This document shows positions 1 through 64,000 of a stretch of DNA of 64,000 nt, piece by piece. Made by a program: the position numbers and the translations under genes. Within the stretch, counting starts at the first letter, position 1, and every line of letters starts with the position of its first letter. The notes under the pieces are model-generated. The model was not told the DNA's origin and did not search any database. It saw only the letters and a list, made by a program, of their open reading frames with translations. This DNA comes from Oscillospiraceae bacterium (lineage in GTDB: Bacteria; Bacillota; Clostridia; Oscillospirales; Oscillospiraceae): NCBI GenBank assembly GCA_902761635.1, contig CACWLG010000005.1:24819-88818 (forward strand), written 5' to 3'.

Positions 1-302
1 CTCTCTCCGGCGGCAGCGCCACGGACTTTCGCCCGGTGTTCGAGCATGTGGACAAGCTCCTTGCCGAGGGCAGCTTTTCCAATCTCCGTGGTCTCCTGTA
101 TTTTACCGACGGCATGGGCATCTATCCGACAAAGCGCCCGGATTACGAGGCGGCCTTCGTCCTATTGGAGGAACCGCCGCTGTCCGTGAAAATGCCGCCC
201 TGGGCCATCCGCATCATGCCGTCACTGCCCTGGAAAAAGCAGCGGGAGAGCTTCGATGAATTCTGGCAGGAGGAGATCCTGGCCGAAATGCCTGAACTCT
301 GA
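1..302 (+). CDS. C-terminal fragment of a VWA-like (DUF2201-type) protein; 5' end lies outside the window
   Basis: The frame is open from nt 3 to the TGA at 300-302. The translation (..GGSATDFRPVFEHVDKLL..LLYFTDGMGIYP..) looks like the VWA-like module that partners MoxR-type ATPases, and the next gene is such an ATPase. Confidence 0.55.
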   Translation, partial: LSGGSATDFRPVFEHVDKLLAEGSFSNLRGLLYFTDGMGIYPTKRPDYEAAFVLLEEPPLSVKMPPWAIRIMPSLPWKKQRESFDEFWQEEILAEMPEL

Positions 303-364
303 TTCGCGCCCTTCTCCCCGGGCAGGGGAGGCGAGGGCACATAGAACACCAAAGAGGGGACACT

Positions 365-1849
365 ATGAACATCAAACAAGCCAAGGAACAGATCCGCAAT
401 ACCCTGCGGGCCTATCTCACAAGGGACGCGCTGGGAAACTACCGCATCCCCGCCGTCCGGCAGAGGCCGGTGCTGCTCATGGGCCCGCCGGGCATCGGCA
501 AGACCCAGATCATGGAGCAGATCGCCGCCGAGGAAAACGTGGGCCTTGTGTCCTACACCATCACCCACCACACCCGCCAGAGCGCCATCGGCCTGCCCTT
601 TATCGAAAAGCGGGTTTATGACGGGGTGGAGCGCACCGTCACCGAGTACACCATGAGCGAGATCCTGGGCTCGGTCTATGCCCTGACCGAGAAGACCGGC
701 ATCCGGGAGGGCATCCTCTTTCTCGATGAAATCAACTGCGTCTCCGAGACCCTGGCTCCGATGATGCTGCAGTTTCTGCAGTGCAAGACTTTCGGCAACC
801 AGAAGCTGCCGGAGGGCTGGCTCATCGTGGCGGCGGGCAATCCCCCGGAGTATAACCGCTCCGTGCGCGACTTCGACGTGGTCACCCTCGACCGCGTCAA
901 GCGCATCACGGTGGAGGAGGACTTTTCCGTCTGGAAGGAATACGCCCTCAAAAAGGGCCTGCACGGGGCGGTGGTCTCTTACCTCGACCTTAAAAAGGAA
1001 AACTTCTACCGCATCGAAAACAGCCCCGAGGGGATGCAGTTTGCCACAGCCCGCGGCTGGGAGGATCTGAGCGAGATCCTGTACGCCTATGAGACCCTCG
1101 GCATCGTGCCGGACGCGGAGCTTGCCGTGCAGTATGTGCAGATGCCTTCCGTCGCCCGGGATTTCCAGAACTACTATGCTCTCTACAACAAGTACCGCCA
1201 GGTCTACCATATCGACGACATTCTCCACGGCCGCGTACCGAAGGTGACGCTCTCGGAATTTGCCGCGGCGCCCTTCGATGAAAAGCTTGCGGTGATGGGC
1301 CTGCTGCTCTCCCGCCTGTCTGAGGCATCCCGGGAGACACGGCGGCAGGACGGACTGTGCGAGGAGCTCTATGACACGCTCCAGGGTGTAAAGGCAGCCC
1401 TGCCCGCACTGCCGGCGGAGACCCTGCGGGACATCCTTGCCGTGCGCCGCGCAAGCCTCAAGCGCGCGGCCGACGCGGGGCAGGACGACCGGGAACAGAA
1501 AAATCTCCGCCAGGCGGAGATCAACAAGCTCGAATCCTATCTTGAGGCTCTCGGAGAAATCGAGGACGCGGACGCCCAGATGGACGCGCTGCGTGCCCTC
1601 TTCACCGTCGAGACGGACAGACGCGAGAACCATGCTGCCGAGACCGGCGGCATGTTCGACAGCGCCTTTCGCTTCCTGGAAGAGGCTGTCGGCCCCGGGC
1701 AGGAGCTGGTGCTCTTCGTCACGGAGATTACCGCGGGCTATGACAGCTCCTGGTTTGTCGGCGAGTTCGGCTGTGACGCCTACTTCCGCCACAACCGCGA
1801 CCTGCTCTTTGACGAGACGCGCCAGGGGATCCTTGACAAGCTCCGTTAA
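365..1849 (+). CDS. AAA family ATPase (MoxR/AAA_5-like)
   Basis: 494-aa ORF with an AGAGGGGA SD before the ATG. Walker A is LLMGPPGIGKTQ and Walker B-like is ILFLDEIN; AAGNPPEY is typical of MoxR/AAA_5. Confidence 0.8.
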   Translation: MNIKQAKEQIRNTLRAYLTRDALGNYRIPAVRQRPVLLMGPPGIGKTQIMEQIAAEENVGLVSYTITHHTRQSAIGLPFIEKRVYDGVERTVTEYTMSEILGSVYALTEKTGIREGILFLDEINCVSETLAPMMLQFLQCKTFGNQKLPEGWLIVAAGNPPEYNRSVRDFDVVTLDRVKRITVEEDFSVWKEYALKKGLHGAVVSYLDLKKENFYRIENSPEGMQFATARGWEDLSEILYAYETLGIVPDAELAVQYVQMPSVARDFQNYYALYNKYRQVYHIDDILHGRVPKVTLSEFAAAPFDEKLAVMGLLLSRLSEASRETRRQDGLCEELYDTLQGVKAALPALPAETLRDILAVRRASLKRAADAGQDDREQKNLRQAEINKLESYLEALGEIEDADAQMDALRALFTVETDRRENHAAETGGMFDSAFRFLEEAVGPGQELVLFVTEITAGYDSSWFVGEFGCDAYFRHNRDLLFDETRQGILDKLR

Positions 1850-1930
1850 GGCAACACCGCACAATCCGCCTTCGGCGCCTCCGGGAAAAATTGCGCCCTG
1901 GCTTTGTCAGAACCCGATTTTTCTCAGGAT
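1848..1930 (+). repeat. Intergenic repeat copy A (about 80 nt), related to copy B at 6227-6300
   Basis: AAGGCAACACCGCACAATCCGCCTTCGGCGCCTCCGGGAAAAATTGCGCCCTGGCTTTGTCA aligns by eye with 6227-6290 with few mismatches. Both copies are in the same orientation. Confidence 0.6.
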
Positions 1931-2031
1931 ACGCGCTCACCGAATGATGTGATGTAGTCTGAAAAACACATTCCTTTTTGCCGAAAAGGCATATACTATT
2001 CTCAGAGAACTGACACACAGAAGGAAGAGGT

Positions 2032-3483
2032 ATGAGACAGACAGGGAAGAGACGCGGGGGCCGCGCTTTGGTGGTCACGCTCGCGGTGCTGGTATGGCTG
2101 CTGCTGACGGCGGCGGTGATCATGCTCATAGACGCGCGGCATGTGCGCTTTTACGTCTATGGAGACGAAAACCTCACGGTGGAATACGGCACGGATTTTA
2201 CAGATCCCGGTGTATATGCCGTGACGGAGGGCAGTCTCTTCGGCGAAGGGAAGGAGCAGCTCCCGGTGCAGACCTGGGGAGCGGTGGATACCCGCAGGCT
2301 CGGCAGCTACGTGCTGCGCTATACCGCCCGCTATGCCTTTGCCGACTACAGTGTGGAGCGGTACGTCACGGTCGTGGACACAACTCCGCCGGTGATCGAA
2401 TTGAAGAAGACGGAGGGTTATACGCCCACCTGGATGACCGGCTATGCCGAGGAGGGCTACACGGCCTTCGATGCTGTGGACGGGAATCTCACGGATAAGG
2501 TGGAGAGCTTACGCCTCGGCGACCGGATCCGCTACAGCGTCACGGACAGCGAGGGCAACAGCACGAGCGTCGAGCGCGTGCTGGTCAGCCAAAACTTTGC
2601 CCCGCCCGAGATCACCGTCCTCGGCGAGCAGAACATGACCATGCAGGCCGGACTCTGGTTCCAGGACCCGGGCGCTGCGGTGAGCGACAGCCTCGGCACC
2701 GACCTCACACCGTATCTCGTGACGGAGGGCTATGTGATCCCCTGGTTTGCCGGAGACTATCAGATCGAATACAGCATCACAAACGAGCTGGGCGAGAGCG
2801 TGAGCGCCGTGCGCACGGTGAAGGTGCTGCCGGTGGAGCTGCCCGCGGAGCGAAAGCCGGAGGAGAAGACCATCTACCTGAGCTTTGACGACGGGCCGAG
2901 CCCCTATACCGCCCGGCTTCTGGATGTGCTGGACCGCTACGGGGCCAAGGCCACCTTCTTCGTGACGGCCCAGGACCCCCGCTACTATGACCAGATCGGC
3001 AGGGCTTACCGTGCGGGTCACGCCATCGGCGTACACACCACGAGCCATGACTACAACAAGATCTATTCCAGCGAGCAGGCATTTTTTGAGGACTTCTTCA
3101 GTATGGAGGAAATCATCCAGCAGCAGACGGGCAGCTACACCCGGCTCTTCCGCTTCCCGGGCGGCAGCTCCAACACCGTCAGCCGCTTCAACCCAGGCAT
3201 CATGTCCCGCCTGTGCCGCGCCATGAACGACATGGGCTATCAGTACTACGACTGGAACGTCTATTCCGGCGACGCCGGGGAGACCACGAAGACCGAGCAG
3301 ATCATCAAGAACATCAAGGAAGGCTGCGCACAGCACAAATATGCCGTCGTGCTGCAGCATGACATCAAGGACTACAGCGTGGCGGCGGTGGAGGAAGTTT
3401 TGAAGTGGGGACAGAGCAGCGGCTACAGCTTTAAGGCCCTGCAGCTTGACAGCCCCGCCGCCCACCATGGCCTGAATAACTGA
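2032..3483 (+). CDS. Membrane-anchored polysaccharide deacetylase (NodB domain) with Ig-like N-terminal repeats
   Basis: 483-aa ORF with an AAGGAAGAGG SD and an N-terminal TM segment. The NodB motifs YLSFDDGPSPYT and GHAIGVHTTSH are present, as are DTTPPVIEL / APPEITVLG Ig-like repeats. Confidence 0.85.
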   Translation: MRQTGKRRGGRALVVTLAVLVWLLLTAAVIMLIDARHVRFYVYGDENLTVEYGTDFTDPGVYAVTEGSLFGEGKEQLPVQTWGAVDTRRLGSYVLRYTARYAFADYSVERYVTVVDTTPPVIELKKTEGYTPTWMTGYAEEGYTAFDAVDGNLTDKVESLRLGDRIRYSVTDSEGNSTSVERVLVSQNFAPPEITVLGEQNMTMQAGLWFQDPGAAVSDSLGTDLTPYLVTEGYVIPWFAGDYQIEYSITNELGESVSAVRTVKVLPVELPAERKPEEKTIYLSFDDGPSPYTARLLDVLDRYGAKATFFVTAQDPRYYDQIGRAYRAGHAIGVHTTSHDYNKIYSSEQAFFEDFFSMEEIIQQQTGSYTRLFRFPGGSSNTVSRFNPGIMSRLCRAMNDMGYQYYDWNVYSGDAGETTKTEQIIKNIKEGCAQHKYAVVLQHDIKDYSVAAVEEVLKWGQSSGYSFKALQLDSPAAHHGLNN

Positions 3484-3494
3484 GGAGGAGCGCC

Positions 3495-4262
3495 ATGATC
3501 TTTGCCATTGACGTGGGCAACAGCCATATTGTGATCGGCATGATCGAGGACGGGGAGATCCGCAACATCGTGCGTATCCACACCGACCCCCGGGAGACCG
3601 CCACCGAGCATATCATCAAGCTGCGCCAGATCACGGATTTTTACGGCCTGGACCCGACAAGGTTTGAGGGCGGCATTATCTCCTCTGTCGTACCGCGGGT
3701 GACGGAGCCGCTGAGGACAGCGCTGGAAAAGCTCACGGGGCGGCGGGCGATGGTGGTGGGGCCCGGCATCAAAACCGGTCTGAACCTCCGGGTGGACGAG
3801 CCCGGCAGCGTTGCCGCCGATCTGATCGTGGGGGGCGTTGCGGCCTCAGCCTGCTACGGCGCGCCCGCCATCATCATCGACATGGGCACGGCCACTACGC
3901 TCACCGTGGTGGACAAAAACAACTGCTTTCGCGGCGGCGTGATCATTCCGGGAGTGAAGCTCTCCTATGGGGCCCTTGCGGCGGGAACGAGCCTGCTGCC
4001 CGACGTGGCCATCCTGCCGCCGAAAAAGGTGGTGGGCAGCAACACGGTGGACTGCATGCGTTCCGGCGCGGTCTACGGCACGGCGGCCATGATCGACGGC
4101 ATGGTGGAGCGCATGGAGGCGGAGCTGGGCTATGCCTGCAAGGTGATCGCCACCGGCAGCCTCGCGCAGGACATCATTCCCTGCTGCCGCCGACCCGGCA
4201 TCCTTGTGGACAATGAGCTGCTGCTGCGCGGCCTCTGGGCACTGTACCAGAAAAATCGCTGA
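3495..4262 (+). CDS. coaX: Type III pantothenate kinase
   Basis: 255-aa ORF with a GGAGGAG SD. MIFAIDVGNSHIVIG and IIIDMGTATT are actin-fold phosphate motifs typical of CoaX. Confidence 0.9.
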   Translation: MIFAIDVGNSHIVIGMIEDGEIRNIVRIHTDPRETATEHIIKLRQITDFYGLDPTRFEGGIISSVVPRVTEPLRTALEKLTGRRAMVVGPGIKTGLNLRVDEPGSVAADLIVGGVAASACYGAPAIIIDMGTATTLTVVDKNNCFRGGVIIPGVKLSYGALAAGTSLLPDVAILPPKKVVGSNTVDCMRSGAVYGTAAMIDGMVERMEAELGYACKVIATGSLAQDIIPCCRRPGILVDNELLLRGLWALYQKNR

Positions 4263-4278
4263 CCAGACACGCAAAGAA

Positions 4279-4317
4279 GCCCCCCGGAAGCTAAAATGCC
4301 TCCGGAGGGCTTTTGTT
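4279..4317 (+). terminator. Rho-independent terminator after coaX
   Basis: GCCCCCCGGAAGC / GCCTCCGGAGGGC form a 13-position stem with 2 mismatches, followed by TTTTGTT. Confidence 0.55.
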
Positions 4318-4363
4318 CAACTGAGGACAGCATACACAGCAGAGTGCCGCCCGGCGGGTGTCG

Positions 4364-5182
4364 TCATCTGTGGCACTGGCTGAAGAATTGCCAGCTGTTC
4401 AAGACGGCAAAGAATTTGACGGACAGCACAGCGAAAACGGCGGCATAGGTTCTCATGGAGTGCCGGAAGAGCTGTACTGCCGCGGCAAGGCATATCAGAC
4501 CGAGCAGGAAGGAACACAGCCCCAGCTTGTGCTCTGCCATTCCGGTTTCCTTAAAGCCGAGACGAAACTCATAGTCGATGGCTTTCATGACGACGGCTGC
4601 GCCGCGGTGGTACGCAATGCGCACAGCGAGGAGCAAAATCAGGATAAGCTGCACGATCACGGGGTACAGCACAGCAAGCTCTATGCTGAAGCCGGCCTTA
4701 AAAACGGAATAAGCCTGCATCACTGCCGAGATCACAACGCAGGCCGTGAAAAGCACGCAGACGGCGAGCGTACCCTTGCGCGTATACGTAAACCATCTTG
4801 CCCCGAGCGCCGGCAAGGCAAAGCGCAGCAGGATTGCAGCAACGGCCTCTGCTGCCAGGCACACGAGCGCGATCAGGACGCACGCTGCGGCAGCGCAGCC
4901 AAGAATCTTCCCCACCGTGCCGCTCGGCGCTATGGCGTTCGGCAGGATAAGCTGTGCGATCTCCCACGGCAGAAGCGATAGAAGCACACCGACAGGGGAT
5001 TGTACGGCACTTCCGGATGCGATCTGAACAAGGCAATCGAGCACACGAAAACACCACAGGAAAGCCACAGAGCCTTCCGCTGCTTTAATCAGCGCAAGAA
5101 TGGCCGGTGCGGTCCTGTTGATATATCTGTCCGGATCGGCCTTCAGAATCATCATATAGGGGTTTGACGCATAGGGATTCAT
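4364..5182 (-). CDS. Multi-pass membrane protein of unknown function
   Basis: 272-aa ORF with several long hydrophobic segments. Its ATG overlaps the stop of the upstream gene (ATGA at 5179-5182). Confidence 0.6.
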   Translation of the reverse strand: MNPYASNPYMMILKADPDRYINRTAPAILALIKAAEGSVAFLWCFRVLDCLVQIASGSAVQSPVGVLLSLLPWEIAQLILPNAIAPSGTVGKILGCAAAACVLIALVCLAAEAVAAILLRFALPALGARWFTYTRKGTLAVCVLFTACVVISAVMQAYSVFKAGFSIELAVLYPVIVQLILILLLAVRIAYHRGAAVVMKAIDYEFRLGFKETGMAEHKLGLCSFLLGLICLAAAVQLFRHSMRTYAAVFAVLSVKFFAVLNSWQFFSQCHR

Positions 5183-5409
5183 TTCGCTCCTCCCAGCACA
5201 CTTTGCAGTCTTTCCGTCAAATCCGAATTCTGCACCGCTTCATTGATCGTGTCGACCGCACTCTGTACGGCGTCGACGGCAGTGTCTGCTGCGGTCTGCG
5301 ATACTCTTTCCGAAAGAGGCATGGGGTTTTGCAGTTCCTTCAGAAGCAGGAAAGCAATCAGCAGCGCAACGATCAAAAAAACCAGGATTCCGAGCGGTCC
5401 ACGTTTCAT
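5179..5409 (-). CDS. Small single-pass membrane protein
   Basis: 76-aa ORF with a GGGAGA SD and the N-terminal TM segment LGILVFLIVALLIAFLLL. It is translationally coupled to the downstream gene. Confidence 0.5.
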   Translation of the reverse strand: MKRGPLGILVFLIVALLIAFLLLKELQNPMPLSERVSQTAADTAVDAVQSAVDTINEAVQNSDLTERLQSVLGGAK

Positions 5410-5472
5410 AGCAATTTCTCCCTGTTATTATTCTGACGTACAGGCAAATCAGCTTCCCGACGCCGGCCTGAA

Positions 5473-5826
5473 TCACCCAAGAGCCGAATACACCACGATG
5501 CCGCCGATAATGAGCGCGAGCGCGATCAGCTTCCAGCGATCGAGCTTTTCATGGAAGATCGTGACGCCGAAGATGGTGACGTGGATATACCCGGTTGCCT
5601 CCAGAATCGGGCCCATGGAAAGCGGCACCACCTTGTAGGCGTAGATACTCAGAAAGGTAGCGGCAAAGAAAATGGCGTAGGCCGTGATGACGGGCCAGTT
5701 GAGGTATTCCTCCAGTACGCTGTCATACTGCTTCTGCGCCGCTTTTTTGAGCAGTACCTGGGCGACGGAGCTGATGAACACGCCCAGGAGCATGATGCAG
5801 GCATAGAGGATCAGTTGTCCGTTCAT
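5473..5826 (-). CDS. Half-size (4-TM) DMT/EamA-type transporter subunit
   Basis: The start is taken at MNGQLILYAC.. (ATG at 5826), which overlaps the stop of the upstream paralogue (ATGA). About 117 aa and hydrophobic. The longer track ORF adds an Arg/Gly-rich extension that is unlikely to be real. Confidence 0.65.
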   Translation of the reverse strand: MNGQLILYACIMLLGVFISSVAQVLLKKAAQKQYDSVLEEYLNWPVITAYAIFFAATFLSIYAYKVVPLSMGPILEATGYIHVTIFGVTIFHEKLDRWKLIALALIIGGIVVYSALG

Positions 5827-6176
5827 TCCCTCGCCGCCTTTCCGTCTGCCCAGCCGTAGAGCGCCACACCGCACAGCACCAGGAGGGCACCGACGATTTT
5901 GCCGGGCGTGAGCTGCTCGCGGAAGATGAGCGCCCCCCACACGCAGCCCCACACAACGGTGACGGCCTTGTTGGCATAGGCAAGCGAGAGAGGCATGCGC
6001 TTGATGAACTGCTGCCAGCCGATGGCATAGAAGCCGAGGATCAGGATCTCAATGCCGTAGAGCGCGATAAAGGCCGGGGACATGAAGGGCTTTCCGGCGG
6101 CAAGCTTGGAAACCACGCTGCTCAAAGAGTAGAACATCAGAAACAGATGCAGGGCGAGATAGAGTTTGTTCTTCAT
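5823..6176 (-). CDS. Half-size (4-TM) DMT/EamA-type transporter subunit
   Basis: 117-aa hydrophobic ORF paired with 5473-5826, an ArnE/ArnF-like two-gene arrangement. Confidence 0.65.
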   Translation of the reverse strand: MKNKLYLALHLFLMFYSLSSVVSKLAAGKPFMSPAFIALYGIEILILGFYAIGWQQFIKRMPLSLAYANKAVTVVWGCVWGALIFREQLTPGKIVGALLVLCGVALYGWADGKAARE

Positions 6177-6226
6177 TCCGCTTGTTCCTTTTTCGTGATG
6201 ACCGGATTTTCATACAAATCTTCTTG

Positions 6227-6300
6227 AAGGCAATACCGCACAATCCGCCTTCGGCATCTCCTGGAAAATATGTGCCCTGATTTCGTCACTTTTTCTTGAG
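6227..6300 (+). repeat. Intergenic repeat copy B (see 1848-1930)
   Basis: AAGGCAATACCGCACAATCCGCCTTCGGCATCTCCTGGAAAATATGTGCCCTGATTTCGTCA. It lies inside the leader of the minus-strand DMT operon. Confidence 0.6.
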
Positions 6301-6365
6301 GTACACAAAGTACATCTGCGAAAAAGTGCCTTTCACACGCTGCGGCGCATGAAAACGTATACCAC

Positions 6366-6394
6366 AGTATAACGTAATGCCTGACCGGATTCAA
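6366..6394 (-). promoter_or_regulatory. Sigma-A-type promoter for the minus-strand DMT/membrane operon
   Basis: The minus strand reads TTGAAT-17 nt-TATACT. This gives a leader of about 185 nt before the ATG at 6176. Confidence 0.45.
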
Positions 6395-6423
6395 GAGGGA
6401 ACGGGAAAAAGCGCTGAAAACGT

Positions 6424-6470
6424 TTGAACAGCCCGGGATTGTGCGAAGAGCACAATCCCGGGCTGTTCAA
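6424..6470 (-). terminator. Terminator hairpin downstream of pilC
   Basis: Perfect 21-bp stem (TTGAACAGCCCGGGATTGTGC / GCACAATCCCGGGCTGTTCAA) with a 5-nt loop. On the minus strand a T-run follows a few nt later. Confidence 0.7.
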
Positions 6471-6542
6471 TAACGTGAAGATGATTTACGCCTCCTGTGC
6501 CGCCGGGACAGGCGCGTGGCTGATTCTGAAAACGGAACCCGT

Positions 6543-7751
6543 TTACATGGCGGCGTACATGCCGAACATGGCCATATAGATGGCGATGACGATGAAGCCC
6601 GCAATACCTGCCAGACCCACCAGCAGCGCCGGCTCCAGCTTTTCCAGGGCGGAGCTGATTGCCATGTCCAGCTCTGCGTCGTAGTAGGTGGCGATGGTTT
6701 TCAGGGTCTGCTCCATCTCGCCGGTCTCCTCGCCGACAGAGACCATGTCCACCAGAATATCAGGCATGAAGTTTGCCTCACGCATGCTGGTGCCGAGGGC
6801 GTGGCCCTCCTCCAGCTTGACGGCAAGCTTGCCCACCTCGGTGCTCATGTAGTAGTTCGACATGGTTTTGGCGGTGATGGAGATGGCCTTGGTCATGGGA
6901 AGACCGGAGGCGAGCATGGTGGTCAGGGTGTTGGCAAACTCGCTGGCTGCATTGAGCTGTTGAATGTTTCCGAGGATCGGCACCTTCAGCGCCCACTTGG
7001 CCAGATTCATCCGCCCCTGCTCGGTGTTGCCGTAAACCTTGTAGAAGATGATGGCAGACGCGATGATCGCAAGCATCACCATCCAGTACTTCACAAAGAA
7101 ATCGGAGATTGCAATCAGGATCCGCGTGGGAAGCGGAAGCTGCGCATCGTAGCTTTCAAAGATGACCAGGAAGGTCGGCACCACCTTGACCATCAGCACG
7201 ATCACAACCAACACGGCGATGATCAGCACAAAGACCGGGTAGGCCAGGGCGGACTTGACGCGCGCCGCCATCTTGGCCTGCTTGTCAAAGTGCTCGTGCA
7301 CGGTCTGGAAGGCTTTGTCCAAGTTGCCGCTCTGCTCGCCTGCGGCAATGGTTTCCACGAAGGTCGCCGGCAGAAGCTTGTCGCCGCGCTCGGCAAAGCT
7401 TGAGGAGATGGAACGGCCTGCCTCCACATCCTCCGCCACATGCTGCAGCATACGCTTGAGCGGCTTGTCCGTGGTCTTCTCGGCGATCAGATGACAGGTG
7501 CGCGCGATGGGAATGCCCGCGCCCAGGATGATGGCAAACTGGCTGCACATGACGATGAAGGCTTTGCTGTTGAGCTTGTTGCCTCCGATCTCCATGGTGA
7601 GCAGACTGTTTTCCTTGACAGGGGTCATCTTGATGATCACGCTGTGGTTCTGTTTGATGCGGTCCACCGCGTCCATCTCATTAAAGGCCTCAATTACACC
7701 GGATACCTTCTGCCCGCTTTGAGACATGGCGGTATATTTGTAGGTTACCAA
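6543..7751 (-). CDS. pilC: Type IV pilus platform protein (GspF/PilC family)
   Basis: 402 aa. The N-terminus (YKYTAMSQSGQKVSGVIEA..DAVDRIK) and the duplicated GspF architecture with 3 TM segments match PilC. It is the last gene of pilB-pilT-pilC. Confidence 0.9.
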   Translation of the reverse strand: MVTYKYTAMSQSGQKVSGVIEAFNEMDAVDRIKQNHSVIIKMTPVKENSLLTMEIGGNKLNSKAFIVMCSQFAIILGAGIPIARTCHLIAEKTTDKPLKRMLQHVAEDVEAGRSISSSFAERGDKLLPATFVETIAAGEQSGNLDKAFQTVHEHFDKQAKMAARVKSALAYPVFVLIIAVLVVIVLMVKVVPTFLVIFESYDAQLPLPTRILIAISDFFVKYWMVMLAIIASAIIFYKVYGNTEQGRMNLAKWALKVPILGNIQQLNAASEFANTLTTMLASGLPMTKAISITAKTMSNYYMSTEVGKLAVKLEEGHALGTSMREANFMPDILVDMVSVGEETGEMEQTLKTIATYYDAELDMAISSALEKLEPALLVGLAGIAGFIVIAIYMAMFGMYAAM

Positions 7752-7806
7752 ATGCTGTCACTTCCTTTCGGGGACTCCTGCGGCCTCTCCTTCCGGGAGC
7801 GGCTGC

Positions 7807-8859
7807 TCAGATCGCATTTTTCTTGACGAAGTCGCGGTCGTGGGCATACTGCATGGCCACGTCGCGGGTGACCTGGCCGCTGCGCACAAGACGTACCAGG
7901 GCCTGGTCCATGGTCTGCCCGCCGATGGCGGAGGAGGTCGCAATGGCGTTTGCGATCTGCGGGGTGTTGCCCGCACGGATGAGGTTGCGGATGGCGTCCG
8001 TGACGATCATCAGCTCACAGGCGAGGCAGCGCCCGCCGCCCTTCTTGGGGACAAGCTGCTGTGTCAGCACAGCCTGCAGGCACATGGAAAGCTGCAGGCG
8101 GATCTGAGTCTGCATTGCCTCGGGGAAGACCTGCACGATGCGGTCCACCGCGTCAGAGGCGCTGCCGGTATGCAGGGTGCCGAAGACAAGGTGACCCGTC
8201 TCGGCGGCGGTAATGGCCGTCTCGATGGTGTCCTTGTCGCGCATTTCACCGATGAGGATGACGTTCGGGTCCTCACGCAGACTGGCGCGCAGCCCCTCGG
8301 AAAAGCTCCGGGTGTCCTTGCCCACCTCGCGCTGGTTGATGGCGCACATGTCCGGCCTGTACAGATACTCCACAGGGTCCTCGAGGGTGACGATATGGGC
8401 TTTGCGATGATGGTTTACATAATCAATCATCGCCGCGAGGCTCGTCGATTTACCGGAGCCGGTTTCGCCTGTAACAAGGACGATGCCCTTGTGCTGGTTC
8501 GGAAGCTCCAGGGCGGCGGGGGGCAGCCCCAGCTTTGTCAGATCCGGGATCTCCTCCCGCAGCAGACGCAGCGCCACCGACGGCACGCCCTGCTGCTTGA
8601 AGATATGGATACGGCAGCGGCTGCCCGCATAGGTGGCGGCAGAGTCCAGCTCGCCGTCGCGCATGAGCGTCTTGAAGGCCTCGTCCGTACCGGCAAGGTC
8701 ACGAGCCAGACGCAGGCACTCGGCTTCATCAAGCACCTCATCGCACATGTTTTCAATCTGACCGTCCTTGCGGTACTTGGGCGGCAGACCGCAGATGATA
8801 TGAATATCGGAAGCGCCGTCCTGCCGCGCCTGCGCAACCAGTCCTTCGATTGTAATCAT
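7807..8859 (-). CDS. pilT: Type IV pilus retraction ATPase
   Basis: 350 aa. Contains ASDIHI, Walker A GETGSGKSTS, and the PilT-like AIRNLIR motif. Confidence 0.9.
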   Translation of the reverse strand: MITIEGLVAQARQDGASDIHIICGLPPKYRKDGQIENMCDEVLDEAECLRLARDLAGTDEAFKTLMRDGELDSAATYAGSRCRIHIFKQQGVPSVALRLLREEIPDLTKLGLPPAALELPNQHKGIVLVTGETGSGKSTSLAAMIDYVNHHRKAHIVTLEDPVEYLYRPDMCAINQREVGKDTRSFSEGLRASLREDPNVILIGEMRDKDTIETAITAAETGHLVFGTLHTGSASDAVDRIVQVFPEAMQTQIRLQLSMCLQAVLTQQLVPKKGGGRCLACELMIVTDAIRNLIRAGNTPQIANAIATSSAIGGQTMDQALVRLVRSGQVTRDVAMQYAHDRDFVKKNAI

Positions 8860-8879
8860 GGTGGGTTCTCCTTTTTTCT

Positions 8880-10592
8880 TTAATCCTGCTCACTCACCAC
8901 GCGCAGCATCTCGCTTGTGGTGGTGATGCCCTCGCGCACAAGGCGCATAGCGTTGTCATACAGGGATACGAAGCCGTTTTCGGGCTTTTTGAGCTCCTGC
9001 TCGATCTCCCCGCGGCTCGCGCCGTCGGCGATCATACGGCGCACGCGGGAGTTGATGACAAGCATTTCAAACACCGCGATACGGCCGTGATAGCCGGTGT
9101 CAAAGCAGCTTGGGCAGCCGGCGCCCTTGTAGAACTGCAGCCCATCCTGCGGCGGCAGGCCAAGCTCACTGAGCTCCTCATCGTCCGGCGTGTAGGCCGT
9201 GCGGCAGCGCGGACAGATGCGGCGCACCAGACGCTGGGAGATAACACCGCGCAGGGCGCTGGCAACCAGATAGGGCTCCACGCCGATATCCTCCAGACGC
9301 TCGATGGTGCCGACGGCGTCATTGGTGTGGATGGTGGAGATAACAACGTGGCCGGTGATGGCCGAGCGCATGGCGATCTCGGCGGTCTCGCCGTCACGGA
9401 TCTCGCCGACGCCGATGATGTCCGGGTCCTGACGCAGGATGGCGCGCAGGCCGCTGGCAAAGGTCATGCCGGTCTTCTCGTTGATCGGCACCTGGTTGAC
9501 GCCGTCAATATTGTATTCGACAGGGTCCTCAAGCGTCACCATATTGACCTCGGGCTTGTTGAGCTCGCCGATCATGGCGTACATGGTGGTGGATTTGCCG
9601 CTGCCGGTGGGGCCCACGATCAGCAGCACGCCGCTGCGGCACTTGATCATCTTGTCAAAGGTCTCCATGTCGTGCCCGCTCAGACCGATATTGTTCTTAT
9701 TAAGATTGCCGCCGGACTTGTCAAGCAGACGGGCCACGATCTTCTCACCGTACACCGTCGGCAGGGTGGATATACGCAGGTCGATGTCCTTGTCCTTCAT
9801 GCGCACGTTGAAGCGGCCGTCCTGCGGGATGCGGCGCTCGGAGATATCCAGGCCGCTCATGATTTTGATACGGGAAATGACGGAGCTCTGCAGATCCTTC
9901 GGCACGGTCAGGATCGTGCGCATCAGACCGTCGATACGCATGCGCACCACCATTTCGGCCTCGCGCGGCTCCATGTGGATATCGCTTGCGCGCTCGGTGA
10001 TGGCGCGCTCGATGATGGAGTTGACAAGGCGAATGGTCGGGGCATTGTTGACAGAATCGTCGATCTGATTGGAGACAAAGGAACTGTCCTGGATGGAGCT
10101 GTCGTTTCCCTGACCGGCGGCCGCCTCACGCTTCATCTCCTCTATGGCGCGGGCCGCGCCCTCGTTGCCGTAGAGCACCTGGATCGCGCGCTCCACCGCG
10201 GCGCTGTGGGCCACCATGGGCACGATCTTCTTGCGCACGGCCTTGCGTACCTCTTCGATGGCGTAGAAGTTGAGCGGGTCGGCCATGGCCAGATACAGCT
10301 CATCCTTCTTCATGCGCACCGGCACGACCTGGTACTGCTTGGCGATATTCTTCGGCACAACAGAGGCCAGCTCTGTCGGGATATTGATTTTGGAGAGGTC
10401 GATATACTCGATGCCGAGCTGCATCTGCAGCGCTTCGATGAGCTGATCCTCCGTGATGATGCCGTTTGCGATCAGCACCTCGCCCAGACGACCCTTCTGG
10501 GTTTTCTGAAGTTCAAGGCCGCGGTCCAGCTCTTCCTGTGTGATGGTTCCCGCTGCCAGCAGCAGCTCGCCCAGGCGGCGATAAAAGGCCAT
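8880..10592 (-). CDS. pilB: Type IV pilus assembly ATPase (GspE/PilB family) with an N-terminal MshEN-type domain
   Basis: 570 aa with a GGAGGTGG SD. Contains Walker A GPTGSGKSTT, the tetracysteine CPRC..CPSC, and a tandem RLGxxLLxxGxIxxxxLxxxLxxQ motif at residues 6-29 and 35-58. Confidence 0.9.
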   Translation of the reverse strand: MAFYRRLGELLLAAGTITQEELDRGLELQKTQKGRLGEVLIANGIITEDQLIEALQMQLGIEYIDLSKINIPTELASVVPKNIAKQYQVVPVRMKKDELYLAMADPLNFYAIEEVRKAVRKKIVPMVAHSAAVERAIQVLYGNEGAARAIEEMKREAAAGQGNDSSIQDSSFVSNQIDDSVNNAPTIRLVNSIIERAITERASDIHMEPREAEMVVRMRIDGLMRTILTVPKDLQSSVISRIKIMSGLDISERRIPQDGRFNVRMKDKDIDLRISTLPTVYGEKIVARLLDKSGGNLNKNNIGLSGHDMETFDKMIKCRSGVLLIVGPTGSGKSTTMYAMIGELNKPEVNMVTLEDPVEYNIDGVNQVPINEKTGMTFASGLRAILRQDPDIIGVGEIRDGETAEIAMRSAITGHVVISTIHTNDAVGTIERLEDIGVEPYLVASALRGVISQRLVRRICPRCRTAYTPDDEELSELGLPPQDGLQFYKGAGCPSCFDTGYHGRIAVFEMLVINSRVRRMIADGASRGEIEQELKKPENGFVSLYDNAMRLVREGITTTSEMLRVVSEQD

Positions 10593-10635
10593 GAAACATC
10601 CACCTCCAAAGAATGGTTACAATTCGGTAACTTTG

Positions 10636-10664
10636 ATTATAGCATTATCATTTTCGATTTGCAA
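10636..10664 (-). promoter_or_regulatory. Sigma-A-type promoter of pilB-pilT-pilC
   Basis: The minus strand reads TTGCAA-17 nt-TATAAT, about 45 nt upstream of the pilB ATG. Confidence 0.6.
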
Positions 10665-10737
10665 GATTTTCCTTTGCTTTTTTTGAGAGCAATCCTTTTG
10701 CCCTTTTGACAGGAAAAGGATTTGTACACCTTGCCTC

Positions 10738-10765
10738 TTGAAAAACAAATGCCGTGTGGTATAAT
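10738..10765 (+). promoter_or_regulatory. Sigma-A-type promoter of the GGDEF gene
   Basis: TTGAAA-16 nt-TATAAT, with a TGn extended -10 element. Confidence 0.55.
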
Positions 10766-10822
10766 TTTTATACAATACAACAATGGTGCATGAATTGAAG
10801 AAAAGGAGCTGTTTTCTATCGT

Positions 10823-11749
10823 ATGAATTCTTATCATCCCGTAGAACGTGAAGCGGGAGGCGTACATCGTCCCTATTTTATCATGGAGCTCAAGCTGCTG
10901 CCCTGGCAGGAGCTGCTGATTTCCGCGGTGATGATGCTGGTGCTGATCCTGGTGGTCGTGCATTTCAATGTGCCGAACCCCAATATGATCCTGATCGCCG
11001 GACTTGTGGTGAGCGCTGCGATCTTTGGCTACAACGGCGGTCTGCTGGCAGGCGGCCTCATGCTGCTGTACTCGATGTATTTCTTCTCCACTGATCACAA
11101 TTATATCAGCTATACACCCCTTAATCTGGAGAAGCTGATCGTGATTCTCATCGGCATCACAGTGGTGCTGCTTTTCGTGTGTGAGCTCAAGCGCAGCTCC
11201 ATGCGCGCCTTCAACGAGATCGACGAGCTTACCCGGAAACTGCAGGAGGACAACATCCTGCTCAAGGAGCTGTCGCTCAACGATGCGCTCACCAGCATCC
11301 GCAACCGCCTGGCCCTGCGCCACGACTTCAACAACTACATTGGCAGAGACCTGTACGTGGTGATGCTGGATGTGGACAACTTCAAGGAGATCAATGACCG
11401 GTACGGCCATGAGCAGGGCGACCGCATCCTGCGCGTCACCGGCCGGAACCTGGCCGATCAGTTCGGGCAGGAGCACTGCTACCGCTACGGCGGCGACGAG
11501 TTTCTGATCATTCTGCCGAACGCCGGCGAGACTGCGCTGCGCAACCAGATCAAGGCCGTCTTTGAACTCAGCCCCCCGCTGGACAAGAACGAGCCCGACG
11601 TCTGCGCCGGCTACTCCGTGGGCTATGCCGCGGGCCATGTCGCGGACGACCATGATCTGCGCAGGCTCTTCACCATCGCCGATGAGCGCATGTATACCGC
11701 CAAACGCGCCGGCAAGAACCAGATCGAAGGTAGCGCTGTCTCTGCCTGA
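10823..11749 (+). CDS. Membrane-bound diguanylate cyclase (GGDEF domain)
   Basis: 308 aa with about 4 N-terminal TM segments. DALTSIRNR..VVMLDVDNFKEINDRYGH..YRYGGDEFLIIL shows an intact GGDEF motif. No RxxD I-site is seen 5 residues upstream. Confidence 0.85.
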   Translation: MNSYHPVEREAGGVHRPYFIMELKLLPWQELLISAVMMLVLILVVVHFNVPNPNMILIAGLVVSAAIFGYNGGLLAGGLMLLYSMYFFSTDHNYISYTPLNLEKLIVILIGITVVLLFVCELKRSSMRAFNEIDELTRKLQEDNILLKELSLNDALTSIRNRLALRHDFNNYIGRDLYVVMLDVDNFKEINDRYGHEQGDRILRVTGRNLADQFGQEHCYRYGGDEFLIILPNAGETALRNQIKAVFELSPPLDKNEPDVCAGYSVGYAAGHVADDHDLRRLFTIADERMYTAKRAGKNQIEGSAVSA

Positions 11750-11807
11750 GCGCAAGAGAAAAAGCACGCAAATGGAAAAGCCCGTTTGCGTGCTTTTTCT
11801 CTTGCGC
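11750..11807. terminator. Long perfect hairpin (23-bp stem) between the GGDEF gene and rimM
   Basis: GCGCAAGAGAAAAAGCACGCAAA / TTTGCGTGCTTTTTCTCTTGCGC are exact reverse complements separated by a 12-nt loop. Confidence 0.6.
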
Positions 11808-11879
11808 GCCCCGCTTTTGTGTTGGCAAGCGGCAGCGCTTATGGTATACTGTTGCAATCCAAAAAGCGGGAGGCAGAGC

Positions 11880-12371
11880 ATGGAGAAGAAAACGCTGATC
11901 GAGGCCGGGCGCATCGTCAATACCCACGGCGTGCAGGGCGAGGTCAAGATTGAGGTCTGGCTGGATTCGCCCCGGTTTTTTAAAAGCTTCCGGCGCCTTG
12001 TGCTGCCGGGCGGCGGAGAGCTGAAGATCCTCTCGGCGAGAGAGCATAAGGGCTTCGTGATCGCAAGGCTTGAGGGAACGGAGGATGTGAACGCCGCCAT
12101 GCGCCTCAAGGGACAGACTGTCTTCGTCCGGCGGGAGGACGCGGCCCTGCCCCGGGGAGCCTTTTTCCTGCAGGACATCATCGGCGCGAAGGTCGAGGAT
12201 GAAGAGGGAAGGGAGATCGGCACCCTCACGGATGTCATGGAGACCCCCGCCTCCAACATATACGTGGTGCGCGGGGAGCGGGAGCATCTGATTCCCGCGG
12301 TGCCGGCGTTTATCAAGAAAACCGATGCGGACGCGGGAATCATCACCGTGCATCTGATCGAGGGAATGTAA
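11880..12371 (+). CDS. rimM: 16S rRNA processing protein RimM
   Basis: The ATG at 11880 follows a GGGAGG SD. IEAGRIVNTHGVQGEVKIEVW is the RimM N-terminal signature. The longer track ORF (starting 11562) overlaps the terminator. Confidence 0.85.
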   Translation: MEKKTLIEAGRIVNTHGVQGEVKIEVWLDSPRFFKSFRRLVLPGGGELKILSAREHKGFVIARLEGTEDVNAAMRLKGQTVFVRREDAALPRGAFFLQDIIGAKVEDEEGREIGTLTDVMETPASNIYVVRGEREHLIPAVPAFIKKTDADAGIITVHLIEGM

Positions 12372-12373
12372 AA

Positions 12374-13666
12374 ATGAAAATAGATATTCTGACGCTTTTT
12401 CCCGACACCGTCAGCGCCGTGCTGCATGAAAGCATCATCGGCCGGGCTGCCGCAAAGGGGATCGTGGACATCAGCTGTGTGCAGATCCGGGATTTCACCG
12501 AGAACAAACAGAAGCAGGTGGACGACTACCCCTACGGCGGGGGCTTCGGCTGCGTGATGATGGCGCAGCCGCTCAAGTCCTGCCTGGAGCATGTGATGCA
12601 GGGTACGGAGAATCTGCGCTCCCGCGTGATCTACCTGTCCCCCCAGGGACAGCCCTATACCCAGGAGACAGCCAAACGCCTCAACCGGGACTACGATCAT
12701 CTGGTGCTGGTCTGCGGCCACTACGAGGGTGTGGACGAGCGCTTCATCGAAGCCTGCGTGGATGAGGAAATCTCCCTCGGCGACTTCGTGCTCACCGGCG
12801 GCGAGATCGCGGCCATGGCGGTGGCGGACTCGGTGTGCCGCCTGGTGCCCGGCGTGCTGGCGGATGAACAGTGCTATACCGGAGAGAGCCACTGGGACGG
12901 CCTTCTGGAATATCCCCAGTATACCCGGCCCGAGAACTGGGAGGGGCGCAGCGTGCCCGAGGTCCTCTTAAACGGCGATCATGCCCGCATCGAGCACTGG
13001 CGGCGCAAACAACAGCTTGCGCGCACCAGGGACAAGCGCCCGGACATGTTCGCGGCCTTTGAGGCGCAGACGGAGGAGGACCGGAAGCTCCTGCACGAGC
13101 TGGAAAAAGAGCGGGGGCGGAAGAAACTCACCGAGCCTGTGACTTACCGCACTGCCTCCGAGGAGGACATCCCGCGCATTTTGGAGATTGTACAGGATGC
13201 GCGCGAGAGCCTGGCCCGCTTTCACATCGACCAGTGGCAGGGCACGTATCCGGACGCTGCCCGCTTCGAGGAGGATATCCGCCTCGGCCAGTGTTTCGTC
13301 CTGATGAACGGGACGGACATCCCGGCCTTCTTTGTGCTCAGCCCTCTGCCCGAGCCGGGCTACGACGCCATCACCGACGGCAAGTGGTCGGCGGATCTGC
13401 CCTACTGCGTGCTGCACCGTGCCGCAGCGGCGAAGGAATACCGCGGCAGCGGCGCAGCCCAGGCGCTGATCCGCTGCGCCGAGGAGCAGGCGAGGGCCTA
13501 CGGCCTCAAATGTATAAGAGTGGACACCCACAGGAAGAATAAACCGATGCAGGCACTGCTGCGGGAGAGCGGCTTCCGCTATCGGGGAAATATCCTGGTC
13601 GATTCCGAGCCGGGACACGATCCCCGCCGCCAGGCATATGAAAAGATCTTGAAGGATAAGAAATGA
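12374..13666 (+). CDS. trmD: tRNA (guanine37-N1)-methyltransferase fused to a C-terminal GNAT acetyltransferase domain
   Basis: 430 aa. The TrmD core (MKIDILTLFPD..DDYPYGGGFGCVMM..GHYEGVDER) spans about 240 aa. It is followed by a GNAT-like segment (..VLHRAAAAKEYRGSGAAQALI..ALLRESGF). Confidence 0.85.
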   Translation: MKIDILTLFPDTVSAVLHESIIGRAAAKGIVDISCVQIRDFTENKQKQVDDYPYGGGFGCVMMAQPLKSCLEHVMQGTENLRSRVIYLSPQGQPYTQETAKRLNRDYDHLVLVCGHYEGVDERFIEACVDEEISLGDFVLTGGEIAAMAVADSVCRLVPGVLADEQCYTGESHWDGLLEYPQYTRPENWEGRSVPEVLLNGDHARIEHWRRKQQLARTRDKRPDMFAAFEAQTEEDRKLLHELEKERGRKKLTEPVTYRTASEEDIPRILEIVQDARESLARFHIDQWQGTYPDAARFEEDIRLGQCFVLMNGTDIPAFFVLSPLPEPGYDAITDGKWSADLPYCVLHRAAAAKEYRGSGAAQALIRCAEEQARAYGLKCIRVDTHRKNKPMQALLRESGFRYRGNILVDSEPGHDPRRQAYEKILKDKK

Positions 13667-14532
13667 ATCTGACCGATTACAATGAGATCCGGGCCCTGCT
13701 TGCCCGGCATCAGTTCCGCTTCTCCAAATCGAAGGGGCAGAACTTCCTGACCGCCGCCTGGGTGCCGGAGGATATCGCGGCAAGCGCCGGGCTCGATGAG
13801 AACACGGGCGTACTGGAGGTCGGCCCCGGCGTCGGCTGCCTCACACAGGAGCTGAGCCTGCGCGCGGGAAAGGTCCTGAGCGTGGAGCTGGACCGTGATC
13901 TTAAGCCCGTGCTGGCCGAGACCCTGGCAGGGTGTGAAAATGTGGAGATCCTCTTTGCCGACGCGCTGAAGCTGGACCTGAACGCGCTTGTGCGGGAGCA
14001 CATGCCAGGCCTGCGTCCCGTGGTCTGCGCAAACATCCCCTATAACGTGACAAGTCCGCTGCTCACCGCCTTTCTGGAGGCCGGCTGCTTTGAGACCGTC
14101 ACCGTCATGATCCAGCGGGAGGTGGCAAAACGCATCTGCGCCGGCCCCGGTACGGCGGACTACGGCGCCTTCGGCATCTTCGTCCAGTGGCATGCGGTGC
14201 CGGAGCTCCTGTTCGATGTGCCGCCCTCCTGCTTTGTGCCGCGCCCGAAGGTGACAAGCTCGGTCGTGCGCCTAACAAGGCGCACAGCCCCGCCCATTGC
14301 GGTGCAGGACGAAAAGCTCTTTTTCCGCCTGGTGCGCGCGGCCTTCAACCAGCGGCGCAAGACCCTGGTCAACGCCCTCAGCGCCCAGATCCCGGAACTC
14401 GGGAAGGCGCAGCTTGAGGAAATCCTCTCGTCTCTTGGCTTCGATATCCGCATCCGCGGAGAGATCCTGGATATCGAGAGTTTTGCCAAAATCTCCGACG
14501 CAATTTTTCGGGCACAAACTATGGAATTTTGA
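13663..14532 (+). CDS. rsmA: 16S rRNA (adenine1518/1519-N6)-dimethyltransferase
   Basis: 289 aa. FSKSKGQNFL and VLEVGPGVGCLT are the KsgA/RsmA signatures. The start overlaps the trmD stop (ATGA). Confidence 0.9.
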   Translation: MNLTDYNEIRALLARHQFRFSKSKGQNFLTAAWVPEDIAASAGLDENTGVLEVGPGVGCLTQELSLRAGKVLSVELDRDLKPVLAETLAGCENVEILFADALKLDLNALVREHMPGLRPVVCANIPYNVTSPLLTAFLEAGCFETVTVMIQREVAKRICAGPGTADYGAFGIFVQWHAVPELLFDVPPSCFVPRPKVTSSVVRLTRRTAPPIAVQDEKLFFRLVRAAFNQRRKTLVNALSAQIPELGKAQLEEILSSLGFDIRIRGEILDIESFAKISDAIFRAQTMEF

Positions 14533-14634
14533 CGAAAAGGTATTGCGAAAAAGCAACGAATTGTGGTAAGCTATAGAGAGCTGGGAAGCAATTCAGTTTT
14601 AGTATATTTTTCTATTATGGAAAGGAAAGACAGC

Positions 14635-17481
14635 ATGAGCAAAAAGTACGTGTATCTCTTCTCTGAAGGCAACGCCGGCATGCGTGAGCTGCTCGGCGGC
14701 AAGGGCGCAAACCTCGCCGAAATGAGCAATATCGGCCTGCCCGTTCCTCAGGGCTTCACCATTACCACCGAAGCGTGCACACAGTACTATGAAGACGGCC
14801 GCCAGATCAACGACAGCATCATGGCTGAGATCATGAAGAATGTCGAGATCATGGAGCAGATCAACGGCAAAAAGTTCGGTGATCTCAAGAACCCCCTGCT
14901 GGTCTCTGTTCGTTCCGGCGCCCGCGCCTCCATGCCTGGCATGATGGATACCATCCTGAACCTCGGCCTGAATGACGATGTTGTCGCCGCCATGATCGCC
15001 GGCAACCCCGATCCTAAGTTTGAGCGCTTTGTATATGACTCCTACCGCCGCTTTATCCAGATGTTCTCCGACGTCGTTATGGAAGTCGGCAAGAAGTATT
15101 TTGAACAGCTCATCGACCAGATGAAGGAGCGCAAGGGCGTCACCTTCGATGTCGAGCTCACCGCTGCCGATCTCAAGGAGCTGGCCGAGCAGTTCAAGGC
15201 CGAGTACAAAAAGCAGATCGGTGAGGACTTCCCCTCCGATCCCGTCGTCCAGCTCAAGGAAGCGATCCGCGCCGTCTTCCGCTCCTGGGACAACCCCCGC
15301 GCCAACTACTACCGCCAGCAGAACGATATCCCCTATTCCTGGGGCACTGCCGTCAACGTCATGCCGATGGTCTTCGGCAACCTGAATGAAAACTCCGGTA
15401 CCGGCGTCGCCTTCACCCGCGACCCTGCCACCGGCGAGAAGAAGCTCATGGGCGAGTTCCTCACCAACGCCCAGGGCGAGGACGTCGTGGCCGGCGTCCG
15501 CACCCCGATGCCCATCTCCCAGATGGAGGAGAAGTTCCCCGAGGCGTATGAGCAGTTCGTCAAGGTCTGCGCCCTGCTGGAGGATCACTACCACGACATG
15601 CAGGACATGGAGTTCACCGTCGAGAACGGCAAGCTCTATATGCTCCAGTGCCGCAACGGCAAGCGCACCGCGCAGGCTGCCCTCAAGATCGCCTGCGATC
15701 TGGTGGACGAGGGCATGATCGACGAGAAGCAGGCCGTCCTGATGATCGAGCCGCGCAATCTCGATACCCTGCTCCATCCCCAGTTTGACGCGAAGGCTCT
15801 CGCGGCCGCCACACCCATCGGCAAGGGCCTGGGCGCCTCCCCCGGCGCCGCCTGCGGCAAGATCGTCTACTCCGCAGAGGACGCCAAGGCCTGGGCTGCC
15901 CGCAAGGAGAAGGTCGTCCTGGTGCGTCTGGAGACCAGCCCCGAGGATATCGAGGGCATGGCCGCAGCTCAGGGCATCCTGACCGTGCGCGGCGGTATGA
16001 CCAGCCACGCCGCCGTTGTGGCCCGCGGCATGGGCAAGTGCTGCGTCTCCGGCTGCGGCGAGATCAAGATGGACGAGGAGAACAAGAGGTTTGAGCTCGC
16101 AGGCAAGACCTACCACGAGGGCGACTTCATCTCCATCGACGGCTCCACCGGCAATATCTATGACGGGCTGATCCCCACGGTCGACGCCTCCATCGCCGGC
16201 GAGTTCGGCCGCATCATGGCTTGGGCCGACAAGTACCGCCGTCTGCAGGTGCGCACCAATGCCGACACCCCGCGCGACGCCGCCAAGGCGGTCGAGCTTG
16301 GCGCCCAGGGCATCGGCCTGACCCGTACCGAGCACATGTTCTTCGAGGGCGACCGCATCGCCGCTCTGCGTGAGATGATCTGCGCCGACACCAAGGAAGA
16401 GCGCGTTGCCGCGCTTAACAAGCTCGAGCCCATGCAGCAGGGCGATTTCGAGGGTATTTACGAGGCCATGCAGGGCTATCCTGTCACCATCCGCTACCTC
16501 GACCCGCCTCTCCATGAGTTCGTTCCCACCGAGGAAGAGGATATCAAGGCCCTTGCCAAGACCCAGGGCAAGAGCGTCGAGGACATCAAGAATATCATCA
16601 GCTCCCTGCACGAGTTCAACCCCATGATGGGTCACCGCGGCTGCCGTCTGGCCGTCACCTATCCCGAGATCGCCGAGATGCAGACCGCTGCCGTCATCAA
16701 GGCAGCACTCGCTGTCCAGGCCCGTCACCCCGAATGGAAGATGCAGCCTGAGATTATGATCCCGCTGGTGGGTGAGGTCAAGGAGCTCAAGTATGTCAAG
16801 GACGTGGTTGTCAACACCGCCGACAGGCTCATCGCCGAGGCCGGCTCCGACATGAAGTATCTGGTCGGCACCATGATCGAGATCCCGCGCGCCGCTCTGA
16901 CTGCGGACGAGATCGCCACCGAAGCCCAGTTCTTCTCCTTCGGCACCAACGACCTGACCCAGATGACCTTCGGCTTCAGCCGTGACGATGCCGGCAAGTT
17001 CCTCACCTCCTACTACGATGCCAAGATCTACGAGAGCGATCCCTTCGCCCGCGTGGACCAGAAGGGCGTCGGCAAGCTCGTGAAGATGGCCGCGACCCTG
17101 GGCCGCTCCGTCCGTCCTGACCTCCACCTGGGCGTCTGCGGCGAGCACGGCGGCGACCCGTCCTCTGTGGAGTTCTTCCACAAGGTCGGTCTCGACTACG
17201 TGTCCTGCAGCCCCTTCCGCGTTCCCATCGCCCGCCTTGCCGCCGCCCAGGCCGCAATCAAGGACGAGAAGGCCCGCGAGGCGGAGATCAAGGCCGCCGA
17301 AGCTGAGGTCAACGATAAGGTTGCTGCCGCCCAGGCTGCCCTGAAGGACGCCACCGACAAGCTCACCGCCGCTGCCGCCGATGCAAGCGCCGAGCTGGCC
17401 GACATCGCCCAGGCAGGCTTCAAGTCCCTCCTTGCCGGTTGGGAAGAGGCCAAGAAGACCTTCGGCGAGCGCAGAAAGTAA
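14635..17481 (+). CDS. ppdK: Pyruvate, phosphate dikinase with an Ala-rich C-terminal tail
   Basis: The start MSKKYVYLFSEGNAGMRELLGGKGANLAEM follows a GGAAAGGAAAG SD. The catalytic-His motif GGMTSHAAVVARG is present, as is the PEP-utilising C-terminal TIM-barrel domain. Confidence 0.9.
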   Translation: MSKKYVYLFSEGNAGMRELLGGKGANLAEMSNIGLPVPQGFTITTEACTQYYEDGRQINDSIMAEIMKNVEIMEQINGKKFGDLKNPLLVSVRSGARASMPGMMDTILNLGLNDDVVAAMIAGNPDPKFERFVYDSYRRFIQMFSDVVMEVGKKYFEQLIDQMKERKGVTFDVELTAADLKELAEQFKAEYKKQIGEDFPSDPVVQLKEAIRAVFRSWDNPRANYYRQQNDIPYSWGTAVNVMPMVFGNLNENSGTGVAFTRDPATGEKKLMGEFLTNAQGEDVVAGVRTPMPISQMEEKFPEAYEQFVKVCALLEDHYHDMQDMEFTVENGKLYMLQCRNGKRTAQAALKIACDLVDEGMIDEKQAVLMIEPRNLDTLLHPQFDAKALAAATPIGKGLGASPGAACGKIVYSAEDAKAWAARKEKVVLVRLETSPEDIEGMAAAQGILTVRGGMTSHAAVVARGMGKCCVSGCGEIKMDEENKRFELAGKTYHEGDFISIDGSTGNIYDGLIPTVDASIAGEFGRIMAWADKYRRLQVRTNADTPRDAAKAVELGAQGIGLTRTEHMFFEGDRIAALREMICADTKEERVAALNKLEPMQQGDFEGIYEAMQGYPVTIRYLDPPLHEFVPTEEEDIKALAKTQGKSVEDIKNIISSLHEFNPMMGHRGCRLAVTYPEIAEMQTAAVIKAALAVQARHPEWKMQPEIMIPLVGEVKELKYVKDVVVNTADRLIAEAGSDMKYLVGTMIEIPRAALTADEIATEAQFFSFGTNDLTQMTFGFSRDDAGKFLTSYYDAKIYESDPFARVDQKGVGKLVKMAATLGRSVRPDLHLGVCGEHGGDPSSVEFFHKVGLDYVSCSPFRVPIARLAAAQAAIKDEKAREAEIKAAEAEVNDKVAAAQAALKDATDKLTAAAADASAELADIAQAGFKSLLAGWEEAKKTFGERRK

Positions 17482-17545
17482 ACCCCTCCAAAGCGTTGGG
17501 GCGATTCACGAATCGCCCGCATCTTCGGAATGATAACATGCAGAA

Positions 17546-17574
17546 GCCGCGTCCCATCCGGGGCGCGGCTTTTG
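17546..17574 (+). terminator. Rho-independent terminator after ppdK
   Basis: GCCGCGTCCC / GGGGCGCGGC form a 10-bp stem with one G-U pair and an ATCC loop, followed by TTTTGC. Confidence 0.7.
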
Positions 17575-17716
17575 CAAATTCCGCCTGACAACATTGTACA
17601 ATGAAAATGCAGCCGATCAGGTGAATCTGCCTGACCGGCTGCATTATGGATACGGCAGAGCTTCAAGATACAATCGCAGCACAAAAGGGACAAGCGCTTT
17701 CATAGCACCCCCTGCC

Positions 17717-17745
17717 TTGCCAAACGGCGGCGCGTCCGGTATAAT
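17717..17745 (+). promoter_or_regulatory. Sigma-A-type promoter P1 upstream of the nuclease gene
   Basis: TTGCCA-17 nt-TATAAT. Confidence 0.5.
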
Positions 17746-17783
17746 GGGAGCGCAAATCAGGCTCGCTTGAGCGTGAAAAAGCA

Positions 17784-17812
17784 TTGAAGATGCGGCGGCG
17801 ATGGTCTATAAT
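17784..17812 (+). promoter_or_regulatory. Sigma-A-type promoter P2 upstream of the nuclease gene
   Basis: TTGAAG-17 nt-TATAAT. It overlaps the track's ATG at 17801, which argues against that start. Confidence 0.45.
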
Positions 17813-17899
17813 AGGAGAAAAATGGGAGCGATGTGCAAACGGAACACACGGCGATCCCCGGGAAGCGAGGTGTCAGGGCGGACTTTGGCCCGAGAACCG

Positions 17900-18877
17900 A
17901 TGAAAAAATCAATGCTTCTAATCATATTGCTGCTCGCGTTGCTGATCCCGATGGCGGCGGGGGCGGCCTCGCCGGAGATCCCGGCTTATGGCGGGAAAAC
18001 GGTGATCGAACTGAATGACAACGTGCCGGGCTTTGCGCCGGAGGAGCTGCGCGCGGAGGATTTTGTCCGCTACAGCGAGCTGGACGCGCTGGGCAGATCC
18101 GGCCAGGCGGTGGCCTGCGTCAGCCGGAAGGCCCTGCCGACCGAGCTGCGCGGGGAGATCCACAGCGCCCTGCCCTCCGGCTGGGAGGAGGTGCGCTACG
18201 ACGGAGTCATTGACGGGAGCTATCTCTACGCCCGCTGCCACCTGATCTCCTATGATCTCGGCGGGGAGAACGACGATGTGCGAAACTTCCTCACCGGTAC
18301 GCGCTTTTTCAATCAGGAGGGGCTGCACCCCTATGAGGAGAAGGTGTCCCGGTATCTGCAGCGCAGCGCAAACCATGTGCTCTACCGCGTCACGCCCGTC
18401 TATGACGGGGACGCGCTGGTGGCAAAGGGCGTGCAGATGGAGGCCTGCTCGGTAGAGGATTCGGGCAAGACCGTCTCCTTCAATGTCTTCGTCTACAATG
18501 TCCAGCCCGGCGTAATCATCGACTACACGAGCGGAAAGAGCGAGCGGGACCCCGACTATGTGACGCCGGAAGAGGCTGCTGCGGCGGAAGCCGCGGCAGC
18601 ACAGACGGCCGCCTCGTCGGAGACGGCTGCGACCCCGGCACCGACCAGTACGCGCAGACCGCTTATCTCGCTGGAGGCCCTGGAGAGTACGGGCGCCGGA
18701 CCGAAGGACATCCCGCTCGGCACCACCTATGTGTTTGACCATAAAACATTTCTGTTCCATACGCCGACCTGCCCGGCGGTTGACGACATTTACGACATGA
18801 ACGTTGAATATTTCACCGGCACACGGGATGATGCGATCATCAAGGGCTACAGCCCCTGCAGCCGCTGCAGACCGTAA
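17900..18877 (+). CDS. Secreted DNA/RNA non-specific endonuclease (EndA/DNA-entry nuclease family) with a C-terminal Ada-like zinc-binding domain
   Basis: The start at MKKSMLLIILLLALLIPMAAGAA gives a classic signal peptide. An alternative ATG at 17822 follows AGGAGA with only 3-nt spacing. The core YSELDALGRSG..ARCHLISYDLGGEN..NFLTGTRFFN resembles Endonuclease_NS_2. The tail FHTPTCP..GYSPCSRCRP resembles an Ada zinc-binding domain. Confidence 0.7.
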   Translation: MKKSMLLIILLLALLIPMAAGAASPEIPAYGGKTVIELNDNVPGFAPEELRAEDFVRYSELDALGRSGQAVACVSRKALPTELRGEIHSALPSGWEEVRYDGVIDGSYLYARCHLISYDLGGENDDVRNFLTGTRFFNQEGLHPYEEKVSRYLQRSANHVLYRVTPVYDGDALVAKGVQMEACSVEDSGKTVSFNVFVYNVQPGVIIDYTSGKSERDPDYVTPEEAAAAEAAAAQTAASSETAATPAPTSTRRPLISLEALESTGAGPKDIPLGTTYVFDHKTFLFHTPTCPAVDDIYDMNVEYFTGTRDDAIIKGYSPCSRCRP

Positions 18878-18900
18878 ACCGACAGGGGGATGAAGAGACG

Positions 18901-21177
18901 ATGACAACAGCAAAAAAAGGCAGCGCTCTGCTTCTGGCCCTTCTGCTTCTCCTGTCGCTGATGCCGGGGAGCTTTGCCTCGGCGGAGGAGCCGAACGCGG
19001 ATGTCAACCGCTTTAATGTCGTGCTCGTCATCGACAAGAGCGGAAGCCTGCGGGACGCAAACGGTCAGGGAACCGATCCGGACGGCCTGCGCTTTGATGC
19101 GATGCGCCTCTTTCTCGGGCTTTTGACGGAGCGCGGCAACAACGTCGGCGCAGTGGTGTTCGATCAGGAGATCCGCTATGATTCCGGCCTTCGGAAGATG
19201 GACGGGATGGAGGACAAGAAGAATCTGATCCGTGAGGCGGAAGCCTATACGCCCGCTTACGATACGGATATCGGAAGCGCGGTTTTACGTGCGACACAGA
19301 TGCTGCAGGGCATGCGGGAGGAAAACGATCTGCCCTGCATGATCCTGCTGCTCACCGACGGAAAAACGGACTTCACCACGGAAGCCGGACAGGAAAAGAA
19401 GCAGGCCTCCTGGGCGGTGGCGCAGCAGGCGCTGGACTCCGCAAAGGAGGCGCACATCACCATCAGCGGCATCCTCCTGAATGTGGACGGTAAGGGCGAC
19501 GGCGGCAGATGGGAATTTACAGCCTATACCCAGGGGACCGGCGGGAGCTTTGTGGAAGTAAGCCGGCCGGAGGATCTGGCCGATGCGTTTAGGCAGTTCT
19601 ATTCCATGATCAACAACACCGTCTATACCGGGGCGCAGCGGGTCGCTTTCTCCGACGATGGCAGGGCGGAGTTCTTCTTCACCGTGCCGAGCTTCGGCGT
19701 GGAGGAGGTCAACGTCATCGTGGAGCATGATACCGCGCCCGACGACAGAACTCTGGACACGCTCGTGGGCGTCGAGATCCTCCAGCCTGACGGCAGCCGG
19801 TACGACGATGCGGAGCATGCCCTGCTGAGCTCGCGGTACATCCTTGTGAAAATTCCCGCCCCTGCGGTGGGCGAGTGGCAGGTCCGCCTTGCGGGTGAGC
19901 CGGAGGACTGGGTCGATGTGACCATGGTCTACAATGCCTCCATGTCTGTCTCTCTCGAAGGGGACAGACCCACGGGCGCCTACCGGGCCTATTCCCCCTA
20001 TAGCTTCAAAGCGTCGGTCACAGATCCCGGCGCCGGAAAGATTACCCAGGAGGAGCTGCAGAAACTCCGGGCGGTCCTGTCGGTCGAAAACCTCGCCACC
20101 GGCGATGTGCGCGAATACGCCATGACGGCGGGAGAGAACGCCTATACCAGCGAGATCAGCTTCCTGAAGGGCGGCGACTATGCCCTCACGGCCGAGGTTG
20201 GGATCGGCGGCTTCAAGGTCCGCTCCGCGCCCATGGCAGTGACGGTAGAGCCCTGGCCCCTGGTCGCAAAGGTCAGCCGCATCACGGATATCCTGCAGTA
20301 CGGCCGCTTTGTCGGCGACTGCTGGGTGCTGGAGCTGGGGGAGCTCTTCGGCGTCACGGATACGAGCGGGATACGCTACAGCCTCTCTGACGACTGCGGC
20401 GGCATCCTGACGATAGAGGACGGCGTACTGCGGGCGCGCTTCGGCTTGACCGAAGAGGTCTCCTTCGTGCTGACGGCCTCGGACCTCATGGGGCAGAGCG
20501 CGGACATCAGCTTTGACCTGAAGATCCCCCATGTCACCGCGACGACGGAGCGCGTCAACAGCCTGCTCAGCCAGGGCCGACTCGGCGATCACCGCTGGGA
20601 AATGGAAGTCGATGGCCTCTTCACCGATCCCAAGGGCTGCCCGCTGGCGCTTGCCCTGTCGGACGATTGTGGGGGCTGTGTCACACTGACGGACGGGCTT
20701 TTGGAGCTGGACCTCCGGGAGCTGAGAGAGGCGGCGTTCACCGTCTCGGCCACGGACATTTTCGGCGCGAGCGCGGAAGTTCCGTTCGAGCTCAAGGTTC
20801 CGGGCCCCGCGGCCTCCGTGCAGGCGATCAGCGAAACGGTCAAGACCGGCCTTTTCCAGGAGGGAACCTGGGAGCGGGAGCTCAGCTCCCTGTTCCGTGA
20901 CCCGAAGGGCACCGCCCTGAGCTATGTCCTTTCCGACGATTTCGGCGGCAAGGTACAGATCACAAACGGCAGGCTGAAGGTGGACTGCAGGGGCGTCAAG
21001 ACCGCCTCCTTCGCTGTGAAGGCCACCGATGAATACGGCCTGAGCGCGGAAATCCCCATCACCATCACCGAGAAAAACATGAACGTCCGCTATGCGCTTT
21101 ACGGTCTCGGCGGCCTGATCCCCATCGGCAGTCTGATCGGCCTTGCTGCTTATCTGCGCAAAAAAGGAAAGATATAA
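18901..21177 (+). CDS. Surface VWA-domain protein with three Ig-like repeats and a C-terminal TM anchor
   Basis: 758 aa with a signal peptide and the MIDAS motif VIDKSGS. Three repeats of about 90 aa lie at roughly 20272-21075 (..LSDDCGG..L...DG.L..). The C-terminal TM segment plus KKGKI follows. It starts 23 nt after the nuclease gene. Confidence 0.8.
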   Translation: MTTAKKGSALLLALLLLLSLMPGSFASAEEPNADVNRFNVVLVIDKSGSLRDANGQGTDPDGLRFDAMRLFLGLLTERGNNVGAVVFDQEIRYDSGLRKMDGMEDKKNLIREAEAYTPAYDTDIGSAVLRATQMLQGMREENDLPCMILLLTDGKTDFTTEAGQEKKQASWAVAQQALDSAKEAHITISGILLNVDGKGDGGRWEFTAYTQGTGGSFVEVSRPEDLADAFRQFYSMINNTVYTGAQRVAFSDDGRAEFFFTVPSFGVEEVNVIVEHDTAPDDRTLDTLVGVEILQPDGSRYDDAEHALLSSRYILVKIPAPAVGEWQVRLAGEPEDWVDVTMVYNASMSVSLEGDRPTGAYRAYSPYSFKASVTDPGAGKITQEELQKLRAVLSVENLATGDVREYAMTAGENAYTSEISFLKGGDYALTAEVGIGGFKVRSAPMAVTVEPWPLVAKVSRITDILQYGRFVGDCWVLELGELFGVTDTSGIRYSLSDDCGGILTIEDGVLRARFGLTEEVSFVLTASDLMGQSADISFDLKIPHVTATTERVNSLLSQGRLGDHRWEMEVDGLFTDPKGCPLALALSDDCGGCVTLTDGLLELDLRELREAAFTVSATDIFGASAEVPFELKVPGPAASVQAISETVKTGLFQEGTWERELSSLFRDPKGTALSYVLSDDFGGKVQITNGRLKVDCRGVKTASFAVKATDEYGLSAEIPITITEKNMNVRYALYGLGGLIPIGSLIGLAAYLRKKGKI

Positions 21178-21186
21178 AAAAACAGG

Positions 21187-21220
21187 CCGCAGGGGCCGAT
21201 TCCAGGATCGACCCCTGCGG
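21187..21220. terminator. Bidirectional terminator hairpin between convergent genes
   Basis: CCGCAGGGG(C)CGAT / ATCG(A)CCCCTGCGG form a 14-position stem with one mismatch. Confidence 0.55.
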
Positions 21221-21240
21221 TCTGCGTTATTCTGCGATCG

Positions 21241-22137
21241 TTACAGCAGCTTCTGAATGTGCCGGTAGATGGCGAGGCCGCGCTCCTGACCGAACTTGCT
21301 GATGACCGTGCGGTAGATCGTCTGCTTGCCGCCCTTCTCCGCAAAGTTCTTTGTCACAAGCGAGGCCGCAAAGCTCACGGTCTCGTTGTCATATTTGGCG
21401 TTGCTGAGCGTCTTGAGCACGGCGTTGTTCAGCGTCGTCTTGTCCGGATACTCCGCTGCTTTCACCCCGCTCTTCGCCGTCTTCTTCTGCGCGTCATCGG
21501 CTTTCGCCCGGCCCTTCGCGCTTTTTTTCGGGGACGCATCGGCCTTGACACCGTCCTTCTCCGGGCTTTCCTGACTCTCGGCGGCTTTCACGCTTTTCTT
21601 CACGGCCTCATCCTGCGCCTGCGCCGGCCTGGTCTTCCGTGTCCGCCTGGTTTTCACAGGGGGGTTCTCGGCGCTTGTCTCCTTGCGCGCTTCCTGCGCC
21701 TTTGGCTCTGCCGCGGTCTTTTTCGAAGCTGCGGCCTTTCTGCTTTTTGCCGCCTTCGGCGCAGCGCTCATCACTTCCTCCGGCTGAAATTTGTCCCGGC
21801 GCCGGATGATGACGCCCTTTTCTATATTCCAGAAGCTGACAATATCGTCGTAGTCGGTGTCGTTGCTGAGGATCACGATCTGCGGCGCAGCTTCGTGACT
21901 GCCAAGCAGATAGCCCAGATAGGACACCAGATGCATGTCCACGGACTGGCTCTTCGCCGGGACCTCATGCACCAGCAGATTTGTGGCGTTGAAATTGGCC
22001 AGGGTAGCGGTGTTGATTTTCGGCGCGTTTCGTGTTGAAAACAGATGGACCCAGTCGCTTTTCGTGAGGTTCTGCGCCCCTTCAAGCCCCTTCAGCCCGA
22101 CATTTTCAAAATCAATCAGATAATAAGTTTCTTCCAT
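21241..22137 (-). CDS. NYN/PIN-like domain protein with a Lys/Ala-rich linker
   Basis: The start at MEETYYLIDFENV (ATG 22137) follows a GGGAGG SD. The track's ATG at 22206 sits inside the predicted -35 box. YLIDFENV and ILSNDTDYDDIV resemble NYN motifs. The central region is rich in K, A and E. Confidence 0.6.
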   Translation of the reverse strand: MEETYYLIDFENVGLKGLEGAQNLTKSDWVHLFSTRNAPKINTATLANFNATNLLVHEVPAKSQSVDMHLVSYLGYLLGSHEAAPQIVILSNDTDYDDIVSFWNIEKGVIIRRRDKFQPEEVMSAAPKAAKSRKAAASKKTAAEPKAQEARKETSAENPPVKTRRTRKTRPAQAQDEAVKKSVKAAESQESPEKDGVKADASPKKSAKGRAKADDAQKKTAKSGVKAAEYPDKTTLNNAVLKTLSNAKYDNETVSFAASLVTKNFAEKGGKQTIYRTVISKFGQERGLAIYRHIQKLL

Positions 22138-22176
22138 TTCTTCTTGTGCCTCCCAATTTGCGGTCGGAGTGTCGCG

Positions 22177-22206
22177 ATTATACCATGCTTGTACCCCGTC
22201 TGACAA
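22177..22206 (-). promoter_or_regulatory. Sigma-A-type promoter of the NYN-like gene
   Basis: The minus strand reads TTGTCA-18 nt-TATAAT, with a TGn extended -10 element. Confidence 0.5.
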
Positions 22207-22288
22207 GAAGAAACAGAAAAAGGCAGAATTTTACCGTTCAAATCGGCTGCGGTTAAGCCAATTTAATAATTTAATAAAGAATAGGTGC

Positions 22289-22317
22289 TTGAAACAGGGA
22301 CCGGGTTGTGATATAGT
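22289..22317 (+). promoter_or_regulatory. Sigma-A-type promoter of the giant adhesin gene
   Basis: TTGAAA-17 nt-TATAGT with a TGn extended -10 element. The leader to the ATG at 22444 is about 120 nt. Confidence 0.5.
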
Positions 22318-22443
22318 AAATTATGTAAAGCTATGTAATGCGTATTGGCTGAACGAACTGGAATATTTTACCTGTTTTTGACAATAAACGTAAAACATGG
22401 AAGACGCACCGCAGCGCCGGTGCGGATATATGAGGGACCGAAC

Positions 22444-25400
22444 ATGCGAAGCTTTGAAAAGTTAAAGGAATATCTGCAGGGGACTGCCGCGCGCAGGGCA
22501 ATTGCGTCTGTGCTGGTCGCGGCAGAGTGCCTTTCTGTTGTCGCGGTGGGACTGCCTGCCGCATATGCCGTGGAGGCAGCGCCGCTTGAGGCGGTCGAAC
22601 TGACAGACCGGACGACCAATTCGGCGCCTGCTGCTGAAGTCCCGGAGAGCGGGCAGGAGGAGACGGTGACACCGGCTGAGGCCGCCAGACTCGGTGAAGA
22701 GGCGGCGGCGAGCTTTGCAAACGAGGCCGAGCGCGCGGCGGAGGAAGCCGAACAGGCAGCCGACGAGACTGCCCGGATGCTCGGTGAGGAGCTCACGGAC
22801 GCGGTTCTGGAAGCCGCGCGGCAAAGCGCCGGGCAGGCGGAAGACGCAGCCGGCCGTGCGCGGGACGCAGCCGAAAGGGCGGCAGACGAGGCAGACTGGG
22901 CAGCGCAGGCGGTCGAGATCGCGACGCAGGAAGCGGAGCGGACAGCCGCCGAGGCACAGGAAGCCGCCGAGGAGGCAGAGCATGCAGCCCGGACGGCGGA
23001 GGAGATCGCCGAGGCGGCGCGTATGCTGGAAGAGGCAGCCATGGCCGCGCAGGAGCGCGACAGAGAGCGCAATGGAAACGAACAGCTCCAGGAAGCGGCA
23101 GAGGAGAGATCGGCAAAGCGGGAAGAGTCGAAGGATAAGACTGCCCTGTCAACGGCGACGCCGTCACCGGCCGGTGACCTTGCTGTGGTCCCCGGCAAGA
23201 CCGAACAGCAGGAAAACGCAGAGAATCAGAAAACGGATTCCGAGCAGCCCGCAGCGGCTGAGGAGATTCCGGCAGGCGTGACGCAGGATGCCGCAGAGGC
23301 CGGCGCGACGGCGGAGGTCAAGGCCGAAGAGGCCGCGCGGGCGCGGGAATACGCCACAGCCATGGCCGAAGAATATGACAGCACGTATGCTGCCGCCTTG
23401 AATGCAAGCGAACAGGCAAACCGCGCCTTTGCCGCGTCGGACCGAGCAGCCCGGGCGGCTGCGCGCGCTTGGGCAGCTGTCGCAGAGGCGGAGGAGCGCT
23501 TTGCGCAGATGCCGGGCGATGAGCAGGCAGATCAGCCTGACCGCCCGGAACCTGCGGAATACACAGATGCGGCGGAGAATAACGACACAGCGGAGAATAA
23601 CGACACAGCGGAGAACACGGACCATATGTACTATACCGACAGCGCCGTCACCGTATGGGGCGAGGTGCCTGCCGGGGTCTATGTCCAGGCCGAGAATGTC
23701 TCCGCCCGCTATCAGGATTTTGATCCGAACGCCGCAGATACCCTCACGGCAGGCGAGACCAATGCCTTCCTCAGCGACGGGAGCACTGCGGTGAAGAGCC
23801 GCCGCGTCCTGGCGGCGTATGATATCTCCCTGTCTCTGAACGGGGAGGAGTATCAGCCCGAGGCGGGCAGCCCCCTGACTGTCTACATTGCGGACCCCAG
23901 GATCCGGGAGGGTCTTGACCTCGAAGTCTGGCACATTCATGACGACGGTCTCGTCGAGCCCATCACGGATTTCACTGTGGAGGGCGGCGCTGTTCGCTTC
24001 GAGGCAGCGAGCTTCTCGGTGTATCTCGTGTGCGCTTATACCGTGGACTTCCACTGGGGCGATTATACCTACAGCATCCAGGGCGAAAGCGAGATTACCC
24101 TCAGCGAGCTCTTTGAGAAGCTCGGCGTGACAGAGATCACAGCCGCCGATGTGACCGGCGTCAGCTTCACCAATCCCGACTGCATAGGAATTGAGCAGCT
24201 TGACTCTGACTGGCTGCTTCGGTCTCGTGCGCCCTTTAACACCGAGGAGGCGCTGACTCTCACGCTGAATAACGGCGAGACAGTAGAGATCAAAGTCACG
24301 GACGCGGACGATGATGAGCCGGACGACCAGACCACAGAAAGCTACACGGTCACCTGGAAAAATGAGGACGGAACCGTCCTGGAGACAGACGAGAACGTGA
24401 CGGCAGACACGATCCCGAGCTATGACGGGGAGACACCGACAAAGACGGATGAGGAGCACAAGTGGTATTTTGCCGGCTGGATGCCGGAGATTGAAGCTGC
24501 TGCAGAGAACAGGGAATACACTGCGCAGTTTGAGCAGTGCAGGGAACTGACCATCACTGCGGACAGCAGCAGCAAGATTTTTGACAATACAGAGCTGACA
24601 AAAGAGAGCTATACGCTGACAGGAGAATTGGACGAGGGCGACAGCCTTGTGTCTGTGACTATCACGGGAACGCAGACAGAGGTCGGAAGCGCGGAAAACA
24701 TCCCGAGCGATGCGCAGCTTGTCAATGCCGAGGGCGAGGATGTCACGGGGCACTATGACATCACCTACGTCAACGGCACACTGGAGGTCAGAGAGAGAGC
24801 AATCACCATCACTGCAGGCAGCGCCGAAAAAGTCTATGACGGTGAAGCGCTGGAGGAAAAAAACTGGACGAGTACGGAGCTGGCAAACGGCGATACGATC
24901 ACTTCTGTTACAATTACAGGCTCGCAGACAAAAGCCGGCAGCTCGGATAACGTCCCGAGTAAAGCGGTCATTGTCGACAGTGACGGAAACCCCGTGACGT
25001 TGCCCTATAACATTACCTATGTAAACGGCACACTGACCGTCAATCCGCAAGGCGTCACGCTGAAGGCAAATAGTGCCACGCTGCCCTTCAACAGTGAGGA
25101 ACAGCAAGTAACCGGCTATACCTGCAGCGTGGATGGACTGAGCTTCGAGGGCGTGGAAGCGCGCGGCAAAGGTAAAGATATCAATATTTATGATGTTGAG
25201 TTCACCGGCGTTACCCTGAACGAGACGCGCGATACCACCGGAAACTATATTGTCACCGGCCTGGAAAAAGGCCTGCTGATCATTGTCGAGAATACAGGCG
25301 AGAGCGTGATCCTCCTGGAAAAGGAGCTTTCTGGCTTCAACGGAGACCTTGCAAGCTACACGATTAATGTGAACCCGGAAGGCCGGGTACTGAGCGGCGA

Positions 25401-28400
25401 GGGAAAGGAGCTTACGCTCAAGGATACCTTCAGCGGAAACCAGTCTATCGATTATGGCTCTATTGAGGTGCACAGTACGACAGACGAGAACGTTCCCTAT
25501 GACTACAGCGGCAATACCGGCACTTACACCATACCGGACGGTACGGCTGTCACCATCACCTATACCACCCGTGTGAAGGGCAATGCGGGGGAAGAGGTTA
25601 CATTCTCCAATACAGCGGTACTGGGCAGAATGGAGGATTGGACCTTTGTCGGCGGACCGACAGTCACAATCGAAAATACAGAGACTGTCACCCCGACCGG
25701 CACGGACATCTCCGGTACGGGCGGCGTCTATACCATCGAGCTGTTTGTCTATGCGCAGAATCACATGGAAGAAGGGCTTGAGGGCGCGGCCTTCCGGCTG
25801 CTGGATGGCAATATGCAGCCGATGCTGTACAGAGCCGGCGCGAATGCCGGCAAGCCCATTGTCTTCACAACGGGAGAAAAAGGGCGCGTTACCGTTCAGC
25901 TGAGCGAGGAGACCGACGGGCTGTCCATCCATAAGAATACCGTATACTACCTTGAGATGATCACGGCGCCGTATCAGATAAAGAACGGTGAATATATCTA
26001 TTATCAGAAAGACAACACGTACTACAGCTTCCTCATCACCGATGACCCGCGCTATGAATACGGCGGCGTATATGCCTACTTTAACGGCGACGTGCTGAAG
26101 GTGCGCTGCTATCCGGAGATAAATGGCGTCAACATCACCAAGCGCTTCAGCGGTAACTATACCCTGACGAAGGAGCAGCAGAATGCCATCCGCTTCATCC
26201 TGCAGAAGGAAGCGCTGGATACAGAGAGCGGCTGGGTGGATGTGGAAAGCCATGACTACAGTGAGTTCAGCTATGGCTCCTTGAACTTCAAAGTCGGCAA
26301 AGAAGGCGGGACGGAGCTGGAGGACAATGCCACTTACCGGGTGATCGAAGAAAACGTCCTTCCGACGGAGCTGGAGGGGATCATAGAAGAGAATGTTGCG
26401 GTTTCCGTTACCTATCAGCGGGAAGGCCGGCCGGTGGAGGAGGCAAGCAACGAATTCTACATTGATCCGGATGATAAGCTGGCATTCAGCTATAACCTTG
26501 CTTTTACCAACGAATACATCGATCATAAGCTGACGATCATCAAGATCGACGAAGAAAGCGGCAAAGCACTGGAGGGTGCCGACTACACGGTTTTCCCGGC
26601 TCGAGGCGGCGACGCGCTGATCACCTATACCACTGACGCCGGCGGCGGAATCACCATTCGGAGAAATGATGCCGGTGCCCAGTATGAAACCGATACCCTG
26701 TACTACGCCGTTGAGACGAAATCGCCGGAAAACTATATCCTGCCTGCAAATCCCAGAAAGGTTTACTTCTATTTCTCTGAAAACAGCAGCACGGTCCCGG
26801 CCGGACTGCCCTTTGGCGAAACGGCGACAGATTTGACGAGCTCCTATAACACGGTCACGATGGAAAATGACAGTACCAGTATTGATATCCCCGTGACTGT
26901 GGTATGGGGAATCAACGGTTCCGATGCCTGGCCGCAGGAGGTGGATCATGTCGTCATAGCGCTGTATCAGTCTGTTGGCGGCGGTGCTCCCATCCCGGTC
27001 CCGGGAGCGCAGCAGATTGTCCTGACACGGGATCAGTACTATGACACCAGAAGCTACACCGGTCTTCCTGCCTTGGAGGATGGCAAGACCATTGCATACA
27101 GCGTTGTGGAAGAGGGCATCTATACAAGCGGCAATGAGCCCATTACCGAACGGTTCGCGCGTTCCAGCAGCATCAGCGGTACCGGGTGGTATGTGGTCCA
27201 TAACCAGCCCGCTGTCAGCGTTACGATTCGGAAGGAATGGGTTGACCAGGACGGAGAGACCATAATCGGCAATACGGACAGCAAGCCTGATGTGAGCGTG
27301 GATCTCTACCGGACCACGACAGAAAGCGCCGCAGCTTCCTTTACGCGTGCCGAGCTTCTTGCGTTTTTGGCAAATGCGGAGCGTGTACGCACTGGGCTGA
27401 CGCTTTCAAAAGAAAGCGATTGGAGCATAACGGTGGATTCCCTGGAGAAGATGAAGAGCCAGGAAAAACCATACTATTATTATGCTCTGGAGAAGGTTCC
27501 GGACAACCAGGAGGACAGCTATCTTATTGTGGCGGCTGCAGAATCGGAGCCTCGGACACTGACGATCAAAAACAAGCAGACTCCCGTGACGGTTACGATC
27601 CAGGCAGACAATCTTGAAAAAACCTACGGTGATGCCGACCCGGCCTTCACATTTGAGGCGAGCAGCGTGATGGAGGAAGGCGCGTCCATTTCCGTGACCG
27701 GACCGGAGGACGGGAAGTATATCGGGCATGTTATCGCAGCCGACGGCACCGAGAAAACGATCGAGTTTACCGCTTCCCGTGTGATCGGGAAAGATGACGG
27801 CACCTATGACGATGTCGGTACCTATGTCATTACGCCGGCCGGCGATGCCATACAGTCGGGCTACCGTGTCCTGTATGAGACAGGTATTCTGACGATCAAC
27901 AAGGCTAAAGTCACAATCACCGCCGGCGCCGAGAAGACCTACGGCGAAGATAACCCTGCCTATGTCACCGTTGAGGGGCTGAAAGGCGACGATACCATTT
28001 CGTACAAAGTCAGTCGTGAGAGTGGCGAGGATGCGGGCGAGTATTCCATCACGCTGGAAGGTGAGGCGGATCAGGGGAACTATCAGGTCGATTTCGTCCG
28101 TGAAGATGAGGAAGGAAACACGTACGTTTTCACAATCAAACGCGCCAATGCAGCTATAACGCCGATAGCAGCGGAAAAGCTGTACGGGGAAGATGACCCG
28201 GAGTTTACCGCGAAGGTTACCGGCCTTGTAAACGACGACGAGCCCTCTGTTATTATCTTTGATCTGAACCGCACGCCGGGAGAGAACGTCGGTAAATATA
28301 CGATCACACCGGCATGCGAAGACGTACAGGGCAACTATAATGTGACTTATACCACGGCTGTCTTCACAATCAACCCTGCGGAACTGATATTGGAGATGGA

Positions 28401-31400
28401 GGATGCCGAAAAGACCTACGGCGATGACGACCCCGAATGGGACGTGACGATCGACGGCCTGCAGATAGGCGAAGACGAAGGGGAGCTCCGCTCCGTCCTG
28501 AATGAAGAGACGGGCGTTCGCACCTATACGTATTCCATCGAGAAAGATGAGCAAACAGTTGAACTGTTCAGCTTTACTGCGGCCCGTGCGGACGGGGAAA
28601 ATGTCGGCGAATACACAGTCACACTTTCGACCGATAGAAACCCGCAGGGCAACTATACCTTGACCAAAGCGGAACCGGGGGAACAGGGAAGCTATACGAT
28701 CACAAGCGGGTTGCTGCATATACTGAGGGCTGAACTGGATGTGAAGCCGAAGCATCAGGTCAAGGCAATTGATGTTCCGGATGATCCGCTTCTTGCCGCA
28801 GACATTGAGGGCTGGAGAAACGGCGACAACGTGGAGGAAGAAACCACGCTCGTTACTACTGAGACCAGTGAGGACGGAAAGACCATCACCCGGACATATC
28901 GGCGCGGAGAGGGAGACAAAGCGGAGACATTTACCGTCATCTCCAGCGTCAGCGACGATAAAATCGTCACCTGGACGTACAAACGCGGCGAGACGACCCT
29001 GCTCACATTCACACTCAAGCGTGACCCGGGCGAGGATGAGGGCGACTACCCTGTGACGGCGAATGGTTTGGACGCGCAGTCCAATTATGCTGTCTTCTTC
29101 GATCAGGGAACCTTCAGCATCCTGTCGATCCTGGATATTGACGTGGCGCAGCCGCTGACGGACTATGCCGACGCCGATGCCAAACCGGCTTATCACTATA
29201 CGGCCACCCTGGATCTTGAAGGGACAGGTCTGGACGAATACAACAAGAATGGGTTTGAAACCGTTGAAGGGGTTCCTACCCTCAGCTTTGTGCTGCCTGA
29301 CGAGGTCACAGCGGAGGAAATGAGAACGCTGAAGGTTCCGGCAGGCGCGAAACTGACGGTGAAGCAGAACGACGACAACAACGACTATACCACAGCCATC
29401 AGGATTGACGGCAGCCCGTATACCAATCCGGAACCTGTACCGACCTGCGTGCTTGCGTCTGCGGATACCTACCATGAAATTGCCTTTGCACACAGCCGCA
29501 TCAGCGTGCTTGTGGAGGCGAGGGCTTCTGAGAACCAGGAAGAAGACGGCGCGACGGTACTGTCCGGCAGGAAGGGCGCCGTGGGCATCCCGCGGGACGC
29601 CGACGGGAATCCGAGCGAGAACGGCCGCAAAATTAACATTGATTTCGCCGAAGAGATGCACAGCAATATCGGCTACGAGCTGCCCTCCGACAAATACTAT
29701 TCCTACCACCATGCCTCTCTGTATACCGCCCCGGCAAGCGGAAACGGAAACCCGGTAGTGACGAACATTACCGGCATTCGCTACGGAAGGTATACCAGAG
29801 AGGACGGCACCGAAGCATACAAATGGCAGTATACGTCACTCGACAGCGAGGAGTTTACGGATGTGCCCGCGGATACAAAGCTGGTACTGTTCTATCTGCC
29901 CAAGTTTGTCTGCAAGATCGGGAGCGAAAAGTTTTACAGCCTGAAAGACGCTGTGAACTATGCGAGCGAGAACGACAAGACCGCCACGATCGAGATGCTG
30001 ATCGGAGAGTATTCCATCCGGTCCGCCTCCGATGCCGTAACCATCCCTGCAGATTGCAATATCACCGTCACCACAGCAAGCGAAGGATATGAAGGTACCG
30101 GCACAGCGGTCATCGGCCGCAGCATGAGTTATACCGGCGGGCATCTGTTTATCAACAAGGGAACGCTGACCCTTGACAGCATTATTCTGGACGGCAAGGG
30201 CGTCCGGGCCACCGACGCGACCGTGCTCAACGAAGCGAATCTGACGGTCACAGGAAATGCCACGCTGCGCAATGCCATCGGCAACAACGGCGGCGCGATC
30301 TACGCGAAAGACGGCACTGTGACGGTAAGCGGCAGCCTATCCGGCAACACGGCGGCCTATGGCGGCGCTGTGTATGTCAAAGGCGGCACCGTGACAACGA
30401 CAGTGAGCGGCAAGCTGACCGGCAACAGCGCTACATACGGCGGCGCAGTGTATGTCGAAGACGGCGGCGTTGAGCTTGGCGGCATGATCGGCGGAGAAGG
30501 TCAGGCCAACACGGCCACGGGCAACGGCGGTGCGGTATACCTGAACAAAGGGGAGCTCACCCTCAACGGTTCCCTGGCAAACAATGAGGCTGCCAACGGC
30601 GGCGCGGTTTATCAAAACGGCGGCACGCTGACAGTCAGCGGCAGCATGTCCGAAAACAGCGCTACAGCCAACGGCGGCGGCGTTTACCTCAACAATGGCA
30701 CCCTCACGATAAAAGCGAGCGGCAGCGCAGCCGAAAACACGGCGACAGCCAACGGCGGCGCAGTCTATCAATCCGGCGGCACGCTGGAAAACAACGGCGC
30801 CATCAGCGGCAACTCTGCCGTGAGCGGCGGCGGCATTTATCGTGTCAATGGCACGCTGACAGTGAACGGCGTCATCAGCGGCAACAGCGCAAGCACAGAC
30901 GGCGGCGGCGTTTATTCCAACGGCGGCACGCTGAACTTGAGCGCGACTGTCAGCGGCAACTCTGCCGTGAACGGCGGCGCGATCTATGTCAGCAGCGCGA
31001 CACTGAATGTCAATGGCGGCAGGATCGGCGGCACCGAAGAAGGTGACGCGAACACGGCCACGGACAACGGCGGTGCGATCTACGCTCTGAACGCCACGAC
31101 CACAATCGGCACAGCAGTAGGTGCTGTAACACTGAGCGGCAACAGCGCAATGAACGGCGGCGCGGTCTACATGGAAGGCGGCAGTTTGAACGTCATGCAT
31201 GCAAACAGCGAGCTGACGAAAAACATAGCAACGAACGGCGGCGCGGTCTATGCCACCAGCGGCACGATTACGCTCACCAACGGAAAACTGAGCGAGAACG
31301 AAGCCGGGACGAGCGGCGGCGCGATCTACTCGGGGAGTGCTTCCGTGACAGTCGCAGCGGGCAGCCTCTCCGGAAACAAAGCCAAGCAGGGCAACGGCGG

Positions 31401-34400
31401 CGCGATCTGCAGCGAGAGCGGCACCGTGACCGTCAGCGGCGGCACACTGTCCGGCAACAGCGCCAGCAAGAGCGAAAGCACAGACAGCGGCCTCGGCCTC
31501 GGCGGCGCGATCTATGCGAGCAGCGGCACGGTGAACTACAGCGGCGGCAATATCAACGGCGGCAATATGGCAGTCAACGGCGCGGCGATTTTCGTCGGGT
31601 CGGGCATTGCCAACATCTCCGCCTCCATCACCGGCAATACCGCCTCAGCGGGCGGCGCCCTCGGCGTGGGCAGCACCAATGCCCGGCTGAACTTCAAGGG
31701 CAATGCAGAGGTCAACGGCAACAAGATGAACGGCGCGGAGAGCAATGTCTATCTTGATGTCGACTCTGAGCTTGTCATCAATGCTGACAGCCTGGGCAAC
31801 AGCAAGAAGATTGGCGTGTACGTACCTGGTGCACTGGACAGTGATCAAGTTGTCAATCACGGCGATGTCACAGCATATTTCGGCTCCTATGTATCAGCTG
31901 GTACGATCGGAAATGTTGCCAGCGTGTTCAAGAACGACCGCTTTAGTGATCTGAAGGTCGGATATGAAAACAACCGTCTCTACTGGACGAATGCGCTGAA
32001 ATACGATGTCTACTATCTATCCAGCTACAGTGGCCAGTTCCCGCCCACCACTAACTATCAAGCGACTCCAAGTAAAAAGGTGTGCTCAGGCAAGAGCTAT
32101 GTGCCCCGCACGAGAGAGAGCGATATCTATGATCTTGTGATGGCCATGAAGCTGTATGAGGCCCACAACACTGATTTTACAAACCAAGTCGGCAGCAATT
32201 ACGCCTCCCTTGCAGTCTATGCCTATACCTTCTCCGACAAGGCGATGGATAACACTTTTGGAAATTATCTGAAACGTGTGGAATGGGATGCTTCAGCGCG
32301 CAAATGGATGTTTACCAAGCAGAATGGCGAGAAAGCGCCTGCCGATACTTCCAAGCTTGTGATCTTCTATTCATCCCCGGCCTATCTCACCATCGTCAAC
32401 AACAACGAAAATGGTTTGACGCTGACCCTCTCTGAAATAGACGTACTGGGCTATAATGCAGCAGAGGGGCTTTACGGTTACGTTACGGCGCAAAACGGCG
32501 CGACTGTGCAGACTCTGAGAGCTCTTACAGCGGATGATCTTACACTGAAGGCGGGCGACTCCATCAAGCTGATGTTGCCCGGCGCACAGAAACAGAACAT
32601 TACCCTGAAGGGAACAATGAGCGGGGAAGGTGCGACCTATAGCTTCAAGGGCGGCGATGGGCAAGTAAGTGATACAGTCAGTGGTACAGATTTTGAACTG
32701 AATGGCAAGCTCTATGAGAGCGACGCTGCGGCAGAATTGCTTTTCGGCAGTGAACTGCCCATTTGCAAGATCGGGAATGAGCCTTTCTCTACCCTTAAGG
32801 CAGCGATGGCATACGCCAAGGCGCAGAAAACAGCAACCGGAAACAACACTTATAAGATCGAGATGCTGGTGGACTATCTGGTTCCTGCAACTGACGTACT
32901 GGATATCCCTGAGGGATACGACATCACCTTTACCACTGCCGACAAAGACGCAGAGACCCTGCCCTACACAGGCAACGGTACCCGGGCCACCCTCAGCCGC
33001 GACACGGGCAACACGGGCGCCTCTGTCACAGCTAAAAAAAGCACGCTGACGGTCGAGGAACTGGCGTTTGACGGCAGATCCCTGACGGCAGGCGGCAAGG
33101 GTGGCGCGATAAGCACAGAAAACTGCACCACCGTCACCATTAAGAACTGTGATTTCAAGGGCTACCGCGCAGGCAACGGCGGTGCGGTCTATGTGGAAAA
33201 CAAGAGTGCAGGCAGCAGCCTGACGGTAGAGGACTGCACATTCTACAACTGCCAGACTAACGCCGACGTGGATAAGGCGGGCGGCGGCGCAATTTGGACA
33301 ACGGCCAGGGAGCTGTATGTGAGGGACTGTACATTTGACTTCTGCGCCTGCCTGCAAGGCAGAGCTCAGGCCGGCTCTGTCTTCCATAATATTCAGGCGA
33401 ATTGGTTTGCTGATTCCAAGACTGTGATTTCCGACTGCACCTTCAGTAATTCCTATGCGGTCGGTGGCTCCGGCGGTACGGTCGAATCCGACGCTTATGA
33501 CGTTACCATACAGCGTTGCACCTTTGAAGGCAGCTATACCAACAAGCCCGGCGGCTCCGGCGGCGCGATCAATACCTATGCAAACAATGAGGCTAATACC
33601 ACGAAATATTGCATAATGAAGGTAATCGATTGCGCTTTTGATAACTGCAGCGCAAAAAACGGTGCTGCCATGGGCGGTGCGGTTCGCTGCTCTACGCATG
33701 ACCTGATTTTGCGAGGATGCATTTTCCGGAACTGTCAGGGTGTAACCGGCGGTGCAGTTGCCATGACCAACACCAACGCTAAGAAAGTCGAGATATATGG
33801 CTGCACCTTTGAAACCTGTATTGCCAACGGCAACGGCGGTGCGGTAAGTGCGCCTGCAGGCACCTTGATTGTAGGCGTGGAAGATACTGAGGTAGAAGAC
33901 TACCAGACAACGTATCTTGATACCGATAAGACGGAGAAGGACGGCAGCAACCACTTCACCGGCTGCGCTGCAAACCGCGGCGGCGGCATTGATAACGCCA
34001 AAAACGATTCGGCCGTTACGATGCAGAACGTCCACTTTACCGACTGTGAAGCACGAAGCAGCAGCGGCGGCGCGCTGTATACCCAGGCAAAAACACTGTC
34101 CATCACCGGTACATCAAATACTTTCACGAATTGCACCGGAAATGGCAACGGCGGCGCGGTGTATCAGAACAGAAATGTTGACGGCAGCATTGTTACGCTG
34201 AATAATTGCGTGTTCACCGGCTGCGAGGCAAAAAACAACGGCAATGGCGGCGGCATGTATGCAAACGCCAGGACGATGCGAGTCAATTATGACAAGGATA
34301 ACGAGTCTGCCGTGGAGGGGGCAAAAAGCTCTTTCAAAAACTGCACGGCGGCCAACGCAGGCGGCGGCCTGTATCATGACTATGCTGGCACGCTTACCAT

Positions 34401-37400
34401 TGCAAATTGCGGCTTTGAAAACTGCACGTCCAAGGCGGCCAACGGCGGCGGTCTGTATACCTCTGCGAATTACCTGACCATCATCGGCGTGGACAGCAAG
34501 TTCAAGAACTGCACGGCGCAGACAGACGGCGGCGGTTTGTATCAGAATGGAAATGCGGATAATTCGACCTTTACCTTTAAAGATGGTAGCTTTGACAATT
34601 GCACGGCGACAGGCGACTACGGCGGCGCAATCTACACAAAGGTCAAACGAAGCGTGACTTTGGAAAGCTGCACCGTCAAGGACAGCACTGCCAAGTCACA
34701 GGGCGGAGGTATCTATTTCAGCAACGGCAACACCGCCAGCTTTGAAGGCTGCACCATCACCGGCAACTCCGTCACGAACTCCGACAGCAAGGGCGGCGGC
34801 GTCTATGTTCCCGGCGGTACGACTACCTTTAAAAACAGTACCGTCAGCGGCTGTGAAGCAGCCAACGGCGGCGGCTGGTACCAGAACAACGGCACCCTGT
34901 ACATCCTCGGCGGCTCCATCAGTGGTAATGCAACAAACGGTGGCGGTATCTATCAGGCGAACGGAACAATAAACCAATATGGCGGGGATGTTGCCGGTAC
35001 AGCGACAGCAAACGGCGGCGGCGTGTACAAGAATAACGGCACCTATACCATCGGCGACGCCACCTATGGCGGCACTGCCTATTCCGGCGCGTCCATCGGC
35101 GCTGTGACTGTGGATGAAGGCGGCAGTTCTGTGTATACCGCGACGGCAGCCAACGGCGGCGGCATCTACCAGAATGCCGGCAATATCTACCTGAATCCGG
35201 GTGCGAACATCGTTGGCCAGGCGTCGGCCAACGGCGGCGGCATCTGGAACAAGGCCACCGTCACCCACAACGGAGGCGATGTGACCGGCAGCGCTGTCGA
35301 TGGCGGCGGCGTCTGGCAGACCGATACGACGAACGGCAAATATACCTTTGCCGGGGGAACGATCACCGGTACAGCCACGGGCAACGGCGGCGCGTTCTAC
35401 CAGGGCGGCAACAGCTTCACGATCAACGGCGGCACCATTGGAGAAAGAACGTTTGCTGCCGCGAGCGCCAATGAAGGAAGCGAAAACGCCGGCGAAGGCA
35501 GCAGTGAAACCAATACGAGCTCCGTTGCCAGCTCTGCGAAAAACGGCGGCGCCCTCTATGTCGCTGCCGGAAAAGCCGAAATGGGCGGAAGCAGCAATAT
35601 CACAGGCGCAAATGCTTCTGCCAACGGCGGCGGTGTGTATGTCGCCGGCGGCACGTTCAGCCTGTCCGGAGGAAACATAAAAAAGAACAAAGCAGCGGAA
35701 TCCGGCGGCGGCATATATCACGCAGGCGGTACGTTGACAGTCAGCGGCGGAACGATCGGCGGCTCTGCGGGAGATGCGAATACCGCAAGCAAAGGCGCCG
35801 GCATTTTCGTGGCTGAGGGCCAGAGCGCGGCTGTCAGCGGCGGTACGATCACTTTGAACAAGGCAGCGGAATCCGGCGGCGGCATCGCTGTGGGAGGCAG
35901 AAACGCAAAGCTGAATTTCCAGGGCTCACCGGTGGTGCGTTACAACACCATGGGCGCAAACGATACTCCGTGCAACGTCTACCTGAATTATGACAGCAAC
36001 GCGATCATTCAGACAACGAGCAGCGGACTGAGCACAGGCGCTTTCATCGGCGTCTATGCCTCGGTTGATCAGTATGAAACCCACGGACAGTCCGGTATGC
36101 ATTTCGGAACGAGAGGAAGTGAAAACAACCTCGACTGCTTCCGTAATGACCGCTTACCCTATCTGTACGGCGTAAAGGGCAGCGGCAGCCTGATCGACTG
36201 GGCAAACTTTGTCTGCAAGATCACGGACGGTGACGGCAATCTGCTGTATAAAGATACAGAAGGTACCCCGGCGGTTTACGGAAAGCTGGAAAACAATGGC
36301 GGATCGGGCAATGACAATGCTTTCGGTGTCCTGTCCCAAGCCTCTCCCTCGCTGTATCAACTGGGAAGCAACGAGAAGTACAGCGGCCCCTATCAGATCC
36401 AGATGCTTGTGCCTGATTATGTTGTTAAGGAACAAATGTCGCTGAATATTTCCGGAACAATCACGCTGACCACGGCGTCGGTCGAGGAAGACGAGTGTGG
36501 CTTCCACTTTACCGGAGACCCCAGATTCCCGCAGTCTGCCATCACCAGGCAGGGGAATTACGACAGCATGATTTACCTGAAGAATACCGGTCTGGAATTC
36601 TCGATAAGCAATCTGATCCTTGACGGCGGAAGCGGGAGTGGGTATACCGCAAAAACAAACGGCGGAATCCTGTTAAGCGATGGCGCGAAAAGTGTGACGA
36701 TCACCGATGCTGTGCTGCGCAATTCGAAAACAGGCTTGTACGGCGGCGGCATCCGCGCACAGAATAACACCAATACAATTATTACGCTGAACAACACCAC
36801 CATCACCAATTGCGTCGGCGGCGATTACGGCGGCGGTATCAGCGTAAAAGCGGGCAAGCTGATCATGAACGGCGGCAGCATAACCAACTGTTCTGCGAAA
36901 AACGGCGGCGGCGTCCGCGTGGATACCACGATGGAGATGAACGGTGGCACAATCACCGGGAATAATGCGACTGTCGACGGCGGCGGTATTTCCGCGGGCA
37001 CTGAAAATGCACGGCTGTATTTCTCCGGCCTCTGTGATGTGACAGGTAATACCCTTAACAGCTCCACGCGCTGCAATGTTCAGCTCGGTTACAACAGCAA
37101 CGCCATCATCAACGCAAACGGCCTTGATGCCAGAGCCGAGATCGGCGTGTACACGACGGGAGACATTTACAGCAAGCACGGCGTCGAGAATATGCCCTTC
37201 GGCACGCGAAAATTGGAGGATGACAACTTCTATTGCTTCATCAATGACCGCCATACGTATCTGCGCGGTTACAGGGGCGCAAATAATGATCTGATCTACT
37301 GGGAGTACCACCCGCTGCTCATGGTGACCAAAGATGTCGTGAGCGACTGGCCGGAAGACCAGACAAGAGAATTCACCTTCACGGTGCAGCTGGCAGATGT

Positions 37401-40400
37401 TCTCTTCACGTCTGCGCATAATGTCTGTGGCGATATGGATTTCAACAGAACGGGTATGGCACGCGTGACAGTGAAAGCCGGCGAGTCCAAAACCGCTGTC
37501 CTGCCTGCCACATTGCATCTGCATGACTACACAGTGACGGAGGTTCTGAGCGAGCAACAGCAGGCGGACTATACGACCACAGTGCAAAAGGATGGCAAAT
37601 CCTACGTTTTTGCTGATCCCATGACCGTTACCGGGCAACTGGGCGAGAATGTCGGCAGAGAGAACCCCTCGGACGAGAGTCAGGGTGGAGAGAATTCCTC
37701 CAGCCTTTCGGACCTGGTATTTATCAACACCCGTATGACCGGCGATCTCACCATCTCCAAGACAGTGAATAGCAGCGTGGAGGAGGATAAAGGGGAAAGC
37801 TTCTCCTTCAAGCTGACTCTGGACCCCAGTAAAACAAACCCAAAGGACAAAATCAGCAAGACCTGTTCTGTCCTCAGAAAAGACAGCGAAGGCGTGGAAA
37901 CGGAAGGCACGCTGAGCTTTACGCAGGGCGTAGCCGAGTTTACCCTGAAGGACGGACAATCCATCACATTCCTCAGCCTGCCCACGGATCTGCCATACAA
38001 GGTGGAGGAGATTCTCACCGACAGACAGACAATGCACGTGCGTACCTTTGTGAGAAAGGATGAGGGGGCGGACAGCTACTCCACAAGCCAGACTGGCAGG
38101 ATCGGCGACTATAAGAAGACTGTGACGGAGGAGGGCGTCGCGAAGACAATCTATGCCTCGGACATTTACTTCACCAACAGCTTCCTGGAGATCGTCTGCA
38201 AGATCACCAACCGCAGCCGTGCCATCCTGTACTACAAGGATGCGAGCGGCACGCTGCAGCCCGCCGTTTTCAGCCATCTGGAAGAAGCCTTCGATTTGAT
38301 CAACAGCGGCGGCGTCAGAACCTCGACCGGCGGCACAGCCTCCGGCAATATGCGCATCGAGATGGTTGTTCCGGCGTACACGATGGAGAGAACGGCGACG
38401 CTCAACAGCGGAAAAACCGTGATCCTGTCCACTGCGCTGCCGACAGACAGTGATTTCCCCTACAACAACGGTGTGGATGACGGAGTCGGCATCTCTTTGG
38501 TTTCCCGCGGCTTTACCAAGGGAAGCATGATCGTGGACAGTGGTTCCCTGACTCTGGACAAGATCACCCTGGACGGCAGTGCTGCGGCGGATGAACCAGT
38601 CACCGGCAGCGCTGACGGCGGCATTGTGCAGGTGGCAGACGCTGTCAGACTCACGGTGAACAGTGCAGCGACCCTGCAGAATTCTGCTGTGACAGGCAGT
38701 GAGGAAAGCGGCGGTGCTGTTGGCAACGGCGGTGCAGTCTATTTGTCTGCCGGAGCTTCCCTGACCATGAACGGAACCATCCAAAACTGCTCGGCAGCAA
38801 ACGGCGGCGGCATATATGCGGCGGACGGCTTTACCACCATAACCCTTACCGGACACATTGCCAACTGCGAGGCAGCCGGCGACGGCGGCGCCATCTGCGC
38901 GGAAGCCGGTACGAGCGTCAATCTCAACGCAGGCACGCTGCTGACCGGCAACAAAGCGGCAAAAGACGGCGGCGCGGTCCGCACCGGCACAAACCTCGTC
39001 CTGAGAGGCACTGTCGGCGGAACCGAAGTCAAGCAGGGCAACACAGCCGGCAACGAAGGCGGCGGCATCTACATGGGAAGCAATGCCATGCTTACCATGT
39101 ACGCGGGCAGCGAAATCACCGGCAACAGCGCAAAGAACGGCGGCGGCCTGTTTGCTCGCTATACGACCCGTATCGCCGGCGGCAGCATTGCCGGCAATGA
39201 AGCAAAAGCGGTCAACGGAGAAGGCGGCCTGGGCGGTGCACTCTATGTAACGGAGGACGGCGTTGTTACGGTTTCCGGCCTGGCAAGTCTGGCGGATAAC
39301 CGTGCCGTCCGGGGCGGCGCGGTGTACGACCGCGGCAGCGTCGCCATGAACGGCGGCAGCATGACCGGCAACGTCGCCACAGAGAAGGGCGGCGCGGCCT
39401 ATGTCGCGGATACCACGGCAGAGGATGGCAGCGTGTCCGGGCACAGCTTCTCCATGACCGGCGGCAGCATCAAGGCCGGGAACAAGTCCCCGGAGGGTGC
39501 GATTTCCACCGAGGCGCATGCCGTGCTGAACTTCTCCGGCAACTGCGATGTCAGCGGAAACACCTCTTCTGACGGCGAAACTGTCATGAACGTCTACCTC
39601 GGTTATGACAGCAACGGCATTATCCGGACCACCGGCCTTGGCGCAAGCGCCAATGTCGGCATCTATGTGGCCGACGGTGAACCGGAGACCGATAATCCCG
39701 ATGACCCGGCTTATCGGGAAGACCACAGCAACCACCCGATTTACGCGGATCACGGCGTTGCCGGCAGAAACTTCGGCACCTATACCGGCAGCAATCTCAG
39801 CGGGGCCAGACTGAACAAATTCGTAAATGACCGCGAAACCGGTCTTACCGGCATGAACGGTGAACAGATCAATGCAGGCGACTATTATGTCGCATGGCAG
39901 GGCCTGGGTCTGAAACTGAAGGTGACACAATATCTCCCGAAGCTTGACGAGAGCGGAGAAGTGGAGCTGGATGAAGAGGGCAACCCGGTCCTTTCGGGAA
40001 CCGTTGTTCCGGTCCAGAATGCAAGCTTTACCTTCACCAATATCACAAACGCCACGGAGGAAAATCCGGGTGTGCTGGTCTGGAGCGGCAAGAGCGATGC
40101 AGCGGGTCTCGTTTCGATCCCGTGGGGCGGTGAGGAGAAAGAAGGCGGCACTGCTGCAAGCTTCAAGCCAAACACCACCTACAGACTTGACCAGACGACT
40201 GCAGACACCAGGACGGTTCTCCCGGCAGGCCACTGGACTGTCACCATCTCGAGAGACAACAGTGTGACCTGGAGCGTGACGGAATCCGAGGAGGCGAACG
40301 TCGACCGTATCTTCAATATTTATAATATCAGCTCAACGGAGACGCCCAAGCTCGGTGAAACCTTCGGCCTGAACAATGACGTGAAGCCGACGATGACCTT

Positions 40401-42909
40401 CAACGCCACCGGCGGTGTGTTGAGGGACAGAAAAGCTGAGCGTACCGACACCGTCAACTTTACGACGACCGAGGTAAAGCATAGATATACGATCACGGAG
40501 CCAGATCCAAACTGGGAAAGCCACGTCTTCAAGCAATGGGCGACGATGCCGAACAAACCGGATGTCGAAGTGGATACAGCGGGAAAGACAGAAGAAGAGA
40601 TCATCGCGGCAAGAGAAGAAAAGCTGAAAGAACTGGGTTACTATGAGTACACCAGGGGTAACACGGTCACCTTCTTCCGCGGCACAGACACGGACCTTCC
40701 GGCTGTAAAGTACACGGGCACGGAATCCCGGGGCAATATGACGCTTTACGCTCAGTGGGACCCGGTGGTCTGCAAGATCACAGCTTCTGACGGCAATGTG
40801 CTGTATGAGAGCGAGAGCGGCTATCCGGCGGCATACGGCACCCTGGAAGAGGGCTTCAACGCACTCAATTCCATAAGCTTTGTCACCAAAGACGGTGCAT
40901 CAGTCCGCTCCACGGCGACTCTGTATCTTAAAATGCTGGTGCAGGAGTATACAATGACTGAAAGCGTTGTGCTTACCAAGCGAGGAAGCACGGTGCTGAC
41001 AACCGCAGATAGCACAGATACGGACGGGTATCCCTACAGCGGCACGCCCGGAACTGTGTGTACCATCTACTGCGGCGATTGCGGCAGCAGTATGATCGAG
41101 AATACGAGAAACCTTACGCTCAGGAGCATCACACTCGACGGCCGCATACCCCAGAAGGACATGTACGGCAATGTGACCGGCTATGAAACGGTAACCAGGA
41201 TATGCGACGGCGGCTTTATTGACAACCGTCCATCCTCCATACTCACGGTTGCGAGCAACGCGACGCTGCAGAACGCCAGCGTGGAGGGCAACGGCGGCGC
41301 AATCAACCTGACTGGAAACGCTTCCCTCACGATGAGCGGCGGCGCGATCACCGGCTGCAGCGCGACCGACAGCGGCGGCGCTGTCTATGCGGCGCCCAAT
41401 GCGGCTGCGACCGTCAGCGGCGGTACGATCAACGGCAACACCGCGGAATACGGTGCCGGCCTCTTCCTTTCCGAAAACAGCACGCTCAACCTCTCCGGAA
41501 ATCCTGACTTCGGCGGGACGGACCGAGTGACGCAGGATGAACTGAACAACGGTACTGTGACAGGCAAAGCAGTGGATGACCTGAAGGGCGCGGACGGCAA
41601 CTTTGTCCGCAAGGATGCGAACTTCAAGACAGAAACGGATAAGGAGCCGACGAACGGCAGCAAACAGTATCCGATGGATGGCAAACAGTATCTGGTGCGC
41701 CAGGACATCTTTATCGCGGGATATGCGGACGACACCGACCCGGCGGCCTCCCTCAACGTAACAGGCAATCTCACCTCCGGCGACGGCACGATCTGGGTCT
41801 GGGCCGAGAACGTGAGCCACTATGAGATGCTCAAGCAGTTCGCAGTGTTCTCCGGGAACGGAACCGGCCTGAGAAATGCCGAGAAGGAGAACAGCGTGAG
41901 GGCCTTCCGAGACGCGCAGCCAGACAGCCTTACCAACTGCGGCGGCGACTACCTGACCGGCCAGAGGGGCGAAGCCATCAACGGCTGGGAGTGCATCTAC
42001 TGGACCGGCGGCTTCAATGTTGTCCTGCGTAAGATTGACAGCTTTGGCAAAGGCATGAATGGCGCAACCTTCACCCTGTACAAGAGCAGCGATACAGGCC
42101 TGCCGACGACCGAAGAAGTACAGCGCAATATAAATGGTACAATGCAGGCTGTCACCGCCACGTCGAGGAATTACACGGAGGGTGAGTCGCTTGAAATCAG
42201 GGTCAGAATAGACGCTGATAACGCTGAGAGCAGGACGGTTTACGGCAATTCACTCGTACTCTTTGAAAAGATTCCGGTTGGCACCTACTACATCAAGGAG
42301 ACCGGCATCAGGATCAACGGGGTTGACAGAACAGCCGACTATCATACGGCGGAGGAGCAGTACAAGCTCGTGATAGACAAGAATGGCTGGTACACACTGT
42401 ACGCTCCCATCCACAATGCAGATGGAACGCTCTCCTGGCTGCCGGCGGCGAACCTGTCGACAGCGCCGACAACGCTCTTCGTGGGGGACGCGAACGGCAG
42501 GTATACCAATGAGATCGGCACCGGTGCGAATACGCTGGCGGTGTACACGCTGCTGAACGTGCCGAAGACGCAGCGCAAGGTGATCCTGCGCAAGGTCAGC
42601 GACAAGCATGGAGCAGTGCCGGGCGCCAAGTTCCAGATCCTTCGGTATGATCGATCGCCTGTCAGCGGAACCGACATCAACGGGACTGTGACAACGACCT
42701 TCACAAGCGGGGCCAGCGGCGTATTCTTCGTCGGAAACCTGCCCTATGGCACCTACTATCTGCACGAGACAGTCGTTCCCGACGCTTATAACAAGCTGGC
42801 TACGAATGACAACTGGTTTATCCTCACAGTCAATGAAAACGGCTATGGCTATAAGCAGGCGGATCAGACCATCATCCAAGAGCTCAAAGCAGAGACCACA
42901 GCCCCCTAA
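22444..42909 (+). CDS. Giant (about 6,820 aa) secreted/N-terminally anchored multidomain adhesin: Ala/Glu-rich stalk, Listeria-Bacteroides (Flg_new) repeats, MBG repeats, Cna-B/SpaA-like domains, five PMP-type beta-helix modules
   Basis: One uninterrupted frame. The start MRSFEKLKEY.. follows GAGGGA. The hydrophobic segment ASVLVAAECLSVVAVGLPAAYA/VEA acts as signal or anchor. MBG-like units (..EKVYDGEAL..ITSVTITGSQTKAGSS..ITYVNGTLTV), SpaA-like units (LEGAAFRLLDG.., GAKFQILRYD..) and dozens of NGGAIY/GGAVY repeats are present. No LPXTG motif or C-terminal TM segment was found. Confidence 0.9.
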   Translation: MRSFEKLKEYLQGTAARRAIASVLVAAECLSVVAVGLPAAYAVEAAPLEAVELTDRTTNSAPAAEVPESGQEETVTPAEAARLGEEAAASFANEAERAAEEAEQAADETARMLGEELTDAVLEAARQSAGQAEDAAGRARDAAERAADEADWAAQAVEIATQEAERTAAEAQEAAEEAEHAARTAEEIAEAARMLEEAAMAAQERDRERNGNEQLQEAAEERSAKREESKDKTALSTATPSPAGDLAVVPGKTEQQENAENQKTDSEQPAAAEEIPAGVTQDAAEAGATAEVKAEEAARAREYATAMAEEYDSTYAAALNASEQANRAFAASDRAARAAARAWAAVAEAEERFAQMPGDEQADQPDRPEPAEYTDAAENNDTAENNDTAENTDHMYYTDSAVTVWGEVPAGVYVQAENVSARYQDFDPNAADTLTAGETNAFLSDGSTAVKSRRVLAAYDISLSLNGEEYQPEAGSPLTVYIADPRIREGLDLEVWHIHDDGLVEPITDFTVEGGAVRFEAASFSVYLVCAYTVDFHWGDYTYSIQGESEITLSELFEKLGVTEITAADVTGVSFTNPDCIGIEQLDSDWLLRSRAPFNTEEALTLTLNNGETVEIKVTDADDDEPDDQTTESYTVTWKNEDGTVLETDENVTADTIPSYDGETPTKTDEEHKWYFAGWMPEIEAAAENREYTAQFEQCRELTITADSSSKIFDNTELTKESYTLTGELDEGDSLVSVTITGTQTEVGSAENIPSDAQLVNAEGEDVTGHYDITYVNGTLEVRERAITITAGSAEKVYDGEALEEKNWTSTELANGDTITSVTITGSQTKAGSSDNVPSKAVIVDSDGNPVTLPYNITYVNGTLTVNPQGVTLKANSATLPFNSEEQQVTGYTCSVDGLSFEGVEARGKGKDINIYDVEFTGVTLNETRDTTGNYIVTGLEKGLLIIVENTGESVILLEKELSGFNGDLASYTINVNPEGRVLSGEGKELTLKDTFSGNQSIDYGSIEVHSTTDENVPYDYSGNTGTYTIPDGTAVTITYTTRVKGNAGEEVTFSNTAVLGRMEDWTFVGGPTVTIENTETVTPTGTDISGTGGVYTIELFVYAQNHMEEGLEGAAFRLLDGNMQPMLYRAGANAGKPIVFTTGEKGRVTVQLSEETDGLSIHKNTVYYLEMITAPYQIKNGEYIYYQKDNTYYSFLITDDPRYEYGGVYAYFNGDVLKVRCYPEINGVNITKRFSGNYTLTKEQQNAIRFILQKEALDTESGWVDVESHDYSEFSYGSLNFKVGKEGGTELEDNATYRVIEENVLPTELEGIIEENVAVSVTYQREGRPVEEASNEFYIDPDDKLAFSYNLAFTNEYIDHKLTIIKIDEESGKALEGADYTVFPARGGDALITYTTDAGGGITIRRNDAGAQYETDTLYYAVETKSPENYILPANPRKVYFYFSENSSTVPAGLPFGETATDLTSSYNTVTMENDSTSIDIPVTVVWGINGSDAWPQEVDHVVIALYQSVGGGAPIPVPGAQQIVLTRDQYYDTRSYTGLPALEDGKTIAYSVVEEGIYTSGNEPITERFARSSSISGTGWYVVHNQPAVSVTIRKEWVDQDGETIIGNTDSKPDVSVDLYRTTTESAAASFTRAELLAFLANAERVRTGLTLSKESDWSITVDSLEKMKSQEKPYYYYALEKVPDNQEDSYLIVAAAESEPRTLTIKNKQTPVTVTIQADNLEKTYGDADPAFTFEASSVMEEGASISVTGPEDGKYIGHVIAADGTEKTIEFTASRVIGKDDGTYDDVGTYVITPAGDAIQSGYRVLYETGILTINKAKVTITAGAEKTYGEDNPAYVTVEGLKGDDTISYKVSRESGEDAGEYSITLEGEADQGNYQVDFVREDEEGNTYVFTIKRANAAITPIAAEKLYGEDDPEFTAKVTGLVNDDEPSVIIFDLNRTPGENVGKYTITPACEDVQGNYNVTYTTAVFTINPAELILEMEDAEKTYGDDDPEWDVTIDGLQIGEDEGELRSVLNEETGVRTYTYSIEKDEQTVELFSFTAARADGENVGEYTVTLSTDRNPQGNYTLTKAEPGEQGSYTITSGLLHILRAELDVKPKHQVKAIDVPDDPLLAADIEGWRNGDNVEEETTLVTTETSEDGKTITRTYRRGEGDKAETFTVISSVSDDKIVTWTYKRGETTLLTFTLKRDPGEDEGDYPVTANGLDAQSNYAVFFDQGTFSILSILDIDVAQPLTDYADADAKPAYHYTATLDLEGTGLDEYNKNGFETVEGVPTLSFVLPDEVTAEEMRTLKVPAGAKLTVKQNDDNNDYTTAIRIDGSPYTNPEPVPTCVLASADTYHEIAFAHSRISVLVEARASENQEEDGATVLSGRKGAVGIPRDADGNPSENGRKINIDFAEEMHSNIGYELPSDKYYSYHHASLYTAPASGNGNPVVTNITGIRYGRYTREDGTEAYKWQYTSLDSEEFTDVPADTKLVLFYLPKFVCKIGSEKFYSLKDAVNYASENDKTATIEMLIGEYSIRSASDAVTIPADCNITVTTASEGYEGTGTAVIGRSMSYTGGHLFINKGTLTLDSIILDGKGVRATDATVLNEANLTVTGNATLRNAIGNNGGAIYAKDGTVTVSGSLSGNTAAYGGAVYVKGGTVTTTVSGKLTGNSATYGGAVYVEDGGVELGGMIGGEGQANTATGNGGAVYLNKGELTLNGSLANNEAANGGAVYQNGGTLTVSGSMSENSATANGGGVYLNNGTLTIKASGSAAENTATANGGAVYQSGGTLENNGAISGNSAVSGGGIYRVNGTLTVNGVISGNSASTDGGGVYSNGGTLNLSATVSGNSAVNGGAIYVSSATLNVNGGRIGGTEEGDANTATDNGGAIYALNATTTIGTAVGAVTLSGNSAMNGGAVYMEGGSLNVMHANSELTKNIATNGGAVYATSGTITLTNGKLSENEAGTSGGAIYSGSASVTVAAGSLSGNKAKQGNGGAICSESGTVTVSGGTLSGNSASKSESTDSGLGLGGAIYASSGTVNYSGGNINGGNMAVNGAAIFVGSGIANISASITGNTASAGGALGVGSTNARLNFKGNAEVNGNKMNGAESNVYLDVDSELVINADSLGNSKKIGVYVPGALDSDQVVNHGDVTAYFGSYVSAGTIGNVASVFKNDRFSDLKVGYENNRLYWTNALKYDVYYLSSYSGQFPPTTNYQATPSKKVCSGKSYVPRTRESDIYDLVMAMKLYEAHNTDFTNQVGSNYASLAVYAYTFSDKAMDNTFGNYLKRVEWDASARKWMFTKQNGEKAPADTSKLVIFYSSPAYLTIVNNNENGLTLTLSEIDVLGYNAAEGLYGYVTAQNGATVQTLRALTADDLTLKAGDSIKLMLPGAQKQNITLKGTMSGEGATYSFKGGDGQVSDTVSGTDFELNGKLYESDAAAELLFGSELPICKIGNEPFSTLKAAMAYAKAQKTATGNNTYKIEMLVDYLVPATDVLDIPEGYDITFTTADKDAETLPYTGNGTRATLSRDTGNTGASVTAKKSTLTVEELAFDGRSLTAGGKGGAISTENCTTVTIKNCDFKGYRAGNGGAVYVENKSAGSSLTVEDCTFYNCQTNADVDKAGGGAIWTTARELYVRDCTFDFCACLQGRAQAGSVFHNIQANWFADSKTVISDCTFSNSYAVGGSGGTVESDAYDVTIQRCTFEGSYTNKPGGSGGAINTYANNEANTTKYCIMKVIDCAFDNCSAKNGAAMGGAVRCSTHDLILRGCIFRNCQGVTGGAVAMTNTNAKKVEIYGCTFETCIANGNGGAVSAPAGTLIVGVEDTEVEDYQTTYLDTDKTEKDGSNHFTGCAANRGGGIDNAKNDSAVTMQNVHFTDCEARSSSGGALYTQAKTLSITGTSNTFTNCTGNGNGGAVYQNRNVDGSIVTLNNCVFTGCEAKNNGNGGGMYANARTMRVNYDKDNESAVEGAKSSFKNCTAANAGGGLYHDYAGTLTIANCGFENCTSKAANGGGLYTSANYLTIIGVDSKFKNCTAQTDGGGLYQNGNADNSTFTFKDGSFDNCTATGDYGGAIYTKVKRSVTLESCTVKDSTAKSQGGGIYFSNGNTASFEGCTITGNSVTNSDSKGGGVYVPGGTTTFKNSTVSGCEAANGGGWYQNNGTLYILGGSISGNATNGGGIYQANGTINQYGGDVAGTATANGGGVYKNNGTYTIGDATYGGTAYSGASIGAVTVDEGGSSVYTATAANGGGIYQNAGNIYLNPGANIVGQASANGGGIWNKATVTHNGGDVTGSAVDGGGVWQTDTTNGKYTFAGGTITGTATGNGGAFYQGGNSFTINGGTIGERTFAAASANEGSENAGEGSSETNTSSVASSAKNGGALYVAAGKAEMGGSSNITGANASANGGGVYVAGGTFSLSGGNIKKNKAAESGGGIYHAGGTLTVSGGTIGGSAGDANTASKGAGIFVAEGQSAAVSGGTITLNKAAESGGGIAVGGRNAKLNFQGSPVVRYNTMGANDTPCNVYLNYDSNAIIQTTSSGLSTGAFIGVYASVDQYETHGQSGMHFGTRGSENNLDCFRNDRLPYLYGVKGSGSLIDWANFVCKITDGDGNLLYKDTEGTPAVYGKLENNGGSGNDNAFGVLSQASPSLYQLGSNEKYSGPYQIQMLVPDYVVKEQMSLNISGTITLTTASVEEDECGFHFTGDPRFPQSAITRQGNYDSMIYLKNTGLEFSISNLILDGGSGSGYTAKTNGGILLSDGAKSVTITDAVLRNSKTGLYGGGIRAQNNTNTIITLNNTTITNCVGGDYGGGISVKAGKLIMNGGSITNCSAKNGGGVRVDTTMEMNGGTITGNNATVDGGGISAGTENARLYFSGLCDVTGNTLNSSTRCNVQLGYNSNAIINANGLDARAEIGVYTTGDIYSKHGVENMPFGTRKLEDDNFYCFINDRHTYLRGYRGANNDLIYWEYHPLLMVTKDVVSDWPEDQTREFTFTVQLADVLFTSAHNVCGDMDFNRTGMARVTVKAGESKTAVLPATLHLHDYTVTEVLSEQQQADYTTTVQKDGKSYVFADPMTVTGQLGENVGRENPSDESQGGENSSSLSDLVFINTRMTGDLTISKTVNSSVEEDKGESFSFKLTLDPSKTNPKDKISKTCSVLRKDSEGVETEGTLSFTQGVAEFTLKDGQSITFLSLPTDLPYKVEEILTDRQTMHVRTFVRKDEGADSYSTSQTGRIGDYKKTVTEEGVAKTIYASDIYFTNSFLEIVCKITNRSRAILYYKDASGTLQPAVFSHLEEAFDLINSGGVRTSTGGTASGNMRIEMVVPAYTMERTATLNSGKTVILSTALPTDSDFPYNNGVDDGVGISLVSRGFTKGSMIVDSGSLTLDKITLDGSAAADEPVTGSADGGIVQVADAVRLTVNSAATLQNSAVTGSEESGGAVGNGGAVYLSAGASLTMNGTIQNCSAANGGGIYAADGFTTITLTGHIANCEAAGDGGAICAEAGTSVNLNAGTLLTGNKAAKDGGAVRTGTNLVLRGTVGGTEVKQGNTAGNEGGGIYMGSNAMLTMYAGSEITGNSAKNGGGLFARYTTRIAGGSIAGNEAKAVNGEGGLGGALYVTEDGVVTVSGLASLADNRAVRGGAVYDRGSVAMNGGSMTGNVATEKGGAAYVADTTAEDGSVSGHSFSMTGGSIKAGNKSPEGAISTEAHAVLNFSGNCDVSGNTSSDGETVMNVYLGYDSNGIIRTTGLGASANVGIYVADGEPETDNPDDPAYREDHSNHPIYADHGVAGRNFGTYTGSNLSGARLNKFVNDRETGLTGMNGEQINAGDYYVAWQGLGLKLKVTQYLPKLDESGEVELDEEGNPVLSGTVVPVQNASFTFTNITNATEENPGVLVWSGKSDAAGLVSIPWGGEEKEGGTAASFKPNTTYRLDQTTADTRTVLPAGHWTVTISRDNSVTWSVTESEEANVDRIFNIYNISSTETPKLGETFGLNNDVKPTMTFNATGGVLRDRKAERTDTVNFTTTEVKHRYTITEPDPNWESHVFKQWATMPNKPDVEVDTAGKTEEEIIAAREEKLKELGYYEYTRGNTVTFFRGTDTDLPAVKYTGTESRGNMTLYAQWDPVVCKITASDGNVLYESESGYPAAYGTLEEGFNALNSISFVTKDGASVRSTATLYLKMLVQEYTMTESVVLTKRGSTVLTTADSTDTDGYPYSGTPGTVCTIYCGDCGSSMIENTRNLTLRSITLDGRIPQKDMYGNVTGYETVTRICDGGFIDNRPSSILTVASNATLQNASVEGNGGAINLTGNASLTMSGGAITGCSATDSGGAVYAAPNAAATVSGGTINGNTAEYGAGLFLSENSTLNLSGNPDFGGTDRVTQDELNNGTVTGKAVDDLKGADGNFVRKDANFKTETDKEPTNGSKQYPMDGKQYLVRQDIFIAGYADDTDPAASLNVTGNLTSGDGTIWVWAENVSHYEMLKQFAVFSGNGTGLRNAEKENSVRAFRDAQPDSLTNCGGDYLTGQRGEAINGWECIYWTGGFNVVLRKIDSFGKGMNGATFTLYKSSDTGLPTTEEVQRNINGTMQAVTATSRNYTEGESLEIRVRIDADNAESRTVYGNSLVLFEKIPVGTYYIKETGIRINGVDRTADYHTAEEQYKLVIDKNGWYTLYAPIHNADGTLSWLPAANLSTAPTTLFVGDANGRYTNEIGTGANTLAVYTLLNVPKTQRKVILRKVSDKHGAVPGAKFQILRYDRSPVSGTDINGTVTTTFTSGASGVFFVGNLPYGTYYLHETVVPDAYNKLATNDNWFILTVNENGYGYKQADQTIIQELKAETTAP
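23572..23622 (+). repeat. In-frame 18-nt tandem repeat (2.8 copies; AENNDT AENNDT AENTD)
   Basis: GCGGAGAATAACGACACA occurs twice exactly, followed by GCGGAGAACACGGAC. Confidence 0.9.
29908..31986 (+). repeat. Beta-helix module 1 of the giant protein
   Basis: Begins FVCKIGSEKFYSLKDAV. The body is made of GGAIY/GGAVY repeats. It ends NVYLDVDSELVI..IGVYV..FKNDRFSDL..NRLYW. Confidence 0.6.
32761..36201 (+). repeat. Beta-helix module 2 of the giant protein
   Basis: Begins ICKIGNEPFSTLKAAM. The body has Cys-containing C.F.NC..GGA repeats followed by GGG(I/V)Y repeats. It ends CNVYLNYDSNAII..IGVYA..FRNDRLPYL..LIDW. Confidence 0.6.
36211..37302 (+). repeat. Beta-helix module 3 of the giant protein
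   Basis: Begins VCKITDGDGNLLYKD and ends CNVQLGYNSNAII..IGVYT..FINDRHTYL..LIYW. It is followed by Cna-B-like stalk domains. Confidence 0.6.
38194..39897 (+). repeat. Beta-helix module 4 of the giant protein
   Basis: Begins VCKITNRSRAILYYKD and ends MNVYLGYDSNGII..VGIYV..FVNDRETGL..YYVAW. Confidence 0.6.
40768..42003 (+). repeat. Beta-helix module 5 of the giant protein (more divergent C-cap)
   Basis: Begins VCKITASDGNVLYES and ends ..WECIYW. It is followed by two SpaA-like domains that run to the stop codon. Confidence 0.5.
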
Positions 42910-42921
42910 ACAACACAGCAC

Positions 42922-42947
42922 GCCCCCGGCCTTTCTGGGCCGGGGGC
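42922..42947 (+). terminator. GC-rich hairpin 13 nt after the giant-gene stop (weak T-tract)
   Basis: GCCCCCGGCC / GGCCGGGGGC form a 10-bp stem with a 6-nt loop. It is followed by AATTCTAT, so termination may be partial. Confidence 0.45.
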
Positions 42948-42969
42948 AATTCTATACCTGCGCCGGGGC

Positions 42970-42998
42970 TTGCATATCGGCTGGAAATATGGTATATT
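42970..42998 (+). promoter_or_regulatory. Sigma-A-type promoter of the pilin operon
   Basis: TTGCAT-17 nt-TATATT with a TGn extended -10 element. Confidence 0.55.
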
Positions 42999-43045
42999 CT
43001 ACTATGTATCAATATCTGTTTAAGGAAGGGCAGGAGGAGAAAAAG

Positions 43046-43849
43046 ATGCAGGCGATCAGGAGAAAACTAAGATCCCAGCGCGGCGCGTCGATTACCTTTG
43101 CCCTGCTGATTTTCCTCGTGTGCGCAGTGGTCGGCTCGGTGGTGCTGACCGCAGCAACGGCGGCTTCCGGCCGCATGAGCAGACTGGCTGAGATGGATCA
43201 GCGCTACTATAGTGTGACATCCGCTGCAGACCTTCTGGCGAAGGAATTGTCAAACAAAAAAATTAGCATTGTCAGGACACAAGAGTATACAGACAGCGTA
43301 AGTACAACCTACACGCTCAGTGTTGATGAGAATGGGGAGGAGATTATCAATGCCGGGACGCCCGTATCAAGCAGAACAGACCCCGAATACAGTACAAAAA
43401 TCAACGAGCAGGAGGTCGTGGGGACTTGGACGGCAAGCAGCTTTCTGACCAAACAGGCGGTCAGACTGATGTATGGAGACAAGAACTTCAATACAGAAGC
43501 GGCTTTTGATTTCTCCTTAAAAAACGGGAATGCCGATGAAGGAACATTCACGCTGTCCCACGAAAACAACGAGGCTCTGGGCATCAACGGGAACTATAAG
43601 CTCAAGAAGGATGGAACGCTGATGCTGATCCTCAAGGATACAATCGGGGAGGATCATTACACGATCACCGTGTCCTTAAAGCCGCATATCAGGGAGTGGC
43701 CTGATTCTGTAACAGATAAACTGCCAATCGAGATAAAAAACAATGAGAGCGACAGCGGATACACCGAGATTGCACAGGAGAAGACAGTACTCTATAAGTA
43801 TTCGGAAATATACTGGACATTAAGCAGCATTTCGACGGGAGATGAGTGA
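43046..43849 (+). CDS. PilX/ComGG-like minor pilin (non-canonical leader)
   Basis: The ATG at 43046 follows GGAGGAGA. The N-terminus MQAIRRKLRSQRGASITFALLIFLVCAVVGSVVL is PilX_N-like: Arg-Gly followed by a hydrophobic helix, with no Glu at +5. Confidence 0.6.
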   Translation: MQAIRRKLRSQRGASITFALLIFLVCAVVGSVVLTAATAASGRMSRLAEMDQRYYSVTSAADLLAKELSNKKISIVRTQEYTDSVSTTYTLSVDENGEEIINAGTPVSSRTDPEYSTKINEQEVVGTWTASSFLTKQAVRLMYGDKNFNTEAAFDFSLKNGNADEGTFTLSHENNEALGINGNYKLKKDGTLMLILKDTIGEDHYTITVSLKPHIREWPDSVTDKLPIEIKNNESDSGYTEIAQEKTVLYKYSEIYWTLSSISTGDE

Positions 43850-44195
43850 AGTGAAAAAAAGAGTGATTGACAAGCTCCGCGCTCAAACCGGTGAAAGCAT
43901 TGCGGAGGTGCTGATCGCGCTGCTGGTCTCTGCCGTCGCACTCATGCTTCTGGCCAATATGATTACCTCCGCAACCAGTATCATAACAGGCAACCGAGAG
44001 GCATTCGACAACTATGTCACCGCCGGAAATGCCCTCATGGCGCATGAGGGGACTGCGAGCAGCGGAACGGTTACGTTTAAAAGCGATAATACAGAAATGA
44101 AACTGACCGATGATCTTTTATCTTCCTCAAAAATAACAGTTACGTATTACGCAAACACAAACAGAAATATAGTCAAGTCGTATGTTAAAAAATGA
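43842..44195 (+). CDS. Small pilin-like protein
   Basis: 117 aa. The leader ..RAQTG/ESIAEVLIALLVSAVALMLLANMI has Glu at +5. The start overlaps the upstream stop. Confidence 0.6.
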   Translation: MSEVKKRVIDKLRAQTGESIAEVLIALLVSAVALMLLANMITSATSIITGNREAFDNYVTAGNALMAHEGTASSGTVTFKSDNTEMKLTDDLLSSSKITVTYYANTNRNIVKSYVKK

Positions 44196-44207
44196 GGAAA
44201 ACAGCCC

Positions 44208-44744
44208 ATGAACAGACTGAGAATGCGATTAAAGAACAATAAGGGCTTTACACTTGCAGAGCTTTTGATTACCGTGTTGATTTTGCTTATGGTTTCGACT
44301 GTCGTCGCAGCAGGAATGCCATCGGCTGTCAACGCACTGGGAAAGGTGGTGGATGCCGCCCATGCGGAATCTCTGTTTGCGACGACATATACCGCCCTGC
44401 GTGACGAACTTTCAACAGCGATTCCGAATCGGACGATCACGGCGAGCGGGAAGAGCATCACCTATACAGACAGTGACGGCATCGTATCAAAAATCGAATC
44501 AAAGGATGACGGCATTTATATTACGAAACCCGCTGCTGCTGAATCAGGCAACGAAAGACTTCTCATTTCAAAGGTCGCAGCAACAGAAAACCTGTATATG
44601 ACGTTTCAGGATATAAAATACAGCAGCGGAATCGTTGAGATCACAGATCTGGCTGTGAATAACAGCAAGACAGGCAATACTGTAAACAACTTGAAAAAAG
44701 TGATGATCCGAATTGTGGGCTATGAAGCCATTAAAGCGGCTTAG
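44208..44744 (+). CDS. Type IV prepilin (canonical N-terminal cleavage/methylation motif)
   Basis: 178 aa. MNRLRMRLKNNKG/FTLAELLITVLILLMVSTVV is a class III signal peptide with Phe at +1 and Glu at +5. Confidence 0.8.
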   Translation: MNRLRMRLKNNKGFTLAELLITVLILLMVSTVVAAGMPSAVNALGKVVDAAHAESLFATTYTALRDELSTAIPNRTITASGKSITYTDSDGIVSKIESKDDGIYITKPAAAESGNERLLISKVAATENLYMTFQDIKYSSGIVEITDLAVNNSKTGNTVNNLKKVMIRIVGYEAIKAA

Positions 44745-47021
44745 GTGATGAAGATGCGAAAAAACCGGACAAAGATGGGCTTCACATTGGCTGAAGTCTT
44801 GATAGTGATTGCAATAATCGGCATTTTGGGCGGCATGGTTGCGGTCAATGTGGCACGGTATTTCCGGTCTTTAACAAAGCTGGAATATGACAATTATGCC
44901 AAATCCATATTTGTCGCCGCGCAGAACCACCTGATCATGGCCGAGCATGAGGGGTACTTGGGCCGGACCGATTTCGGTACGAAGGAAGAAGCCATTTCCG
45001 GCATTCCCGACAGCGGCAATGAGGTCTACTATTTTGTCGTTCAGAACGGCAATATCGGCGATACGACGGTGCTGAGCCTGATCCTTCCGGACAATGCGGT
45101 CGATGCCGCCGTTCAGAGCCAGAGCTATATCATCCGCTATCACAAACCGACAGCCCAGGTGCTCGATGTTTTTTACTGGTCTGAAGGCGGACGCGACGGG
45201 GACCTGTTCAATCGCGCGTCACGCTATAAGCATTCCTACAGCGACAGCGATTATGCAGCCTTTCTCAGCAATCGAAGCGACAAAGAAGCACTCACGGATT
45301 ATGGAACAGATCATTCCGTTATCGGCTACTATGGCGGCGTTGAAGCCCAGAGTAAAAGCCCGGTTAAGGTCAAGGACCCGTCGCTTGTCGTACATAATGA
45401 GGAAGTCCTTTTCGTCAGGATCACCGATCCGAATGCAGATATTGAAACCTCTTTGCTGGAGCTTATTATCAAAGGGAATACCAGCGGCGGAGATCCTTTG
45501 CATATTTTTATCGATGAGAAGAATGACAACCCCTTCTTCAGCAGAATCAAACCGAGGCGGGATCTCAGCAGTGACTGGAATAAAGAGCATGTGTATGACA
45601 TCATTCTGGATGATATAACGACTTCAGGTCTGCATTTTTCGAATCTGAGCGCTGGCTTCCATCCCGGTGAGGATATCACGATTTATGCGGCAAGCTCCAA
45701 CAGTGAGCCCTCTAATGTGGGTTACAGCGCGGAGGCTGTTACAAACAGTCTGTTTGAAGACAATACCACAGTGAAGACAGCCACGGTTGACGCAGGCATC
45801 ACGAATTTCCGGCATCTCGAAAACATGAGCCCTGCGGTTTCCGGCATTGCTGACAGCACGACGAATACGGCAAAGCCCGTCTATTTGCAAAGCGCGAAAC
45901 AGCAGGCCAATCTGGATTGGAATACGTTTCGGGGCAAAGTCAATACCCTTTGGAGTGCATGGAAGGATACCCGGGACCATGTGAATATCTTCAACAATGC
46001 CGGGACAAAGATGAAGGACAATCAGTATCTGCCGGTTGACCCGGTTGTGAAGCTCTCGTACAATGGACAGAGTCACAGCATTAAGAATGTCAGCGTTGAC
46101 CACAGCGATTCTGCCGGCCTCTTTGGCAGACTTTCTGAAGGCAGCAGCGTATCCAACCTGGAGCTGATCGACTTTACAATCAAAGGTACGGCAAACGCAA
46201 ACGCAGGCGCACTGGCGGGTACTGTGACCAACTGCACGGTCACAAACGTCCTGGCACATAACAGTAAATCCGGTGCAACGGTTAATGTTACCGCCTCCGG
46301 CAGCGTCGGCGGCCTGATCGGCAGCATGAGCGGCGGCAGCGTCACAAAGAGCGCCGCAGCCCTCTGGGTAGAGTCATCCGGCAGCAGCGCCGGCGGCCTG
46401 ATCGGCAGCATGTCCGGCAGCACCAGCACCGTCTCCGCAAGCTATGCGGGCGGTCACACGGAGAATGCAAAGTATTCTGCATCGAAGTTTAACGTCACCG
46501 GCACGACCGCCGGCGGTCTGATCGGCAGCATGACAGGCGGGTCTGTGAGCGGCAGCTATTCCACCTGCTCGGCCTCCGGCACGACGGCGGGCGGCTTTGC
46601 GGGCAGCGGCAGCGGCAGCATCAGCAACTGCTACTGCACGGGCCTCGTCTCCGGTACAACAAGCGGCGCCTTTGCCGGATCGCTTACAACGAATCCGACC
46701 GACTGTCAGTATTTCGAGATCATCAATCAGGTTCCGGACGCCAGTCAGGGTTATGTCTGCCTGTCCTCCGTCGGCAGGGGAGCGAGCAACCCAGGCATTA
46801 CAGCCTTTGATGCAACAGCGAAAACATATGATGACTTTTGCGGAGCCTCCAATAGTTGGGATCCTGCCAACCCTTACGATACCACATTGAAAGGCTACTA
46901 TAACGGCAAGTACAACCTCAAAACCGTGGCGCAGCTTGGCGCATCGGTGAACACAACTGATTTCGTCACCACCCACTACGGCGACTGGCCCGCGCCGGAA
47001 GCCTTTGTAGTCAACAAGTAA
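44745..47021 (+). CDS. 758-aa modular pilin ('mega-pilin') with C-terminal GLUG-type repeats
   Basis: The leader is ..KNRTKMG/FTLAEVLIVIAIIGILGGMV. Candidate starts are GTG 44745, ATG 44748 and ATG 44754. Repeats of (A/V)GGLIGSM.GG.V, plus ISNCYCTGLVSG, lie at about 46110-46700. Confidence 0.8.
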   Translation: MMKMRKNRTKMGFTLAEVLIVIAIIGILGGMVAVNVARYFRSLTKLEYDNYAKSIFVAAQNHLIMAEHEGYLGRTDFGTKEEAISGIPDSGNEVYYFVVQNGNIGDTTVLSLILPDNAVDAAVQSQSYIIRYHKPTAQVLDVFYWSEGGRDGDLFNRASRYKHSYSDSDYAAFLSNRSDKEALTDYGTDHSVIGYYGGVEAQSKSPVKVKDPSLVVHNEEVLFVRITDPNADIETSLLELIIKGNTSGGDPLHIFIDEKNDNPFFSRIKPRRDLSSDWNKEHVYDIILDDITTSGLHFSNLSAGFHPGEDITIYAASSNSEPSNVGYSAEAVTNSLFEDNTTVKTATVDAGITNFRHLENMSPAVSGIADSTTNTAKPVYLQSAKQQANLDWNTFRGKVNTLWSAWKDTRDHVNIFNNAGTKMKDNQYLPVDPVVKLSYNGQSHSIKNVSVDHSDSAGLFGRLSEGSSVSNLELIDFTIKGTANANAGALAGTVTNCTVTNVLAHNSKSGATVNVTASGSVGGLIGSMSGGSVTKSAAALWVESSGSSAGGLIGSMSGSTSTVSASYAGGHTENAKYSASKFNVTGTTAGGLIGSMTGGSVSGSYSTCSASGTTAGGFAGSGSGSISNCYCTGLVSGTTSGAFAGSLTTNPTDCQYFEIINQVPDASQGYVCLSSVGRGASNPGITAFDATAKTYDDFCGASNSWDPANPYDTTLKGYYNGKYNLKTVAQLGASVNTTDFVTTHYGDWPAPEAFVVNK

Positions 47022-47043
47022 GCACACAGCAAAACACAGGCAG

Positions 47044-47068
47044 CCCCGGCCCCGAGAAGGGGCCGGGG
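47044..47068 (+). terminator. GC hairpin after the mega-pilin gene (weak T-tract)
   Basis: CCCCGGCCCC / GGGGCCGGGG form a 10-bp stem with a GAGAA loop. Confidence 0.4.
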
Positions 47069-47107
47069 TGTTGCAATGGCTTATACAGAAAAAGATGACA
47101 AAATGTA

Positions 47108-47136
47108 AACAAAACTCTTGCACAAGAGAATCACCT
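47108..47136 (+). promoter_or_regulatory. Sigma-A-type promoter of the pilin-like gene/pilD/pilMNO unit
   Basis: TTGCAC-17 nt-TAAAAT with a TGn extended -10 element. Confidence 0.5.
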
Positions 47137-47194
47137 GTGATAAAATGACTATGGAATTTTATGACGTTGCACATGCTGTGCAAAAGGGTCAACT

Positions 47195-47956
47195 ATGAAA
47201 GCACCACAAGGGTCAAAACTGCATAGTGAGCGGGGAATATCCTGGGTCATCGCCGTATTGCTGGTTCTGGTGATCGTGCTTGCCATCACAAGTCTGATCC
47301 CCAGCTATAGAAAATACCAGGAACAGGGCAAAGAAGTGGCCTGCGCCACGGCGCTGGATACGGCGCGGCGGCAGCTTGCGGCTAATTTCATGTTCAACGG
47401 GTTTGATAACGACTCTGCCGAGGAGGCCAAAGCCTTTGTCACCTATGTCATGAACGGCTGGGACGATCTCTGTCCCGCCGGCGGCAGCGTCTATGTCGTC
47501 CCAAAAGCGAACAGCCCCATGGACTGGGAAATCATCTGCGGCCTGCACTGCTCGGACAGTCGGCTCTGCACCCGCCTCAATGCCTACAACGTGCGCAGTC
47601 AGCTCCAGGAGGCATTGCTCAAGGAGCGCAACAAGGGCAATCCCTTCCCCGAGAGCCTGCCCTACACCCTGCACAGCAAGCCGCATACCGCCTGGCTTAC
47701 GGATGCGGATGTCGGACTCAAGCGCGGCACAAGGCTGACGGAGGGGCAGGAGGGCATTGTCGCCTATTATTCTGTGGTGGGCCACAGTGATTTCGGCGCG
47801 GACTCCGGCATGAAGAAAGGGGAAATGTGGTATTTCACCTTTGCCGATGAGGAACACTGCGCCAACTGGAGCTATCACGACGAATGGACCGGAGACAGCT
47901 ACTGGAATGTGACGGGTACGGATTATGAGTATCTGTCCGACATGGTCATTCAGTAA
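47195..47956 (+). CDS. Pilin-like protein with a degenerate leader (no Glu5)
   Basis: 253 aa. ..SERG/ISWVIAVLLVLVIVLAITSLIPSYRKYQEQGKEVACATAL resembles a pilin alpha-1 helix, including the IPxYxxY segment. Confidence 0.5.
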   Translation: MKAPQGSKLHSERGISWVIAVLLVLVIVLAITSLIPSYRKYQEQGKEVACATALDTARRQLAANFMFNGFDNDSAEEAKAFVTYVMNGWDDLCPAGGSVYVVPKANSPMDWEIICGLHCSDSRLCTRLNAYNVRSQLQEALLKERNKGNPFPESLPYTLHSKPHTAWLTDADVGLKRGTRLTEGQEGIVAYYSVVGHSDFGADSGMKKGEMWYFTFADEEHCANWSYHDEWTGDSYWNVTGTDYEYLSDMVIQ

Positions 47957-47990
47957 ACCCGGGCAAGTGCCTTTGGAGGGGGAATACACA

Positions 47991-48788
47991 ATGTCCATAT
48001 GGAGCGACAGGGGCCTGCTGATTTACTGCTGCGTCATGGCCTTCTGCGTGGGCGCGGTGTTCGGCTCCTTCCTCAACTGTGCCGCCTGGCGCATCGCCCA
48101 CGGGGAATCCTTCCTCGGCGGGCACAGCCGCTGTCCGCACTGCGGGCATGAGCTTGGCATGCTTGATCTGGTGCCGATCCTGAGCTGGCTGTTCCTGCGC
48201 GGGCGCTGCCGCTACTGCGGTGAAAGGATCTCCGTGCGCTATCCGCTGACGGAGCTTGCCTTTGCCGTGCTGACGCTGCTGTGTCTGCTGCGCTTTGACC
48301 TCACGATCCTCTGCCTGCGCAACTGGATCTTTCTCGCCTGCCTCTTCTGCCTTTCGCTGGTGGATCTGGAGTGCTATACGATCCCGGACGGCTGCCTGCT
48401 GGTTGCGGCGGGCGCCTGGGTCGCGGCCCTGCCATTCCTGCGGCCCGGCTGGGCGGAGATCACACGCTCGGTCCTGGCAGGCCTGAGCTTCGGCGGCGGC
48501 ATCCTGCTCATGAGCGTCGTGATGGATAAACTCCTGGGCAAGGAGAGCCTCGGCGGCGGAGACGTGAAGCTCTTTGCTGTGGTCGGGCTCTATCTCGGCT
48601 TTGCGGGCGGCCTGTTTACGGTGCTGCTCTCGTGCGTGCTGGGGCTTCTCTTTGCCCTGGCGCAGGCGCAGCGGGGCAGAGCCGGCCAGCCCATCCCCTT
48701 TGGGCCCTCCATCTCCCTGGCCGCAGCGCTGATGCTGCTGTTCGGGCAGGGCATCATACAGTGGTATACCGGCCTTCTTGGCCTTTAA
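47991..48788 (+). CDS. pilD: Prepilin peptidase (A24 family)
   Basis: The ATG at 47991 follows GGAGGGGG. Contains the zinc-binding motif CPHCGH..CRYCGE, GGGDVKLF (catalytic Asp), and multiple TM segments. Confidence 0.9.
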   Translation: MSIWSDRGLLIYCCVMAFCVGAVFGSFLNCAAWRIAHGESFLGGHSRCPHCGHELGMLDLVPILSWLFLRGRCRYCGERISVRYPLTELAFAVLTLLCLLRFDLTILCLRNWIFLACLFCLSLVDLECYTIPDGCLLVAAGAWVAALPFLRPGWAEITRSVLAGLSFGGGILLMSVVMDKLLGKESLGGGDVKLFAVVGLYLGFAGGLFTVLLSCVLGLLFALAQAQRGRAGQPIPFGPSISLAAALMLLFGQGIIQWYTGLLGL

Positions 48789-48871
48789 CAGTTTTTTGAA
48801 CACGGCAGGAAGCCGCATTGCGGGCGCCTGACAAGATACCCTATTCGGAAAAAGGAAGCTTGGTGAAGAGT

Positions 48872-49894
48872 ATGGCAAAAACCATTTTAGGTGTGGATTT
48901 CGGCTATGACAGCCTGAAGCTGGCATTGGTCAGCGGCAAGCAGGTACGCAAGACTGCCGTGATACCCATGCCGAACAATCTGATTCGCGAGGGTCGCATC
49001 ATCTCTTCCGAGACTATGGGCGAGCTGATTCGCAAAACGATGAAGGAGCATGGCATCCGCTGCGGACAAGCGGCGGTGGCCCTGGCAAACGAGACGGTCT
49101 TTATCCGCAGCGTGACCATGCCGCTGATGACAATCGACCAGCTCAACTATAACCTGCCCTTCGAGTTTCGCGATTACATCACCGATGAGATGAAGGACTA
49201 CCTCTTTGACTATGCGGTGGTCTCCACCTCCGAAAAGGACCCCGACAGTGAGGGAGAGAACGAAGCGGACAGCAGCGGCCCGGTGATGGAACTCATGGCG
49301 GTTGCGGCCCCAAAATCCCTGATCGAGGAGACGCGGGAGTCCCTGCACCGCGCAGGCCTGAAGCTCATCAAGGCGGCGCCCACGGTGTGTGCCTACCAGG
49401 CGCTGATCCGGGCGATCGGCGGCTCGGAAGGGGAGACGCCGCAGGAGTACTGCATCCTCGACCTGGGCTTCCAGGCCATCCGTATGTACATGTTCCGCGG
49501 CGACCGGCACATGGTCACCCGCGTACTGGAGCTCGGCATGAACAGCCTGGACCAGGTCATTGCGGAGGCCTACTCCGTCGACGTCCACCTTGCTCATACC
49601 TATCTGCTGAACAACTATGAGGACTGCCAGAGAAAGGACTATTGCATGAACGCCTACGGCACCATCACGGTGGAGCTGATGCGGGCGCTGAATTTCTATC
49701 GCTTTTCCAACCCTGACAGCCACCTGGAGGATATCTGGATCTGCGGCGGCGGGGCCTGCATCAAGCCGCTGCAGCAGAGCATCGCCGAGACGCTGGATCT
49801 TCATATCCACACCGCGGGAGAGCTGCTTCCCAACGGGATCGCACTGGAGGATGATTATGAGCTGCTCCAGGCGATCGGCATTACAATGGATTGA
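48872..49894 (+). CDS. pilM: Type IV pilus assembly protein PilM (actin-like ATPase fold)
   Basis: MAKTILGVDFGYDSLKLALV.. and ..ILDLGFQAIRMYMF.. are actin-fold phosphate motifs. The position upstream of pilN/pilO fits. Confidence 0.8.
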   Translation: MAKTILGVDFGYDSLKLALVSGKQVRKTAVIPMPNNLIREGRIISSETMGELIRKTMKEHGIRCGQAAVALANETVFIRSVTMPLMTIDQLNYNLPFEFRDYITDEMKDYLFDYAVVSTSEKDPDSEGENEADSSGPVMELMAVAAPKSLIEETRESLHRAGLKLIKAAPTVCAYQALIRAIGGSEGETPQEYCILDLGFQAIRMYMFRGDRHMVTRVLELGMNSLDQVIAEAYSVDVHLAHTYLLNNYEDCQRKDYCMNAYGTITVELMRALNFYRFSNPDSHLEDIWICGGGACIKPLQQSIAETLDLHIHTAGELLPNGIALEDDYELLQAIGITMD

Positions 49895-49900
49895 TCGGGG

Positions 49901-50548
49901 GTGAAGGCTGTGGCTCTTGCCATCAATACAAAGAACAATAAAAAAAGCGGCGTCAAGTTCCGTCGGCAGATGCCCACCAAGCGTGTGATCAATCTGGCCA
50001 CCGTGGGCGAGAAGAAGACGCACTTCGGACTCGCGCTCCCGGGCATCATCCTGATCCTGATTGCCGCTGTCGTATTCAGTAAGTTCCTGGTCATCGACCG
50101 CTTTACCGAGGTCACAAACGCCCGGCGTCAGGTCTCCGAACTGCAGACCAGGCTGAACGAGGGCTATGCGGAGCTGGCGGACTTTGATGATCTCGCTGAG
50201 CTCTATGCCCACTACACCTATTCCGGCTTCACCAACGAAGAGCGCACGCGCACAGACCGCACGGAGGTGCTCAACCTGATCCGCAACATGATCCTGCCCT
50301 ATGCCGAGGTCAGCTCCTGGACGATCAGTGGAAACCAGCTCACCGTCGAGATGGTTGGCGACACCCTGCAGCAGATCAACCTCATCGTCCAGCAGCTTGA
50401 GCAGCAGGACTTGGTGGACTTCTGCACGGTGAACACAGCCAATACCGACGACAATACGCGCGGGAACAACAACGCCGCAGAGTTCAGCTTTGTTAAGGCA
50501 CGTGTCATCGCCTATCTCAATTCCGGGACGGAGGTGGACAGAAAATGA
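49901..50548 (+). CDS. pilN: PilN-like pilus assembly protein
   Basis: GTG start. 215 aa with a basic N-terminus, a single TM segment (LALPGIILILIAAVVF) and a coiled coil, as in PilN. Confidence 0.65.
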   Translation: MKAVALAINTKNNKKSGVKFRRQMPTKRVINLATVGEKKTHFGLALPGIILILIAAVVFSKFLVIDRFTEVTNARRQVSELQTRLNEGYAELADFDDLAELYAHYTYSGFTNEERTRTDRTEVLNLIRNMILPYAEVSSWTISGNQLTVEMVGDTLQQINLIVQQLEQQDLVDFCTVNTANTDDNTRGNNNAAEFSFVKARVIAYLNSGTEVDRK

Positions 50549-51141
50549 AAGCTTTCAGCCGAAGCTTTACGCTGAAGGAAAAAATCCTTCTGCTCCTGCT
50601 CAGCCTGGTCCTGATAGGCCTTGCCTATTATCAGTTCGTTGATCAGCCTGTGCGTTCAGCACTGGTGCAGGCCCAGGCCGAGGCGGACTCTCTGTCCATG
50701 GAGCTGACCGCTGTGAACGCCAAGCTTGCAACAATGCGCAGCATGCGTGCCGAGCTTGATGATGTCACCGCCGGCGGCAAAGCCTCTGAAATGGGCAGCT
50801 ACAACAACAGCAAGGCCGAGATCGCCATGCTGAACGATGTCCTGAGTGATGCGCTGCAATACTCCATCACCTTTGCCAATGTCACCCGCAGCGGGGATCA
50901 GATCCGCCGCAACTTCACGCTGCAGCTCACGGCGGACAGCTATGAGAGCATGGAACAAATCATCAATTCCATCAACGAAAGCCATTACCGCTGTCTGATC
51001 GGGGATCTGCATTGCAGCGCAGCCCGTGAAAAATACGTGCTTGACGGCAACATCGCTGTCGATGCAACTGCCACCTTCTATGAGACCATGGTGGGCGGAA
51101 CGCCTGACGCGGGCCTTCCCGAGAGCAGGCCGGCCGCCTGA
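50545..51141 (+). CDS. pilO: PilO-like pilus assembly protein
   Basis: 198 aa with a single TM segment (ILLLLLSLVLIGLAYY) followed by a coiled coil. The start overlaps the pilN stop. Confidence 0.65.
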   Translation: MKAFSRSFTLKEKILLLLLSLVLIGLAYYQFVDQPVRSALVQAQAEADSLSMELTAVNAKLATMRSMRAELDDVTAGGKASEMGSYNNSKAEIAMLNDVLSDALQYSITFANVTRSGDQIRRNFTLQLTADSYESMEQIINSINESHYRCLIGDLHCSAAREKYVLDGNIAVDATATFYETMVGGTPDAGLPESRPAA

Positions 51142-51165
51142 GCGCAAGAGACAGGTATAACACAA

Positions 51166-51203
51166 CGCCGCCGGATTCTTCCGGCGGCGATTATGTTTTG
51201 TTT
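51166..51203 (+). terminator. Rho-independent terminator after pilO
   Basis: CGCCGCCGGA / TCCGGCGGCG form a 10-bp stem with a 4-nt loop, followed by ATTATGTTTTGTTT. Confidence 0.7.
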
Positions 51204-51230
51204 GACAATGTCTGCGTTCCGTTATAGAAT
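51202..51230 (+). promoter_or_regulatory. Sigma-A-type promoter of the MBOAT operon
   Basis: TTGACA-17 nt-TAGAAT. It ends exactly where the track ORF begins, so a later start is needed. Confidence 0.55.
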
Positions 51231-51260
51231 TTGCTTATTCTGACCGAGGGAGAGAGCGTC

Positions 51261-52757
51261 TTGCTGTTTAACTCCGGAAAATATGTTATTTTCCTCCCCA
51301 TTGTCGTGTTGCTGTATTATTTGCTGCCCGCGAAGGCAAAAAAATACTGGCTTCTGGCGGCAAGCTATTATTTCTATATGTGCTGGAACGCAAAGTACGC
51401 GCTTTTGATCTTTGCCTCCACGCTCATCACCTGGCTCAGCGGCCTGGGGCTTGAGCGGGTGAAGGCGGGAGACTATGCGCCCGCGCAGCGGGAGAAGCTG
51501 AAAAAGTGGATCGTCGGGCTGAGCTTTGTCTCCAATCTTGGCATCCTGTTTTTTTTCAAGTACTTCAACTTCAGCGTGGGCCTGGTGCAGGCGCTGCTCA
51601 CGCAGCTGCATGTTCAGGTGCGTCTTCCGTCCGTCAACATCCTCCTGCCCGTGGGCATCTCCTTCTATACCTTCCAGGCTCTCGGCTATACCATGGATGT
51701 ATACCGGGAGCAGATCCCGGCCGAGCGGGACTTCTTCACCTACGCCCTCTTTGTCTCCTTCTTCCCGCAGCTTGTGGCCGGCCCGATCGAGCGCTCCGGA
51801 AATCTCCTGGGTCAGCTCTCGGTACTGCACAAATTCAGCTTTGACAACCTGCGGGAGGGGCTGCTCATCATGCTCTGGGGCTTCTTCCTGAAGCTCGTGA
51901 TCGCCGATCGTCTGGCTCTGTATATCGACACGGTTTACGGCGCGCGCTATCTCTATCCCGGCGCCTACCTGGCGCTGGCCGCCATCCTGTTCGCCATACA
52001 GATTTATTGCGATTTCTACGGTTATTCCACCATCGCCATGGGCAGCGCGAAGCTGCTGGGCATCGAACTGATGGAAAACTTCCGCTCGCCATTTCTCTCC
52101 ACCACGGTGGCGGAGTTCTGGCGCAATTGGCACGTCTCTCTCACCTCCTGGTTCAAGGACTATCTGTATATCCCCCTGGGCGGCAGCCGCAAGGGGATGC
52201 TCCGAAAGCAGCTCAACCGCATGATCGTCTTCCTGGTAAGCGGCCTGTGGCACGGGGCGGACCTGTCCTATGTGGTCTGGGGCGGCCTGAACGGACTGTA
52301 TCAGGTGATAGGGGAGCTGCTGATGCCGCTGCGCCTGAGGCTCTCGAGGCTCCTGCATATCGACCGCAGCTCTCTCGGGGTGAAGCTTGTGCAGATCCCG
52401 GTGACCTTCTGCCTCTTTGCCTTTTCCCTGATCTTTTTCCGCGCCGGCTCCGTGGGGGAGGCCATCGCCGTCATCGGCAGCATCCTCCATGTCCGAAACC
52501 CCTGGATCCTCTTTGACGGTTCCCTCTTTCTGCACGAGTATGACAGCGCCATGGTGCTGCCCATGACGCTCTTTATGGGGGCGCTGCTGCTTTCGGATAT
52601 CTGCAAGCAGCGGGGCATTGCCATTCGGAAGATCATTCTGCGCCAGGATGCCTGGTGCCGCTGGCTGGTCTTCGCTCTCTCCACCGCTGTTGTGCTGCTC
52701 TTCGGCGTGTGGGGCCCCAGCTTCAGCGAGGCAAACTTTATCTATTTTCAGTTTTAA
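51261..52757 (+). CDS. MBOAT family O-acyltransferase (AlgI/PatA/DltB-like)
   Basis: A TTG start at 51261 follows GAGGGAGAGAG and gives MLFNSGKYVIF.. . The His motif WRNWHVSLTSWFKDYLYIPLGG is present. Confidence 0.85.
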   Translation: MLFNSGKYVIFLPIVVLLYYLLPAKAKKYWLLAASYYFYMCWNAKYALLIFASTLITWLSGLGLERVKAGDYAPAQREKLKKWIVGLSFVSNLGILFFFKYFNFSVGLVQALLTQLHVQVRLPSVNILLPVGISFYTFQALGYTMDVYREQIPAERDFFTYALFVSFFPQLVAGPIERSGNLLGQLSVLHKFSFDNLREGLLIMLWGFFLKLVIADRLALYIDTVYGARYLYPGAYLALAAILFAIQIYCDFYGYSTIAMGSAKLLGIELMENFRSPFLSTTVAEFWRNWHVSLTSWFKDYLYIPLGGSRKGMLRKQLNRMIVFLVSGLWHGADLSYVVWGGLNGLYQVIGELLMPLRLRLSRLLHIDRSSLGVKLVQIPVTFCLFAFSLIFFRAGSVGEAIAVIGSILHVRNPWILFDGSLFLHEYDSAMVLPMTLFMGALLLSDICKQRGIAIRKIILRQDAWCRWLVFALSTAVVLLFGVWGPSFSEANFIYFQF

Positions 52758-52772
52758 GGACGGGCATGCCAG

Positions 52773-54221
52773 ATGAAAACAAAAAGATTCCTGAGCTGCC
52801 TTGCCGCCCTGTGCCTGACGGGAGCACTCCTGTGGGGGCTGACCTGGCTGACCCAGAAAAAGGACAGTTATGCCAAAAACGCAGAGTTTTTTGAGCAGAA
52901 GGCGGATTACGACGTGTTCTTTGTCGGCTCCAGCCGCCCCATGAACGGTATCTTCCCCATGGAACTGTGGGAGGATCACGGCTTTGTCTCCTATAACTGG
53001 GCCCAGGCGGGGCACCCGCCTCCCGCCTACTATTGGGTCATGCGCCTGGCTCTGGACTATAAGCAGCCGAAGCTCATGGTCATCGACTGCTACGGCATGC
53101 ACTTTGACGCAAAGACTACCGCAGTCTTCGGCCTGATGCACATTTCAATGGACAGCTTTCCCCTCAGCCTCAACAAGATCCGCGCCGTGCGCGACATGCT
53201 GGACGACCCGGCCATGACGGAGGAGTTCAACGAGGGGGAGCGCCGCAGCGCCTTCAACCTCCTGTGGACCTTCCCTGTCTTTCACTCCCGCTGGAGCCAA
53301 CTGACGGCGGAGGACTTTTACCCGCAGAAGAGCCTGACCCGCGGGGCCATCGCAAACAACGAAATCTACGGCGGTGAATTCGTGCCCGATGACAGCGAGA
53401 AGGGCGCGGTCTTCGATACGGTGGGGGTAAAGTATCTGCGCCGTGCCATCGAGGAGTGCCAGAGCCGGGGCATCGAGGTCCTCGTAACCTTTCTGCCGCT
53501 CTATGCCGACGCCCATCAGCAGGCTGCGGCGGAATATGCGGGAAAGATCGCGGCGGAATACGGGGTGGACTATCTCAACTTCTTCGACCTGGATGTGGTG
53601 AACTACCATATCGACTTTGCCGACAGCGCCGGACACCTGAATACTGCGGGCGCGCGGAAGGTGACAGAGTACCTCGGCAATTATATCGCCGGGCGCTATG
53701 GAATCCCCGATCACCGGGGCGAGGAGGCTTATGCCGACTGGGCGCGGGATCATCAGCTCTATACGCAGAAAAAGAATGAGACGCTCCGCACCGAGGAAGA
53801 TCTTTACCGCTATCTCATGCTCCTGGAGCGGGATGCGGTGGATGCGGCCCTCTTTGTCCGGGACACGGAGCTGTTCCGGGACCCGATCGCAGCGGAGTTG
53901 CTTGCGGCCCTCGGCGTTGAAACGGAACAGTGCGGCGCGGAGACAAAGCTCATCCTCATCCGTCACGGCGGGGAGCGCACCGCGGTCCTGAACCGCCTGC
54001 CGAAGCCCGGCGAGAGCCTGGAGACGGCGGCGGGCACGCTCGGCGGCGGGGAGGGTCTGACGCTTGACGGCATGCCTCTTGCCTCACCGACAGAGGAGGG
54101 TGACCTTTGCGCCTGCATTCTGCGCGACGGCGAGCAGATCGACTGCGCGCGCTTTCGCTACACCTTTGATGCCTCACGCGGCGTCGTCAGCCAATACGGC
54201 GTGAGCCGGGAAACCGCATGA
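52773..54221 (+). CDS. Membrane-anchored MBOAT partner protein (PatB/DltD/SGNH-like; function uncertain)
   Basis: 482 aa with an N-terminal TM anchor. FFVGSSRPMNG resembles a GSS catalytic-Ser block. It starts 15 nt after the MBOAT gene. Confidence 0.5.
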   Translation: MKTKRFLSCLAALCLTGALLWGLTWLTQKKDSYAKNAEFFEQKADYDVFFVGSSRPMNGIFPMELWEDHGFVSYNWAQAGHPPPAYYWVMRLALDYKQPKLMVIDCYGMHFDAKTTAVFGLMHISMDSFPLSLNKIRAVRDMLDDPAMTEEFNEGERRSAFNLLWTFPVFHSRWSQLTAEDFYPQKSLTRGAIANNEIYGGEFVPDDSEKGAVFDTVGVKYLRRAIEECQSRGIEVLVTFLPLYADAHQQAAAEYAGKIAAEYGVDYLNFFDLDVVNYHIDFADSAGHLNTAGARKVTEYLGNYIAGRYGIPDHRGEEAYADWARDHQLYTQKKNETLRTEEDLYRYLMLLERDAVDAALFVRDTELFRDPIAAELLAALGVETEQCGAETKLILIRHGGERTAVLNRLPKPGESLETAAGTLGGGEGLTLDGMPLASPTEEGDLCACILRDGEQIDCARFRYTFDASRGVVSQYGVSRETA

Positions 54222-54249
54222 AAAGCCAGGCACTTTTGCCTGGCTTTTC
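54222..54249 (+). terminator. Rho-independent terminator
   Basis: AAAGCCAGGCA / TGCCTGGCTTT form the stem, followed by a T-run. Confidence 0.65.
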
Positions 54250-54343
54250 CGCTGCTCTCTGACAGGGCAGACCTTCCGGCAAGGGTAAGAACGGTACGCC
54301 CATGCTGTGTCCTGCGTATTATGGGAATCGGAGACAAAAGCAC

Positions 54344-54373
54344 TTGCGTATAAAGATACAGGCATGGTATAAT
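54344..54373 (+). promoter_or_regulatory. Sigma-A-type promoter of the DUF2156-MATE-partner-switch operon
   Basis: TTGCGT-18 nt-TATAAT with a TGn extended -10 element. Confidence 0.5.
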
Positions 54374-54415
54374 AAAGAATAATTTGTTATGACATACAGG
54401 GGGATAGGAAACAGA

Positions 54416-55258
54416 ATGGATTTTCGTCCGCTGTGCCTGGAGGATCGGGCATGGATCACGGAATGCCGGGACATACAGGCAAATCCTTTTACGGCGCTTT
54501 CCTTCCCGTCTCTTTATTCTTGGCGTAATGCCTACGGTTATACCGTCACCGGGGATGAGAACTTCTTCGTGATCCGCAGTGCGCATGACGAGGGCTATTA
54601 CTGCCCCTGCGGAGACCCGGAAAAGTGCAGCGCTTTTCTTGACGGCCTGGAAAGACCGGGCCGGGTTCTGTATCTGACACGCCAGCAGGCCGAGAGCCTG
54701 GCGGGGCGCGGCTGGTCCGTCCGGCACCGGGAGGATCTGAGTGAGTACATTGTCTCCGTTGCGGCCGAGGCGCTTCGGGAGGGGCACATTTCCAAGAGCT
54801 TTCGGGATAAGTGCCGCCGCTTTAAGAAAACCTATGCCTACACGATCAGCGTACCGGGGCCTGAACAGAAGCTGCTCATGCGTCAGATTCTCCGTAAGGT
54901 GCGCCTGGACCCGCGAGAGGCGGTCATGGGTGACATCAGCGTTCTGTCTACGGAGATAGAATACAGCGAACAGCTCGGCCTGCGCACTTACCTGCTGCAG
55001 ACGGAAGGCAAGGGGAATGCCCTGTTCGCCGGCTATGAGAACAAGCCGGACATGTTTACCATGACGATGGTCAAGCACGATCCGACTCTCCCGCCGGAGA
55101 CCACAGCCGTCTGCGTCCATGAGCTGGCACGGCTGCTGGACGGGCAGTACCTGTACATGAATTTGGAAGAGGATCTCGGGCTTGAGGGACTGCGCAGGTC
55201 CAAAATGCTCTACAGTCCTGTGGATCGCCTGGAGGTTTATGAGGCATTCAAAGAGTGA
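54416..55258 (+). CDS. DUF2156-like protein (MprF C-terminal synthase-like, GNAT fold)
   Basis: The start is taken at MDFRPLCLEDRAWI.. . The pattern ..FTALSFPSLYSWRNAYGY..ENFFVIRS resembles the DUF2156 N-terminal region. Assigned by eye only. Confidence 0.5.
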   Translation: MDFRPLCLEDRAWITECRDIQANPFTALSFPSLYSWRNAYGYTVTGDENFFVIRSAHDEGYYCPCGDPEKCSAFLDGLERPGRVLYLTRQQAESLAGRGWSVRHREDLSEYIVSVAAEALREGHISKSFRDKCRRFKKTYAYTISVPGPEQKLLMRQILRKVRLDPREAVMGDISVLSTEIEYSEQLGLRTYLLQTEGKGNALFAGYENKPDMFTMTMVKHDPTLPPETTAVCVHELARLLDGQYLYMNLEEDLGLEGLRRSKMLYSPVDRLEVYEAFKE

Positions 55259-57030
55259 AGAACAATCATTATATCTGCCGCAGAATGTTTTTCCAGGTGC
55301 TGTGGCCTTCTCTGATTTCCGCCGCGGCGCTGTCTGCCGCCAATATGGCGGATGCGGTCGCCCTCGGCAACCGCATGGGGGAGAGCGGCCTTGCGGCAAT
55401 CGGCATCGTGACGCCGCTGTATATGTTATACAACGTGGTGGGCCTTGCCATCTCCACAGGCGGCGGCGTGACGCACAGCGGCCTCACTGCTGAAGGAAAA
55501 GAGGAAGAGGCCCTTGCCCACTTCCGGAGCCTGGGGATCCTGGCACTCTCGGTGGGCGTCCTGTTTGCCGTGCTGGGCAATGTACTGATGGAGCCGATTC
55601 TCCGCCTGCTGGGCGCCGGCAAGGCGCAGCAGGGCATTATGGCTCTGTGTGAACAATACGCGCGGCCTGTCTTTATCAGCGCGCCGGTCTTCATGCTAAA
55701 CTATCTGTTATATGACATTGTGCGCTGTGACAACGGCACGCGGCGCGCGACGCTTGGCTTTTCGGTGGGATGCATTACGGATGTGGCGCTCAACATCCTT
55801 TTCGTGATGCTTCTGGGCTGGGGGCTGCGCGGCTCTGCCTTGGCCACGGTGATCGCCCAGTGTATGAGCGTTTTGATTATGCTGCCGCATTTTTTCAGCG
55901 ACAGCGGCGTCCTGCAGTTCCGGCGGCTTCGCGGCCGGCTTCACGGCGGTGCTGTGCCGGCTCTCGTAGGCCGCTCCGTCAGGATCGGCTTTTCGACCTC
56001 GGCGCGCTATATCTTCCAGTTCCTGTTTCTGATGCAGGGCAACCGTCTACTGCTGAAGGCCGGTGAGCGCAGCATCATCAACGGGGAGGTCTATGTCGCG
56101 GTCTTCGACGTGATTATGAACGTATCCTATCTCGCCCATGGAATTTACCAGGCCTATTCTGATACCATGCAGCCGCTTGCCGCAACCTTCCATGCCGAGC
56201 ATGACGCGGATGATCTGCGTTACCTGCTCAGACTTGCGACCCGCCATGGGCTTGCGGTGGGCATGACAGCGGGCGTGCTGCTGTGCGTGTTCGCAAAGCC
56301 GGTATCGTATATATTCGGCCTCACGGACCCGAAGACGCTGGAGGTCTCCGTGAGGGCGATCCCGATCTTCTGCCTGAGCACGCCCTTTGCCGGCATCACC
56401 ATCATCCTCACGGGCTTCTACCAGTCCACGGGGCAGGTGAAGCTTGCAAGCCTTGCGACAAGCTTTCGCACTCTGGTCTTTCTCCTGCCGCTCACCTTTA
56501 CGGCAGGCCGGTTCTTCCCGCATGAGTTCTGGTGGCTCTTCCTGGCAAGCGAGGCAGGCTCGCTCGCCTCGCTGGTCGTCGCGGCGGGGATCAACGGAAA
56601 GAAGACGAGGCAGCACACAAGGGTACCGGTCGTTACGGCAACCCTGGGTCCGGACAAGCGGGAGTTCGGACCGGTCATGGAGCGGGTCGCGGCTTTCTGC
56701 GAAGAGCAGCAGATCCCCCGGAAGCAGGCCATGCTGATCGAGCAGGCGGTGGAGGAGCTGTGCCTCGTCACCTGGGTGAAGGCCTTCAACGGAGGACCGG
56801 ATGAATACATCTGCCTCACGCTGGCGGCGGAGGAGAACGGAGAGTACGTCCTGTATATCCGCAACAGCGCACCCTACTTCAATCCCCTTACCATGCGCAT
56901 GGACAGGATAAGCGCCGGATCGCAGACAGAACTGAGCGACTCCGCAGGCGTGATGATGATAAAAAATCGGGTGAAGGATCTGCGCTTTCGCAATTATCAG
57001 GGGTTTAACGTGATGACGGTCAGGATCTGA
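55255..57030 (+). CDS. MATE/MOP-family transporter with a C-terminal RsbW-like (HATPase_c_2-like) domain
   Basis: A GTG start overlaps the upstream stop. About 450 aa form a 12-TM MATE core (FFQVLWPSLISAA..). The C-terminal 140 aa or so aligns by eye with the stand-alone RsbW-like protein at 58727-59137. Confidence 0.75.
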   Translation: MKNNHYICRRMFFQVLWPSLISAAALSAANMADAVALGNRMGESGLAAIGIVTPLYMLYNVVGLAISTGGGVTHSGLTAEGKEEEALAHFRSLGILALSVGVLFAVLGNVLMEPILRLLGAGKAQQGIMALCEQYARPVFISAPVFMLNYLLYDIVRCDNGTRRATLGFSVGCITDVALNILFVMLLGWGLRGSALATVIAQCMSVLIMLPHFFSDSGVLQFRRLRGRLHGGAVPALVGRSVRIGFSTSARYIFQFLFLMQGNRLLLKAGERSIINGEVYVAVFDVIMNVSYLAHGIYQAYSDTMQPLAATFHAEHDADDLRYLLRLATRHGLAVGMTAGVLLCVFAKPVSYIFGLTDPKTLEVSVRAIPIFCLSTPFAGITIILTGFYQSTGQVKLASLATSFRTLVFLLPLTFTAGRFFPHEFWWLFLASEAGSLASLVVAAGINGKKTRQHTRVPVVTATLGPDKREFGPVMERVAAFCEEQQIPRKQAMLIEQAVEELCLVTWVKAFNGGPDEYICLTLAAEENGEYVLYIRNSAPYFNPLTMRMDRISAGSQTELSDSAGVMMIKNRVKDLRFRNYQGFNVMTVRI

Positions 57031-57047
57031 CCGGACGGCGAAAAGAG

Positions 57048-58730
57048 GTGACATATTTGGAAAAGAAAAAGCAAAGAGTTTCCATGTCTGTCAAGCTGAA
57101 TGCGCTGACAATGGTCATTATTCTGGCCCTGTCCGCTGTTCTGATCATCATTGCCTATGACGTGAACAGCCGGCAGGTGGATACATACTATAAGGCAATG
57201 ACCGCCAATGGCGCCCGCACCGTAGCGTCTTTTCTGGACGGGGATTGGATCGACGGCTTTGTGGACACAATTCAGTCTGAGGAGTATCAGAAGCTGCGCA
57301 CAAAAGCCATCGAAGCAAAGGACGAAGAGATGATCCGGCAGTACCTGGTTCAGAACGGCTGGTATGAGGGCTTTGAAACGGTGCGCGATATGCTCGGGCA
57401 GTACAGGGACAGGCTGGGCGTGGCCTATGTCTATACCGTCACGCTGGAGGGGGAGGACAGCTTTACCATCATCGACCCCGATGAGAATCTGTTCTATATT
57501 GGCACCTTCATCCCGCTCCCGCCGGAGTTTCATGATCTCAAGGAAGGGCAGGCGATCGAGCCTACCGTCTCTGTGACAGATTACGGCTGGCTCTGCTCGG
57601 CCTATGATATCATCCAGACCTCCAAAGGCGGGTATGCCGCCCTTGTGGGGGTGGATATCGACATGACCGAGGTCATGACCGAGCGGGAGGCCTTTCTGAA
57701 GCGGATGATCATCTCCTCGGGCGGTCTGCTCCTCATCTCCATCCTCGCCTCGGTCCTGCTGATGCACAAGGTGGTGGTTGATCCCCTGAAAATGCTCTCT
57801 GACGCGACCAGAGGCTTTACCGAGCACGATCACGGCTTTAAGAAGGAGGATATCATCTCCCTGCCGATCACGGCCAATGATGAGATCGGCGACCTGTATC
57901 AGGTGATCCGGACCATGCAGGGAAAGATCGTCGAGTATCTGGACAATCTCACCAGCGTCACCGCCGAGAAGGAGCGCATCAGCGCGGAGCTGAGCATTGC
58001 CACCCAGATCCAGGCTGACATGCTGCCCCGCATCTTCCCGCCCTTCCCGTCCAGGCATGACTTTGACATCTACGCCACCATGACGCCTGCCAAGGAAGTG
58101 GGCGGCGACTTCTATGATTTCTTCCTGATTGACGATGATCACCTGGGCCTTGTGATGGCGGACGTGTCCGGCAAGGGTGTGCCGGCGGCCCTTTTCATGG
58201 TGATCGCCAAGACCCTCATCAAAAACCGTACGATGATGGGCACCGGCCCTGCCGAGGTGCTGCACCATGTCAATGAGCAGCTTTGCGAGGGAAATGAGGC
58301 GGAGCTGTTTGTGACGGTGTGGCTTGCGATCGTGGAGCTGTCCACGGGCAAGGGCCTTGCCGCCAATGCCGGGCATGAGCACCCTGTCATCCGGCATGCG
58401 GACGGGCAGTATGAGCTGGTGGTATACCGCCATTCGCCGGCAGTGGCGATCATGGAGGGCATGCGCTTTCAGGAGCACAGCTTCGAGCTCAAACCGGGCG
58501 ATTCGATCTTCGTCTATACCGACGGGGTAACGGAGTCCACCAATGCGGACAACGAGCTTTTCGGCACCGACAGATTGCTGGAAGCGCTCAACCGCAATCC
58601 GGACGCATCACCGGCGGAGCTGCTGCCGCAGGTCAAGGCGGCGATCGACAGCTTTGTGGGCGAAGCGCCGCAGTTCGACGACATCACCATGATGTGTATG
58701 CAATATAACGGTGCGGAGGTGAAAACGTGA
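57048..58730 (+). CDS. Membrane sensor PP2C phosphatase (RsbU/SpoIIE family) with an extracytoplasmic domain and HAMP
   Basis: Two TM segments flank a domain of about 190 aa. A HAMP domain (..ANDEIGDLYQVIRTMQ) is followed by the SpoIIE motif GGDFYDFFLIDDDHLGLVMADVSGKGVPAALFM. The start may instead be the TTG at 57057, after AAGAGGTG. Confidence 0.8.
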   Translation: MTYLEKKKQRVSMSVKLNALTMVIILALSAVLIIIAYDVNSRQVDTYYKAMTANGARTVASFLDGDWIDGFVDTIQSEEYQKLRTKAIEAKDEEMIRQYLVQNGWYEGFETVRDMLGQYRDRLGVAYVYTVTLEGEDSFTIIDPDENLFYIGTFIPLPPEFHDLKEGQAIEPTVSVTDYGWLCSAYDIIQTSKGGYAALVGVDIDMTEVMTEREAFLKRMIISSGGLLLISILASVLLMHKVVVDPLKMLSDATRGFTEHDHGFKKEDIISLPITANDEIGDLYQVIRTMQGKIVEYLDNLTSVTAEKERISAELSIATQIQADMLPRIFPPFPSRHDFDIYATMTPAKEVGGDFYDFFLIDDDHLGLVMADVSGKGVPAALFMVIAKTLIKNRTMMGTGPAEVLHHVNEQLCEGNEAELFVTVWLAIVELSTGKGLAANAGHEHPVIRHADGQYELVVYRHSPAVAIMEGMRFQEHSFELKPGDSIFVYTDGVTESTNADNELFGTDRLLEALNRNPDASPAELLPQVKAAIDSFVGEAPQFDDITMMCMQYNGAEVKT

Positions 58731-59137
58731 AGGAAATAACACTGGATGCAAAGCTTGGGAACCTGGATGAGGTCCTTGCCTTTGTGGACAGCCGCCTGGA
58801 GGAGCTGGAGTGCCCCGTGAAGGCGCAGATGCAGATCGACGTAGCGGTGGAGGAGATCTTTGTCAATATCGCAAGCTACGCCTATGAAGGGCAGCCAGGC
58901 AGCGCCACCATCAGGATGGAGATCAGACAGAACCCGAAAAGTGCTGAGATCACTTTTCTCGACCGGGGAATCCCCTACAACCCGGTGGAAAAGGAGGACC
59001 CGGACGTCTCTCTCCCGATAGAGAAGAGAAGGATCGGCGGCCTCGGAATTTATATGGTAAAAAAGAGCATGGACGAAATGCTCTATGAACGCAGGGACGG
59101 ATACAATATTCTGACCATCATCAAAAAAATATCATGA
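58727..59137 (+). CDS. Anti-sigma-factor-type serine kinase (RsbW/SpoIIAB-like)
   Basis: A GTG start follows GGAGGTG and overlaps the upstream stop. Contains ..DVAVEEIFVNIASYAY.. and ..RRIGGLGIYMVKKSMDE (N-box and G-box). Confidence 0.75.
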   Translation: MKEITLDAKLGNLDEVLAFVDSRLEELECPVKAQMQIDVAVEEIFVNIASYAYEGQPGSATIRMEIRQNPKSAEITFLDRGIPYNPVEKEDPDVSLPIEKRRIGGLGIYMVKKSMDEMLYERRDGYNILTIIKKIS

Positions 59138-59156
59138 GGAAAAGGAGAATAATATC

Positions 59157-59456
59157 ATGCTGAACATTATCAAGAACCTGGATCATAAGACCCTCACGAT
59201 CGCCCTGGAGGGGCGCCTCGATACCACTACCGCACCGCAGCTTGAAACGGAACTGAAGAGCGACGTTGCCGATGTCACGCTTCTCATCATGGATTTTGAG
59301 AAGCTCGACTACATATCCTCCGCTGGCCTTCGCGTGCTGCTCTCGGCTCAGAAGGTCATGAACAAGCAGGGCACGATGAAGATCATCCACGTCAGCGATG
59401 CCATCAACGATATTTTTGAGGTGACGGGCTTCAGCGATATTCTGAATATCGAATAA
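59157..59456 (+). CDS. STAS-domain anti-sigma-factor antagonist (RsbV/SpoIIAA-like)
   Basis: 99 aa with an AAGGAG SD. DFEKLDYISSAGLRVLL contains the phosphorylatable Ser motif (D.ISSAGL). Confidence 0.85.
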   Translation: MLNIIKNLDHKTLTIALEGRLDTTTAPQLETELKSDVADVTLLIMDFEKLDYISSAGLRVLLSAQKVMNKQGTMKIIHVSDAINDIFEVTGFSDILNIE

Positions 59457-59458
59457 GC

Positions 59459-60259
59459 ATGGCTTCAGAGACCGGAATGAAACTGACAGTGCTGGGCGCA
59501 CGGGGCTCCATGGCCGTCAGCGAAAAGGGGCGGGAGCGCTTTGGCGGCGCCACCTCCTGTTATATGGTGCAGGCCGGTGATGATTGTGTCTTTCTCGACG
59601 CGGGCAGCGGCCTGCTTTCGGCGCCTGTGCGCTTCCCCAAACCGCCGCTGATCCTGCTGAGCCATCTGCATCTGGACCACGTGCTCGGCCTGGGCATGTA
59701 CGCGCGGCTGCTGCTGGAGGGAGAAAAAACCGTGATCTGCGTCCCGGCGGACAATGATGAGGATGCCCGCGCACAGCTCAACAGCCTGTTCTCACCGCCT
59801 TACTGGCCGGTGGCGCTGGAGGAGTACCGGGGAGATGTGGTAATCCGCTGCACCGTCACGCCCATGCAGGTCGGGTCAATCCATGTTGAGAGCATCCCCG
59901 GCAATCATCCCAGCGGCTGCTGCGTATTCAAGCTCAGCTGCGGGGAGAAGTCTCTGGTCTATGCCACCGACTATGAGCATGATGAGGCAAGCTTTGACAG
60001 ACTCACGGAATTTGCCGCAGGGACCGATCTGCTGCTCTATGACGGACAGTACGACGAGGAAGAATATCTGAGAAACAAGGGCTTTGGACATTCCACGCCA
60101 AACAAGGGGATCGAGCTGATGGAGCGCAGCGGGGCAAAGCACCTGCTTCTGGTGCACCACAGCCCCTTTGCCTTGGACACGCAGCTGCTGCTCAGGCAGA
60201 GCCTGATCGGGCGCAGCAATGTCAGCTTTGCACGGGAAGGGGAGGTGTTGAGCATATGA
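59459..60259 (+). CDS. MBL-fold metallo-hydrolase
   Basis: 266 aa containing the HxHxDH motif (SHLHLDHVLG). It starts 2 nt after the STAS gene stop. Confidence 0.75.
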   Translation: MASETGMKLTVLGARGSMAVSEKGRERFGGATSCYMVQAGDDCVFLDAGSGLLSAPVRFPKPPLILLSHLHLDHVLGLGMYARLLLEGEKTVICVPADNDEDARAQLNSLFSPPYWPVALEEYRGDVVIRCTVTPMQVGSIHVESIPGNHPSGCCVFKLSCGEKSLVYATDYEHDEASFDRLTEFAAGTDLLLYDGQYDEEEYLRNKGFGHSTPNKGIELMERSGAKHLLLVHHSPFALDTQLLLRQSLIGRSNVSFAREGEVLSI

Positions 60260-61026
60260 GCGTGAATCCGGAAGAGGAAATCAGAACGCTGCAGGAGGAA
60301 AACGAAGCGCTGCACCAGACCCTTCGGGAGAGGGAAGAGTTTATCCACCACACCTTCGGACGCTATCTCACCGATGAGGTCCTGGAAGAGATCCTGTCGG
60401 AGAAGGGCAAGTTCCGTATCGGGGGCGAGCGGCGCGTTGTGTCGATGCTCTTTGCCGATTTGCGTGGGTCCACAGCCCTCTCCGAGGAGATGGATCCGGC
60501 TGATTTTATCCGTATGCTCAATCACTTTTTCGGGGAGCTGATCGAGATCATCAACGCCTGGCAGGGGAATATCCTGGATTTTGTGGGTGATGAGATCGTG
60601 GTCGTCTTCGGCGCTCCGCGGCAGAGCACCTATACCTCACGCGACGCCGCGGGCTGCGCGGTCGCCATGCAGCGGCGCATGACTTTCGTCAACGAGTGGA
60701 ACCGAACGCAGGGCTATCCTGAGATCTCCATGGGGATCGGACTTCACACAGGGGAGGCCATCCTCGGCAATATCGGCTCGGAGACGCGCACCAAATATGA
60801 CATGATCGGCCGCAACGTCAATCTGGCCTCCCGCGTGCAGAGCTATACCGGCGGCGGGCAGATCCTGGCGACCGAGGAGCTGGTGGAGGCGGCAGGCGAT
60901 CAGGTGCTGATCAATGAGAGCGGCTGCATCTGGGTCGAGCCCAAGGGCATCCAGGGCAAAATCAAGCTCTACGATATTATCGGCTTTGGGAAGCAGCGGA
61001 TACCGGAGGTCGCAGAAAATGACTGA
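60256..61026 (+). CDS. Class III nucleotidyl cyclase (CHD domain) with a short coiled-coil N-terminus
   Basis: VVSMLFADLRGSTALSE, DFVGDEIVVVFGAP, GLHTGEAILGNIG and YDMIGRNVNLASRVQ are class III motifs. The start overlaps the MBL stop (ATGA). Confidence 0.85.
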   Translation: MSVNPEEEIRTLQEENEALHQTLREREEFIHHTFGRYLTDEVLEEILSEKGKFRIGGERRVVSMLFADLRGSTALSEEMDPADFIRMLNHFFGELIEIINAWQGNILDFVGDEIVVVFGAPRQSTYTSRDAAGCAVAMQRRMTFVNEWNRTQGYPEISMGIGLHTGEAILGNIGSETRTKYDMIGRNVNLASRVQSYTGGGQILATEELVEAAGDQVLINESGCIWVEPKGIQGKIKLYDIIGFGKQRIPEVAEND

Positions 61027-62242
61027 CAGAAATTTGCGCATTTCCCAGGCAATCTGGCAGATCACGCAGGAGCTGCGGAACGCCGAGACGCTGGATGACG
61101 CTATCTCGGCGAGCCTTGAGATCGTCATCGACACGCTTGACAGTGAGGCCGGGTCAATCTGGCTGCTGGACAAGGGAACCAACCGTCTGTATACCATCTT
61201 TAACCATGGGCCGGCGGACATCAGCGGCATCACCATCGAAAACGGCCAGGGCATTGCGGGCGTAGTGACCATGAGCGGAGAAGCCGTGCTCAATCCGGAC
61301 ATTGAAAAGGACGAGCACTTCAACCCCGGCGTGGATGAGGAGTCGGGCTTCAAAACCAAAAGCCTGATCTGTGTCCCGCTCAAGGCGCCCAATGGGATCA
61401 TCGGCTGTATCGAGATCCTTAACCGACGGGACGGCGGCCTCTACGATCAGGAGGATCTGACCCTCTGTGAGACGATGGCCTCGCTTGCTGCCGTTGCCAT
61501 GGAGGAAAAAGGCTTCTTTTTTAAACCGACCGAGGATAAGGAAATCCTGATTTCTCTGCGCAATGTCACCAAGGACTATCCCTCCGGCGATTCGATGCTG
61601 CATGTGCTGCGCGGCATCAATCTTGACATCTACAAAAATGAATTTCTGGTTGTCCTGGGGGAATCCGGCTGCGGCAAATCCACGATGGTGAATGTGATCG
61701 CCGGCATGGACTCTCTCACCGGCGGCCAGCTGATCATCAACGGGAAGGATTTTTCCCATCCCAGCGACAAGGAGCTCACACGCTACCGGCGCGACTACCT
61801 GGGCTTCGTCTTTCAGTCCTATAATCTGATGCCGAATCTCACGGCGCAGGAGAACGTACAGTTTATTGCAGAGATCGCACCGAACCCCATGTCCGCGGAG
61901 GAGGCCATTGCCAAGGTCGGCCTCACGGACCGGGCCGACAACTATCCCTCAGCCCTCTCTGGCGGTCAGCAGCAGCGCGTGGCCATCGCTCGCGCCGTCG
62001 TCAAGCGGCCGCAGATCATCTTTGCCGATGAGCCCACCGCAGCGCTGGACTATCAGACCAGCATTGAGGTCCTGTCGGTTTTCGAGGAGATCAAAAAGGA
62101 CATCGGCACCACCATCATGATGATTACCCACAACCCCGAGATCGCCAAGATGGCCGACCGTGTCATCAGACTTCGGGACGGGAAAGTTTCCACCATCAAA
62201 ATCAATTTGCACCCGCTCAGCGCAGCAGAGTTGAAATGGTAA
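61019..62242 (+). CDS. GAF domain fused to an ABC transporter ATP-binding domain (MacB/FtsE-type)
   Basis: The ATG at 61019 overlaps the end of the cyclase gene. The GAF domain of about 170 aa (..GQGIAGVV..DEHFNPGVDEESGFKTKSLICVPL..) is followed by Walker A GESGCGKST, the signature LSGGQQQR and Walker B IIFADEPT. Confidence 0.85.
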   Translation: MTDRNLRISQAIWQITQELRNAETLDDAISASLEIVIDTLDSEAGSIWLLDKGTNRLYTIFNHGPADISGITIENGQGIAGVVTMSGEAVLNPDIEKDEHFNPGVDEESGFKTKSLICVPLKAPNGIIGCIEILNRRDGGLYDQEDLTLCETMASLAAVAMEEKGFFFKPTEDKEILISLRNVTKDYPSGDSMLHVLRGINLDIYKNEFLVVLGESGCGKSTMVNVIAGMDSLTGGQLIINGKDFSHPSDKELTRYRRDYLGFVFQSYNLMPNLTAQENVQFIAEIAPNPMSAEEAIAKVGLTDRADNYPSALSGGQQQRVAIARAVVKRPQIIFADEPTAALDYQTSIEVLSVFEEIKKDIGTTIMMITHNPEIAKMADRVIRLRDGKVSTIKINLHPLSAAELKW

Positions 62243-62245
62243 AAG

Positions 62246-64000
62246 CATGACAAGAACGCAGTTTACGGATGCCCTCCGCAATGTGCAGAAGCAGATCATC
62301 CCCTGGGTCTCCATCGTGGTGATCGGGATGGTTTCGCTGATCGCCTATCTCAGCCTCGTGTATTCCAGCGAAGCTATCCGGGGGGCCGCTTCCGCTTATT
62401 ATAATACATATGACTTCTGGGATCTGGAGATCACGTCTTCTCTCCTGCTGGATGAGGAGGATCTTGCAGTTCTGCACAGCCTTGATGGGGTAGAGAGCGC
62501 AGAGCCCGTCTGGGCAGTCGGGACAAAGCTCCTCGAACCGCCGACGCAGACCGCCGTCACGGTGCAGGCGCTGCCGGAGACGATCTCCCTGCCCGAGCTT
62601 CTGGATGGCCGCCTGCCGGAGACGGCGGACGAGTGTATCATCGAGCATTCAATGCAAGGGAATACGGGCCTCGGCATCGGCGATCGGCTCCGGGTCGAGA
62701 ACAGCAGCGTTGGCGGGGTCGAGCCGCTTCGTGTAACGTCCTATACTGTGACCGGCATTTTCCGCCATCCGGACCATGTCAGCATAGAACTGCCGGAGGC
62801 GCCGTATGTGCTGGTGACAAAGGATTGCTTCGACCTCGAGGGCTTGAACGGCGCCTTTATGAAGATCCGCCTGCGTGTCACCGATACACCGGATCAGCGC
62901 TATACCGAGGACTACAACAAGGCCATCCGGGCGGTGGAGGAAAGCGTCAGGACCGTCATGGAGGAGCGCGCAGCAGCGCGGACAGAAAAGCTCCGCGCCG
63001 ATTCGGCCAGAAAAATCGAAGAAGGCCAGCAGCAGCTGGACGAAGCCTCCGCAAAGCTGGAGGAAGGCAGGCAGCAGCTGGAGGAGGGCAGACAGAAGCT
63101 CGAGGAGGGCGCACAAACACTCGCCTCTTCCCGCGATCAGCTTGATGACGGCTGGACACAGCTCAAGGATGCCGAGGAACAGTTGGATTCAGCCGAGGCA
63201 AAGCTGGACGCCGGCGCCCAGGTCCTTGTCGATGCGCAGTATCAGATCGCTGCGCTGGAAGGCCTCCTGTACAAGGCCGAGGGGGCGCTCAGCCTGGCGA
63301 ACAGACTGACCGGCATAGACGTGGAAAGCTATCTGCCCGCCGTCGCCTCCGATGCGCTGCAGCAGGCCAGGGACGGCGCAAGTGCCTATAACAGCGGACG
63401 CGACCTGTGGTATTCCAGCGGCGAGGAGTATCTGGACGCCATGATCGAATATGAGCAGGGCAGGAAGCGCCTGGAGCAGGCTGAGCAGGAATACGAAAAG
63501 GGTAAAGAGGAGTATGAAAAAGGCAAGGCGGAATTAGAAGAGAAAACAAGGGAGTTTGAAGAGAAACAGGCAGAGTACGAGGATGGCATAAAACAGCTTG
63601 AAAACGCCAGGCTCCAACTGAAGGCCATCGGGCCGGCCCGCTGGTTGGAGTGGGGCGACCTCGGAAACACGGGCTATGCCTTCGTGGAAAGCCAGGCGGC
63701 GGGCCTGGCCTCTATGTGTTATTCCTTCTCCATCCTTTTTCTCATGATTGCGGCGCTGGTAATCTATGCCACCGTCGGCCGCATGGTACAGGAGCAGCGT
63801 GCCCAGATCGGAACCTCGAAGGCGCTGGGCTTTTATAACAGCGAGGTCCTGAATAAGTACATGTTTTTCGGCATCAGTGCCGCCCTTACGGCTGTGATGC
63901 TGGGCGTGGCGCTCAGCTATTTCGTGATGCAGCGCAGGTTCCTGATATACTATGAGCCTTTCTTTATCTTTGGGGAGATCCCGCGCTGCTTCCGTCCTGT
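62246..64000 (+). CDS. FtsX/MacB-type ABC permease with a large coiled-coil extracytoplasmic domain (3' end outside the window)
   Basis: The frame is open from the ATG at 62246 to the window edge (585 codons) and is not in the ORF track because no stop is reached. A TM1 segment is followed by a MacB-like domain, then long Q/E/L-rich heptad repeats, then ..IGTSKALGF.. typical of FtsX. Confidence 0.75.

Follow-up and report, generated by a model that had tools for sequence, protein, structure and literature searches.

The protein encoded by a single 20.5-kb ORF of an Oscillospiraceae bacterium from the rumen is probably (we put the probability at about 60%) an adhesin that a monoderm type IVa pilus carries as cargo at its tip, in the manner of PilY1. 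We favor this reading because genes of its kind adjoin, or are fused with, four minor-pilin genes (herein referred to as the cassette, o1-o4) in dozens of species. The ORF lies in a 64,000-nt stretch of DNA (the window; contig CACWLG010000005.1 of assembly GCA_902761635.1, positions 24,819 to 88,818), for which an initial annotation made from the sequence alone had described a single ORF with its own promoter, a Sec-type N-terminus and neither a prepilin leader, an LPXTG motif nor a C-terminal transmembrane segment. All of these points held on closer inspection, the lack of an LPXTG motif and of a transmembrane segment also by Pfam and NCBIfam. An alternative TTG start lies at 22345, and the independent assemblies L001, L002, and L133 contain identical (partial) copies of the giant sequence. 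The features of the gene and its borders are as follows.

22289-22317, + strand: sigma-70-like promoter TTGAAA-17-TATAGT upstream of the giant gene (10/12 matches, TG extension)
22444-42909, + strand: giant ORF, 6,821 aa from its ATG
22444-22575, + strand: Sec-type signal peptide, aa 1-44, ...GLPAAYA/VEA, by inspection
23581-24054, + strand: NT domain, family-specific and Ig-like (HMM built from relatives, E = 1.3e-10)
26527-26766, + strand: SpaA (prealbumin-like) domain (Pfam PF17802)
27484-29283, + strand: MBG_2 repeat region, 6 copies, borders approximate (Pfam PF18676, E = 6e-61; self-similarity)
29644-41343, + strand: mosaic of internally repeated modules (Pfam, self-similarity)
33106-33606, + strand: best stretch of right-handed beta-helix, inside the mosaic
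37741-38022, + strand: DUF7601, inside the mosaic
40741-42906, + strand: C-terminal module of ~700 aa, 30-45% identical to giants upstream of other cassettes
42526-42900, + strand: CT domain, terminal CnaB/SpaA-type Ig, no sorting signal (HMM score 155)
42922-42947, + strand: GC-rich hairpin without a T-run (-27.9 kcal/mol; no call by the terminator scan)
42970-42998, + strand: weak promoter-like TTGCAT-17-TATATT, TG before the -10 (below the promoter-scan threshold)

The N-terminus (MRSFEKLKEYLQGTAARRAIASVLVAAECLSVVAVGLPAAYA/VEA) is Sec-type by inspection, resembles the signal peptides of relatives L045, L049, and L136 and lacks a G/FTLxE prepilin motif. The opposite end (...IIQELKAETTAP*, with ...KAETTAP as its last residues) has neither an LPXTG motif nor a hydrophobic tail; the sole LPxTG-like string in the protein is an internal LPYTG at aa 3505, and Pfam and NCBIfam searches gave no LPXTG, TM, SLH, LysM, or choline-binding match. 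As predicted from sequence, the layout runs from the signal peptide through an acidic coiled-coil-like linker, the NT domain and a very long, rapidly evolving stalk built of beta-helix, MBG and Ig repeats to tandem CnaB/SpaA-type Ig domains and the CT domain, which stops 2 aa short of the stop codon; the tail beyond the CT domain is short and loosely conserved.

The giant's C-terminal profile recurs in library proteins of 3,000-7,751 aa. We define the family by a CT domain at the extreme C-terminus together with an NT domain and either a Sec signal peptide or fusion to the o4 pilin, and the window giant has all of these at the scores given above. It is hence a member of a family without prior description, of apparently Sec-exported, anchorless fiber proteins with a putative adhesive function. 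Both family-specific domains are shared by giants encoded upstream of, downstream of and fused to the cassette, the NT domain of the window protein included. Every giant encoded upstream of o1 terminates in this CT domain, at most 46 aa from the stop and in no case with an LPXTG motif, and a C-terminal sorting signal is absent from 34 homologues, the only exception being the outlier P0156.

The C-terminal 300 aa are predicted by AF2 (pLDDT 90) to form tandem CnaB/SpaA Ig domains, with PDB profile and fold matches to BcpA, SpaA, SpaC, and RrgC and an invariant K196 and E254 (numbering of the 300-aa query) as the Lys and Glu of an isopeptide triad. A region that so resembles sortase-pilin stalk and SpyCatcher-type CnaB domains could in principle let the giant's ends build a structure of their own by intermolecular isopeptide bonds or strand exchange, much as Clostridium perfringens BsaA polymerizes through both (PMC11580942), with the pilins serving as a base or being irrelevant. 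We regard this as highly improbable: the giant has no sortase signal, the modeled domains are complete with no strand missing, and the conservation pattern (K and E invariant, N/D frequent) fits ordinary intramolecular bonds. Force-bearing terminal domains of this fold, in a protein with no other anchor, count for an adhesin carried at the pilus tip, as does the presence of PilT, which denotes a retractile machinery.

The cassette and the pilus genes of the window are the following.

43046-43849, + strand: o1, PilX/PilK-like minor pilin without E5 (no Pfam match; RBS AGGAGG at 43032-43037)
43842-44195, + strand: o2, small minor pilin with a G/ESIAEVL motif (no Pfam match)
44208-44744, + strand: o3, minor pilin, KG/FTLAE (Pfam N_methyl, TIGR02532)
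44748-47021, + strand: o4, 757-aa modular pilin (Pfam N_methyl; AF2 pLDDT 86)
47195-47956, + strand: o5, membrane-anchored, Cys-rich candidate pilin (TM helix only; travels with pilD-pilO)
47991-48788, + strand: pilD, prepilin peptidase (Pfam A24_N_bact, Peptidase_A24; gene call in L133)
48818-49894, + strand: pilM (Pfam PilM_2)
49901-50548, + strand: pilN-like (position and conservation; no Pfam match)
50545-51141, + strand: pilO-like (Pfam T2SSM)
6543-7751, - strand: pilC (Pfam matches to T2SSF, T2SSE, and MshEN across the 6543-10592 block)
7807-8859, - strand: pilT, within the same pilC-pilT-pilB block
8880-10592, - strand: pilB, within the same block

The window thus holds PilB, PilC, PilT, PilD, PilM, PilN (assigned by position), and PilO of a monoderm type IVa pilus. 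Pfam and position agree with the earlier placement of pilB-pilT-pilC upstream on the opposite strand, with trmD-GNAT, rsmA, and ppdK between that block and the giant gene. No major pilin gene lies within the 64-kb window; relatives have a gene for a small pilin after pilO. In the largest cassette protein, o4, a pilin helix is combined with Ig-like domains and a beta-helix of GLUG type, and the C-terminal motif HYGDWPxPE is invariant; the predicted beta-helix is similar to the IgA1 protease domain in 7uvl and 6xja.

Conserved synteny, the absence of which had been named in the initial annotation as grounds for abandoning its proposal, is found in relatives. We collected 79 related loci, all of which retain the o1-o4 cassette, and 63 of these are assessable (non-redundant, with enough flank and from species-level genomes). 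A giant ORF on the same strand abuts the cassette or is fused to o4 in 50 of the 63 (79%): directly upstream of o1 in 34, directly downstream of o4 in 12 and in frame with o4 in 4. Elsewhere in the ~430 kb of the same flanks there are only one or two ORFs of at least 1,500 aa. In the remaining 13 loci no giant lies within reach of the cassette. The reverse association is partial, in that about half of ~30 CT-ending ORFs with informative flanks adjoin a cassette; the complete giants L136, L135, L137, and L091 have none alongside, and the neighbors in L086 and L135 are DUF6076 and phage-like genes.

Giant and o1 are separated in the window by 136 nt, an interval that the initial annotation had filled with a hairpin with a poor T-tract and a further promoter. 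The GC hairpin is present, but it has no T-run, for which reason the terminator scan passes over it; the promoter sequence is likewise present (TTGCAT at 42970-42975 and TATATT at 42993-42998, with a 17-nt spacer), but its -35 hexamer matches at only 3/6 positions and the promoter scan consequently makes no call. The hairpin also occurs in the near relative L004, and the region 42700-43300 is conserved between the two better than the flanking coding DNA. Because the hairpin is stable and o1 may have a promoter of its own, co-transcription of the two genes is not assured.

It might accordingly be argued that giant and minor pilins are simply fast-evolving surface genes, co-regulated or horizontally co-transferred as an adhesion island and independent in function, since both are hypervariable relative to the flanking genes, the hairpin and promoter-like site separate them in the window, and a giant is missing beside 13 of the 63 cassettes, as is a cassette beside many giants. 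Order and strand are, however, fixed in the 34 upstream loci, where the gap from the giant's stop to the start of o1 is only 30-150 nt (median ~68 nt), and the giant takes two alternative positions, always abutting the cassette. Co-residence alone, moreover, does not predict the repeated in-frame, signal-peptide-deleting fusions to o4 described below, and we consider functional independence quite improbable.

A partnership between giant and cassette is also suggested by the pattern of divergence from L004. The products of o5, pilD, pilM, pilN, and pilO are 86-96% identical to their counterparts there (90-98% in DNA), whereas those of o1-o4 are ~70% identical and the last 700 aa of the giant 45%; identity breaks sharply at 47100-47200, the border of o4 and o5. 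Judged from these identities, the giant gene has diverged together with o1-o4 as a unit, separately from the assembly genes.

Gene fusion supplies a further link. In L048, L061, L070, and L027, an o4 with an intact prepilin motif runs from its invariant HYGDWPxPE..VN end straight into the NT domain; the giant's signal peptide is gone, the ORFs contain no N run and the fused proteins measure 2,900 to >4,100 aa. The class III prepilin signal (G-1, E+5) that the window giant lacks is present in o4 and in the fused proteins of L048, L061, and L070. These fusions fall at no fewer than three separate positions in a rough o4 tree, and such repeated in-frame joining is gene-fusion evidence for a physical or functional link between o4 and the giant. 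Fused relatives keep the CT domain, which is therefore not simply an o4-docking module. To our knowledge, a fused pilin of >4,000 residues is larger than any known pilin, or any in the literature that we searched.

The same data bear on whether the giant is instead a secretion substrate, a folded, Sec-exported protein that a type II-secretion-like piston pushes through the peptidoglycan and that is then released or otherwise surface-bound rather than a stable tip component. Its Sec signal peptide, very large folded domains and lack of an anchor are compatible with this, as are a VWA protein encoded 1.2 kb upstream of its gene and the CT-giants encoded away from cassettes, as expected of substrates acting in trans; in C. 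perfringens the VWA protein BsaC needs the pilin PilA3 for secretion, and peptidoglycan is reported to be a barrier to folded proteins of more than about 25 kDa (PMC11580942). Nevertheless, in the o4 fusions, where the signal peptide is missing, giant and pilin form a single covalent chain, which fits display and not release, the co-divergence is specific to o1-o4 and excludes the machinery, and PilT is present. We hence view a pure secretion role as unlikely. Synteny, fusions and co-divergence all support the earlier suggestion that the giant is a PilY1-like partner of the adjacent minor pilins, with tip display the presumed form of that partnership.

Among known systems, PilC/PilY1 (and MshQ of MSHA pili) is likewise a large, Sec-exported non-pilin encoded beside core minor-pilin genes, with a variable adhesive region and a conserved C-terminal part, and is proposed to be borne by the complex of minor pilins at the tip of diderm type IVa pili (PMC10191384, PMC13533445). 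The window giant differs in being 5-6 times larger and in its monoderm host. Homology to PilY1 was considered and ruled out: the giant has no Pfam or NCBIfam match to the PilC/PilY1 C-terminal beta-propeller, and its C-terminus is made up of predicted CnaB/SpaA Ig domains. The pilin o1 keeps its own last beta-strand (T.ItWtl..i) with or without an encoded giant, so that C-terminal strand donation of the PilY1 type is not indicated. PilC/PilY1, MshQ, and CpaL are all large proteins of the pilus tip whose genes adjoin minor-pilin genes or are fused with them (PMC13533445), and the L048, L061, and L070 fusions share with CpaL/TadG of Tad pili a minor-pilin-like N-terminus, a large middle and a conserved extreme C-terminus in one chain; CpaL, however, is ~600 aa long, against 2,900 to >4,100 aa, and belongs to another pilus class, and the window giant is unfused.

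In the monoderm Streptococcus sanguinis, adhesive modules are grafted onto the T4aP minor pilins PilB and PilC (PMC10191384, PMC6916266). With its pilin, Ig, and GLUG beta-helix parts, o4 belongs to this modular kind, as do the o4::giant fusions, but the grafts in S. sanguinis are single domains (vWA, lectin) rather than stalks of several thousand residues. BsaC of C. perfringens is Sec-exported and relies on a type IV pilin for passage across the wall (PMC11580942), but is a released protein of ~70 kDa from a sipW-bsaA-bsaB-bsaC operon, not beside minor pilins. The tapirins of Caldicellulosiruptor are far smaller and structurally unrelated, and the portion of their literature available to us reports no fusion or minor-pilin linkage. 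Sortase pilins and MSCRAMMs (BcpA, SpaA, SpaC, RrgC) have CnaB/SpaA Ig domains with isopeptide-type Lys and Glu at the C-terminal end, whereas the giant is without LPXTG, membrane-spanning tail, charged tail, or sortase context. Adhesin-like giants are conserved near type IV filament genes in Omnitrophota too (10.1101/2023.11.21.568195), but these belong to unrelated families of diderms, with many TM regions, SecA-like domains, and gspD/E/F-type neighbors.

From evidence that is genomic throughout, we propose the following mechanism, in which the giant's tip location, docking partner, adhesive function and ligand are all putative. The giant would be the dedicated partner of the adjacent four-gene module, which would prime and cap the type IVa pilus made by pilD-M-N-O and pilB-T-C. 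The tip complex would hold it, most probably via o4, which is covalently continuous with the NT domain in several lineages; the extending pilus would take it across the thick wall and display it well away from the cell, and PilT-driven retraction would then pull the cell onto the target bound by the stalk. By extension, the type IVa pili of many rumen and gut Clostridia (and some Coriobacteriia-labeled MAGs) plausibly bear at their tips a module of four pilins with a giant cargo adhesin of its own. Such an adhesin would correspond to PilY1 in Gram-positive bacteria, would have evolved from sortase-pilin-like blocks and would in several lineages have become a single pilin of >4,000 residues; its gene and o1-o4 would act as a specificity unit that can be exchanged while the underlying machine stays conserved.

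Two problems named as open (PMC6916266) are the way in which Gram-positive type IV pili adhere to targets and the passage of very large folded proteins across a thick wall, and non-pilin tip adhesins have so far been described only for diderms (PMC10191384, PMC13533445). We found no description of a giant adhesin at the tip of a Gram-positive type IV pilus in the literature searched, as the initial annotation had surmised. The conserved pairing of cassette and giant, with its natural pilin fusions, offers a concrete, testable answer to the adhesion question and proposes a role for hundreds of 3-8-kaa genes that lack annotation and at which metagenome assemblies usually break; it also suggests a swappable specificity module, with strain-level variation, in rumen bacteria attached to fibers or cells. 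Locus L068 is carried by a cultured organism, Oribacterium sp. NK2B42, which provides an entry point for experiments. As a separate observation on the window, genes for a secreted endonuclease, the VWA protein and a PIN7 protein lie directly upstream of the giant gene and were absent from the initial annotation.

The giant protein, in which G, T, A, S, and N residues abound, is encoded by a single ORF that is not an assembly artefact, because the identical sequence recurs in three independent cattle-rumen assemblies (L001, L002, and L133). It lies among the following genes and sites.

Features of the window surrounding the giant gene and the pilus genes
6543–10592, reverse strand (opposite the giant gene): pilC-pilT-pilB
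17801–21177, forward strand: genes for a secreted DNA/RNA non-specific endonuclease and a VWA protein, just 5' of the giant gene
21241–22206, reverse strand: gene for a PIN7-domain protein, divergent from the giant gene
22444–42909, forward strand: giant ORF (ATG start; upstream TTG at 22345), uninterrupted, 6,821 aa
42922–42947: strong GC hairpin without a T-run, 3' of the giant stop codon
42970–42998: TTGCAT-17-TATATT, promoter-like, after the hairpin
43046–43849, forward strand: o1, first gene of the minor-pilin cassette, PilX-like, lacking E5
3' of o1, forward strand: o2, o3, and o4, the remaining cassette genes, with prepilin motifs
After o4, forward strand: o5, membrane-anchored, not demonstrably a pilin
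After o5, forward strand: pilD, pilM, pilN, and pilO

By inspection, the giant begins with a Sec-type signal peptide, and it ends in ...KAETTAP with no LPXTG motif, hydrophobic segment or charged tail at the C-terminus; the lone LPYTG, at aa 3505, is internal and has no bearing on this. Residues 1–1680 are unique and those from ~1700 to 6300 form a mosaic of internal repeats. Pfam matches comprise MBG_2 (six copies), SpaA (one copy at aa 1362–1441 and two at the end), a right-handed beta-helix and DUF7601, to which an NCBIfam scan added nothing.

The proposed link between giant and pilins, for which loss of synteny in relatives had been named as refuting, was examined from the pilin side with o4, a 757-aa pilin that has hundreds of full-length relatives. 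A profile built from 40 of these identified 79 loci in species-representative genomes, nearly all of them rumen or gut MAGs (labeled Oscillospiraceae, Ruminococcaceae, Lachnospiraceae, Butyrivibrio, Blautia, Mogibacterium, Erysipelotrichaceae, and Coriobacteriia) and one from a cultured organism, Oribacterium sp. NK2B42. HMMs from the window proteins recovered the order o1-o2-o3-o4 in essentially every locus. Synteny is kept: among 63 nonredundant assessable loci (a giant identified, or both flanks no shorter than 2.5 kb), 50 carry a giant same-strand ORF, whereas the remaining ~430 kb of cassette flanks hold only one or two other ORFs of at least 1,500 aa. The giant ends just before o1 in 34 of the 63 (upstream type; median gap ~68 nt), begins just after o4 in 12 (downstream type) and forms a single ORF with o4 in four (fused type). 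Most upstream-type giants run out of the 10-kb flank at >2,300–2,750 aa; complete ones measure 2,433 and 2,681 aa.

Genomes can hold several such modules, as the MAG RUG12424, with two different giant-plus-cassette loci (L020 and L032), and locus L017 (4185–12391) illustrate; in the latter, tandem cassettes (a full o1-o4, then o2-o3-o4) precede a further ORF of 1,655 aa containing NT, the family-specific Ig-like domain found near the N-terminus of giants. In five loci (L057, L063, L074, L077, and L081) o4 itself reaches 1,400–2,100 aa because its Ig and beta-helix body has been duplicated internally, with an HYGDW-type motif closing every copy; three of the five have no adjacent giant gene.

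No other single line of evidence argues as strongly for joint physical action of o4 and the giant as the four fused ORFs (L048, 2,948 aa; L061, >4,138 aa; L070, >4,126 aa; and L027). All open with an intact prepilin motif and o4 body and pass from the invariant o4 end (HYGDWPxPE..VN) immediately to the NT domain; they lack the signal peptide of the giant and contain no N runs. The final domain of L048 resembles CT, the C-terminal CnaB/SpaA-type domain of giants (HMM score 57). A rough NJ tree of o4 scatters the fusions over at least three positions among the downstream-type loci, suggesting that they arose repeatedly. That giant and pilins are merely coresident in an adhesion island we regard as improbable.

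Shared terminal domains mark the giants as one family. CT (~125 aa) closes every upstream giant, at most 46 residues from the stop, and no sorting signal is present. The same holds for 34 database homologues of the window giant's last 300 aa, the single exception being an ordinary LPXTG-type MSCRAMM. A post-CT tail (L.PE.T.P) in the nearest clade was considered as a cryptic sorting motif and rejected, as it is not conserved family-wide. Hits of a word-indexed search using the last 300 aa were mostly gene fragments, and the first 1,600 aa yielded a single partial homologue, so orthologues could not be traced from the N-terminal end. When 1.84 billion representatives were scanned in full by HMMER with the C-terminal profile, 616 clusters matched at E ≤ 1e-30, including dozens of proteins of 3,000–7,751 aa that carry the whole profile once, at the very end; the window giant is therefore a typical large member. 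Downstream giants begin with a signal peptide and then the ~160-aa NT domain (Y.ItVsY..aGIP.dA.L.V.E...FDI....G.E.QP...V.V...VvHF...FSVYa), whose HMM also matches upstream giants and the window giant (nt 23581–24054; E = 1.3e-10). The last ~700 aa of the latter are 30–45% identical to other upstream giants, and the rest aligns to them only as shuffled repeats.

The last 300 aa are modeled (pLDDT 90) as tandem CnaB/SpaA Ig domains resembling BcpA, SpaA, the SpaC C-terminal fragment and RrgC, with invariant Lys and Glu of isopeptide-triad type; these terminal domains are probably mechanically robust and suited to load. That the giant is instead a self-assembling fibre seems very improbable. The AF2 model of o4 (40 sequences, pLDDT 86) comprises a long pilin helix, a pilin head, Ig-like domains and a beta-helix, with the last eight residues disordered. 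Its sole PDB matches at E ≤ 0.001 are to the GLUG-type domain of streptococcal IgA1 proteases, at low TM-scores (0.23–0.28), and kinship of its beta-helix with that of the giant was rejected, the similarity being marginal (E = 0.002).

Seen from the pilins the association is strong; seen from the giants it holds in only ~50%. Among 45 metagenome loci sampled by their CT region, and counting those with informative flanks, o1-o4 lie directly downstream in 13–14 and two are of the downstream type; about a dozen lack a downstream cassette, their 5' ends being beyond reach. No cassette accompanies the complete giant of L091 over 3 kb upstream and 7.6 kb downstream, or that of L101 over much shorter flanks, and among complete giants from the representative library o1-o3 follow L138 and not L135, L136 or L137. 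Two readings fit: giants as paralogous cargoes that act in trans, or pilus linkage of only part of a wider adhesin family. A sub-clade seems to reside on or beside mobile or phage-like elements: the giants of L086 and L135 adjoin phage-like genes and DUF6076. The DUF6076 gene follows the CT giant in both (L086, 10689–20528; L135, 10786–12171), with primase, terminase and portal genes also present in L086. In L137 (11884–15825), a 3,720-aa CT giant is followed by genes for a coiled-coil protein, a type I signal peptidase (S26) and another large secreted protein, reminiscent of the sipW-containing bsa operon. In L085 (6205–13648), a partial copy of o1 and three ORFs ending in CT (382, 137, and 449 aa) lie 5' of an intact o1-o4 cassette and close to a serine recombinase. 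A search among the three for long DNA repeats, which might indicate cassette shuffling, gave none; these elements could be rearrangement remnants or silent copies.

Comparison with the close relative L004 indicates that giant and four pilins form one variable module on a conserved machine, because they diverge together and identity changes abruptly at the o4/o5 border (47100–47200). DNA is 90–98% identical from 47200 rightwards, and o5, PilD, PilM, PilN, and PilO share 86–96% protein identity; o1-o4 share only about 70%, and the giant 45% at its C-terminal end and a mosaic elsewhere. The module thus seems to be either replaced or hypervariable, and its right-hand edge is sharp. The giant–o1 intergenic stretch is more conserved than the coding DNA on both flanks. 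The hairpin and TTGCAT-17-TATATT site reported there by the initial annotation are present as sequences, although consensus scans call neither, and a conserved terminator was rejected since only about a third of loci have hairpins at this position.

On the best-supported reading, the minor-pilin complex holds the giant, most likely via o4, at the pilus tip as a cargo adhesin; pilus extension would carry it through the wall, and it would be used together with PilT-driven retraction. Precedents for tip-borne cargo are PilC/PilY1, MshQ, and CpaL (PMC10191384; PMC13533445). For o1 there is no indication of the PilY1-specific mode, in which the final residues of the adhesin complete the sheet of PilK, because o1 keeps its own last beta-strand in all categories, giant present or not. 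Alternatively, the filament might play a type II-secretion-like role, moving the giant through peptidoglycan (PMC11580942), an explanation that we consider rather unlikely. That a tip adhesin can be linked to minor pilins is already known, and reviews record non-pilin tip adhesins in diderms only (PMC10191384; PMC13533445) and modular pilins in S. sanguinis. New here are the family and its size, its monoderm hosts, a terminal module that resembles sortase pilins yet carries no sorting signal, and the fusions that make giant pilins. No pilus-associated adhesin of such size and architecture was known to the initial annotation, and full-text searches on GLUG pilins, giant minor-pilin partners, Gram-positive type IV pilus tip adhesins and rumen pili likewise found no account of such a system.

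Among the neighbouring genes, o5 had been counted as a fifth pilin-like gene; its same-strand position and membrane anchor stand, its pilin nature is not demonstrable. No major pilin gene was found within the whole 64-kb window; a small pilin gene lies 3' of pilO in several relatives (L022, L023, L029, L034, L043, and L079), where the window has an MBOAT-family gene (51231–52757). The PIN7 and giant genes share a promoter region (22177–22317), and the promoter-like site proposed 5' of the giant (22289–22317) was confirmed. The endonuclease bears an Ada Zn-binding domain, and the VWA-domain protein (758 aa) has a signal peptide and a C-terminal TM helix; in C. perfringens, secretion of a VWA protein, BsaC, requires a type IV pilin (PMC11580942). 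On the forward strand 3' of the pilus genes, a signaling-gene cluster (55255–62242) encodes MatE fused to a HATPase-like domain, a SpoIIE-type phosphatase, an anti-sigma-type HATPase, an adenylate/guanylate cyclase and a GAF-ABC ATPase.

Follow-up and report, generated by a model that had tools for sequence, protein, structure and literature searches.

We report that a 758-residue protein encoded in a 64-kb window of bacterial DNA (the window being the whole stretch that we analyzed) is, by its signature, a real type IV pilin, hereafter referred to as the mega-pilin. It is not a one-off and belongs to a family of hundreds of clusters at 50% sequence identity. With moderate confidence, we propose that it is a minor type IV pilin serving as the stalk and carrier for a giant adhesin. 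The pilin-GLUG architecture of the protein was already known; the new part is its genomic context, a conserved cassette of pilin-like genes with giant proteins encoded beside it and, in some genomes, fused to it.

Results

The mega-pilin has a canonical prepilin signature and many homologs

The open reading frame yields 758 aa when read from the GTG at 44745 and 757 aa from the ATG at 44748, which is the probable start; the database holds an identical 757-aa protein (P0001). We divided the gene and its product into the following features.

44745-47021, plus strand: mega-pilin gene, from the ORF list and its translation, with the stop codon at 47019-47021
44745-44780, plus strand: class III signal peptide leader, aa 1-12, last residue Gly-1 (N_methyl and TIGR02532 above their cut-offs)
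44781-45359, plus strand: pilin module, aa 13-205, with the alpha1 helix at aa 15-68 and then the head (AF2 models, pLDDT 87-91)
45360-45800, plus strand: predicted beta-sandwich (Ig-like) domain, aa 206-352 (about 10 strands by DSSP on the AF2 model, pLDDT >90)
45801-46055, plus strand: predicted partly helical linker, aa 353-437, with a conserved RHLENL motif (AF2 model)
46056-46712, plus strand: predicted beta-helix of seven GLUG-type repeats, aa 438-656 (repeat anchors, shuffle test, AF2 and Foldseek)
46713-47018, plus strand: alpha/beta domain at the C-terminus, aa 657-758, with the invariant motif HYGDWP(A/S)PE-x-hydrophobic-x-(V/I)-N at its end

The N-terminus reads MKMRKNRTKMG/FTLAEVLIVIAIIGIL, with Gly-1, Phe+1 and Glu+5, and the cleavage site itself is G/FTLAE. 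Both the Pfam N_methyl model (PF07963; 22.6 bits against a cut-off of 21.2) and TIGR02532 (18 against 16.3) match above threshold, bearing out the textbook prepilin site that the preliminary description had assigned to this reading frame. Among related loci, Gly-1 and Glu+5 are found together in 79 of 80 family members, and across the family the corresponding positions G12 and E17 are invariant or show at least 90% conservation.

At least 591 clusters (50% identity) match the mega-pilin at E<=1e-30, most of them from metagenome-assembled genomes (MAGs) of the ruminant gut, and we retrieved more than 436 full-length homologs.

The grafted part is predicted to contain four sub-domains

AF2 modeled the mega-pilin with a pLDDT of 91.2 and a pTM of 0.78. 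In the modeled pilin module, a 54-residue alpha1 helix is followed by a head of four beta-strands and short helices. Sequence searches of the PDB with the mega-pilin or the family profile matched solved pilins over alpha1-N only, with an additional marginal match to 3n6z, a putative IgA1 protease (family profile E=0.021). Foldseek with the pilin module alone returned no significant match to a solved pilin (best E 0.4; C. difficile PilW E 1.2; best pilins E 1.2-1.3), and we therefore assigned the module to none of the GspH, I, J and K classes.

Downstream of the pilin module, Ig-like and fibronectin-like chains are among the weaker Foldseek matches of the protein, and linker residues R356, H357 and N360 are invariant in the homolog alignment. 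Short strands run throughout aa 438-656 of the model at pLDDT >93, giving the beta-helix for which an AlphaFold prediction had been suggested as a check; across the family this region has a mean column identity of 0.61. Residues H744, G746, D747 and W748 of the C-terminal domain are invariant in 88 sequences, and the extreme C-terminus is the most conserved element of the family, with the last 8 residues modeled at a lower pLDDT of 64. In tandem-unit variants, the grafted part is repeated two or three times and HYGDW runs on into the next beta-sandwich, which marks the C-terminus as a natural domain joint. The preliminary description had recognized a modular architecture with a beta-helical module but had missed the beta-sandwich, the linker and the C-terminal domain ending in HYGDWPxPE.

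The predicted beta-helix is built from GLUG-type repeats

Where at least five repeats had been noted initially (about 46110-46700), we located seven anchors of the G-G-L-I-G type, at aa 457, 487, 521, 549, 589, 615 and 640 (nt ~46113-46680; repeat region aa 457-645), spaced 25-40 aa apart. Six of these fit the regular expression [AVSG]G[GAL][LFA][IFAV]G; shuffles of the region average 0.05 matches, and 0 of 20000 reach six. The anchor glycines are invariant in 88 homologs.

The GLUG label given to these repeats does not follow from the protein itself, for which Pfam GLUG (PF07581) reached only E=0.44 (11.5 bits against a cut-off of 20.5, over 4 stretches) and stayed below threshold on the C-terminal 339 aa as well. 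When individual members were scanned, however, PF07581 matched 28 of 60 full-length homologs at E<=0.01 (best 4.7e-11), so that GLUG homology is supported transitively; Peptidase_M26_N matched in 8 of 60.

The top three Foldseek matches in the PDB are the IgA1 proteases 7uvl, 7uvk and 6xjb (E 7e-6 to 9e-4), and IgA1 proteases are the sole PDB matches of the mega-pilin at E<=1e-3. The alignments cover about 570 columns with low TM-scores (0.24-0.29), since the correspondence is limited to a portion of each chain. The stalk of the mega-pilin shares homology with the N-terminal region of M26 IgA1 proteases, which is non-catalytic. Taken as a predicted fold, the model supports a modular pilin whose module is a beta-helix made of GLUG-type repeats.

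GLUG has an InterPro entry that we take to be IPR011493. The combination IPR012902-IPR011493 was counted by Raynaud et al. in 2021 (six proteins in their Dataset S1, mentioned in their Discussion; PMC8179133), and the initial impression that this type of module was undescribed on a type IV pilin was therefore mistaken. The same authors define a modular pilin as a pilin module followed by a domain with a signature that is not specific to pilus biology (PMC8179133), a definition that the mega-pilin matches.

The mega-pilin gene closes a conserved four-gene cassette

The genes that we relate to the mega-pilin in the window are the following.

6543-10592, minus strand: PilC (6543-7751), PilT (7807-8859) and PilB (8880-10592) (Pfam T2SSF, T2SSE and MshEN)
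22345-42909, plus strand: giant secreted protein of 6854 aa, the proposed cargo or partner (ORF, with a 137-nt gap upstream of the cassette)
43046-43849, plus strand: first cassette gene, 267-aa pilin-like protein, G/ASITF, without Glu5 (a GspK/PilX-like trait); N-termini conserved in 76 loci
43842-44195, plus strand: second cassette gene, 117-aa minor pilin-like protein, G/ESIAE, Glu5 present (weak PilV/XpsI-type matches)
44208-44744, plus strand: third cassette gene, 178-aa prepilin, G/FTLAE (N_methyl 27.6 bits); conserved in 77 of 84 loci
47195-47956, plus strand: 253-aa pilin-like protein without Glu5, always immediately 5' of pilD (no family match in Pfam)
47925-51141, plus strand: PilD (47925-48788), PilM (48818-49894), PilN-like (49901-50548) and PilO-like (50545-51141) (Pfam A24_N_bact, Peptidase_A24, PilM_2 and T2SSM)

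About 77 of 84 loci preserve the order of the cassette (K-like protein, 117 aa, 178 aa and, last, the mega-pilin). In the family of the first cassette gene, weak GspK matches occurred in 7 of 46 members (NCBIfam, best E 0.0035), and the family profile had no match among PDB sequences; the GspK matches and the missing Glu5 hint at a K-like assignment. PilD, PilM, PilN and PilO lie 0.9 kb downstream of the mega-pilin, with the same synteny in related loci, and PilB, PilT and PilC are the ATPases and platform protein of the same machinery. The cassette is probably an initiation or tip complex. A low-abundance role, as proposed in the preliminary description, fits the last place of the mega-pilin in a conserved four-gene set near pilD-pilMNO. 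Two further ORFs considered as system genes (10637-12892, minus strand, and 21259-22038, plus strand) were discarded, as their translations look like non-coding shadow frames.

Giant proteins are often encoded beside the cassette and in some cases fused to the pilin

The 6854-aa giant carries a Sec-type signal, with no C-terminal LPXTG and no other recognizable wall anchor, and Pfam found only MBG_2, SpaA, Chlam_PMP and DUF7601 in it. We asked how often such a neighbor occurs at loci where each flank of the cassette spans 3.5 kb or more (n=56). At 40 of these, an ORF of at least 1000 aa on the same strand lies within 1.5 kb of the cassette, and the adjacency recurs in independent contigs. The giant was found upstream of the cassette in 24 loci and downstream in 18. 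Most of the adjoining ORFs run off the 10-kb flank and hence exceed 2400-3300 aa. At the remaining 16 of the 56 loci there is no giant ORF beside the cassette, indicating that the mega-pilin can exist without an adjacent giant. Adjacency of this kind could reflect co-regulation or co-transfer instead of physical contact.

In at least five cases, the reading frame of the pilin is continuous with that of a giant (L049, 2856 aa; L062, at least 4138 aa; L071, at least 4126 aa; P0148, 3040 aa; P0231, 3630 aa). The junction has a fixed position, directly after the GDWPxPExxVN of the pilin, and the domain that follows it is homologous to aa 435-571 of the 6854-aa giant in the window. This same domain directly follows the signal peptide in giants encoded downstream of the cassette. 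As nearly all of the family and locus data come from MAGs, artifacts of assembly or frameshifts could account for a few of the fusions. The giants end in a SpaA/CnaB-like domain and a short tail; we looked there for a conserved C-terminal strand like that of PilY1, and found a variable tail with a weak E-[TD]-x-x-P end that is not convincing as such. While the preliminary description rightly saw a modular pilin, the link of the family to giant surface proteins, up to outright fusion, had escaped it, and literature searches returned no earlier description of a link between giant proteins and such pilins.

Discussion

Proposed role as stalk and carrier

We envisage the following sequence of events. 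The neighboring prepilin peptidase would cleave the leader of the mega-pilin, and the N-terminal alpha-helix would then insert the protein into the pilus together with the three other pilin-like proteins of the cassette. The remaining ~550 residues would form a rigid stalk composed of the beta-sandwich, the GLUG-repeat beta-helix and the small C-terminal domain. Lacking protease activity, this stalk would carry the Sec-secreted giant adhesin whose gene adjoins the cassette (6854 aa in this window), with the invariant pilin C-terminus, HYGDWPxPE-x-F-x-V-N, acting as the joint. Some genomes have a reading frame that runs straight on from this C-terminus into the giant. Where the two genes are separate, we hypothesize that the pilin C-terminus docks onto the giant at its conserved N-terminal domain, possibly by beta-strand complementation between the HYGDWPxPE-strand and that domain; of all the steps, this docking is the most conjectural. 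More tentatively, we extend the scheme to many rumen and gut Clostridia and some Coriobacteriia, in which type IV pili may anchor and display megadalton adhesins, a dedicated stalk pilin holding a secreted 3000-7000-aa protein via its HYGDWPxPE-strand.

Alternative explanations

The mega-pilin might instead be a self-sufficient adhesive modular pilin, with the beta-helix and C-terminal domain binding a ligand (a protein, or a glycan from the host or the plant cell wall) and the giant being an independent adhesin that is co-located or co-regulated. The beta-helix is a common fold of carbohydrate-binding proteins and adhesins, and the weaker Foldseek matches include pectate lyase and polygalacturonase. 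The strong conservation of the module, including the column identity of the beta-helix, and the 16 loci lacking a neighboring giant also speak for this reading. Pilins with effector modules are moreover well documented, as with the vWA domain of S. sanguinis PilB (PMC8179133). We nevertheless consider this explanation unlikely, since giants adjoin the cassette in 40 of 56 loci, always on the same strand, since at least five independent in-frame fusions share one junction, and since the most conserved element of the family is the extreme C-terminus, which acts as a joint in tandem and fused variants.

The four pilin-like proteins could also form a short type II secretion pseudopilus, a wall-spanning piston or scaffold that moves the Sec-exported giant through the thick peptidoglycan and holds it at the surface. 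A protein of this size is far too large to diffuse through peptidoglycan, and the giant in the window combines a Sec signal with the lack of an LPXTG or other recognizable wall anchor. Homologs of the mega-pilin are named 'type II secretion system protein' at NCBI, and we found no major pilin gene in the cassette or elsewhere in the 64-kb window. Against this, one homologous locus has a 133-aa N_methyl pilin just upstream, and the window encodes a PilT-type retraction ATPase and a PilB with MshEN, which are typical of dynamic type IVa pili. We also know of no type II secretion system shown in monoderms, and judge a pseudopilus to be improbable.

It is very improbable that the mega-pilin is a non-filament surface protein whose class III signal peptide serves as a mere membrane anchor, a use made of it by some binding proteins of archaea and Gram-positive bacteria. 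A module of 550 aa is bulky and may fit a filament poorly, and no solved pilin matches the pilin head significantly, but Glu5, required for assembly, is conserved, the gene is in strict synteny with three pilin-like genes and a full assembly machinery, and filaments do incorporate other bulky modular pilins (PMC8179133).

Least credible of all is a pilus-borne M26-type peptidase, the role suggested by Raynaud et al. for IPR012902-IPR011493 (PMC8179133): although IgA1 proteases are the best structural matches and some homologs match Peptidase_M26_N, the likeness is limited to the non-catalytic beta-helix part, neither HExxH nor HxxEH occurs anywhere in the mega-pilin, and none of 60 members matches the catalytic Peptidase_M26_C in Pfam (just N_methyl, Glug, M26_N and one DUF), so that for want of a zinc motif and a catalytic domain we rejected the peptidase reading.

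Comparison with known systems

The carrier role that we favor has partial parallels in several described systems. Like the S. sanguinis modular pilins PilB (vWA) and PilC (lectin), the mega-pilin joins a pilin module with a class III signal peptide to a grafted module unrelated to pili and belongs, as a minor pilin, to the type IV pilus locus of a monoderm (PMC8179133). Unlike in those proteins, the grafted part comprises four sub-domains over ~550 aa and may occur in two or three tandem copies, and the family is genetically coupled or fused to giants, a feature unreported there (PMC8179133). It also far exceeds the six proteins of the IPR012902-IPR011493 entry (PMC8179133) and, contrary to the suggestion made there, is not a peptidase family. 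With the M26 IgA1 metalloproteases of S. pneumoniae and G. haemolysans (6xjb, 7uvk, 7uvl; putative 3n6z) it shares the GLUG-repeat beta-helix, whereas M26_C and HExxH are absent from the mega-pilin and a pilin N-terminus takes the place of their Sec signal with LPXTG or membrane anchor.

Ellison et al. (2026, PMC13533445) describe PilC/PilY1, MshQ and CpaL as large tip proteins that are held at the initiation complex of minor pilins by a terminal beta-strand, donated to a minor pilin of the PilK family. As in those systems (PilC/PilY1, MshQ, CpaL/TadG; PMC13533445), a large non-canonical protein is encoded here beside a minor-pilin set and an extreme C-terminal motif is conserved; CpaL in particular, at ~600 aa, is likewise pilin-like with a bulky middle part. 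In contrast to PilC/PilY1 systems, the conserved C-terminus is carried by the pilin and not by the giant, and the putative partner, at 3000-7000 aa, exceeds PilY1 several-fold in size. When scanned against Pfam, the giant in the window showed no PilY1-typical family (beta-propeller, IPR008707).

CofB and TcpB, the tip adaptors of type IVb pili for CofJ and TcpF, are also large minor pilins with extra beta-rich domains that present a separately secreted protein, as we propose for the mega-pilin. Its domains are, however, unrelated to theirs, with no trimer implied; its host is a monoderm with type IVa-like machinery including PilT, and where CofB and TcpB present a small colonization factor, the cargo proposed here is a giant adhesin.

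Significance

Type IV pili of rumen fiber-degrading Firmicutes have been implicated in adhesion, for example of R. albus to cellulose, and to our knowledge the minor pilins of these bacteria are uncharacterized. If the proposed role is correct, it would explain how giant proteins without LPXTG are held on monoderm cells, by an attachment that is independent of sortase. The known size limit for pilins would rise by an order of magnitude, with fused pilins of >4000 aa being by far the largest known, and the earlier guess that pilin-GLUG proteins are peptidases would be corrected. The principle of a tip complex with a large adhesin, known from PilY1, MshQ and CpaL, would extend to monoderm type IVa-like pili with other building blocks, the mega-pilin and its giant forming a monoderm counterpart of PilY1 made from unrelated parts. 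A cultured carrier, Oribacterium sp. NK2B42 (NZ_KE384191.1), offers a concrete system in which these ideas can be tested.

Domain organization of the mega-pilin

The mega-pilin, a 758-aa type IV pilin-like protein, is encoded by the final gene in an uninterrupted run of four pilin-like genes (the cassette) and lies between a giant, a very long same-strand open reading frame, and pilus machinery genes.

Features of the window (coordinates, strand, description)
6543-10592 (6.5-10.6 kb), −: pilC, pilT and pilB, pilus machinery
22345-42909, +: giant ORF, 6854 aa, directly upstream of the cassette with a 137-nt gap; likely ATG at 22444
43046-43849, +: cassette gene 1, pilin-like, 267 aa, G/ASITF, no Glu5
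43842-44195, +: cassette gene 2, pilin-like, 117 aa, G/ESIAE
44208-44744, +: cassette gene 3, pilin-like, 178 aa, G/FTLAE
44745-47021, +: mega-pilin ORF, 758 aa from GTG
47195-47956, +: pilin-like protein 3′ of the mega-pilin, 253 aa, G/ISWVI, no Glu5

The mega-pilin N-terminus reads MKMRKNRTKMG/FTLAEVLIVIAIIGIL. In the database copy the next codon, ATG at 44748, serves as the start, which leaves 757 aa. Both curated prepilin models recognize the class III signal peptide proposed in the preliminary description (PF07963, 22.6 bits against a cut-off of 21.2; TIGR02532, 18 against 16.3).

The repeats quoted there are also real. Seven anchors of the G-G-L-I-G type (aa 457, 487, 521, 549, 589, 615 and 640) are spaced 25-40 aa apart, with glycines that do not vary among 88 homologues. 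A simple pattern fits six of the seven, compared to a mean of 0.05 after shuffling the same region and no instance of six in 20000 shuffles. Although the mega-pilin alone falls below the Pfam cut-off for GLUG (PF07581, E=0.44, 11.5 bits versus 20.5), the label holds at the family level: when 60 full-length homologues were scanned singly, 28 matched PF07581 (best 4.7e-11) and 8 matched Peptidase_M26_N.

A confident AlphaFold2 model from 88 sequences (pLDDT 91.2, pTM 0.78) predicts the expected β-helix in the repeat region.

Elements of the AlphaFold2 model
aa 15-68: α1 helix, 54 residues
to about aa 205: small head, four strands and short helices
aa 206-352: β-sandwich
aa 353-437: linker, partly helical
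aa 438-656: β-helix
aa 657-758: C-terminal domain, α/β

The only PDB matches to the model at E<=1e-3 were 7uvl, 7uvk and 6xjb, all M26 IgA1 proteases, with alignments of about 570 columns; the family profile also gave a marginal match (E=0.021) to the putative IgA1 protease 3n6z. The pilin head had no significant structural match to solved pilins. The mega-pilin lacks an HExxH motif and none of the 60 family members scanned matched the catalytic M26_C domain, indicating that it shares the non-catalytic β-helix part of IgA1 proteases and not their activity. We are highly confident that the mega-pilin is a genuine minor pilin of the modular type, that its β-helix is of the GLUG type and that it is not a peptidase.

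We take IPR011493 to be the GLUG entry. Six proteins combining IPR012902 and IPR011493 were already counted by Raynaud et al. (2021), who took this architecture as a predicted M26 peptidase (PMC8179133). The preliminary description stands as an observation and in part as an interpretation: it was right about a GLUG-type β-helix module but not about its novelty on pilins.

Cassette and pilus machinery

The four-gene order of the cassette is kept in ~77/84 loci. Four minor pilins, one of them without Glu5, are an established hallmark of type IV filament initiation or tip complexes (PMC13533445); sequence support for a K-like assignment of cassette gene 1 is weak. In 19 related loci the gene for the 253-aa pilin-like protein always immediately precedes pilD. 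Its pilin-like N-terminus, which lacks Glu5, has G/GVNR in other lineages, and it has no family in Pfam or NCBIfam. It is followed by PilD, PilM and then PilN- and PilO-like genes. The pilus genes of the window are split, with pilC/pilT/pilB about 32 kb from the cassette and pilD-MNO (43046-51141, +); in many relatives, pilC, pilT and pilB lie between the mega-pilin and pilD. The 64-kb window has no candidate for a major pilin.

Several further genes occur nearby. In the related locus L001 (6204-8079), genes for an N_methyl pilin of 133 aa and for a Wzy_C protein (O-antigen ligase-like) lie 5′ of the cassette, an arrangement that hints at pilin glycosylation. Directly 3′ of the PilO-like gene in the window (51231-54221, +) are an acyltransferase of the MBOAT family and a protein of 482 aa without a family match, for which a role in surface-polymer modification is possible. 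A GAF and ABC-ATPase gene lies at 60914-62242 (+); in L004 (14154-19606) a similar gene, then a 1408-aa FtsX/MacB-like coiled-coil protein, occur just downstream of the cassette.

Association and fusion with giant proteins

The window giant has a Sec-type signal but no C-terminal LPXTG. It further contains ~400 aa rich in Ala and Glu, SpaA and DUF7601 domains, six MBG_2 domains and long Chlam_PMP-like β-helix repeats. Just upstream (18901-21177, +) is a vWA-domain protein, by coincidence also 758 aa; vWA is a known adhesive module on pilins and PilY1.

Proteins of 4263-6209 aa adjoin the cassette in the first two homologous contigs inspected. Flanks of 3.5 kb or more are available on either side of the cassette in 56 loci. 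Of these, 40 have a giant, counted as an open frame of 1000 aa or more on the same strand and within 1.5 kb of the cassette (24 upstream, 18 downstream, 2 both). Most leave the 10-kb flank and are thus longer than 2400-3300 aa. Pilus machinery follows directly downstream in 12 loci, 7 of which also have an upstream giant. Two different cassettes, each paired with a separate giant, occur together in at least one genome, RUG12424 (L022, L033).

In five independent cases the mega-pilin frame runs on into a giant.

Fusion ORFs in related loci (L) and homologous database proteins (P)
L049:2022-10868: 2856 aa
L062:7638-20051: at least 4138 aa, leaves the contig
L071:6282-18659: at least 4126 aa
P0148: 3040 aa
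P0231 (own contig, L085:1378-12270): 3630 aa

If real, these would be the largest pilins known to us. Every fusion has the prepilin signal first, then the entire mega-pilin, with the giant starting directly after GDWPxPExxVN. The post-junction domain is homologous to aa 435-571 of the window giant (pairwise E 2e-7 to 4e-4) and directly follows the signal peptide in downstream-type giants.

Other relatives repeat the unit of β-sandwich, β-helix and C-terminal domain two or three times (P0121, P0122, P0125, L058, L064, L076, L079, L083; 1400-2116 aa in the five loci), suggesting that stalk length is adjustable. Every copy ends in HYGDW, and after an internal copy of this motif the chain continues as the opening strand of the sandwich that follows. 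Family-wide, the C-terminal extreme (H-Y-G-D-W-P) is invariant, and the last eight residues have the lowest confidence within the C-terminal half of the monomer model. Taken together with the fusions and tandem copies, this suggests that the C-terminus acts as a domain joint.

Family size and hosts

A word-indexed search with the mega-pilin gave at least 436 matches among scored candidates. The top 120 all span the full length (696-885 aa, 37-80% identity) and are mostly from MAGs; "type II secretion system protein" is the name given to the few that have one. When the non-pilin part (aa 201-758) was used for an exhaustive HMMER search, 3590, 1184 and 591 50%-identity clusters matched at E<=1e-3, 1e-10 and 1e-30, respectively.

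From 197 stretches of species-representative genomes encoding a relative, we kept 79 distinct loci, overwhelmingly from ruminant gut MAGs. Their hosts are labelled Ruminococcaceae, Oscillospiraceae, Lachnospiraceae, Butyrivibrio, Mogibacterium, Erysipelotrichaceae and several Coriobacteriia. The closest, L006 from a Ruminococcaceae MAG, has 70% identity and identical gene order. Nearly all relatives are MAG sequences. The family also occurs in bins labelled Coriobacteriaceae, Atopobiaceae, Eggerthellaceae or actinobacterium (L062, L067, L072, L073, L078, L082); barring contamination of these bins, this points to inter-phylum transfer in the rumen. The one cultured isolate, Oribacterium sp. NK2B42 (L069, NZ_KE384191.1:22020-44434), has the cassette and, directly after it, a giant ORF of 3330 aa or more.

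A proposed carrier of giant adhesins

The genetic link to giant secreted proteins is strong and recurrent, gene fusions included. We consider it about an even call that the mega-pilin is the carrier for a giant adhesin; overall, a minor pilin serving as both stalk and carrier is the best explanation, and one we lean slightly toward accepting. PilD would process the mega-pilin, which would join the filament with the three other cassette proteins, probably at the tip. The stalk would then present the giant adhesin, to which it is covalently joined in the fusions; where the two proteins are separate, the C-terminal end of the stalk may dock onto the N-terminal domain of the giant.

The 16/56 loci without a giant are consistent with a self-sufficient adhesive pilin and a merely co-located giant, but this leaves the fusions at a fixed joint unexplained and we think it unlikely. 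Less likely still is a type II-like pseudopilus that takes the giant across the wall, in keeping with a giant that has no wall anchor and the lack of a nearby major pilin but opposed by the presence of PilT. Strict synteny and the conserved Glu5 make a mere membrane anchor highly improbable, and a pilus-borne M26 peptidase, its catalytic domain absent, is scarcely credible.

Presentation of a giant by a minor-pilin stalk would follow a logic similar to that of PilC/PilY1, MshQ and CpaL, in which the minor-pilin complex holds a large protein by means of a terminal β-strand (PMC13533445), and would parallel the presentation of CofJ by CofB (discussed in PMC8179133), although the parts are unrelated in both cases. 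Our literature searches found no published account of the family's size, four-part stalk or place in the four-gene cassette, nor of coupling or fusion to giant proteins. The mega-pilin belongs to the known modular pilins, and what is new is the link to giant adhesins rather than the GLUG module as such. As a cultured carrier, Oribacterium sp. NK2B42 is a possible experimental system.

Follow-up and report, generated by a model that had tools for sequence, protein, structure and literature searches.

An operon of an uncultured rumen Oscillospiraceae/Ruminococcaceae bacterium, located at the end of the 64-kb window (the whole stretch of DNA analysed, 64,000 nt), combines a partner switch, a nucleotidyl cyclase and two transporters. 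Judging from the sequences, we give an even chance to a scheme in which two inputs, the phosphorylation state of a STAS protein and a cyclic nucleotide (cNMP), would converge on the transporters, with no sigma factor involved.

Organization of the operon

The operon consists of ten genes, nine in the window and one for a secreted 267-aa protein. A sequence-only reading had described one promoter followed by nine tightly coupled genes on the same strand, and this layout was confirmed, as nine + strand ORFs are tightly packed between 54389 and the window end at 64000 (Table 1), with every stated domain found by Pfam (for HAMP, see below). The GTG start of the RsbW-like kinase overlaps the PP2C stop by 4 nt, the MBL and cyclase genes share an ATGA overlap, and the cyclase and GAF-ABC genes overlap by 8 nt; gaps of 17, 19, and 2 nt separate MATE from PP2C, the kinase from STAS, and STAS from MBL, respectively. 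Of the junction lengths given in the sequence-only reading, one needs correction: the gap between GAF-ABC and FtsX is 4 nt and not 3 nt. Public gene calls place later ATG starts on the DUF2156, MATE, and PP2C genes, which would widen two of the junctions to 26 and 53 nt.

Table 1 Features of the operon and its 5' boundary, in window positions.
Feature	Positions	Strand	Basis
Terminator hairpin, GCCAGGCA-CTTT-TGCCTGGC and T-run	54222..54250	+	Sequence read
Sigma-70-type promoter, extended -10, TTGCGT-N18-TGgTATAAT	54344..54373	+	Sequence read
DUF2156 / LPG_synthase_C protein	54389..55258	+	Pfam 50.7 bits; alternative start 54416
MATE/MOP-family transporter with C-terminal RsbW-like tail	55255..57030	+	Pfam MatE 83 bits, hydropathy; alternative start 55285
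RsbW-like HATPase_c_2 tail of MATE, residues 469-589	56659..57021	+	Pfam and alignment with free kinases
Membrane sensor PP2C phosphatase	57048..58730	+	Pfam SpoIIE 168 bits, hydropathy
RsbW-like serine kinase, 136 aa, GTG start	58727..59137	+	Pfam HATPase_c_2 79.6 bits
STAS protein, 99 aa, invariant DYISSAGLRVLL motif	59157..59456	+	Pfam; TIGR00377 67.6 bits, above cut-off
MBL-fold hydrolase with HLHLDH (HxHxDH motif)	59459..60259	+	Pfam Lactamase_B_2
Short class III nucleotidyl cyclase	60256..61026	+	Pfam Guanylate_cyc 91.5 bits
GAF-ABC ATPase, 407 aa	61019..62242	+	Pfam GAF and ABC_tran, NCBIfam
GAF domain of GAF-ABC, residues 23-162	61085-61504	+	Pfam
Duplicated FtsX/MacB-type permease, 5' part	62247..64000	+	Pfam MacB_PCD and FtsX; continues past window

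The terminator hairpin, directly 3' of the upstream gene, ends that gene and is the 5' boundary of the operon. The promoter is missing from the list of a consensus scanner, presumably because its weak -35 hexamer stands at 18-nt spacing. Past the window end, the operon continues with the rest of the FtsX gene and the gene of the 267-aa protein, which carries a signal peptide, before a strong terminator hairpin (related contig L001); methyltransferase, ecfA1, ecfA2, ecfT, truA, and cvpA genes follow within 5 kb. The entire gene order is found again in a second species-level genome (L012), with 87% identity in the GAF region, and the juxtaposition of these genes is therefore not due to chance.

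The partner-switch core

The PP2C phosphatase comprises a transmembrane (TM) segment at residues 19-37, an extracytoplasmic domain of ~180 aa, a second TM segment at residues ~222-240, a HAMP-like linker, and a SpoIIE domain at residues 362-553. The catalytic metal-binding Asp motifs can be read in its sequence, and SiaA is its best NCBIfam match. The TM, extracytoplasmic, and SpoIIE parts of the architecture first proposed are thus retained, but Pfam gave no HAMP match at E<0.01 and the HAMP assignment is reduced to a HAMP-like NDEIGDL motif after the second TM segment; a PP2C homologue in L112 does match HAMP. In the alignment, the kinase has intact N (EEIFVNI), G1 (DRGIPYNP), and G2 (GGLGIY) boxes, and it is fused with PP2C into one protein in L092 and L112. 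When the STAS protein is aligned with SpoIIAA, its Ser54 occupies the position of the Ser that is phosphorylated there, and the DYISSAGL motif is invariant in ~40 orthologues. With the PP2C motifs, the kinase boxes, and the STAS motif all present, the components of the switch appear functional.

Such components could also form a conventional switch, in which the kinase would act as anti-sigma factor on a sigma factor from another part of the genome, with the transporter and cNMP genes as passengers of the transcript. The kinase and the STAS protein indeed show weak matches to RsbW, SpoIIAB, and SpoIIAA models, and the search for sigma factors covered only ~69 kb of the genome. Nevertheless, the scores against the RsbW/SpoIIAB equivalog models are far under the cut-off (34 vs 145 bits), and the RsbW-like domains of this family are found fused to transporters and PP2C. 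Pfam listings contain no sigma factor in the window, in agreement with the sequence-only reading, and none occurs within 5 kb downstream, where that reading would have counted a cognate factor against its proposal. Likewise, 42 distinct genes located just after kinases of this family have no sigma domain among their listed Pfam families; STAS, PHP, transporter, GAF-ABC, and MBL genes are found there instead. We consider a conventional switch very unlikely.

The MATE pump and its RsbW-like tail

The DUF2156 protein, whose best solved relative is 2hqy, is related to the C-terminal aminoacyl-phosphatidylglycerol synthase domain of MprF, and together with the MATE protein (144.2 against TIGR00797, cut-off 147.4) it makes an enzyme and exporter pair that recalls the two halves of MprF, a synthase and a flippase. 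The C-terminal tail of MATE covers the full HATPase_c_2 profile with 26.9 bits, next to a gathering cut-off of 27.4, and the assignment is confirmed by family comparison. When aligned with the free kinases, the tail lacks the Asn of the N box, the Asp of G1, and the GGLG of G2, the ATP-binding residues being lost in this clade, and we regard the tail as a likely pseudokinase and STAS receptor.

About 180 clusters match this tail, most of the full-length ones being ~580 aa long and matching at their C-terminus. The fusion of MatE with HATPase_c_2 was present in all ten proteins sampled from the tail family, and one of the ten, P0259, carries DUF2156, MatE, and HATPase_c_2 in a single protein. 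A STAS gene lies <450 nt upstream of such tailed MATE genes in 9 of 43 informative metagenome loci. The size of this fusion family and the position of these STAS genes make the tail a plausible STAS target, as had been suggested.

The GAF-ABC/FtsX transporter and its association with STAS

The nucleotide-binding domain of the GAF-ABC ATPase is of the DevA/MacB/LolD/FtsE type. Its GAF profile matches 5w10 best in the PDB (9.5e-25), and among solved structures its closest relatives are all cNMP-binding GAF domains: Lcd1 with cAMP, CyaB2, PDE5, PDE2A, PDE6, and PDE10. The family comprises >120 clusters and ~134 species-level matches, and the FtsX permease adjoins it downstream in 74 of 80 loci and upstream in 2 more. 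The full permease (L001) has 1004 aa and 8 TM segments (4+4), and its first extracytoplasmic domain, residues 36-487, consists of MacB_PCD and a coiled coil of ~240 aa.

We compared 160 related loci, mostly rumen MAGs that are phylogenetically clustered, so that there are fewer independent events than the counts suggest. The operon is composed of four modules that each recur separately elsewhere, namely DUF2156/MATE-tail, PP2C/kinase/STAS, MBL/cyclase, and GAF-ABC/FtsX. The sequence-only reading had called for a search for neighbourhoods in which the partner switch, the cyclase, and GAF-ABC occur together; the survey revealed another pattern, with the STAS family directly flanking GAF-ABC/FtsX, in three different arrangements, in about 18-21 species without a cyclase in the locus. 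Upstream, the same STAS orthologue stands ≤500 nt from GAF-ABC/FtsX in 14 of 71 loci; on the downstream side the count is 4 of 67, and some part of a partner switch is present in 39 of 80 GAF-ABC loci.

One explanation of this pattern is that the modules are co-transcribed but independent, with the MATE tail or some other RsbW-like receptor as the sole target of the switch and cNMP as the sole control of GAF-ABC/FtsX; the adjacency of STAS and GAF-ABC could then reflect shared regulation, in an envelope-stress regulon, rather than physical contact. The MATE protein carries the only obvious STAS receptor domain, as Pfam finds no HATPase_c_2 in GAF-ABC and FtsX. The STAS family has many kinds of neighbours. 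MATE-tail genes are the most frequent, and GAF-ABC is rare, being present in just 3 of the 80 metagenome loci centred on STAS; the family is therefore promiscuous in context. Moreover, STAS is absent from the 10-kb flanks of over half of the GAF-ABC loci, and STAS control therefore cannot be obligatory. Against this explanation, many loci (e.g. L035-L043) have the genes of STAS, GAF-ABC, and FtsX packed together as a trio while MATE is absent from the surrounding 10 kb, and the STAS/GAF-ABC linkage survives at least three rearrangements, with STAS upstream, downstream, or separated by the inserted cassette as distinct arrangements on the GAF-ABC tree. There is also a structural precedent, which the sequence-only reading did not raise, for a STAS protein on an ABC ATPase: MlaB binds the nucleotide-binding domain of MlaF, and the phosphomimetic T52E weakens this binding (PMC7367683). 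Independence of the modules thus seems unlikely to us.

The MBL-cyclase cassette

A point missed earlier is that the MBL protein is a probable atypical class II cyclic-nucleotide phosphodiesterase. In sequence as well as in fold, the PDB entry it resembles most is YhfI of B. subtilis (6kns), which prefers cAMP and cGMP (PMC9117128). It also gives weak NF041851 and PF23023 Apyc1 signals. Against this assignment, its 58 bits fall far short of the NCBIfam cut-off of 400 for a cyclic-nucleotide-degrading phosphodiesterase, and it is about equally similar to RNase Z.

The cyclase has an N-terminal coiled coil, a cyclase transducer element, and a catalytic domain, with no sensor domain, and is closest in the PDB to Cya2 (2w01, E 1.7e-47, 165 bits). 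The catalytic residues Asp68, Asp112, Asn189, and Arg193 do not vary. At the two positions that specify the base, Asp/Glu/Gly and Asp occur instead of Lys and Asp, and because the adenine-specifying Lys is absent, the product may possibly be cGMP.

MBL and cyclase form a portable cassette of conserved pairing, which also occurs in other taxa without a partner switch: in one Clostridia and one Atopobiaceae genome (L174 and L176), the orthologous pair is flanked by two cNMP-binding proteins of PF00027. In 5 other species-level genomes, the cassette stands immediately upstream of GAF-ABC. These neighbourhoods and the cNMP-type relatives of the GAF domain render the proposed gating of GAF-ABC/FtsX by cNMP plausible. 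Most GAF-ABC loci have no adjacent cyclase, however, and the GAF ligand may not be the cyclase product, or not a cNMP.

The relay at the centre of the sequence-only reading, from partner switch to cyclase to cNMP, was not supported. In such a relay, the phosphorylation state of STAS would control the cyclase or MBL, and cNMP would be the only signal to reach GAF-ABC/FtsX. The STAS, MBL, cyclase, and GAF-ABC genes are translationally coupled in that order here, in L012, and in L092, and the cyclase, equipped with a signalling helix and a transducer element yet lacking a sensor domain, needs regulation in trans. A partner switch is also known to drive a nucleotide cyclase in SiaABCD, where SiaC activates SiaD (PMC8457831), a closer precedent than the systems cited in that reading. 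Nevertheless, MBL and cyclase are present in only 5 of 80 GAF-ABC loci, and in three of these (L014, L017, L020) the cassette, directly upstream of GAF-ABC, has no partner-switch gene next to it; in L020 there is only an opposite-strand PP2C downstream. In L015 and L018 the operon is kept, but a PNP_UDP_1 nucleoside phosphorylase takes the place of the cassette. Together with the STAS-flanked transporters devoid of a cyclase and the cassettes of L174 and L176, these loci make a linear relay distinctly improbable, and parallel inputs converging on the transporter fit the data better.

A further reading is a Pycsar-like anti-phage system, in which case cNMP would be made on infection, GAF-ABC/FtsX would be a membrane-disrupting effector, and MBL would be an Apyc1-like off-switch. 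The cyclase does match PADLOC PycC models (up to 69 bits), and faint Anti-Pycsar_Apyc1 matches occur among the MBL homologues. Nonetheless, the cyclase is much closer to Cya2, no other protein has a meaningful match to a defence model, and the effectors of Pycsar systems are built on PF00027 joined with TM or TIR domains rather than on GAF-ABC. The context is one of housekeeping and envelope genes, with synteny conserved across species, and not a defence island. A Pycsar-like role is thus extremely improbable.

Proposed mechanism

From the gene content and architecture, the intact catalytic motifs, and the conserved linkage patterns, we infer a scheme of binding events, including their direction, nucleotide, and cargo. 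The RsbW-like kinase would phosphorylate Ser54 of STAS, and the membrane PP2C, with its extracytoplasmic sensor, would remove this phosphate. Unphosphorylated STAS would bind the pseudokinase tail of the MATE pump and probably also the GAF-ABC ATPase, in the manner of MlaB on MlaF; this binding would switch transport on or off. Independently, the sensor-less Cya2-like cyclase would write the cNMP and the YhfI-like MBL phosphodiesterase would erase it; the cNMP would bind the GAF domain and gate ATP hydrolysis. As both STAS and cNMP would act on the ABC transporter, the latter would integrate two inputs.

This suggests that transporters, rather than transcription, are controlled by these signals, and such two-input control would represent a new form of non-sigma partner switching. 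The neighbour genes, which include a DltB-like MBOAT and the MprF-like DUF2156 gene, as well as VanX-like, YkuD, and DUF218 genes in other loci, point to a possible role in cell envelope or antimicrobial-peptide handling.

Organization of the operon

Nine plus-strand ORFs run from position 54389 to the end of the window, with the domains that the sequence-only reading had assigned to them. In Pfam, genes 1 to 5 match LPG_synthase_C (DUF2156), MatE with a C-terminal HATPase_c_2, the PP2C phosphatase family SpoIIE, HATPase_c_2, and STAS, and genes 6 to 9 match Lactamase_B_2, Guanylate_cyc, GAF with ABC_tran, and MacB_PCD with FtsX. The gene junctions are as that reading described them, except that the gap between the GAF-ABC gene (an ATPase with an N-terminal GAF domain) and the FtsX permease gene is 4 nt instead of 3; the later ATG starts of the public gene calls, if right, would widen two junctions to 26 and 53 nt. 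A promoter precedes the operon and a hairpin ends the upstream gene (see the table). The operon as first described is thus confirmed as a whole, in its ORFs, domains, and boundaries, and its complete gene order recurs in L012, another species-level genome. A riboswitch or RNA leader was considered and set aside: Rfam at gathering thresholds found none in the whole window, and the 5' UTR of the operon is only ~15 nt long.

On contigs encoding identical proteins, the permease reaches 1004 aa past the window end and is followed by a 267-aa protein with a signal peptide and by a strong terminator, beyond which lie a methyltransferase gene, ecfA1/A2/T, truA, and cvpA. The 267-aa protein has no Pfam, NCBIfam, or PADLOC match and is kept only in the clade of the window (L012, L014-L020). 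By analogy with FtsEX and its hydrolases, it may work together with the coiled-coil permease on the extracytoplasmic side.

Coordinates of the features in the window and in related contigs or loci (L numbers; L001 encodes identical proteins and extends past the window end)
Feature	Location	Strand	Remark
MoxR-like AAA ATPase and VWA-domain protein	window 365-1849 and 18901-21177
Stand-alone GGDEF protein	window 10823-11749	+	adjoins pilus ATPase genes
Giant single ORF	window 22345-42909	+	6854 aa
DltB-like MBOAT and 482-aa signal-anchored protein	window 51231-54221	+	directly 5' of operon
Hairpin with T-run	window 54222-54250		ends upstream gene
Promoter TTGCGT-N18-TGgTATAAT	window 54344-54373		operon start
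267-aa secreted protein	L001 14258-15061		3' of permease, just past window end
MBL and cyclase pair	L174 5901-8595; L176 104-2649; L177		4-nt overlap; one Clostridia MAG and one Atopobiaceae MAG
PNP_UDP_1 nucleoside phosphorylase	L015 8809-9543; L018 8808-9539		244 aa, E 1.5e-59, between kinase and STAS
Partner switch with cassette	L092 2858-4725		PP2C-RsbW fusion, STAS, MBL, cyclase, 350-aa bitopic coiled-coil protein, secreted-protein orthologue (78% identity)
Fused STAS-APH(kinase)-HATPase_c_2	L077 12523-14097; also L035, L043, L080, L147, L166		524 aa
SDF (sodium:dicarboxylate symporter) genes	L144 12138-13778; L152 11500-13155; L163 11165-12748		immediately 3' of RsbW-like kinases

A partner switch with no sigma factor nearby

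In the PP2C, TM helices 19-37 and ~222-240 flank an extracytoplasmic domain of ~180 aa and are followed by a HAMP-like linker. The protein matches SpoIIE at 168 bits (Pfam), its top NCBIfam match is SiaA, and the catalytic metal-binding Asp motifs are all present in the translation (GGDFYD, ADVSGKG, TDGVTE, FDDITM). The RsbW-like kinase (136 aa; HATPase_c_2 at 79.6 bits, Pfam) keeps its N, G1, and G2 boxes across orthologues (EEIFVNI, DRGIPYNP, GGLGIY). The STAS protein is a single domain of 99 aa (TIGR00377 at 67.6 bits, above the cut-off of 53.45), and its motif DYISSAGLRVLL (DYISSAGL), with the conserved phosphorylatable Ser, is invariant in the family. The operon therefore encodes the three elements of an RsbU/RsbW/RsbV-type switch: a PP2C, a GHKL-type Ser kinase, and a STAS protein with a phosphorylatable Ser. 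The kinase and phosphatase genes overlap here and form one fused protein in L092 and L112.

Partner switching is usually taught as sigma-factor control. The absence of a sigma factor from the operon and the window, reported by the sequence-only reading, is borne out over the 64 kb by the Pfam listings of the called genes and by direct scans. A cognate sigma factor just downstream, which had been named beforehand as refuting its proposal, is likewise lacking in the 5 kb past the window, so that the sigma factor of a classical RsbU/RsbW/RsbV system is missing from both stretches. Among 42 distinct genes located 3' of RsbW-like kinases of the family, the listed Pfam families contain no sigma domain and include STAS, PHP, transporters, GAF-ABC, and MBL. 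That the switch serves a sigma factor encoded elsewhere in the genome is disfavoured by these family-wide gene contexts.

The same neighbourhoods also hold a partner switch of another kind, a fused STAS-APH-HATPase_c_2 protein, usually with a PHP-domain protein on its 3' side; of the 42 genes that follow RsbW-like domains, 6 are PHP.

The MATE tail as a putative STAS receiver

The MATE protein matches MatE at 83 bits in two stretches (Pfam) and TIGR00797 at 144.2, against a cut-off of 147.4, and a weak MurJ match in a homologue makes a role as MOP-type flippase possible. Its tail scores 26.9 bits with HATPase_c_2, just below the cut-off of 27.4, yet spans the full profile. In an alignment with the free kinases, the N-box Asn, the G1 Asp, and the GGLG of G2 are all missing from the tail in the clade of the window, suggesting that the tail is most likely a pseudokinase with a binding-only function.

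An exhaustive search of representatives, used here because a word-indexed search gave only four fragments, matched the tail to 180 clusters at 50% identity. Full-length members are mostly ~580 aa long with the match at the C-terminus, and the MatE and HATPase_c_2 architecture is present in all ten sampled relatives. This search also returned P0259, an 871-aa natural triple fusion of DUF2156 (LPG_synthase_C), MatE, and HATPase_c_2, which links genes 1 and 2 of the operon as a single functional unit. A DUF2156 gene also lies between the STAS and RsbW-like genes in L124.

Three SDF symporters encoded next to RsbW-like kinases (see the table) have an N-terminal extension of ~130 aa with weak RsbW-like similarity (E 0.008-0.06 in a 42-sequence search). 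These extensions were not counted as evidence for a STAS receptor, given such weak similarity in a tiny search; SDF symporters may add a third type to the transporters that carry a STAS receptor.

The cyclase and its putative phosphodiesterase

The cyclase is minimal, consisting of a coiled coil, a transducer element, and the catalytic domain (Guanylate_cyc at 91.5 bits, Pfam), with no CHASE2 or TM sensor. Its metal-binding Asp residues and its Asn and Arg (D68, D112, N189, R193) are invariant in six orthologues, as expected for the cyclase homology domain of a class III nucleotidyl cyclase. The closest solved relative is Synechocystis Cya2 (2w01; E 1.7e-47, 165 bits), a guanylyl cyclase with Glu and Gly as base-specifying pair. 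Here, the first base-specifying position is Asp (Asp, Glu, or Gly in orthologues) and the second is Asp, so the cyclase lacks the adenine-specifying pair of adenylyl cyclases, Lys with Asp or Thr. Because this Lys is replaced by Asp, the product may not be cAMP.

The MBL hydrolase carries the HxHxDH di-metal motif, as HLHLDH, and has an AF2 model with a pLDDT of 95.9. Both by sequence (phmmer) and by fold (Foldseek), it is nearest to B. subtilis YhfI (6kns; PMC9293780), a class II phosphodiesterase that cleaves cAMP and cGMP as preferred substrates (PMC9117128). Its fold, its di-metal motif, and its nearest characterised relatives, which are cNMP phosphodiesterases, make it a probable class II MBL phosphodiesterase, with scores below the curated phosphodiesterase thresholds (NF041851, PF02112): its score with NF041851 is 58.4 bits (cut-off 400), equal to that with RNase Z models. 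The Apyc1 family PF23023 is only faint in homologues, and we call the enzyme YhfI-like and reject Apyc1 because the fold search puts Apyc1 structures no higher than ranks 27-34, after YhfI, PhnP-family proteins, and RNase Z.

The MBL family has 838 matches, and an orthologous cyclase (56-60% identity) overlaps the MBL gene in one Clostridia genome and one Atopobiaceae genome. In L174, L176, and L177, the pair is flanked by two PF00027 cNMP_binding-only proteins of ~155 aa. Because such readers flank the pair elsewhere, we infer that MBL and cyclase are a portable writer/eraser cassette used with different cNMP readers. The pair with its two PF00027 proteins looks like a compact cNMP signalling cassette, of which we know no description, and our literature search found no published account of a cyclase and an MBL as a conserved overlapping gene pair.

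A Pycsar-like defence role for the cyclase operon is unlikely. PADLOC gave only generic PycC and ABC-like matches, which led us to reject a defence system; PycC models reach at most 69 bits, compared with 165 for Cya2, a PF00027-TM/TIR effector is absent, and the operon context consists of conserved housekeeping genes, with no defence island.

The GAF-ABC/FtsX transporter

The GAF domain falls by sequence within the cNMP-binding subgroup. Its top 18 distinct PDB matches in a profile search are cNMP-binding GAFs or close relatives (E 1e-24 to 1e-13), the solved relatives being Lcd1 with cAMP (best match, 5w10), CyaB2 (1ykd), PDE5, PDE2A, PDE6, and PDE10. The best NCBIfam matches put the ATPase in the DevA/MacB/LolD/FtsE clade, and the permease shows 8 TM helices arranged as 4+4 (hydropathy), its first extracytoplasmic domain including a ~240-aa coiled coil. 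With FtsX and an extracytoplasmic MacB_PCD between TM1 and TM2 in the permease (Pfam) and an ATPase of the MacB/LolD/FtsE clade, the transporter is of the MacB/FtsX type (type VII). The STAS protein has a weak mlaB_1 match (24 bits), and STAS and ABC genes are adjacent in ~18-21 species, in three arrangements.

Comparison of gene neighbourhoods

A GAF-only alignment gave ~134 relatives in species-representative genomes, nearly all of them in MAGs of rumen Clostridia; the comparison covers 80 loci. Our ORF-based gene caller merges some adjacent genes (e.g. a 1265-aa ORF in L015), and synteny therefore rests on HMM match coordinates, not on ORF lengths. The invariant core is GAF-ABC with FtsX, the permease being downstream in 74 of the 80 loci and upstream in two. 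The sequence-only reading had called for a survey of co-occurrence between partner-switch genes, cyclase, and GAF-ABC: the linkage of STAS to GAF-ABC does recur, while MBL and cyclase lie directly 5' of GAF-ABC only in the nearest clade (L012, L014, L016, L017, L020).

In many genomes without the cyclase, GAF-ABC/FtsX is directly bordered by a member of one tight family of STAS orthologues (50-80% identity). Of 71 loci, 14 have STAS no more than 500 nt upstream, and of 67 loci, 4 have it no more than 500 nt downstream of the permease. This linkage takes three distinct arrangements on the GAF-ABC tree, and some part of the partner switch is present in 39/80 GAF-ABC loci. The cassette, for its part, occurs with no adjacent partner-switch genes in L014, L017, and L020, the last having just an opposite-strand PP2C downstream. 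In L015 and L018, the operon is kept from the DltB-like MBOAT to the secreted protein, and PNP_UDP_1 replaces MBL and cyclase. This is a different nucleotide/nucleoside enzyme in the slot of the cassette.

Starting instead from the STAS family, a reverse scan of metagenomes yielded over 585 matches. The commonest context comprises, in order, STAS, MATE with an HATPase_c_2 tail, a small enzyme, and a fused HAMP-PP2C-RsbW protein, and GAF-ABC appears in 3/80 STAS-centred metagenome loci. The L092 locus was rejected as an independent partner switch with cyclase but no ABC, because its 350-aa protein resembles FtsX over the N-terminus and coiled coil only and is a remnant of it; with GAF-ABC and the remaining permease absent, L092 reflects either a deletion or a misassembly.

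These patterns weaken the linear relay of the sequence-only reading, in which STAS acts on the cyclase and the resulting cNMP acts on GAF-ABC/FtsX, since cassettes exist without an adjacent partner switch and STAS-linked GAF-ABC loci exist without the cassette. Nor does comparative genomics tie the cyclase to the partner switch. The linkage patterns instead suggest that GAF-ABC/FtsX is a hub with two separable associations, the cNMP cassette and STAS, with the MATE tail as a probable second STAS-associated receiver. Such a hub makes a convergent, not linear, model the best-supported one. It is also plausible that the genes are only co-transcribed and that STAS acts solely on the MATE tail, the recognisable STAS receptor being limited to MATE.

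Proposed mechanism

In the convergent model, an extracytoplasmic signal would act on the PP2C, which, opposed by the kinase, would set the phosphorylation of STAS. Unphosphorylated STAS would bind the pseudokinase tail of MATE and probably also dock on the ABC ATPase, in the way that MlaB docks on MlaF, a contact weakened by a phosphomimetic substitution of the corresponding residue (PMC7367683). The cyclase would make a cNMP that the phosphodiesterase removes, and this cNMP on the GAF domain would gate ATP hydrolysis. In this model, we infer from genomics every contact, the nucleotide, the cargo, and whether regulation is positive or negative. Our tentative proposal is that a phospho-STAS switch has been retargeted from sigma factors to transport, that RsbW-like pseudokinases are its plug-in receptors, that STAS also acts on GAF-ABC, and that the ABC is a two-input gate for the PP2C/STAS signal and the cassette cNMP, possibly cGMP; we put this forward as a possibility and not as the probable outcome.

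The cell envelope is the likely physiological field, given the DltB-like MBOAT upstream, the MprF-like DUF2156 with a MOP-type transporter, the MacB/Bce-like ABC, and the VanX-like, YkuD, DUF218, and NRPS-like neighbours in related loci. Linkage of the MBOAT (TIGR04091 at 142 bits, below the cut-off) and the 482-aa protein, which has no family match, with the operon is conserved in L012, L015, and L018, suggesting a shared role in envelope modification; here, a terminator separates the pair from the operon.

Elsewhere in the window, the giant ORF probably encodes an adhesin on the cell surface or a pilus-like fibre, because its orthologue on a related contig has SpaA and DUF7601 domains. Both of its sides carry type IV pilus/T2SS-like genes (two T2SSE, T2SSF, PilM, T2SSM, prepilin peptidase, and N_methyl pilin). 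The window also encodes a stand-alone GGDEF protein and MoxR-like and VWA-domain proteins (see the table).

Relation to known systems

SypE-SypA of Vibrio fischeri, HsbR-HsbA-HsbD of Pseudomonas, and HenR-All4160 of Anabaena likewise combine a PP2C, an RsbW-type kinase, and a phosphorylatable STAS with a non-transcriptional output, and their outputs are likewise related to envelope or polysaccharide. SypE has kinase and phosphatase on one polypeptide, as in the L092 and L112 fusions, whereas the genes overlap here. The outputs suggested here differ in being transporters, i.e. a MATE with its own RsbW-like pseudokinase and GAF-ABC/FtsX, and neither a glycosyltransferase nor a diguanylate cyclase is part of the system. 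In SiaABCD of Pseudomonas aeruginosa, a phosphorylation switch is relayed to a nucleotide second-messenger cyclase of the same operon (PMC8457831, PMC7647112). The SiaA match of our PP2C recalls this system; SiaC is, however, no classical STAS, and SiaD is a GGDEF diguanylate cyclase, unlike the class III cyclase found here.

In E. coli MlaFEDB, MlaB binds the nucleotide-binding domain of MlaF, with the equivalent of the phospho-site in the interface (PMC7367683). The likeness at gene level is a single-domain STAS gene beside an ABC ATPase gene. MlaB has no known kinase or phosphatase, and its phosphoregulation is a hypothesis, whereas both enzymes are encoded alongside here, and the ABC is MacB/FtsX-type with a GAF, not MlaE-type. 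In Lcd1 (Leptospira), CyaB1/CyaB2 (Anabaena), and PDE2/5/6/10, the nearest solved relatives of this GAF (E 1e-24 to 1e-15), the GAF lies N-terminal to a catalytic domain and regulates it allosterically; the domain that would be regulated here is the ATPase of an ABC transporter. Compared with MacB, FtsEX, and BceAB-type (type VII) systems, the permease is one 1004-aa polypeptide with two 4-TM units and the ~240-aa coiled coil, the ATPase bears a GAF, and the conserved secreted 267-aa protein follows in the clade of the window. The catalytic residues shared with Cya2 and the HxHxDH motif shared with the class II MBL phosphodiesterases (YhfI, Rv1339, CpdA, Apyc1) are intact here.

Non-sigma partner switches, cNMP-GAF allostery, class II phosphodiesterases, and MacB-type ABC systems are thus already known. 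Our literature search found no published GAF-fused ABC ATPase, MATE pump with an RsbW-like tail, MBL-cyclase cassette, or partner switch aimed at transporters.

The few non-sigma partner switches known to us have enzymes as their targets. The present locus and its relatives point to a class of partner switch with transport as output and, in the ~180 MATE-tail clusters, a receiver fused to the pump. They offer a test system for control of ABC ATPases by STAS phosphorylation, the question left by MlaFB. If the proposal holds, it would provide the first natural example of STAS-ABC regulation by phosphorylation, as hypothesised for MlaB-MlaF, and also the first cNMP-gated ABC transporter. As far as we know, cNMP signalling has barely been studied in rumen Clostridia, where the undescribed GAF-ABC, RsbW-tailed MATE, and MBL-cyclase cassette with interchangeable cNMP readers are common, and these transporters may matter for defence of the envelope and for tolerance to antimicrobials in the rumen.
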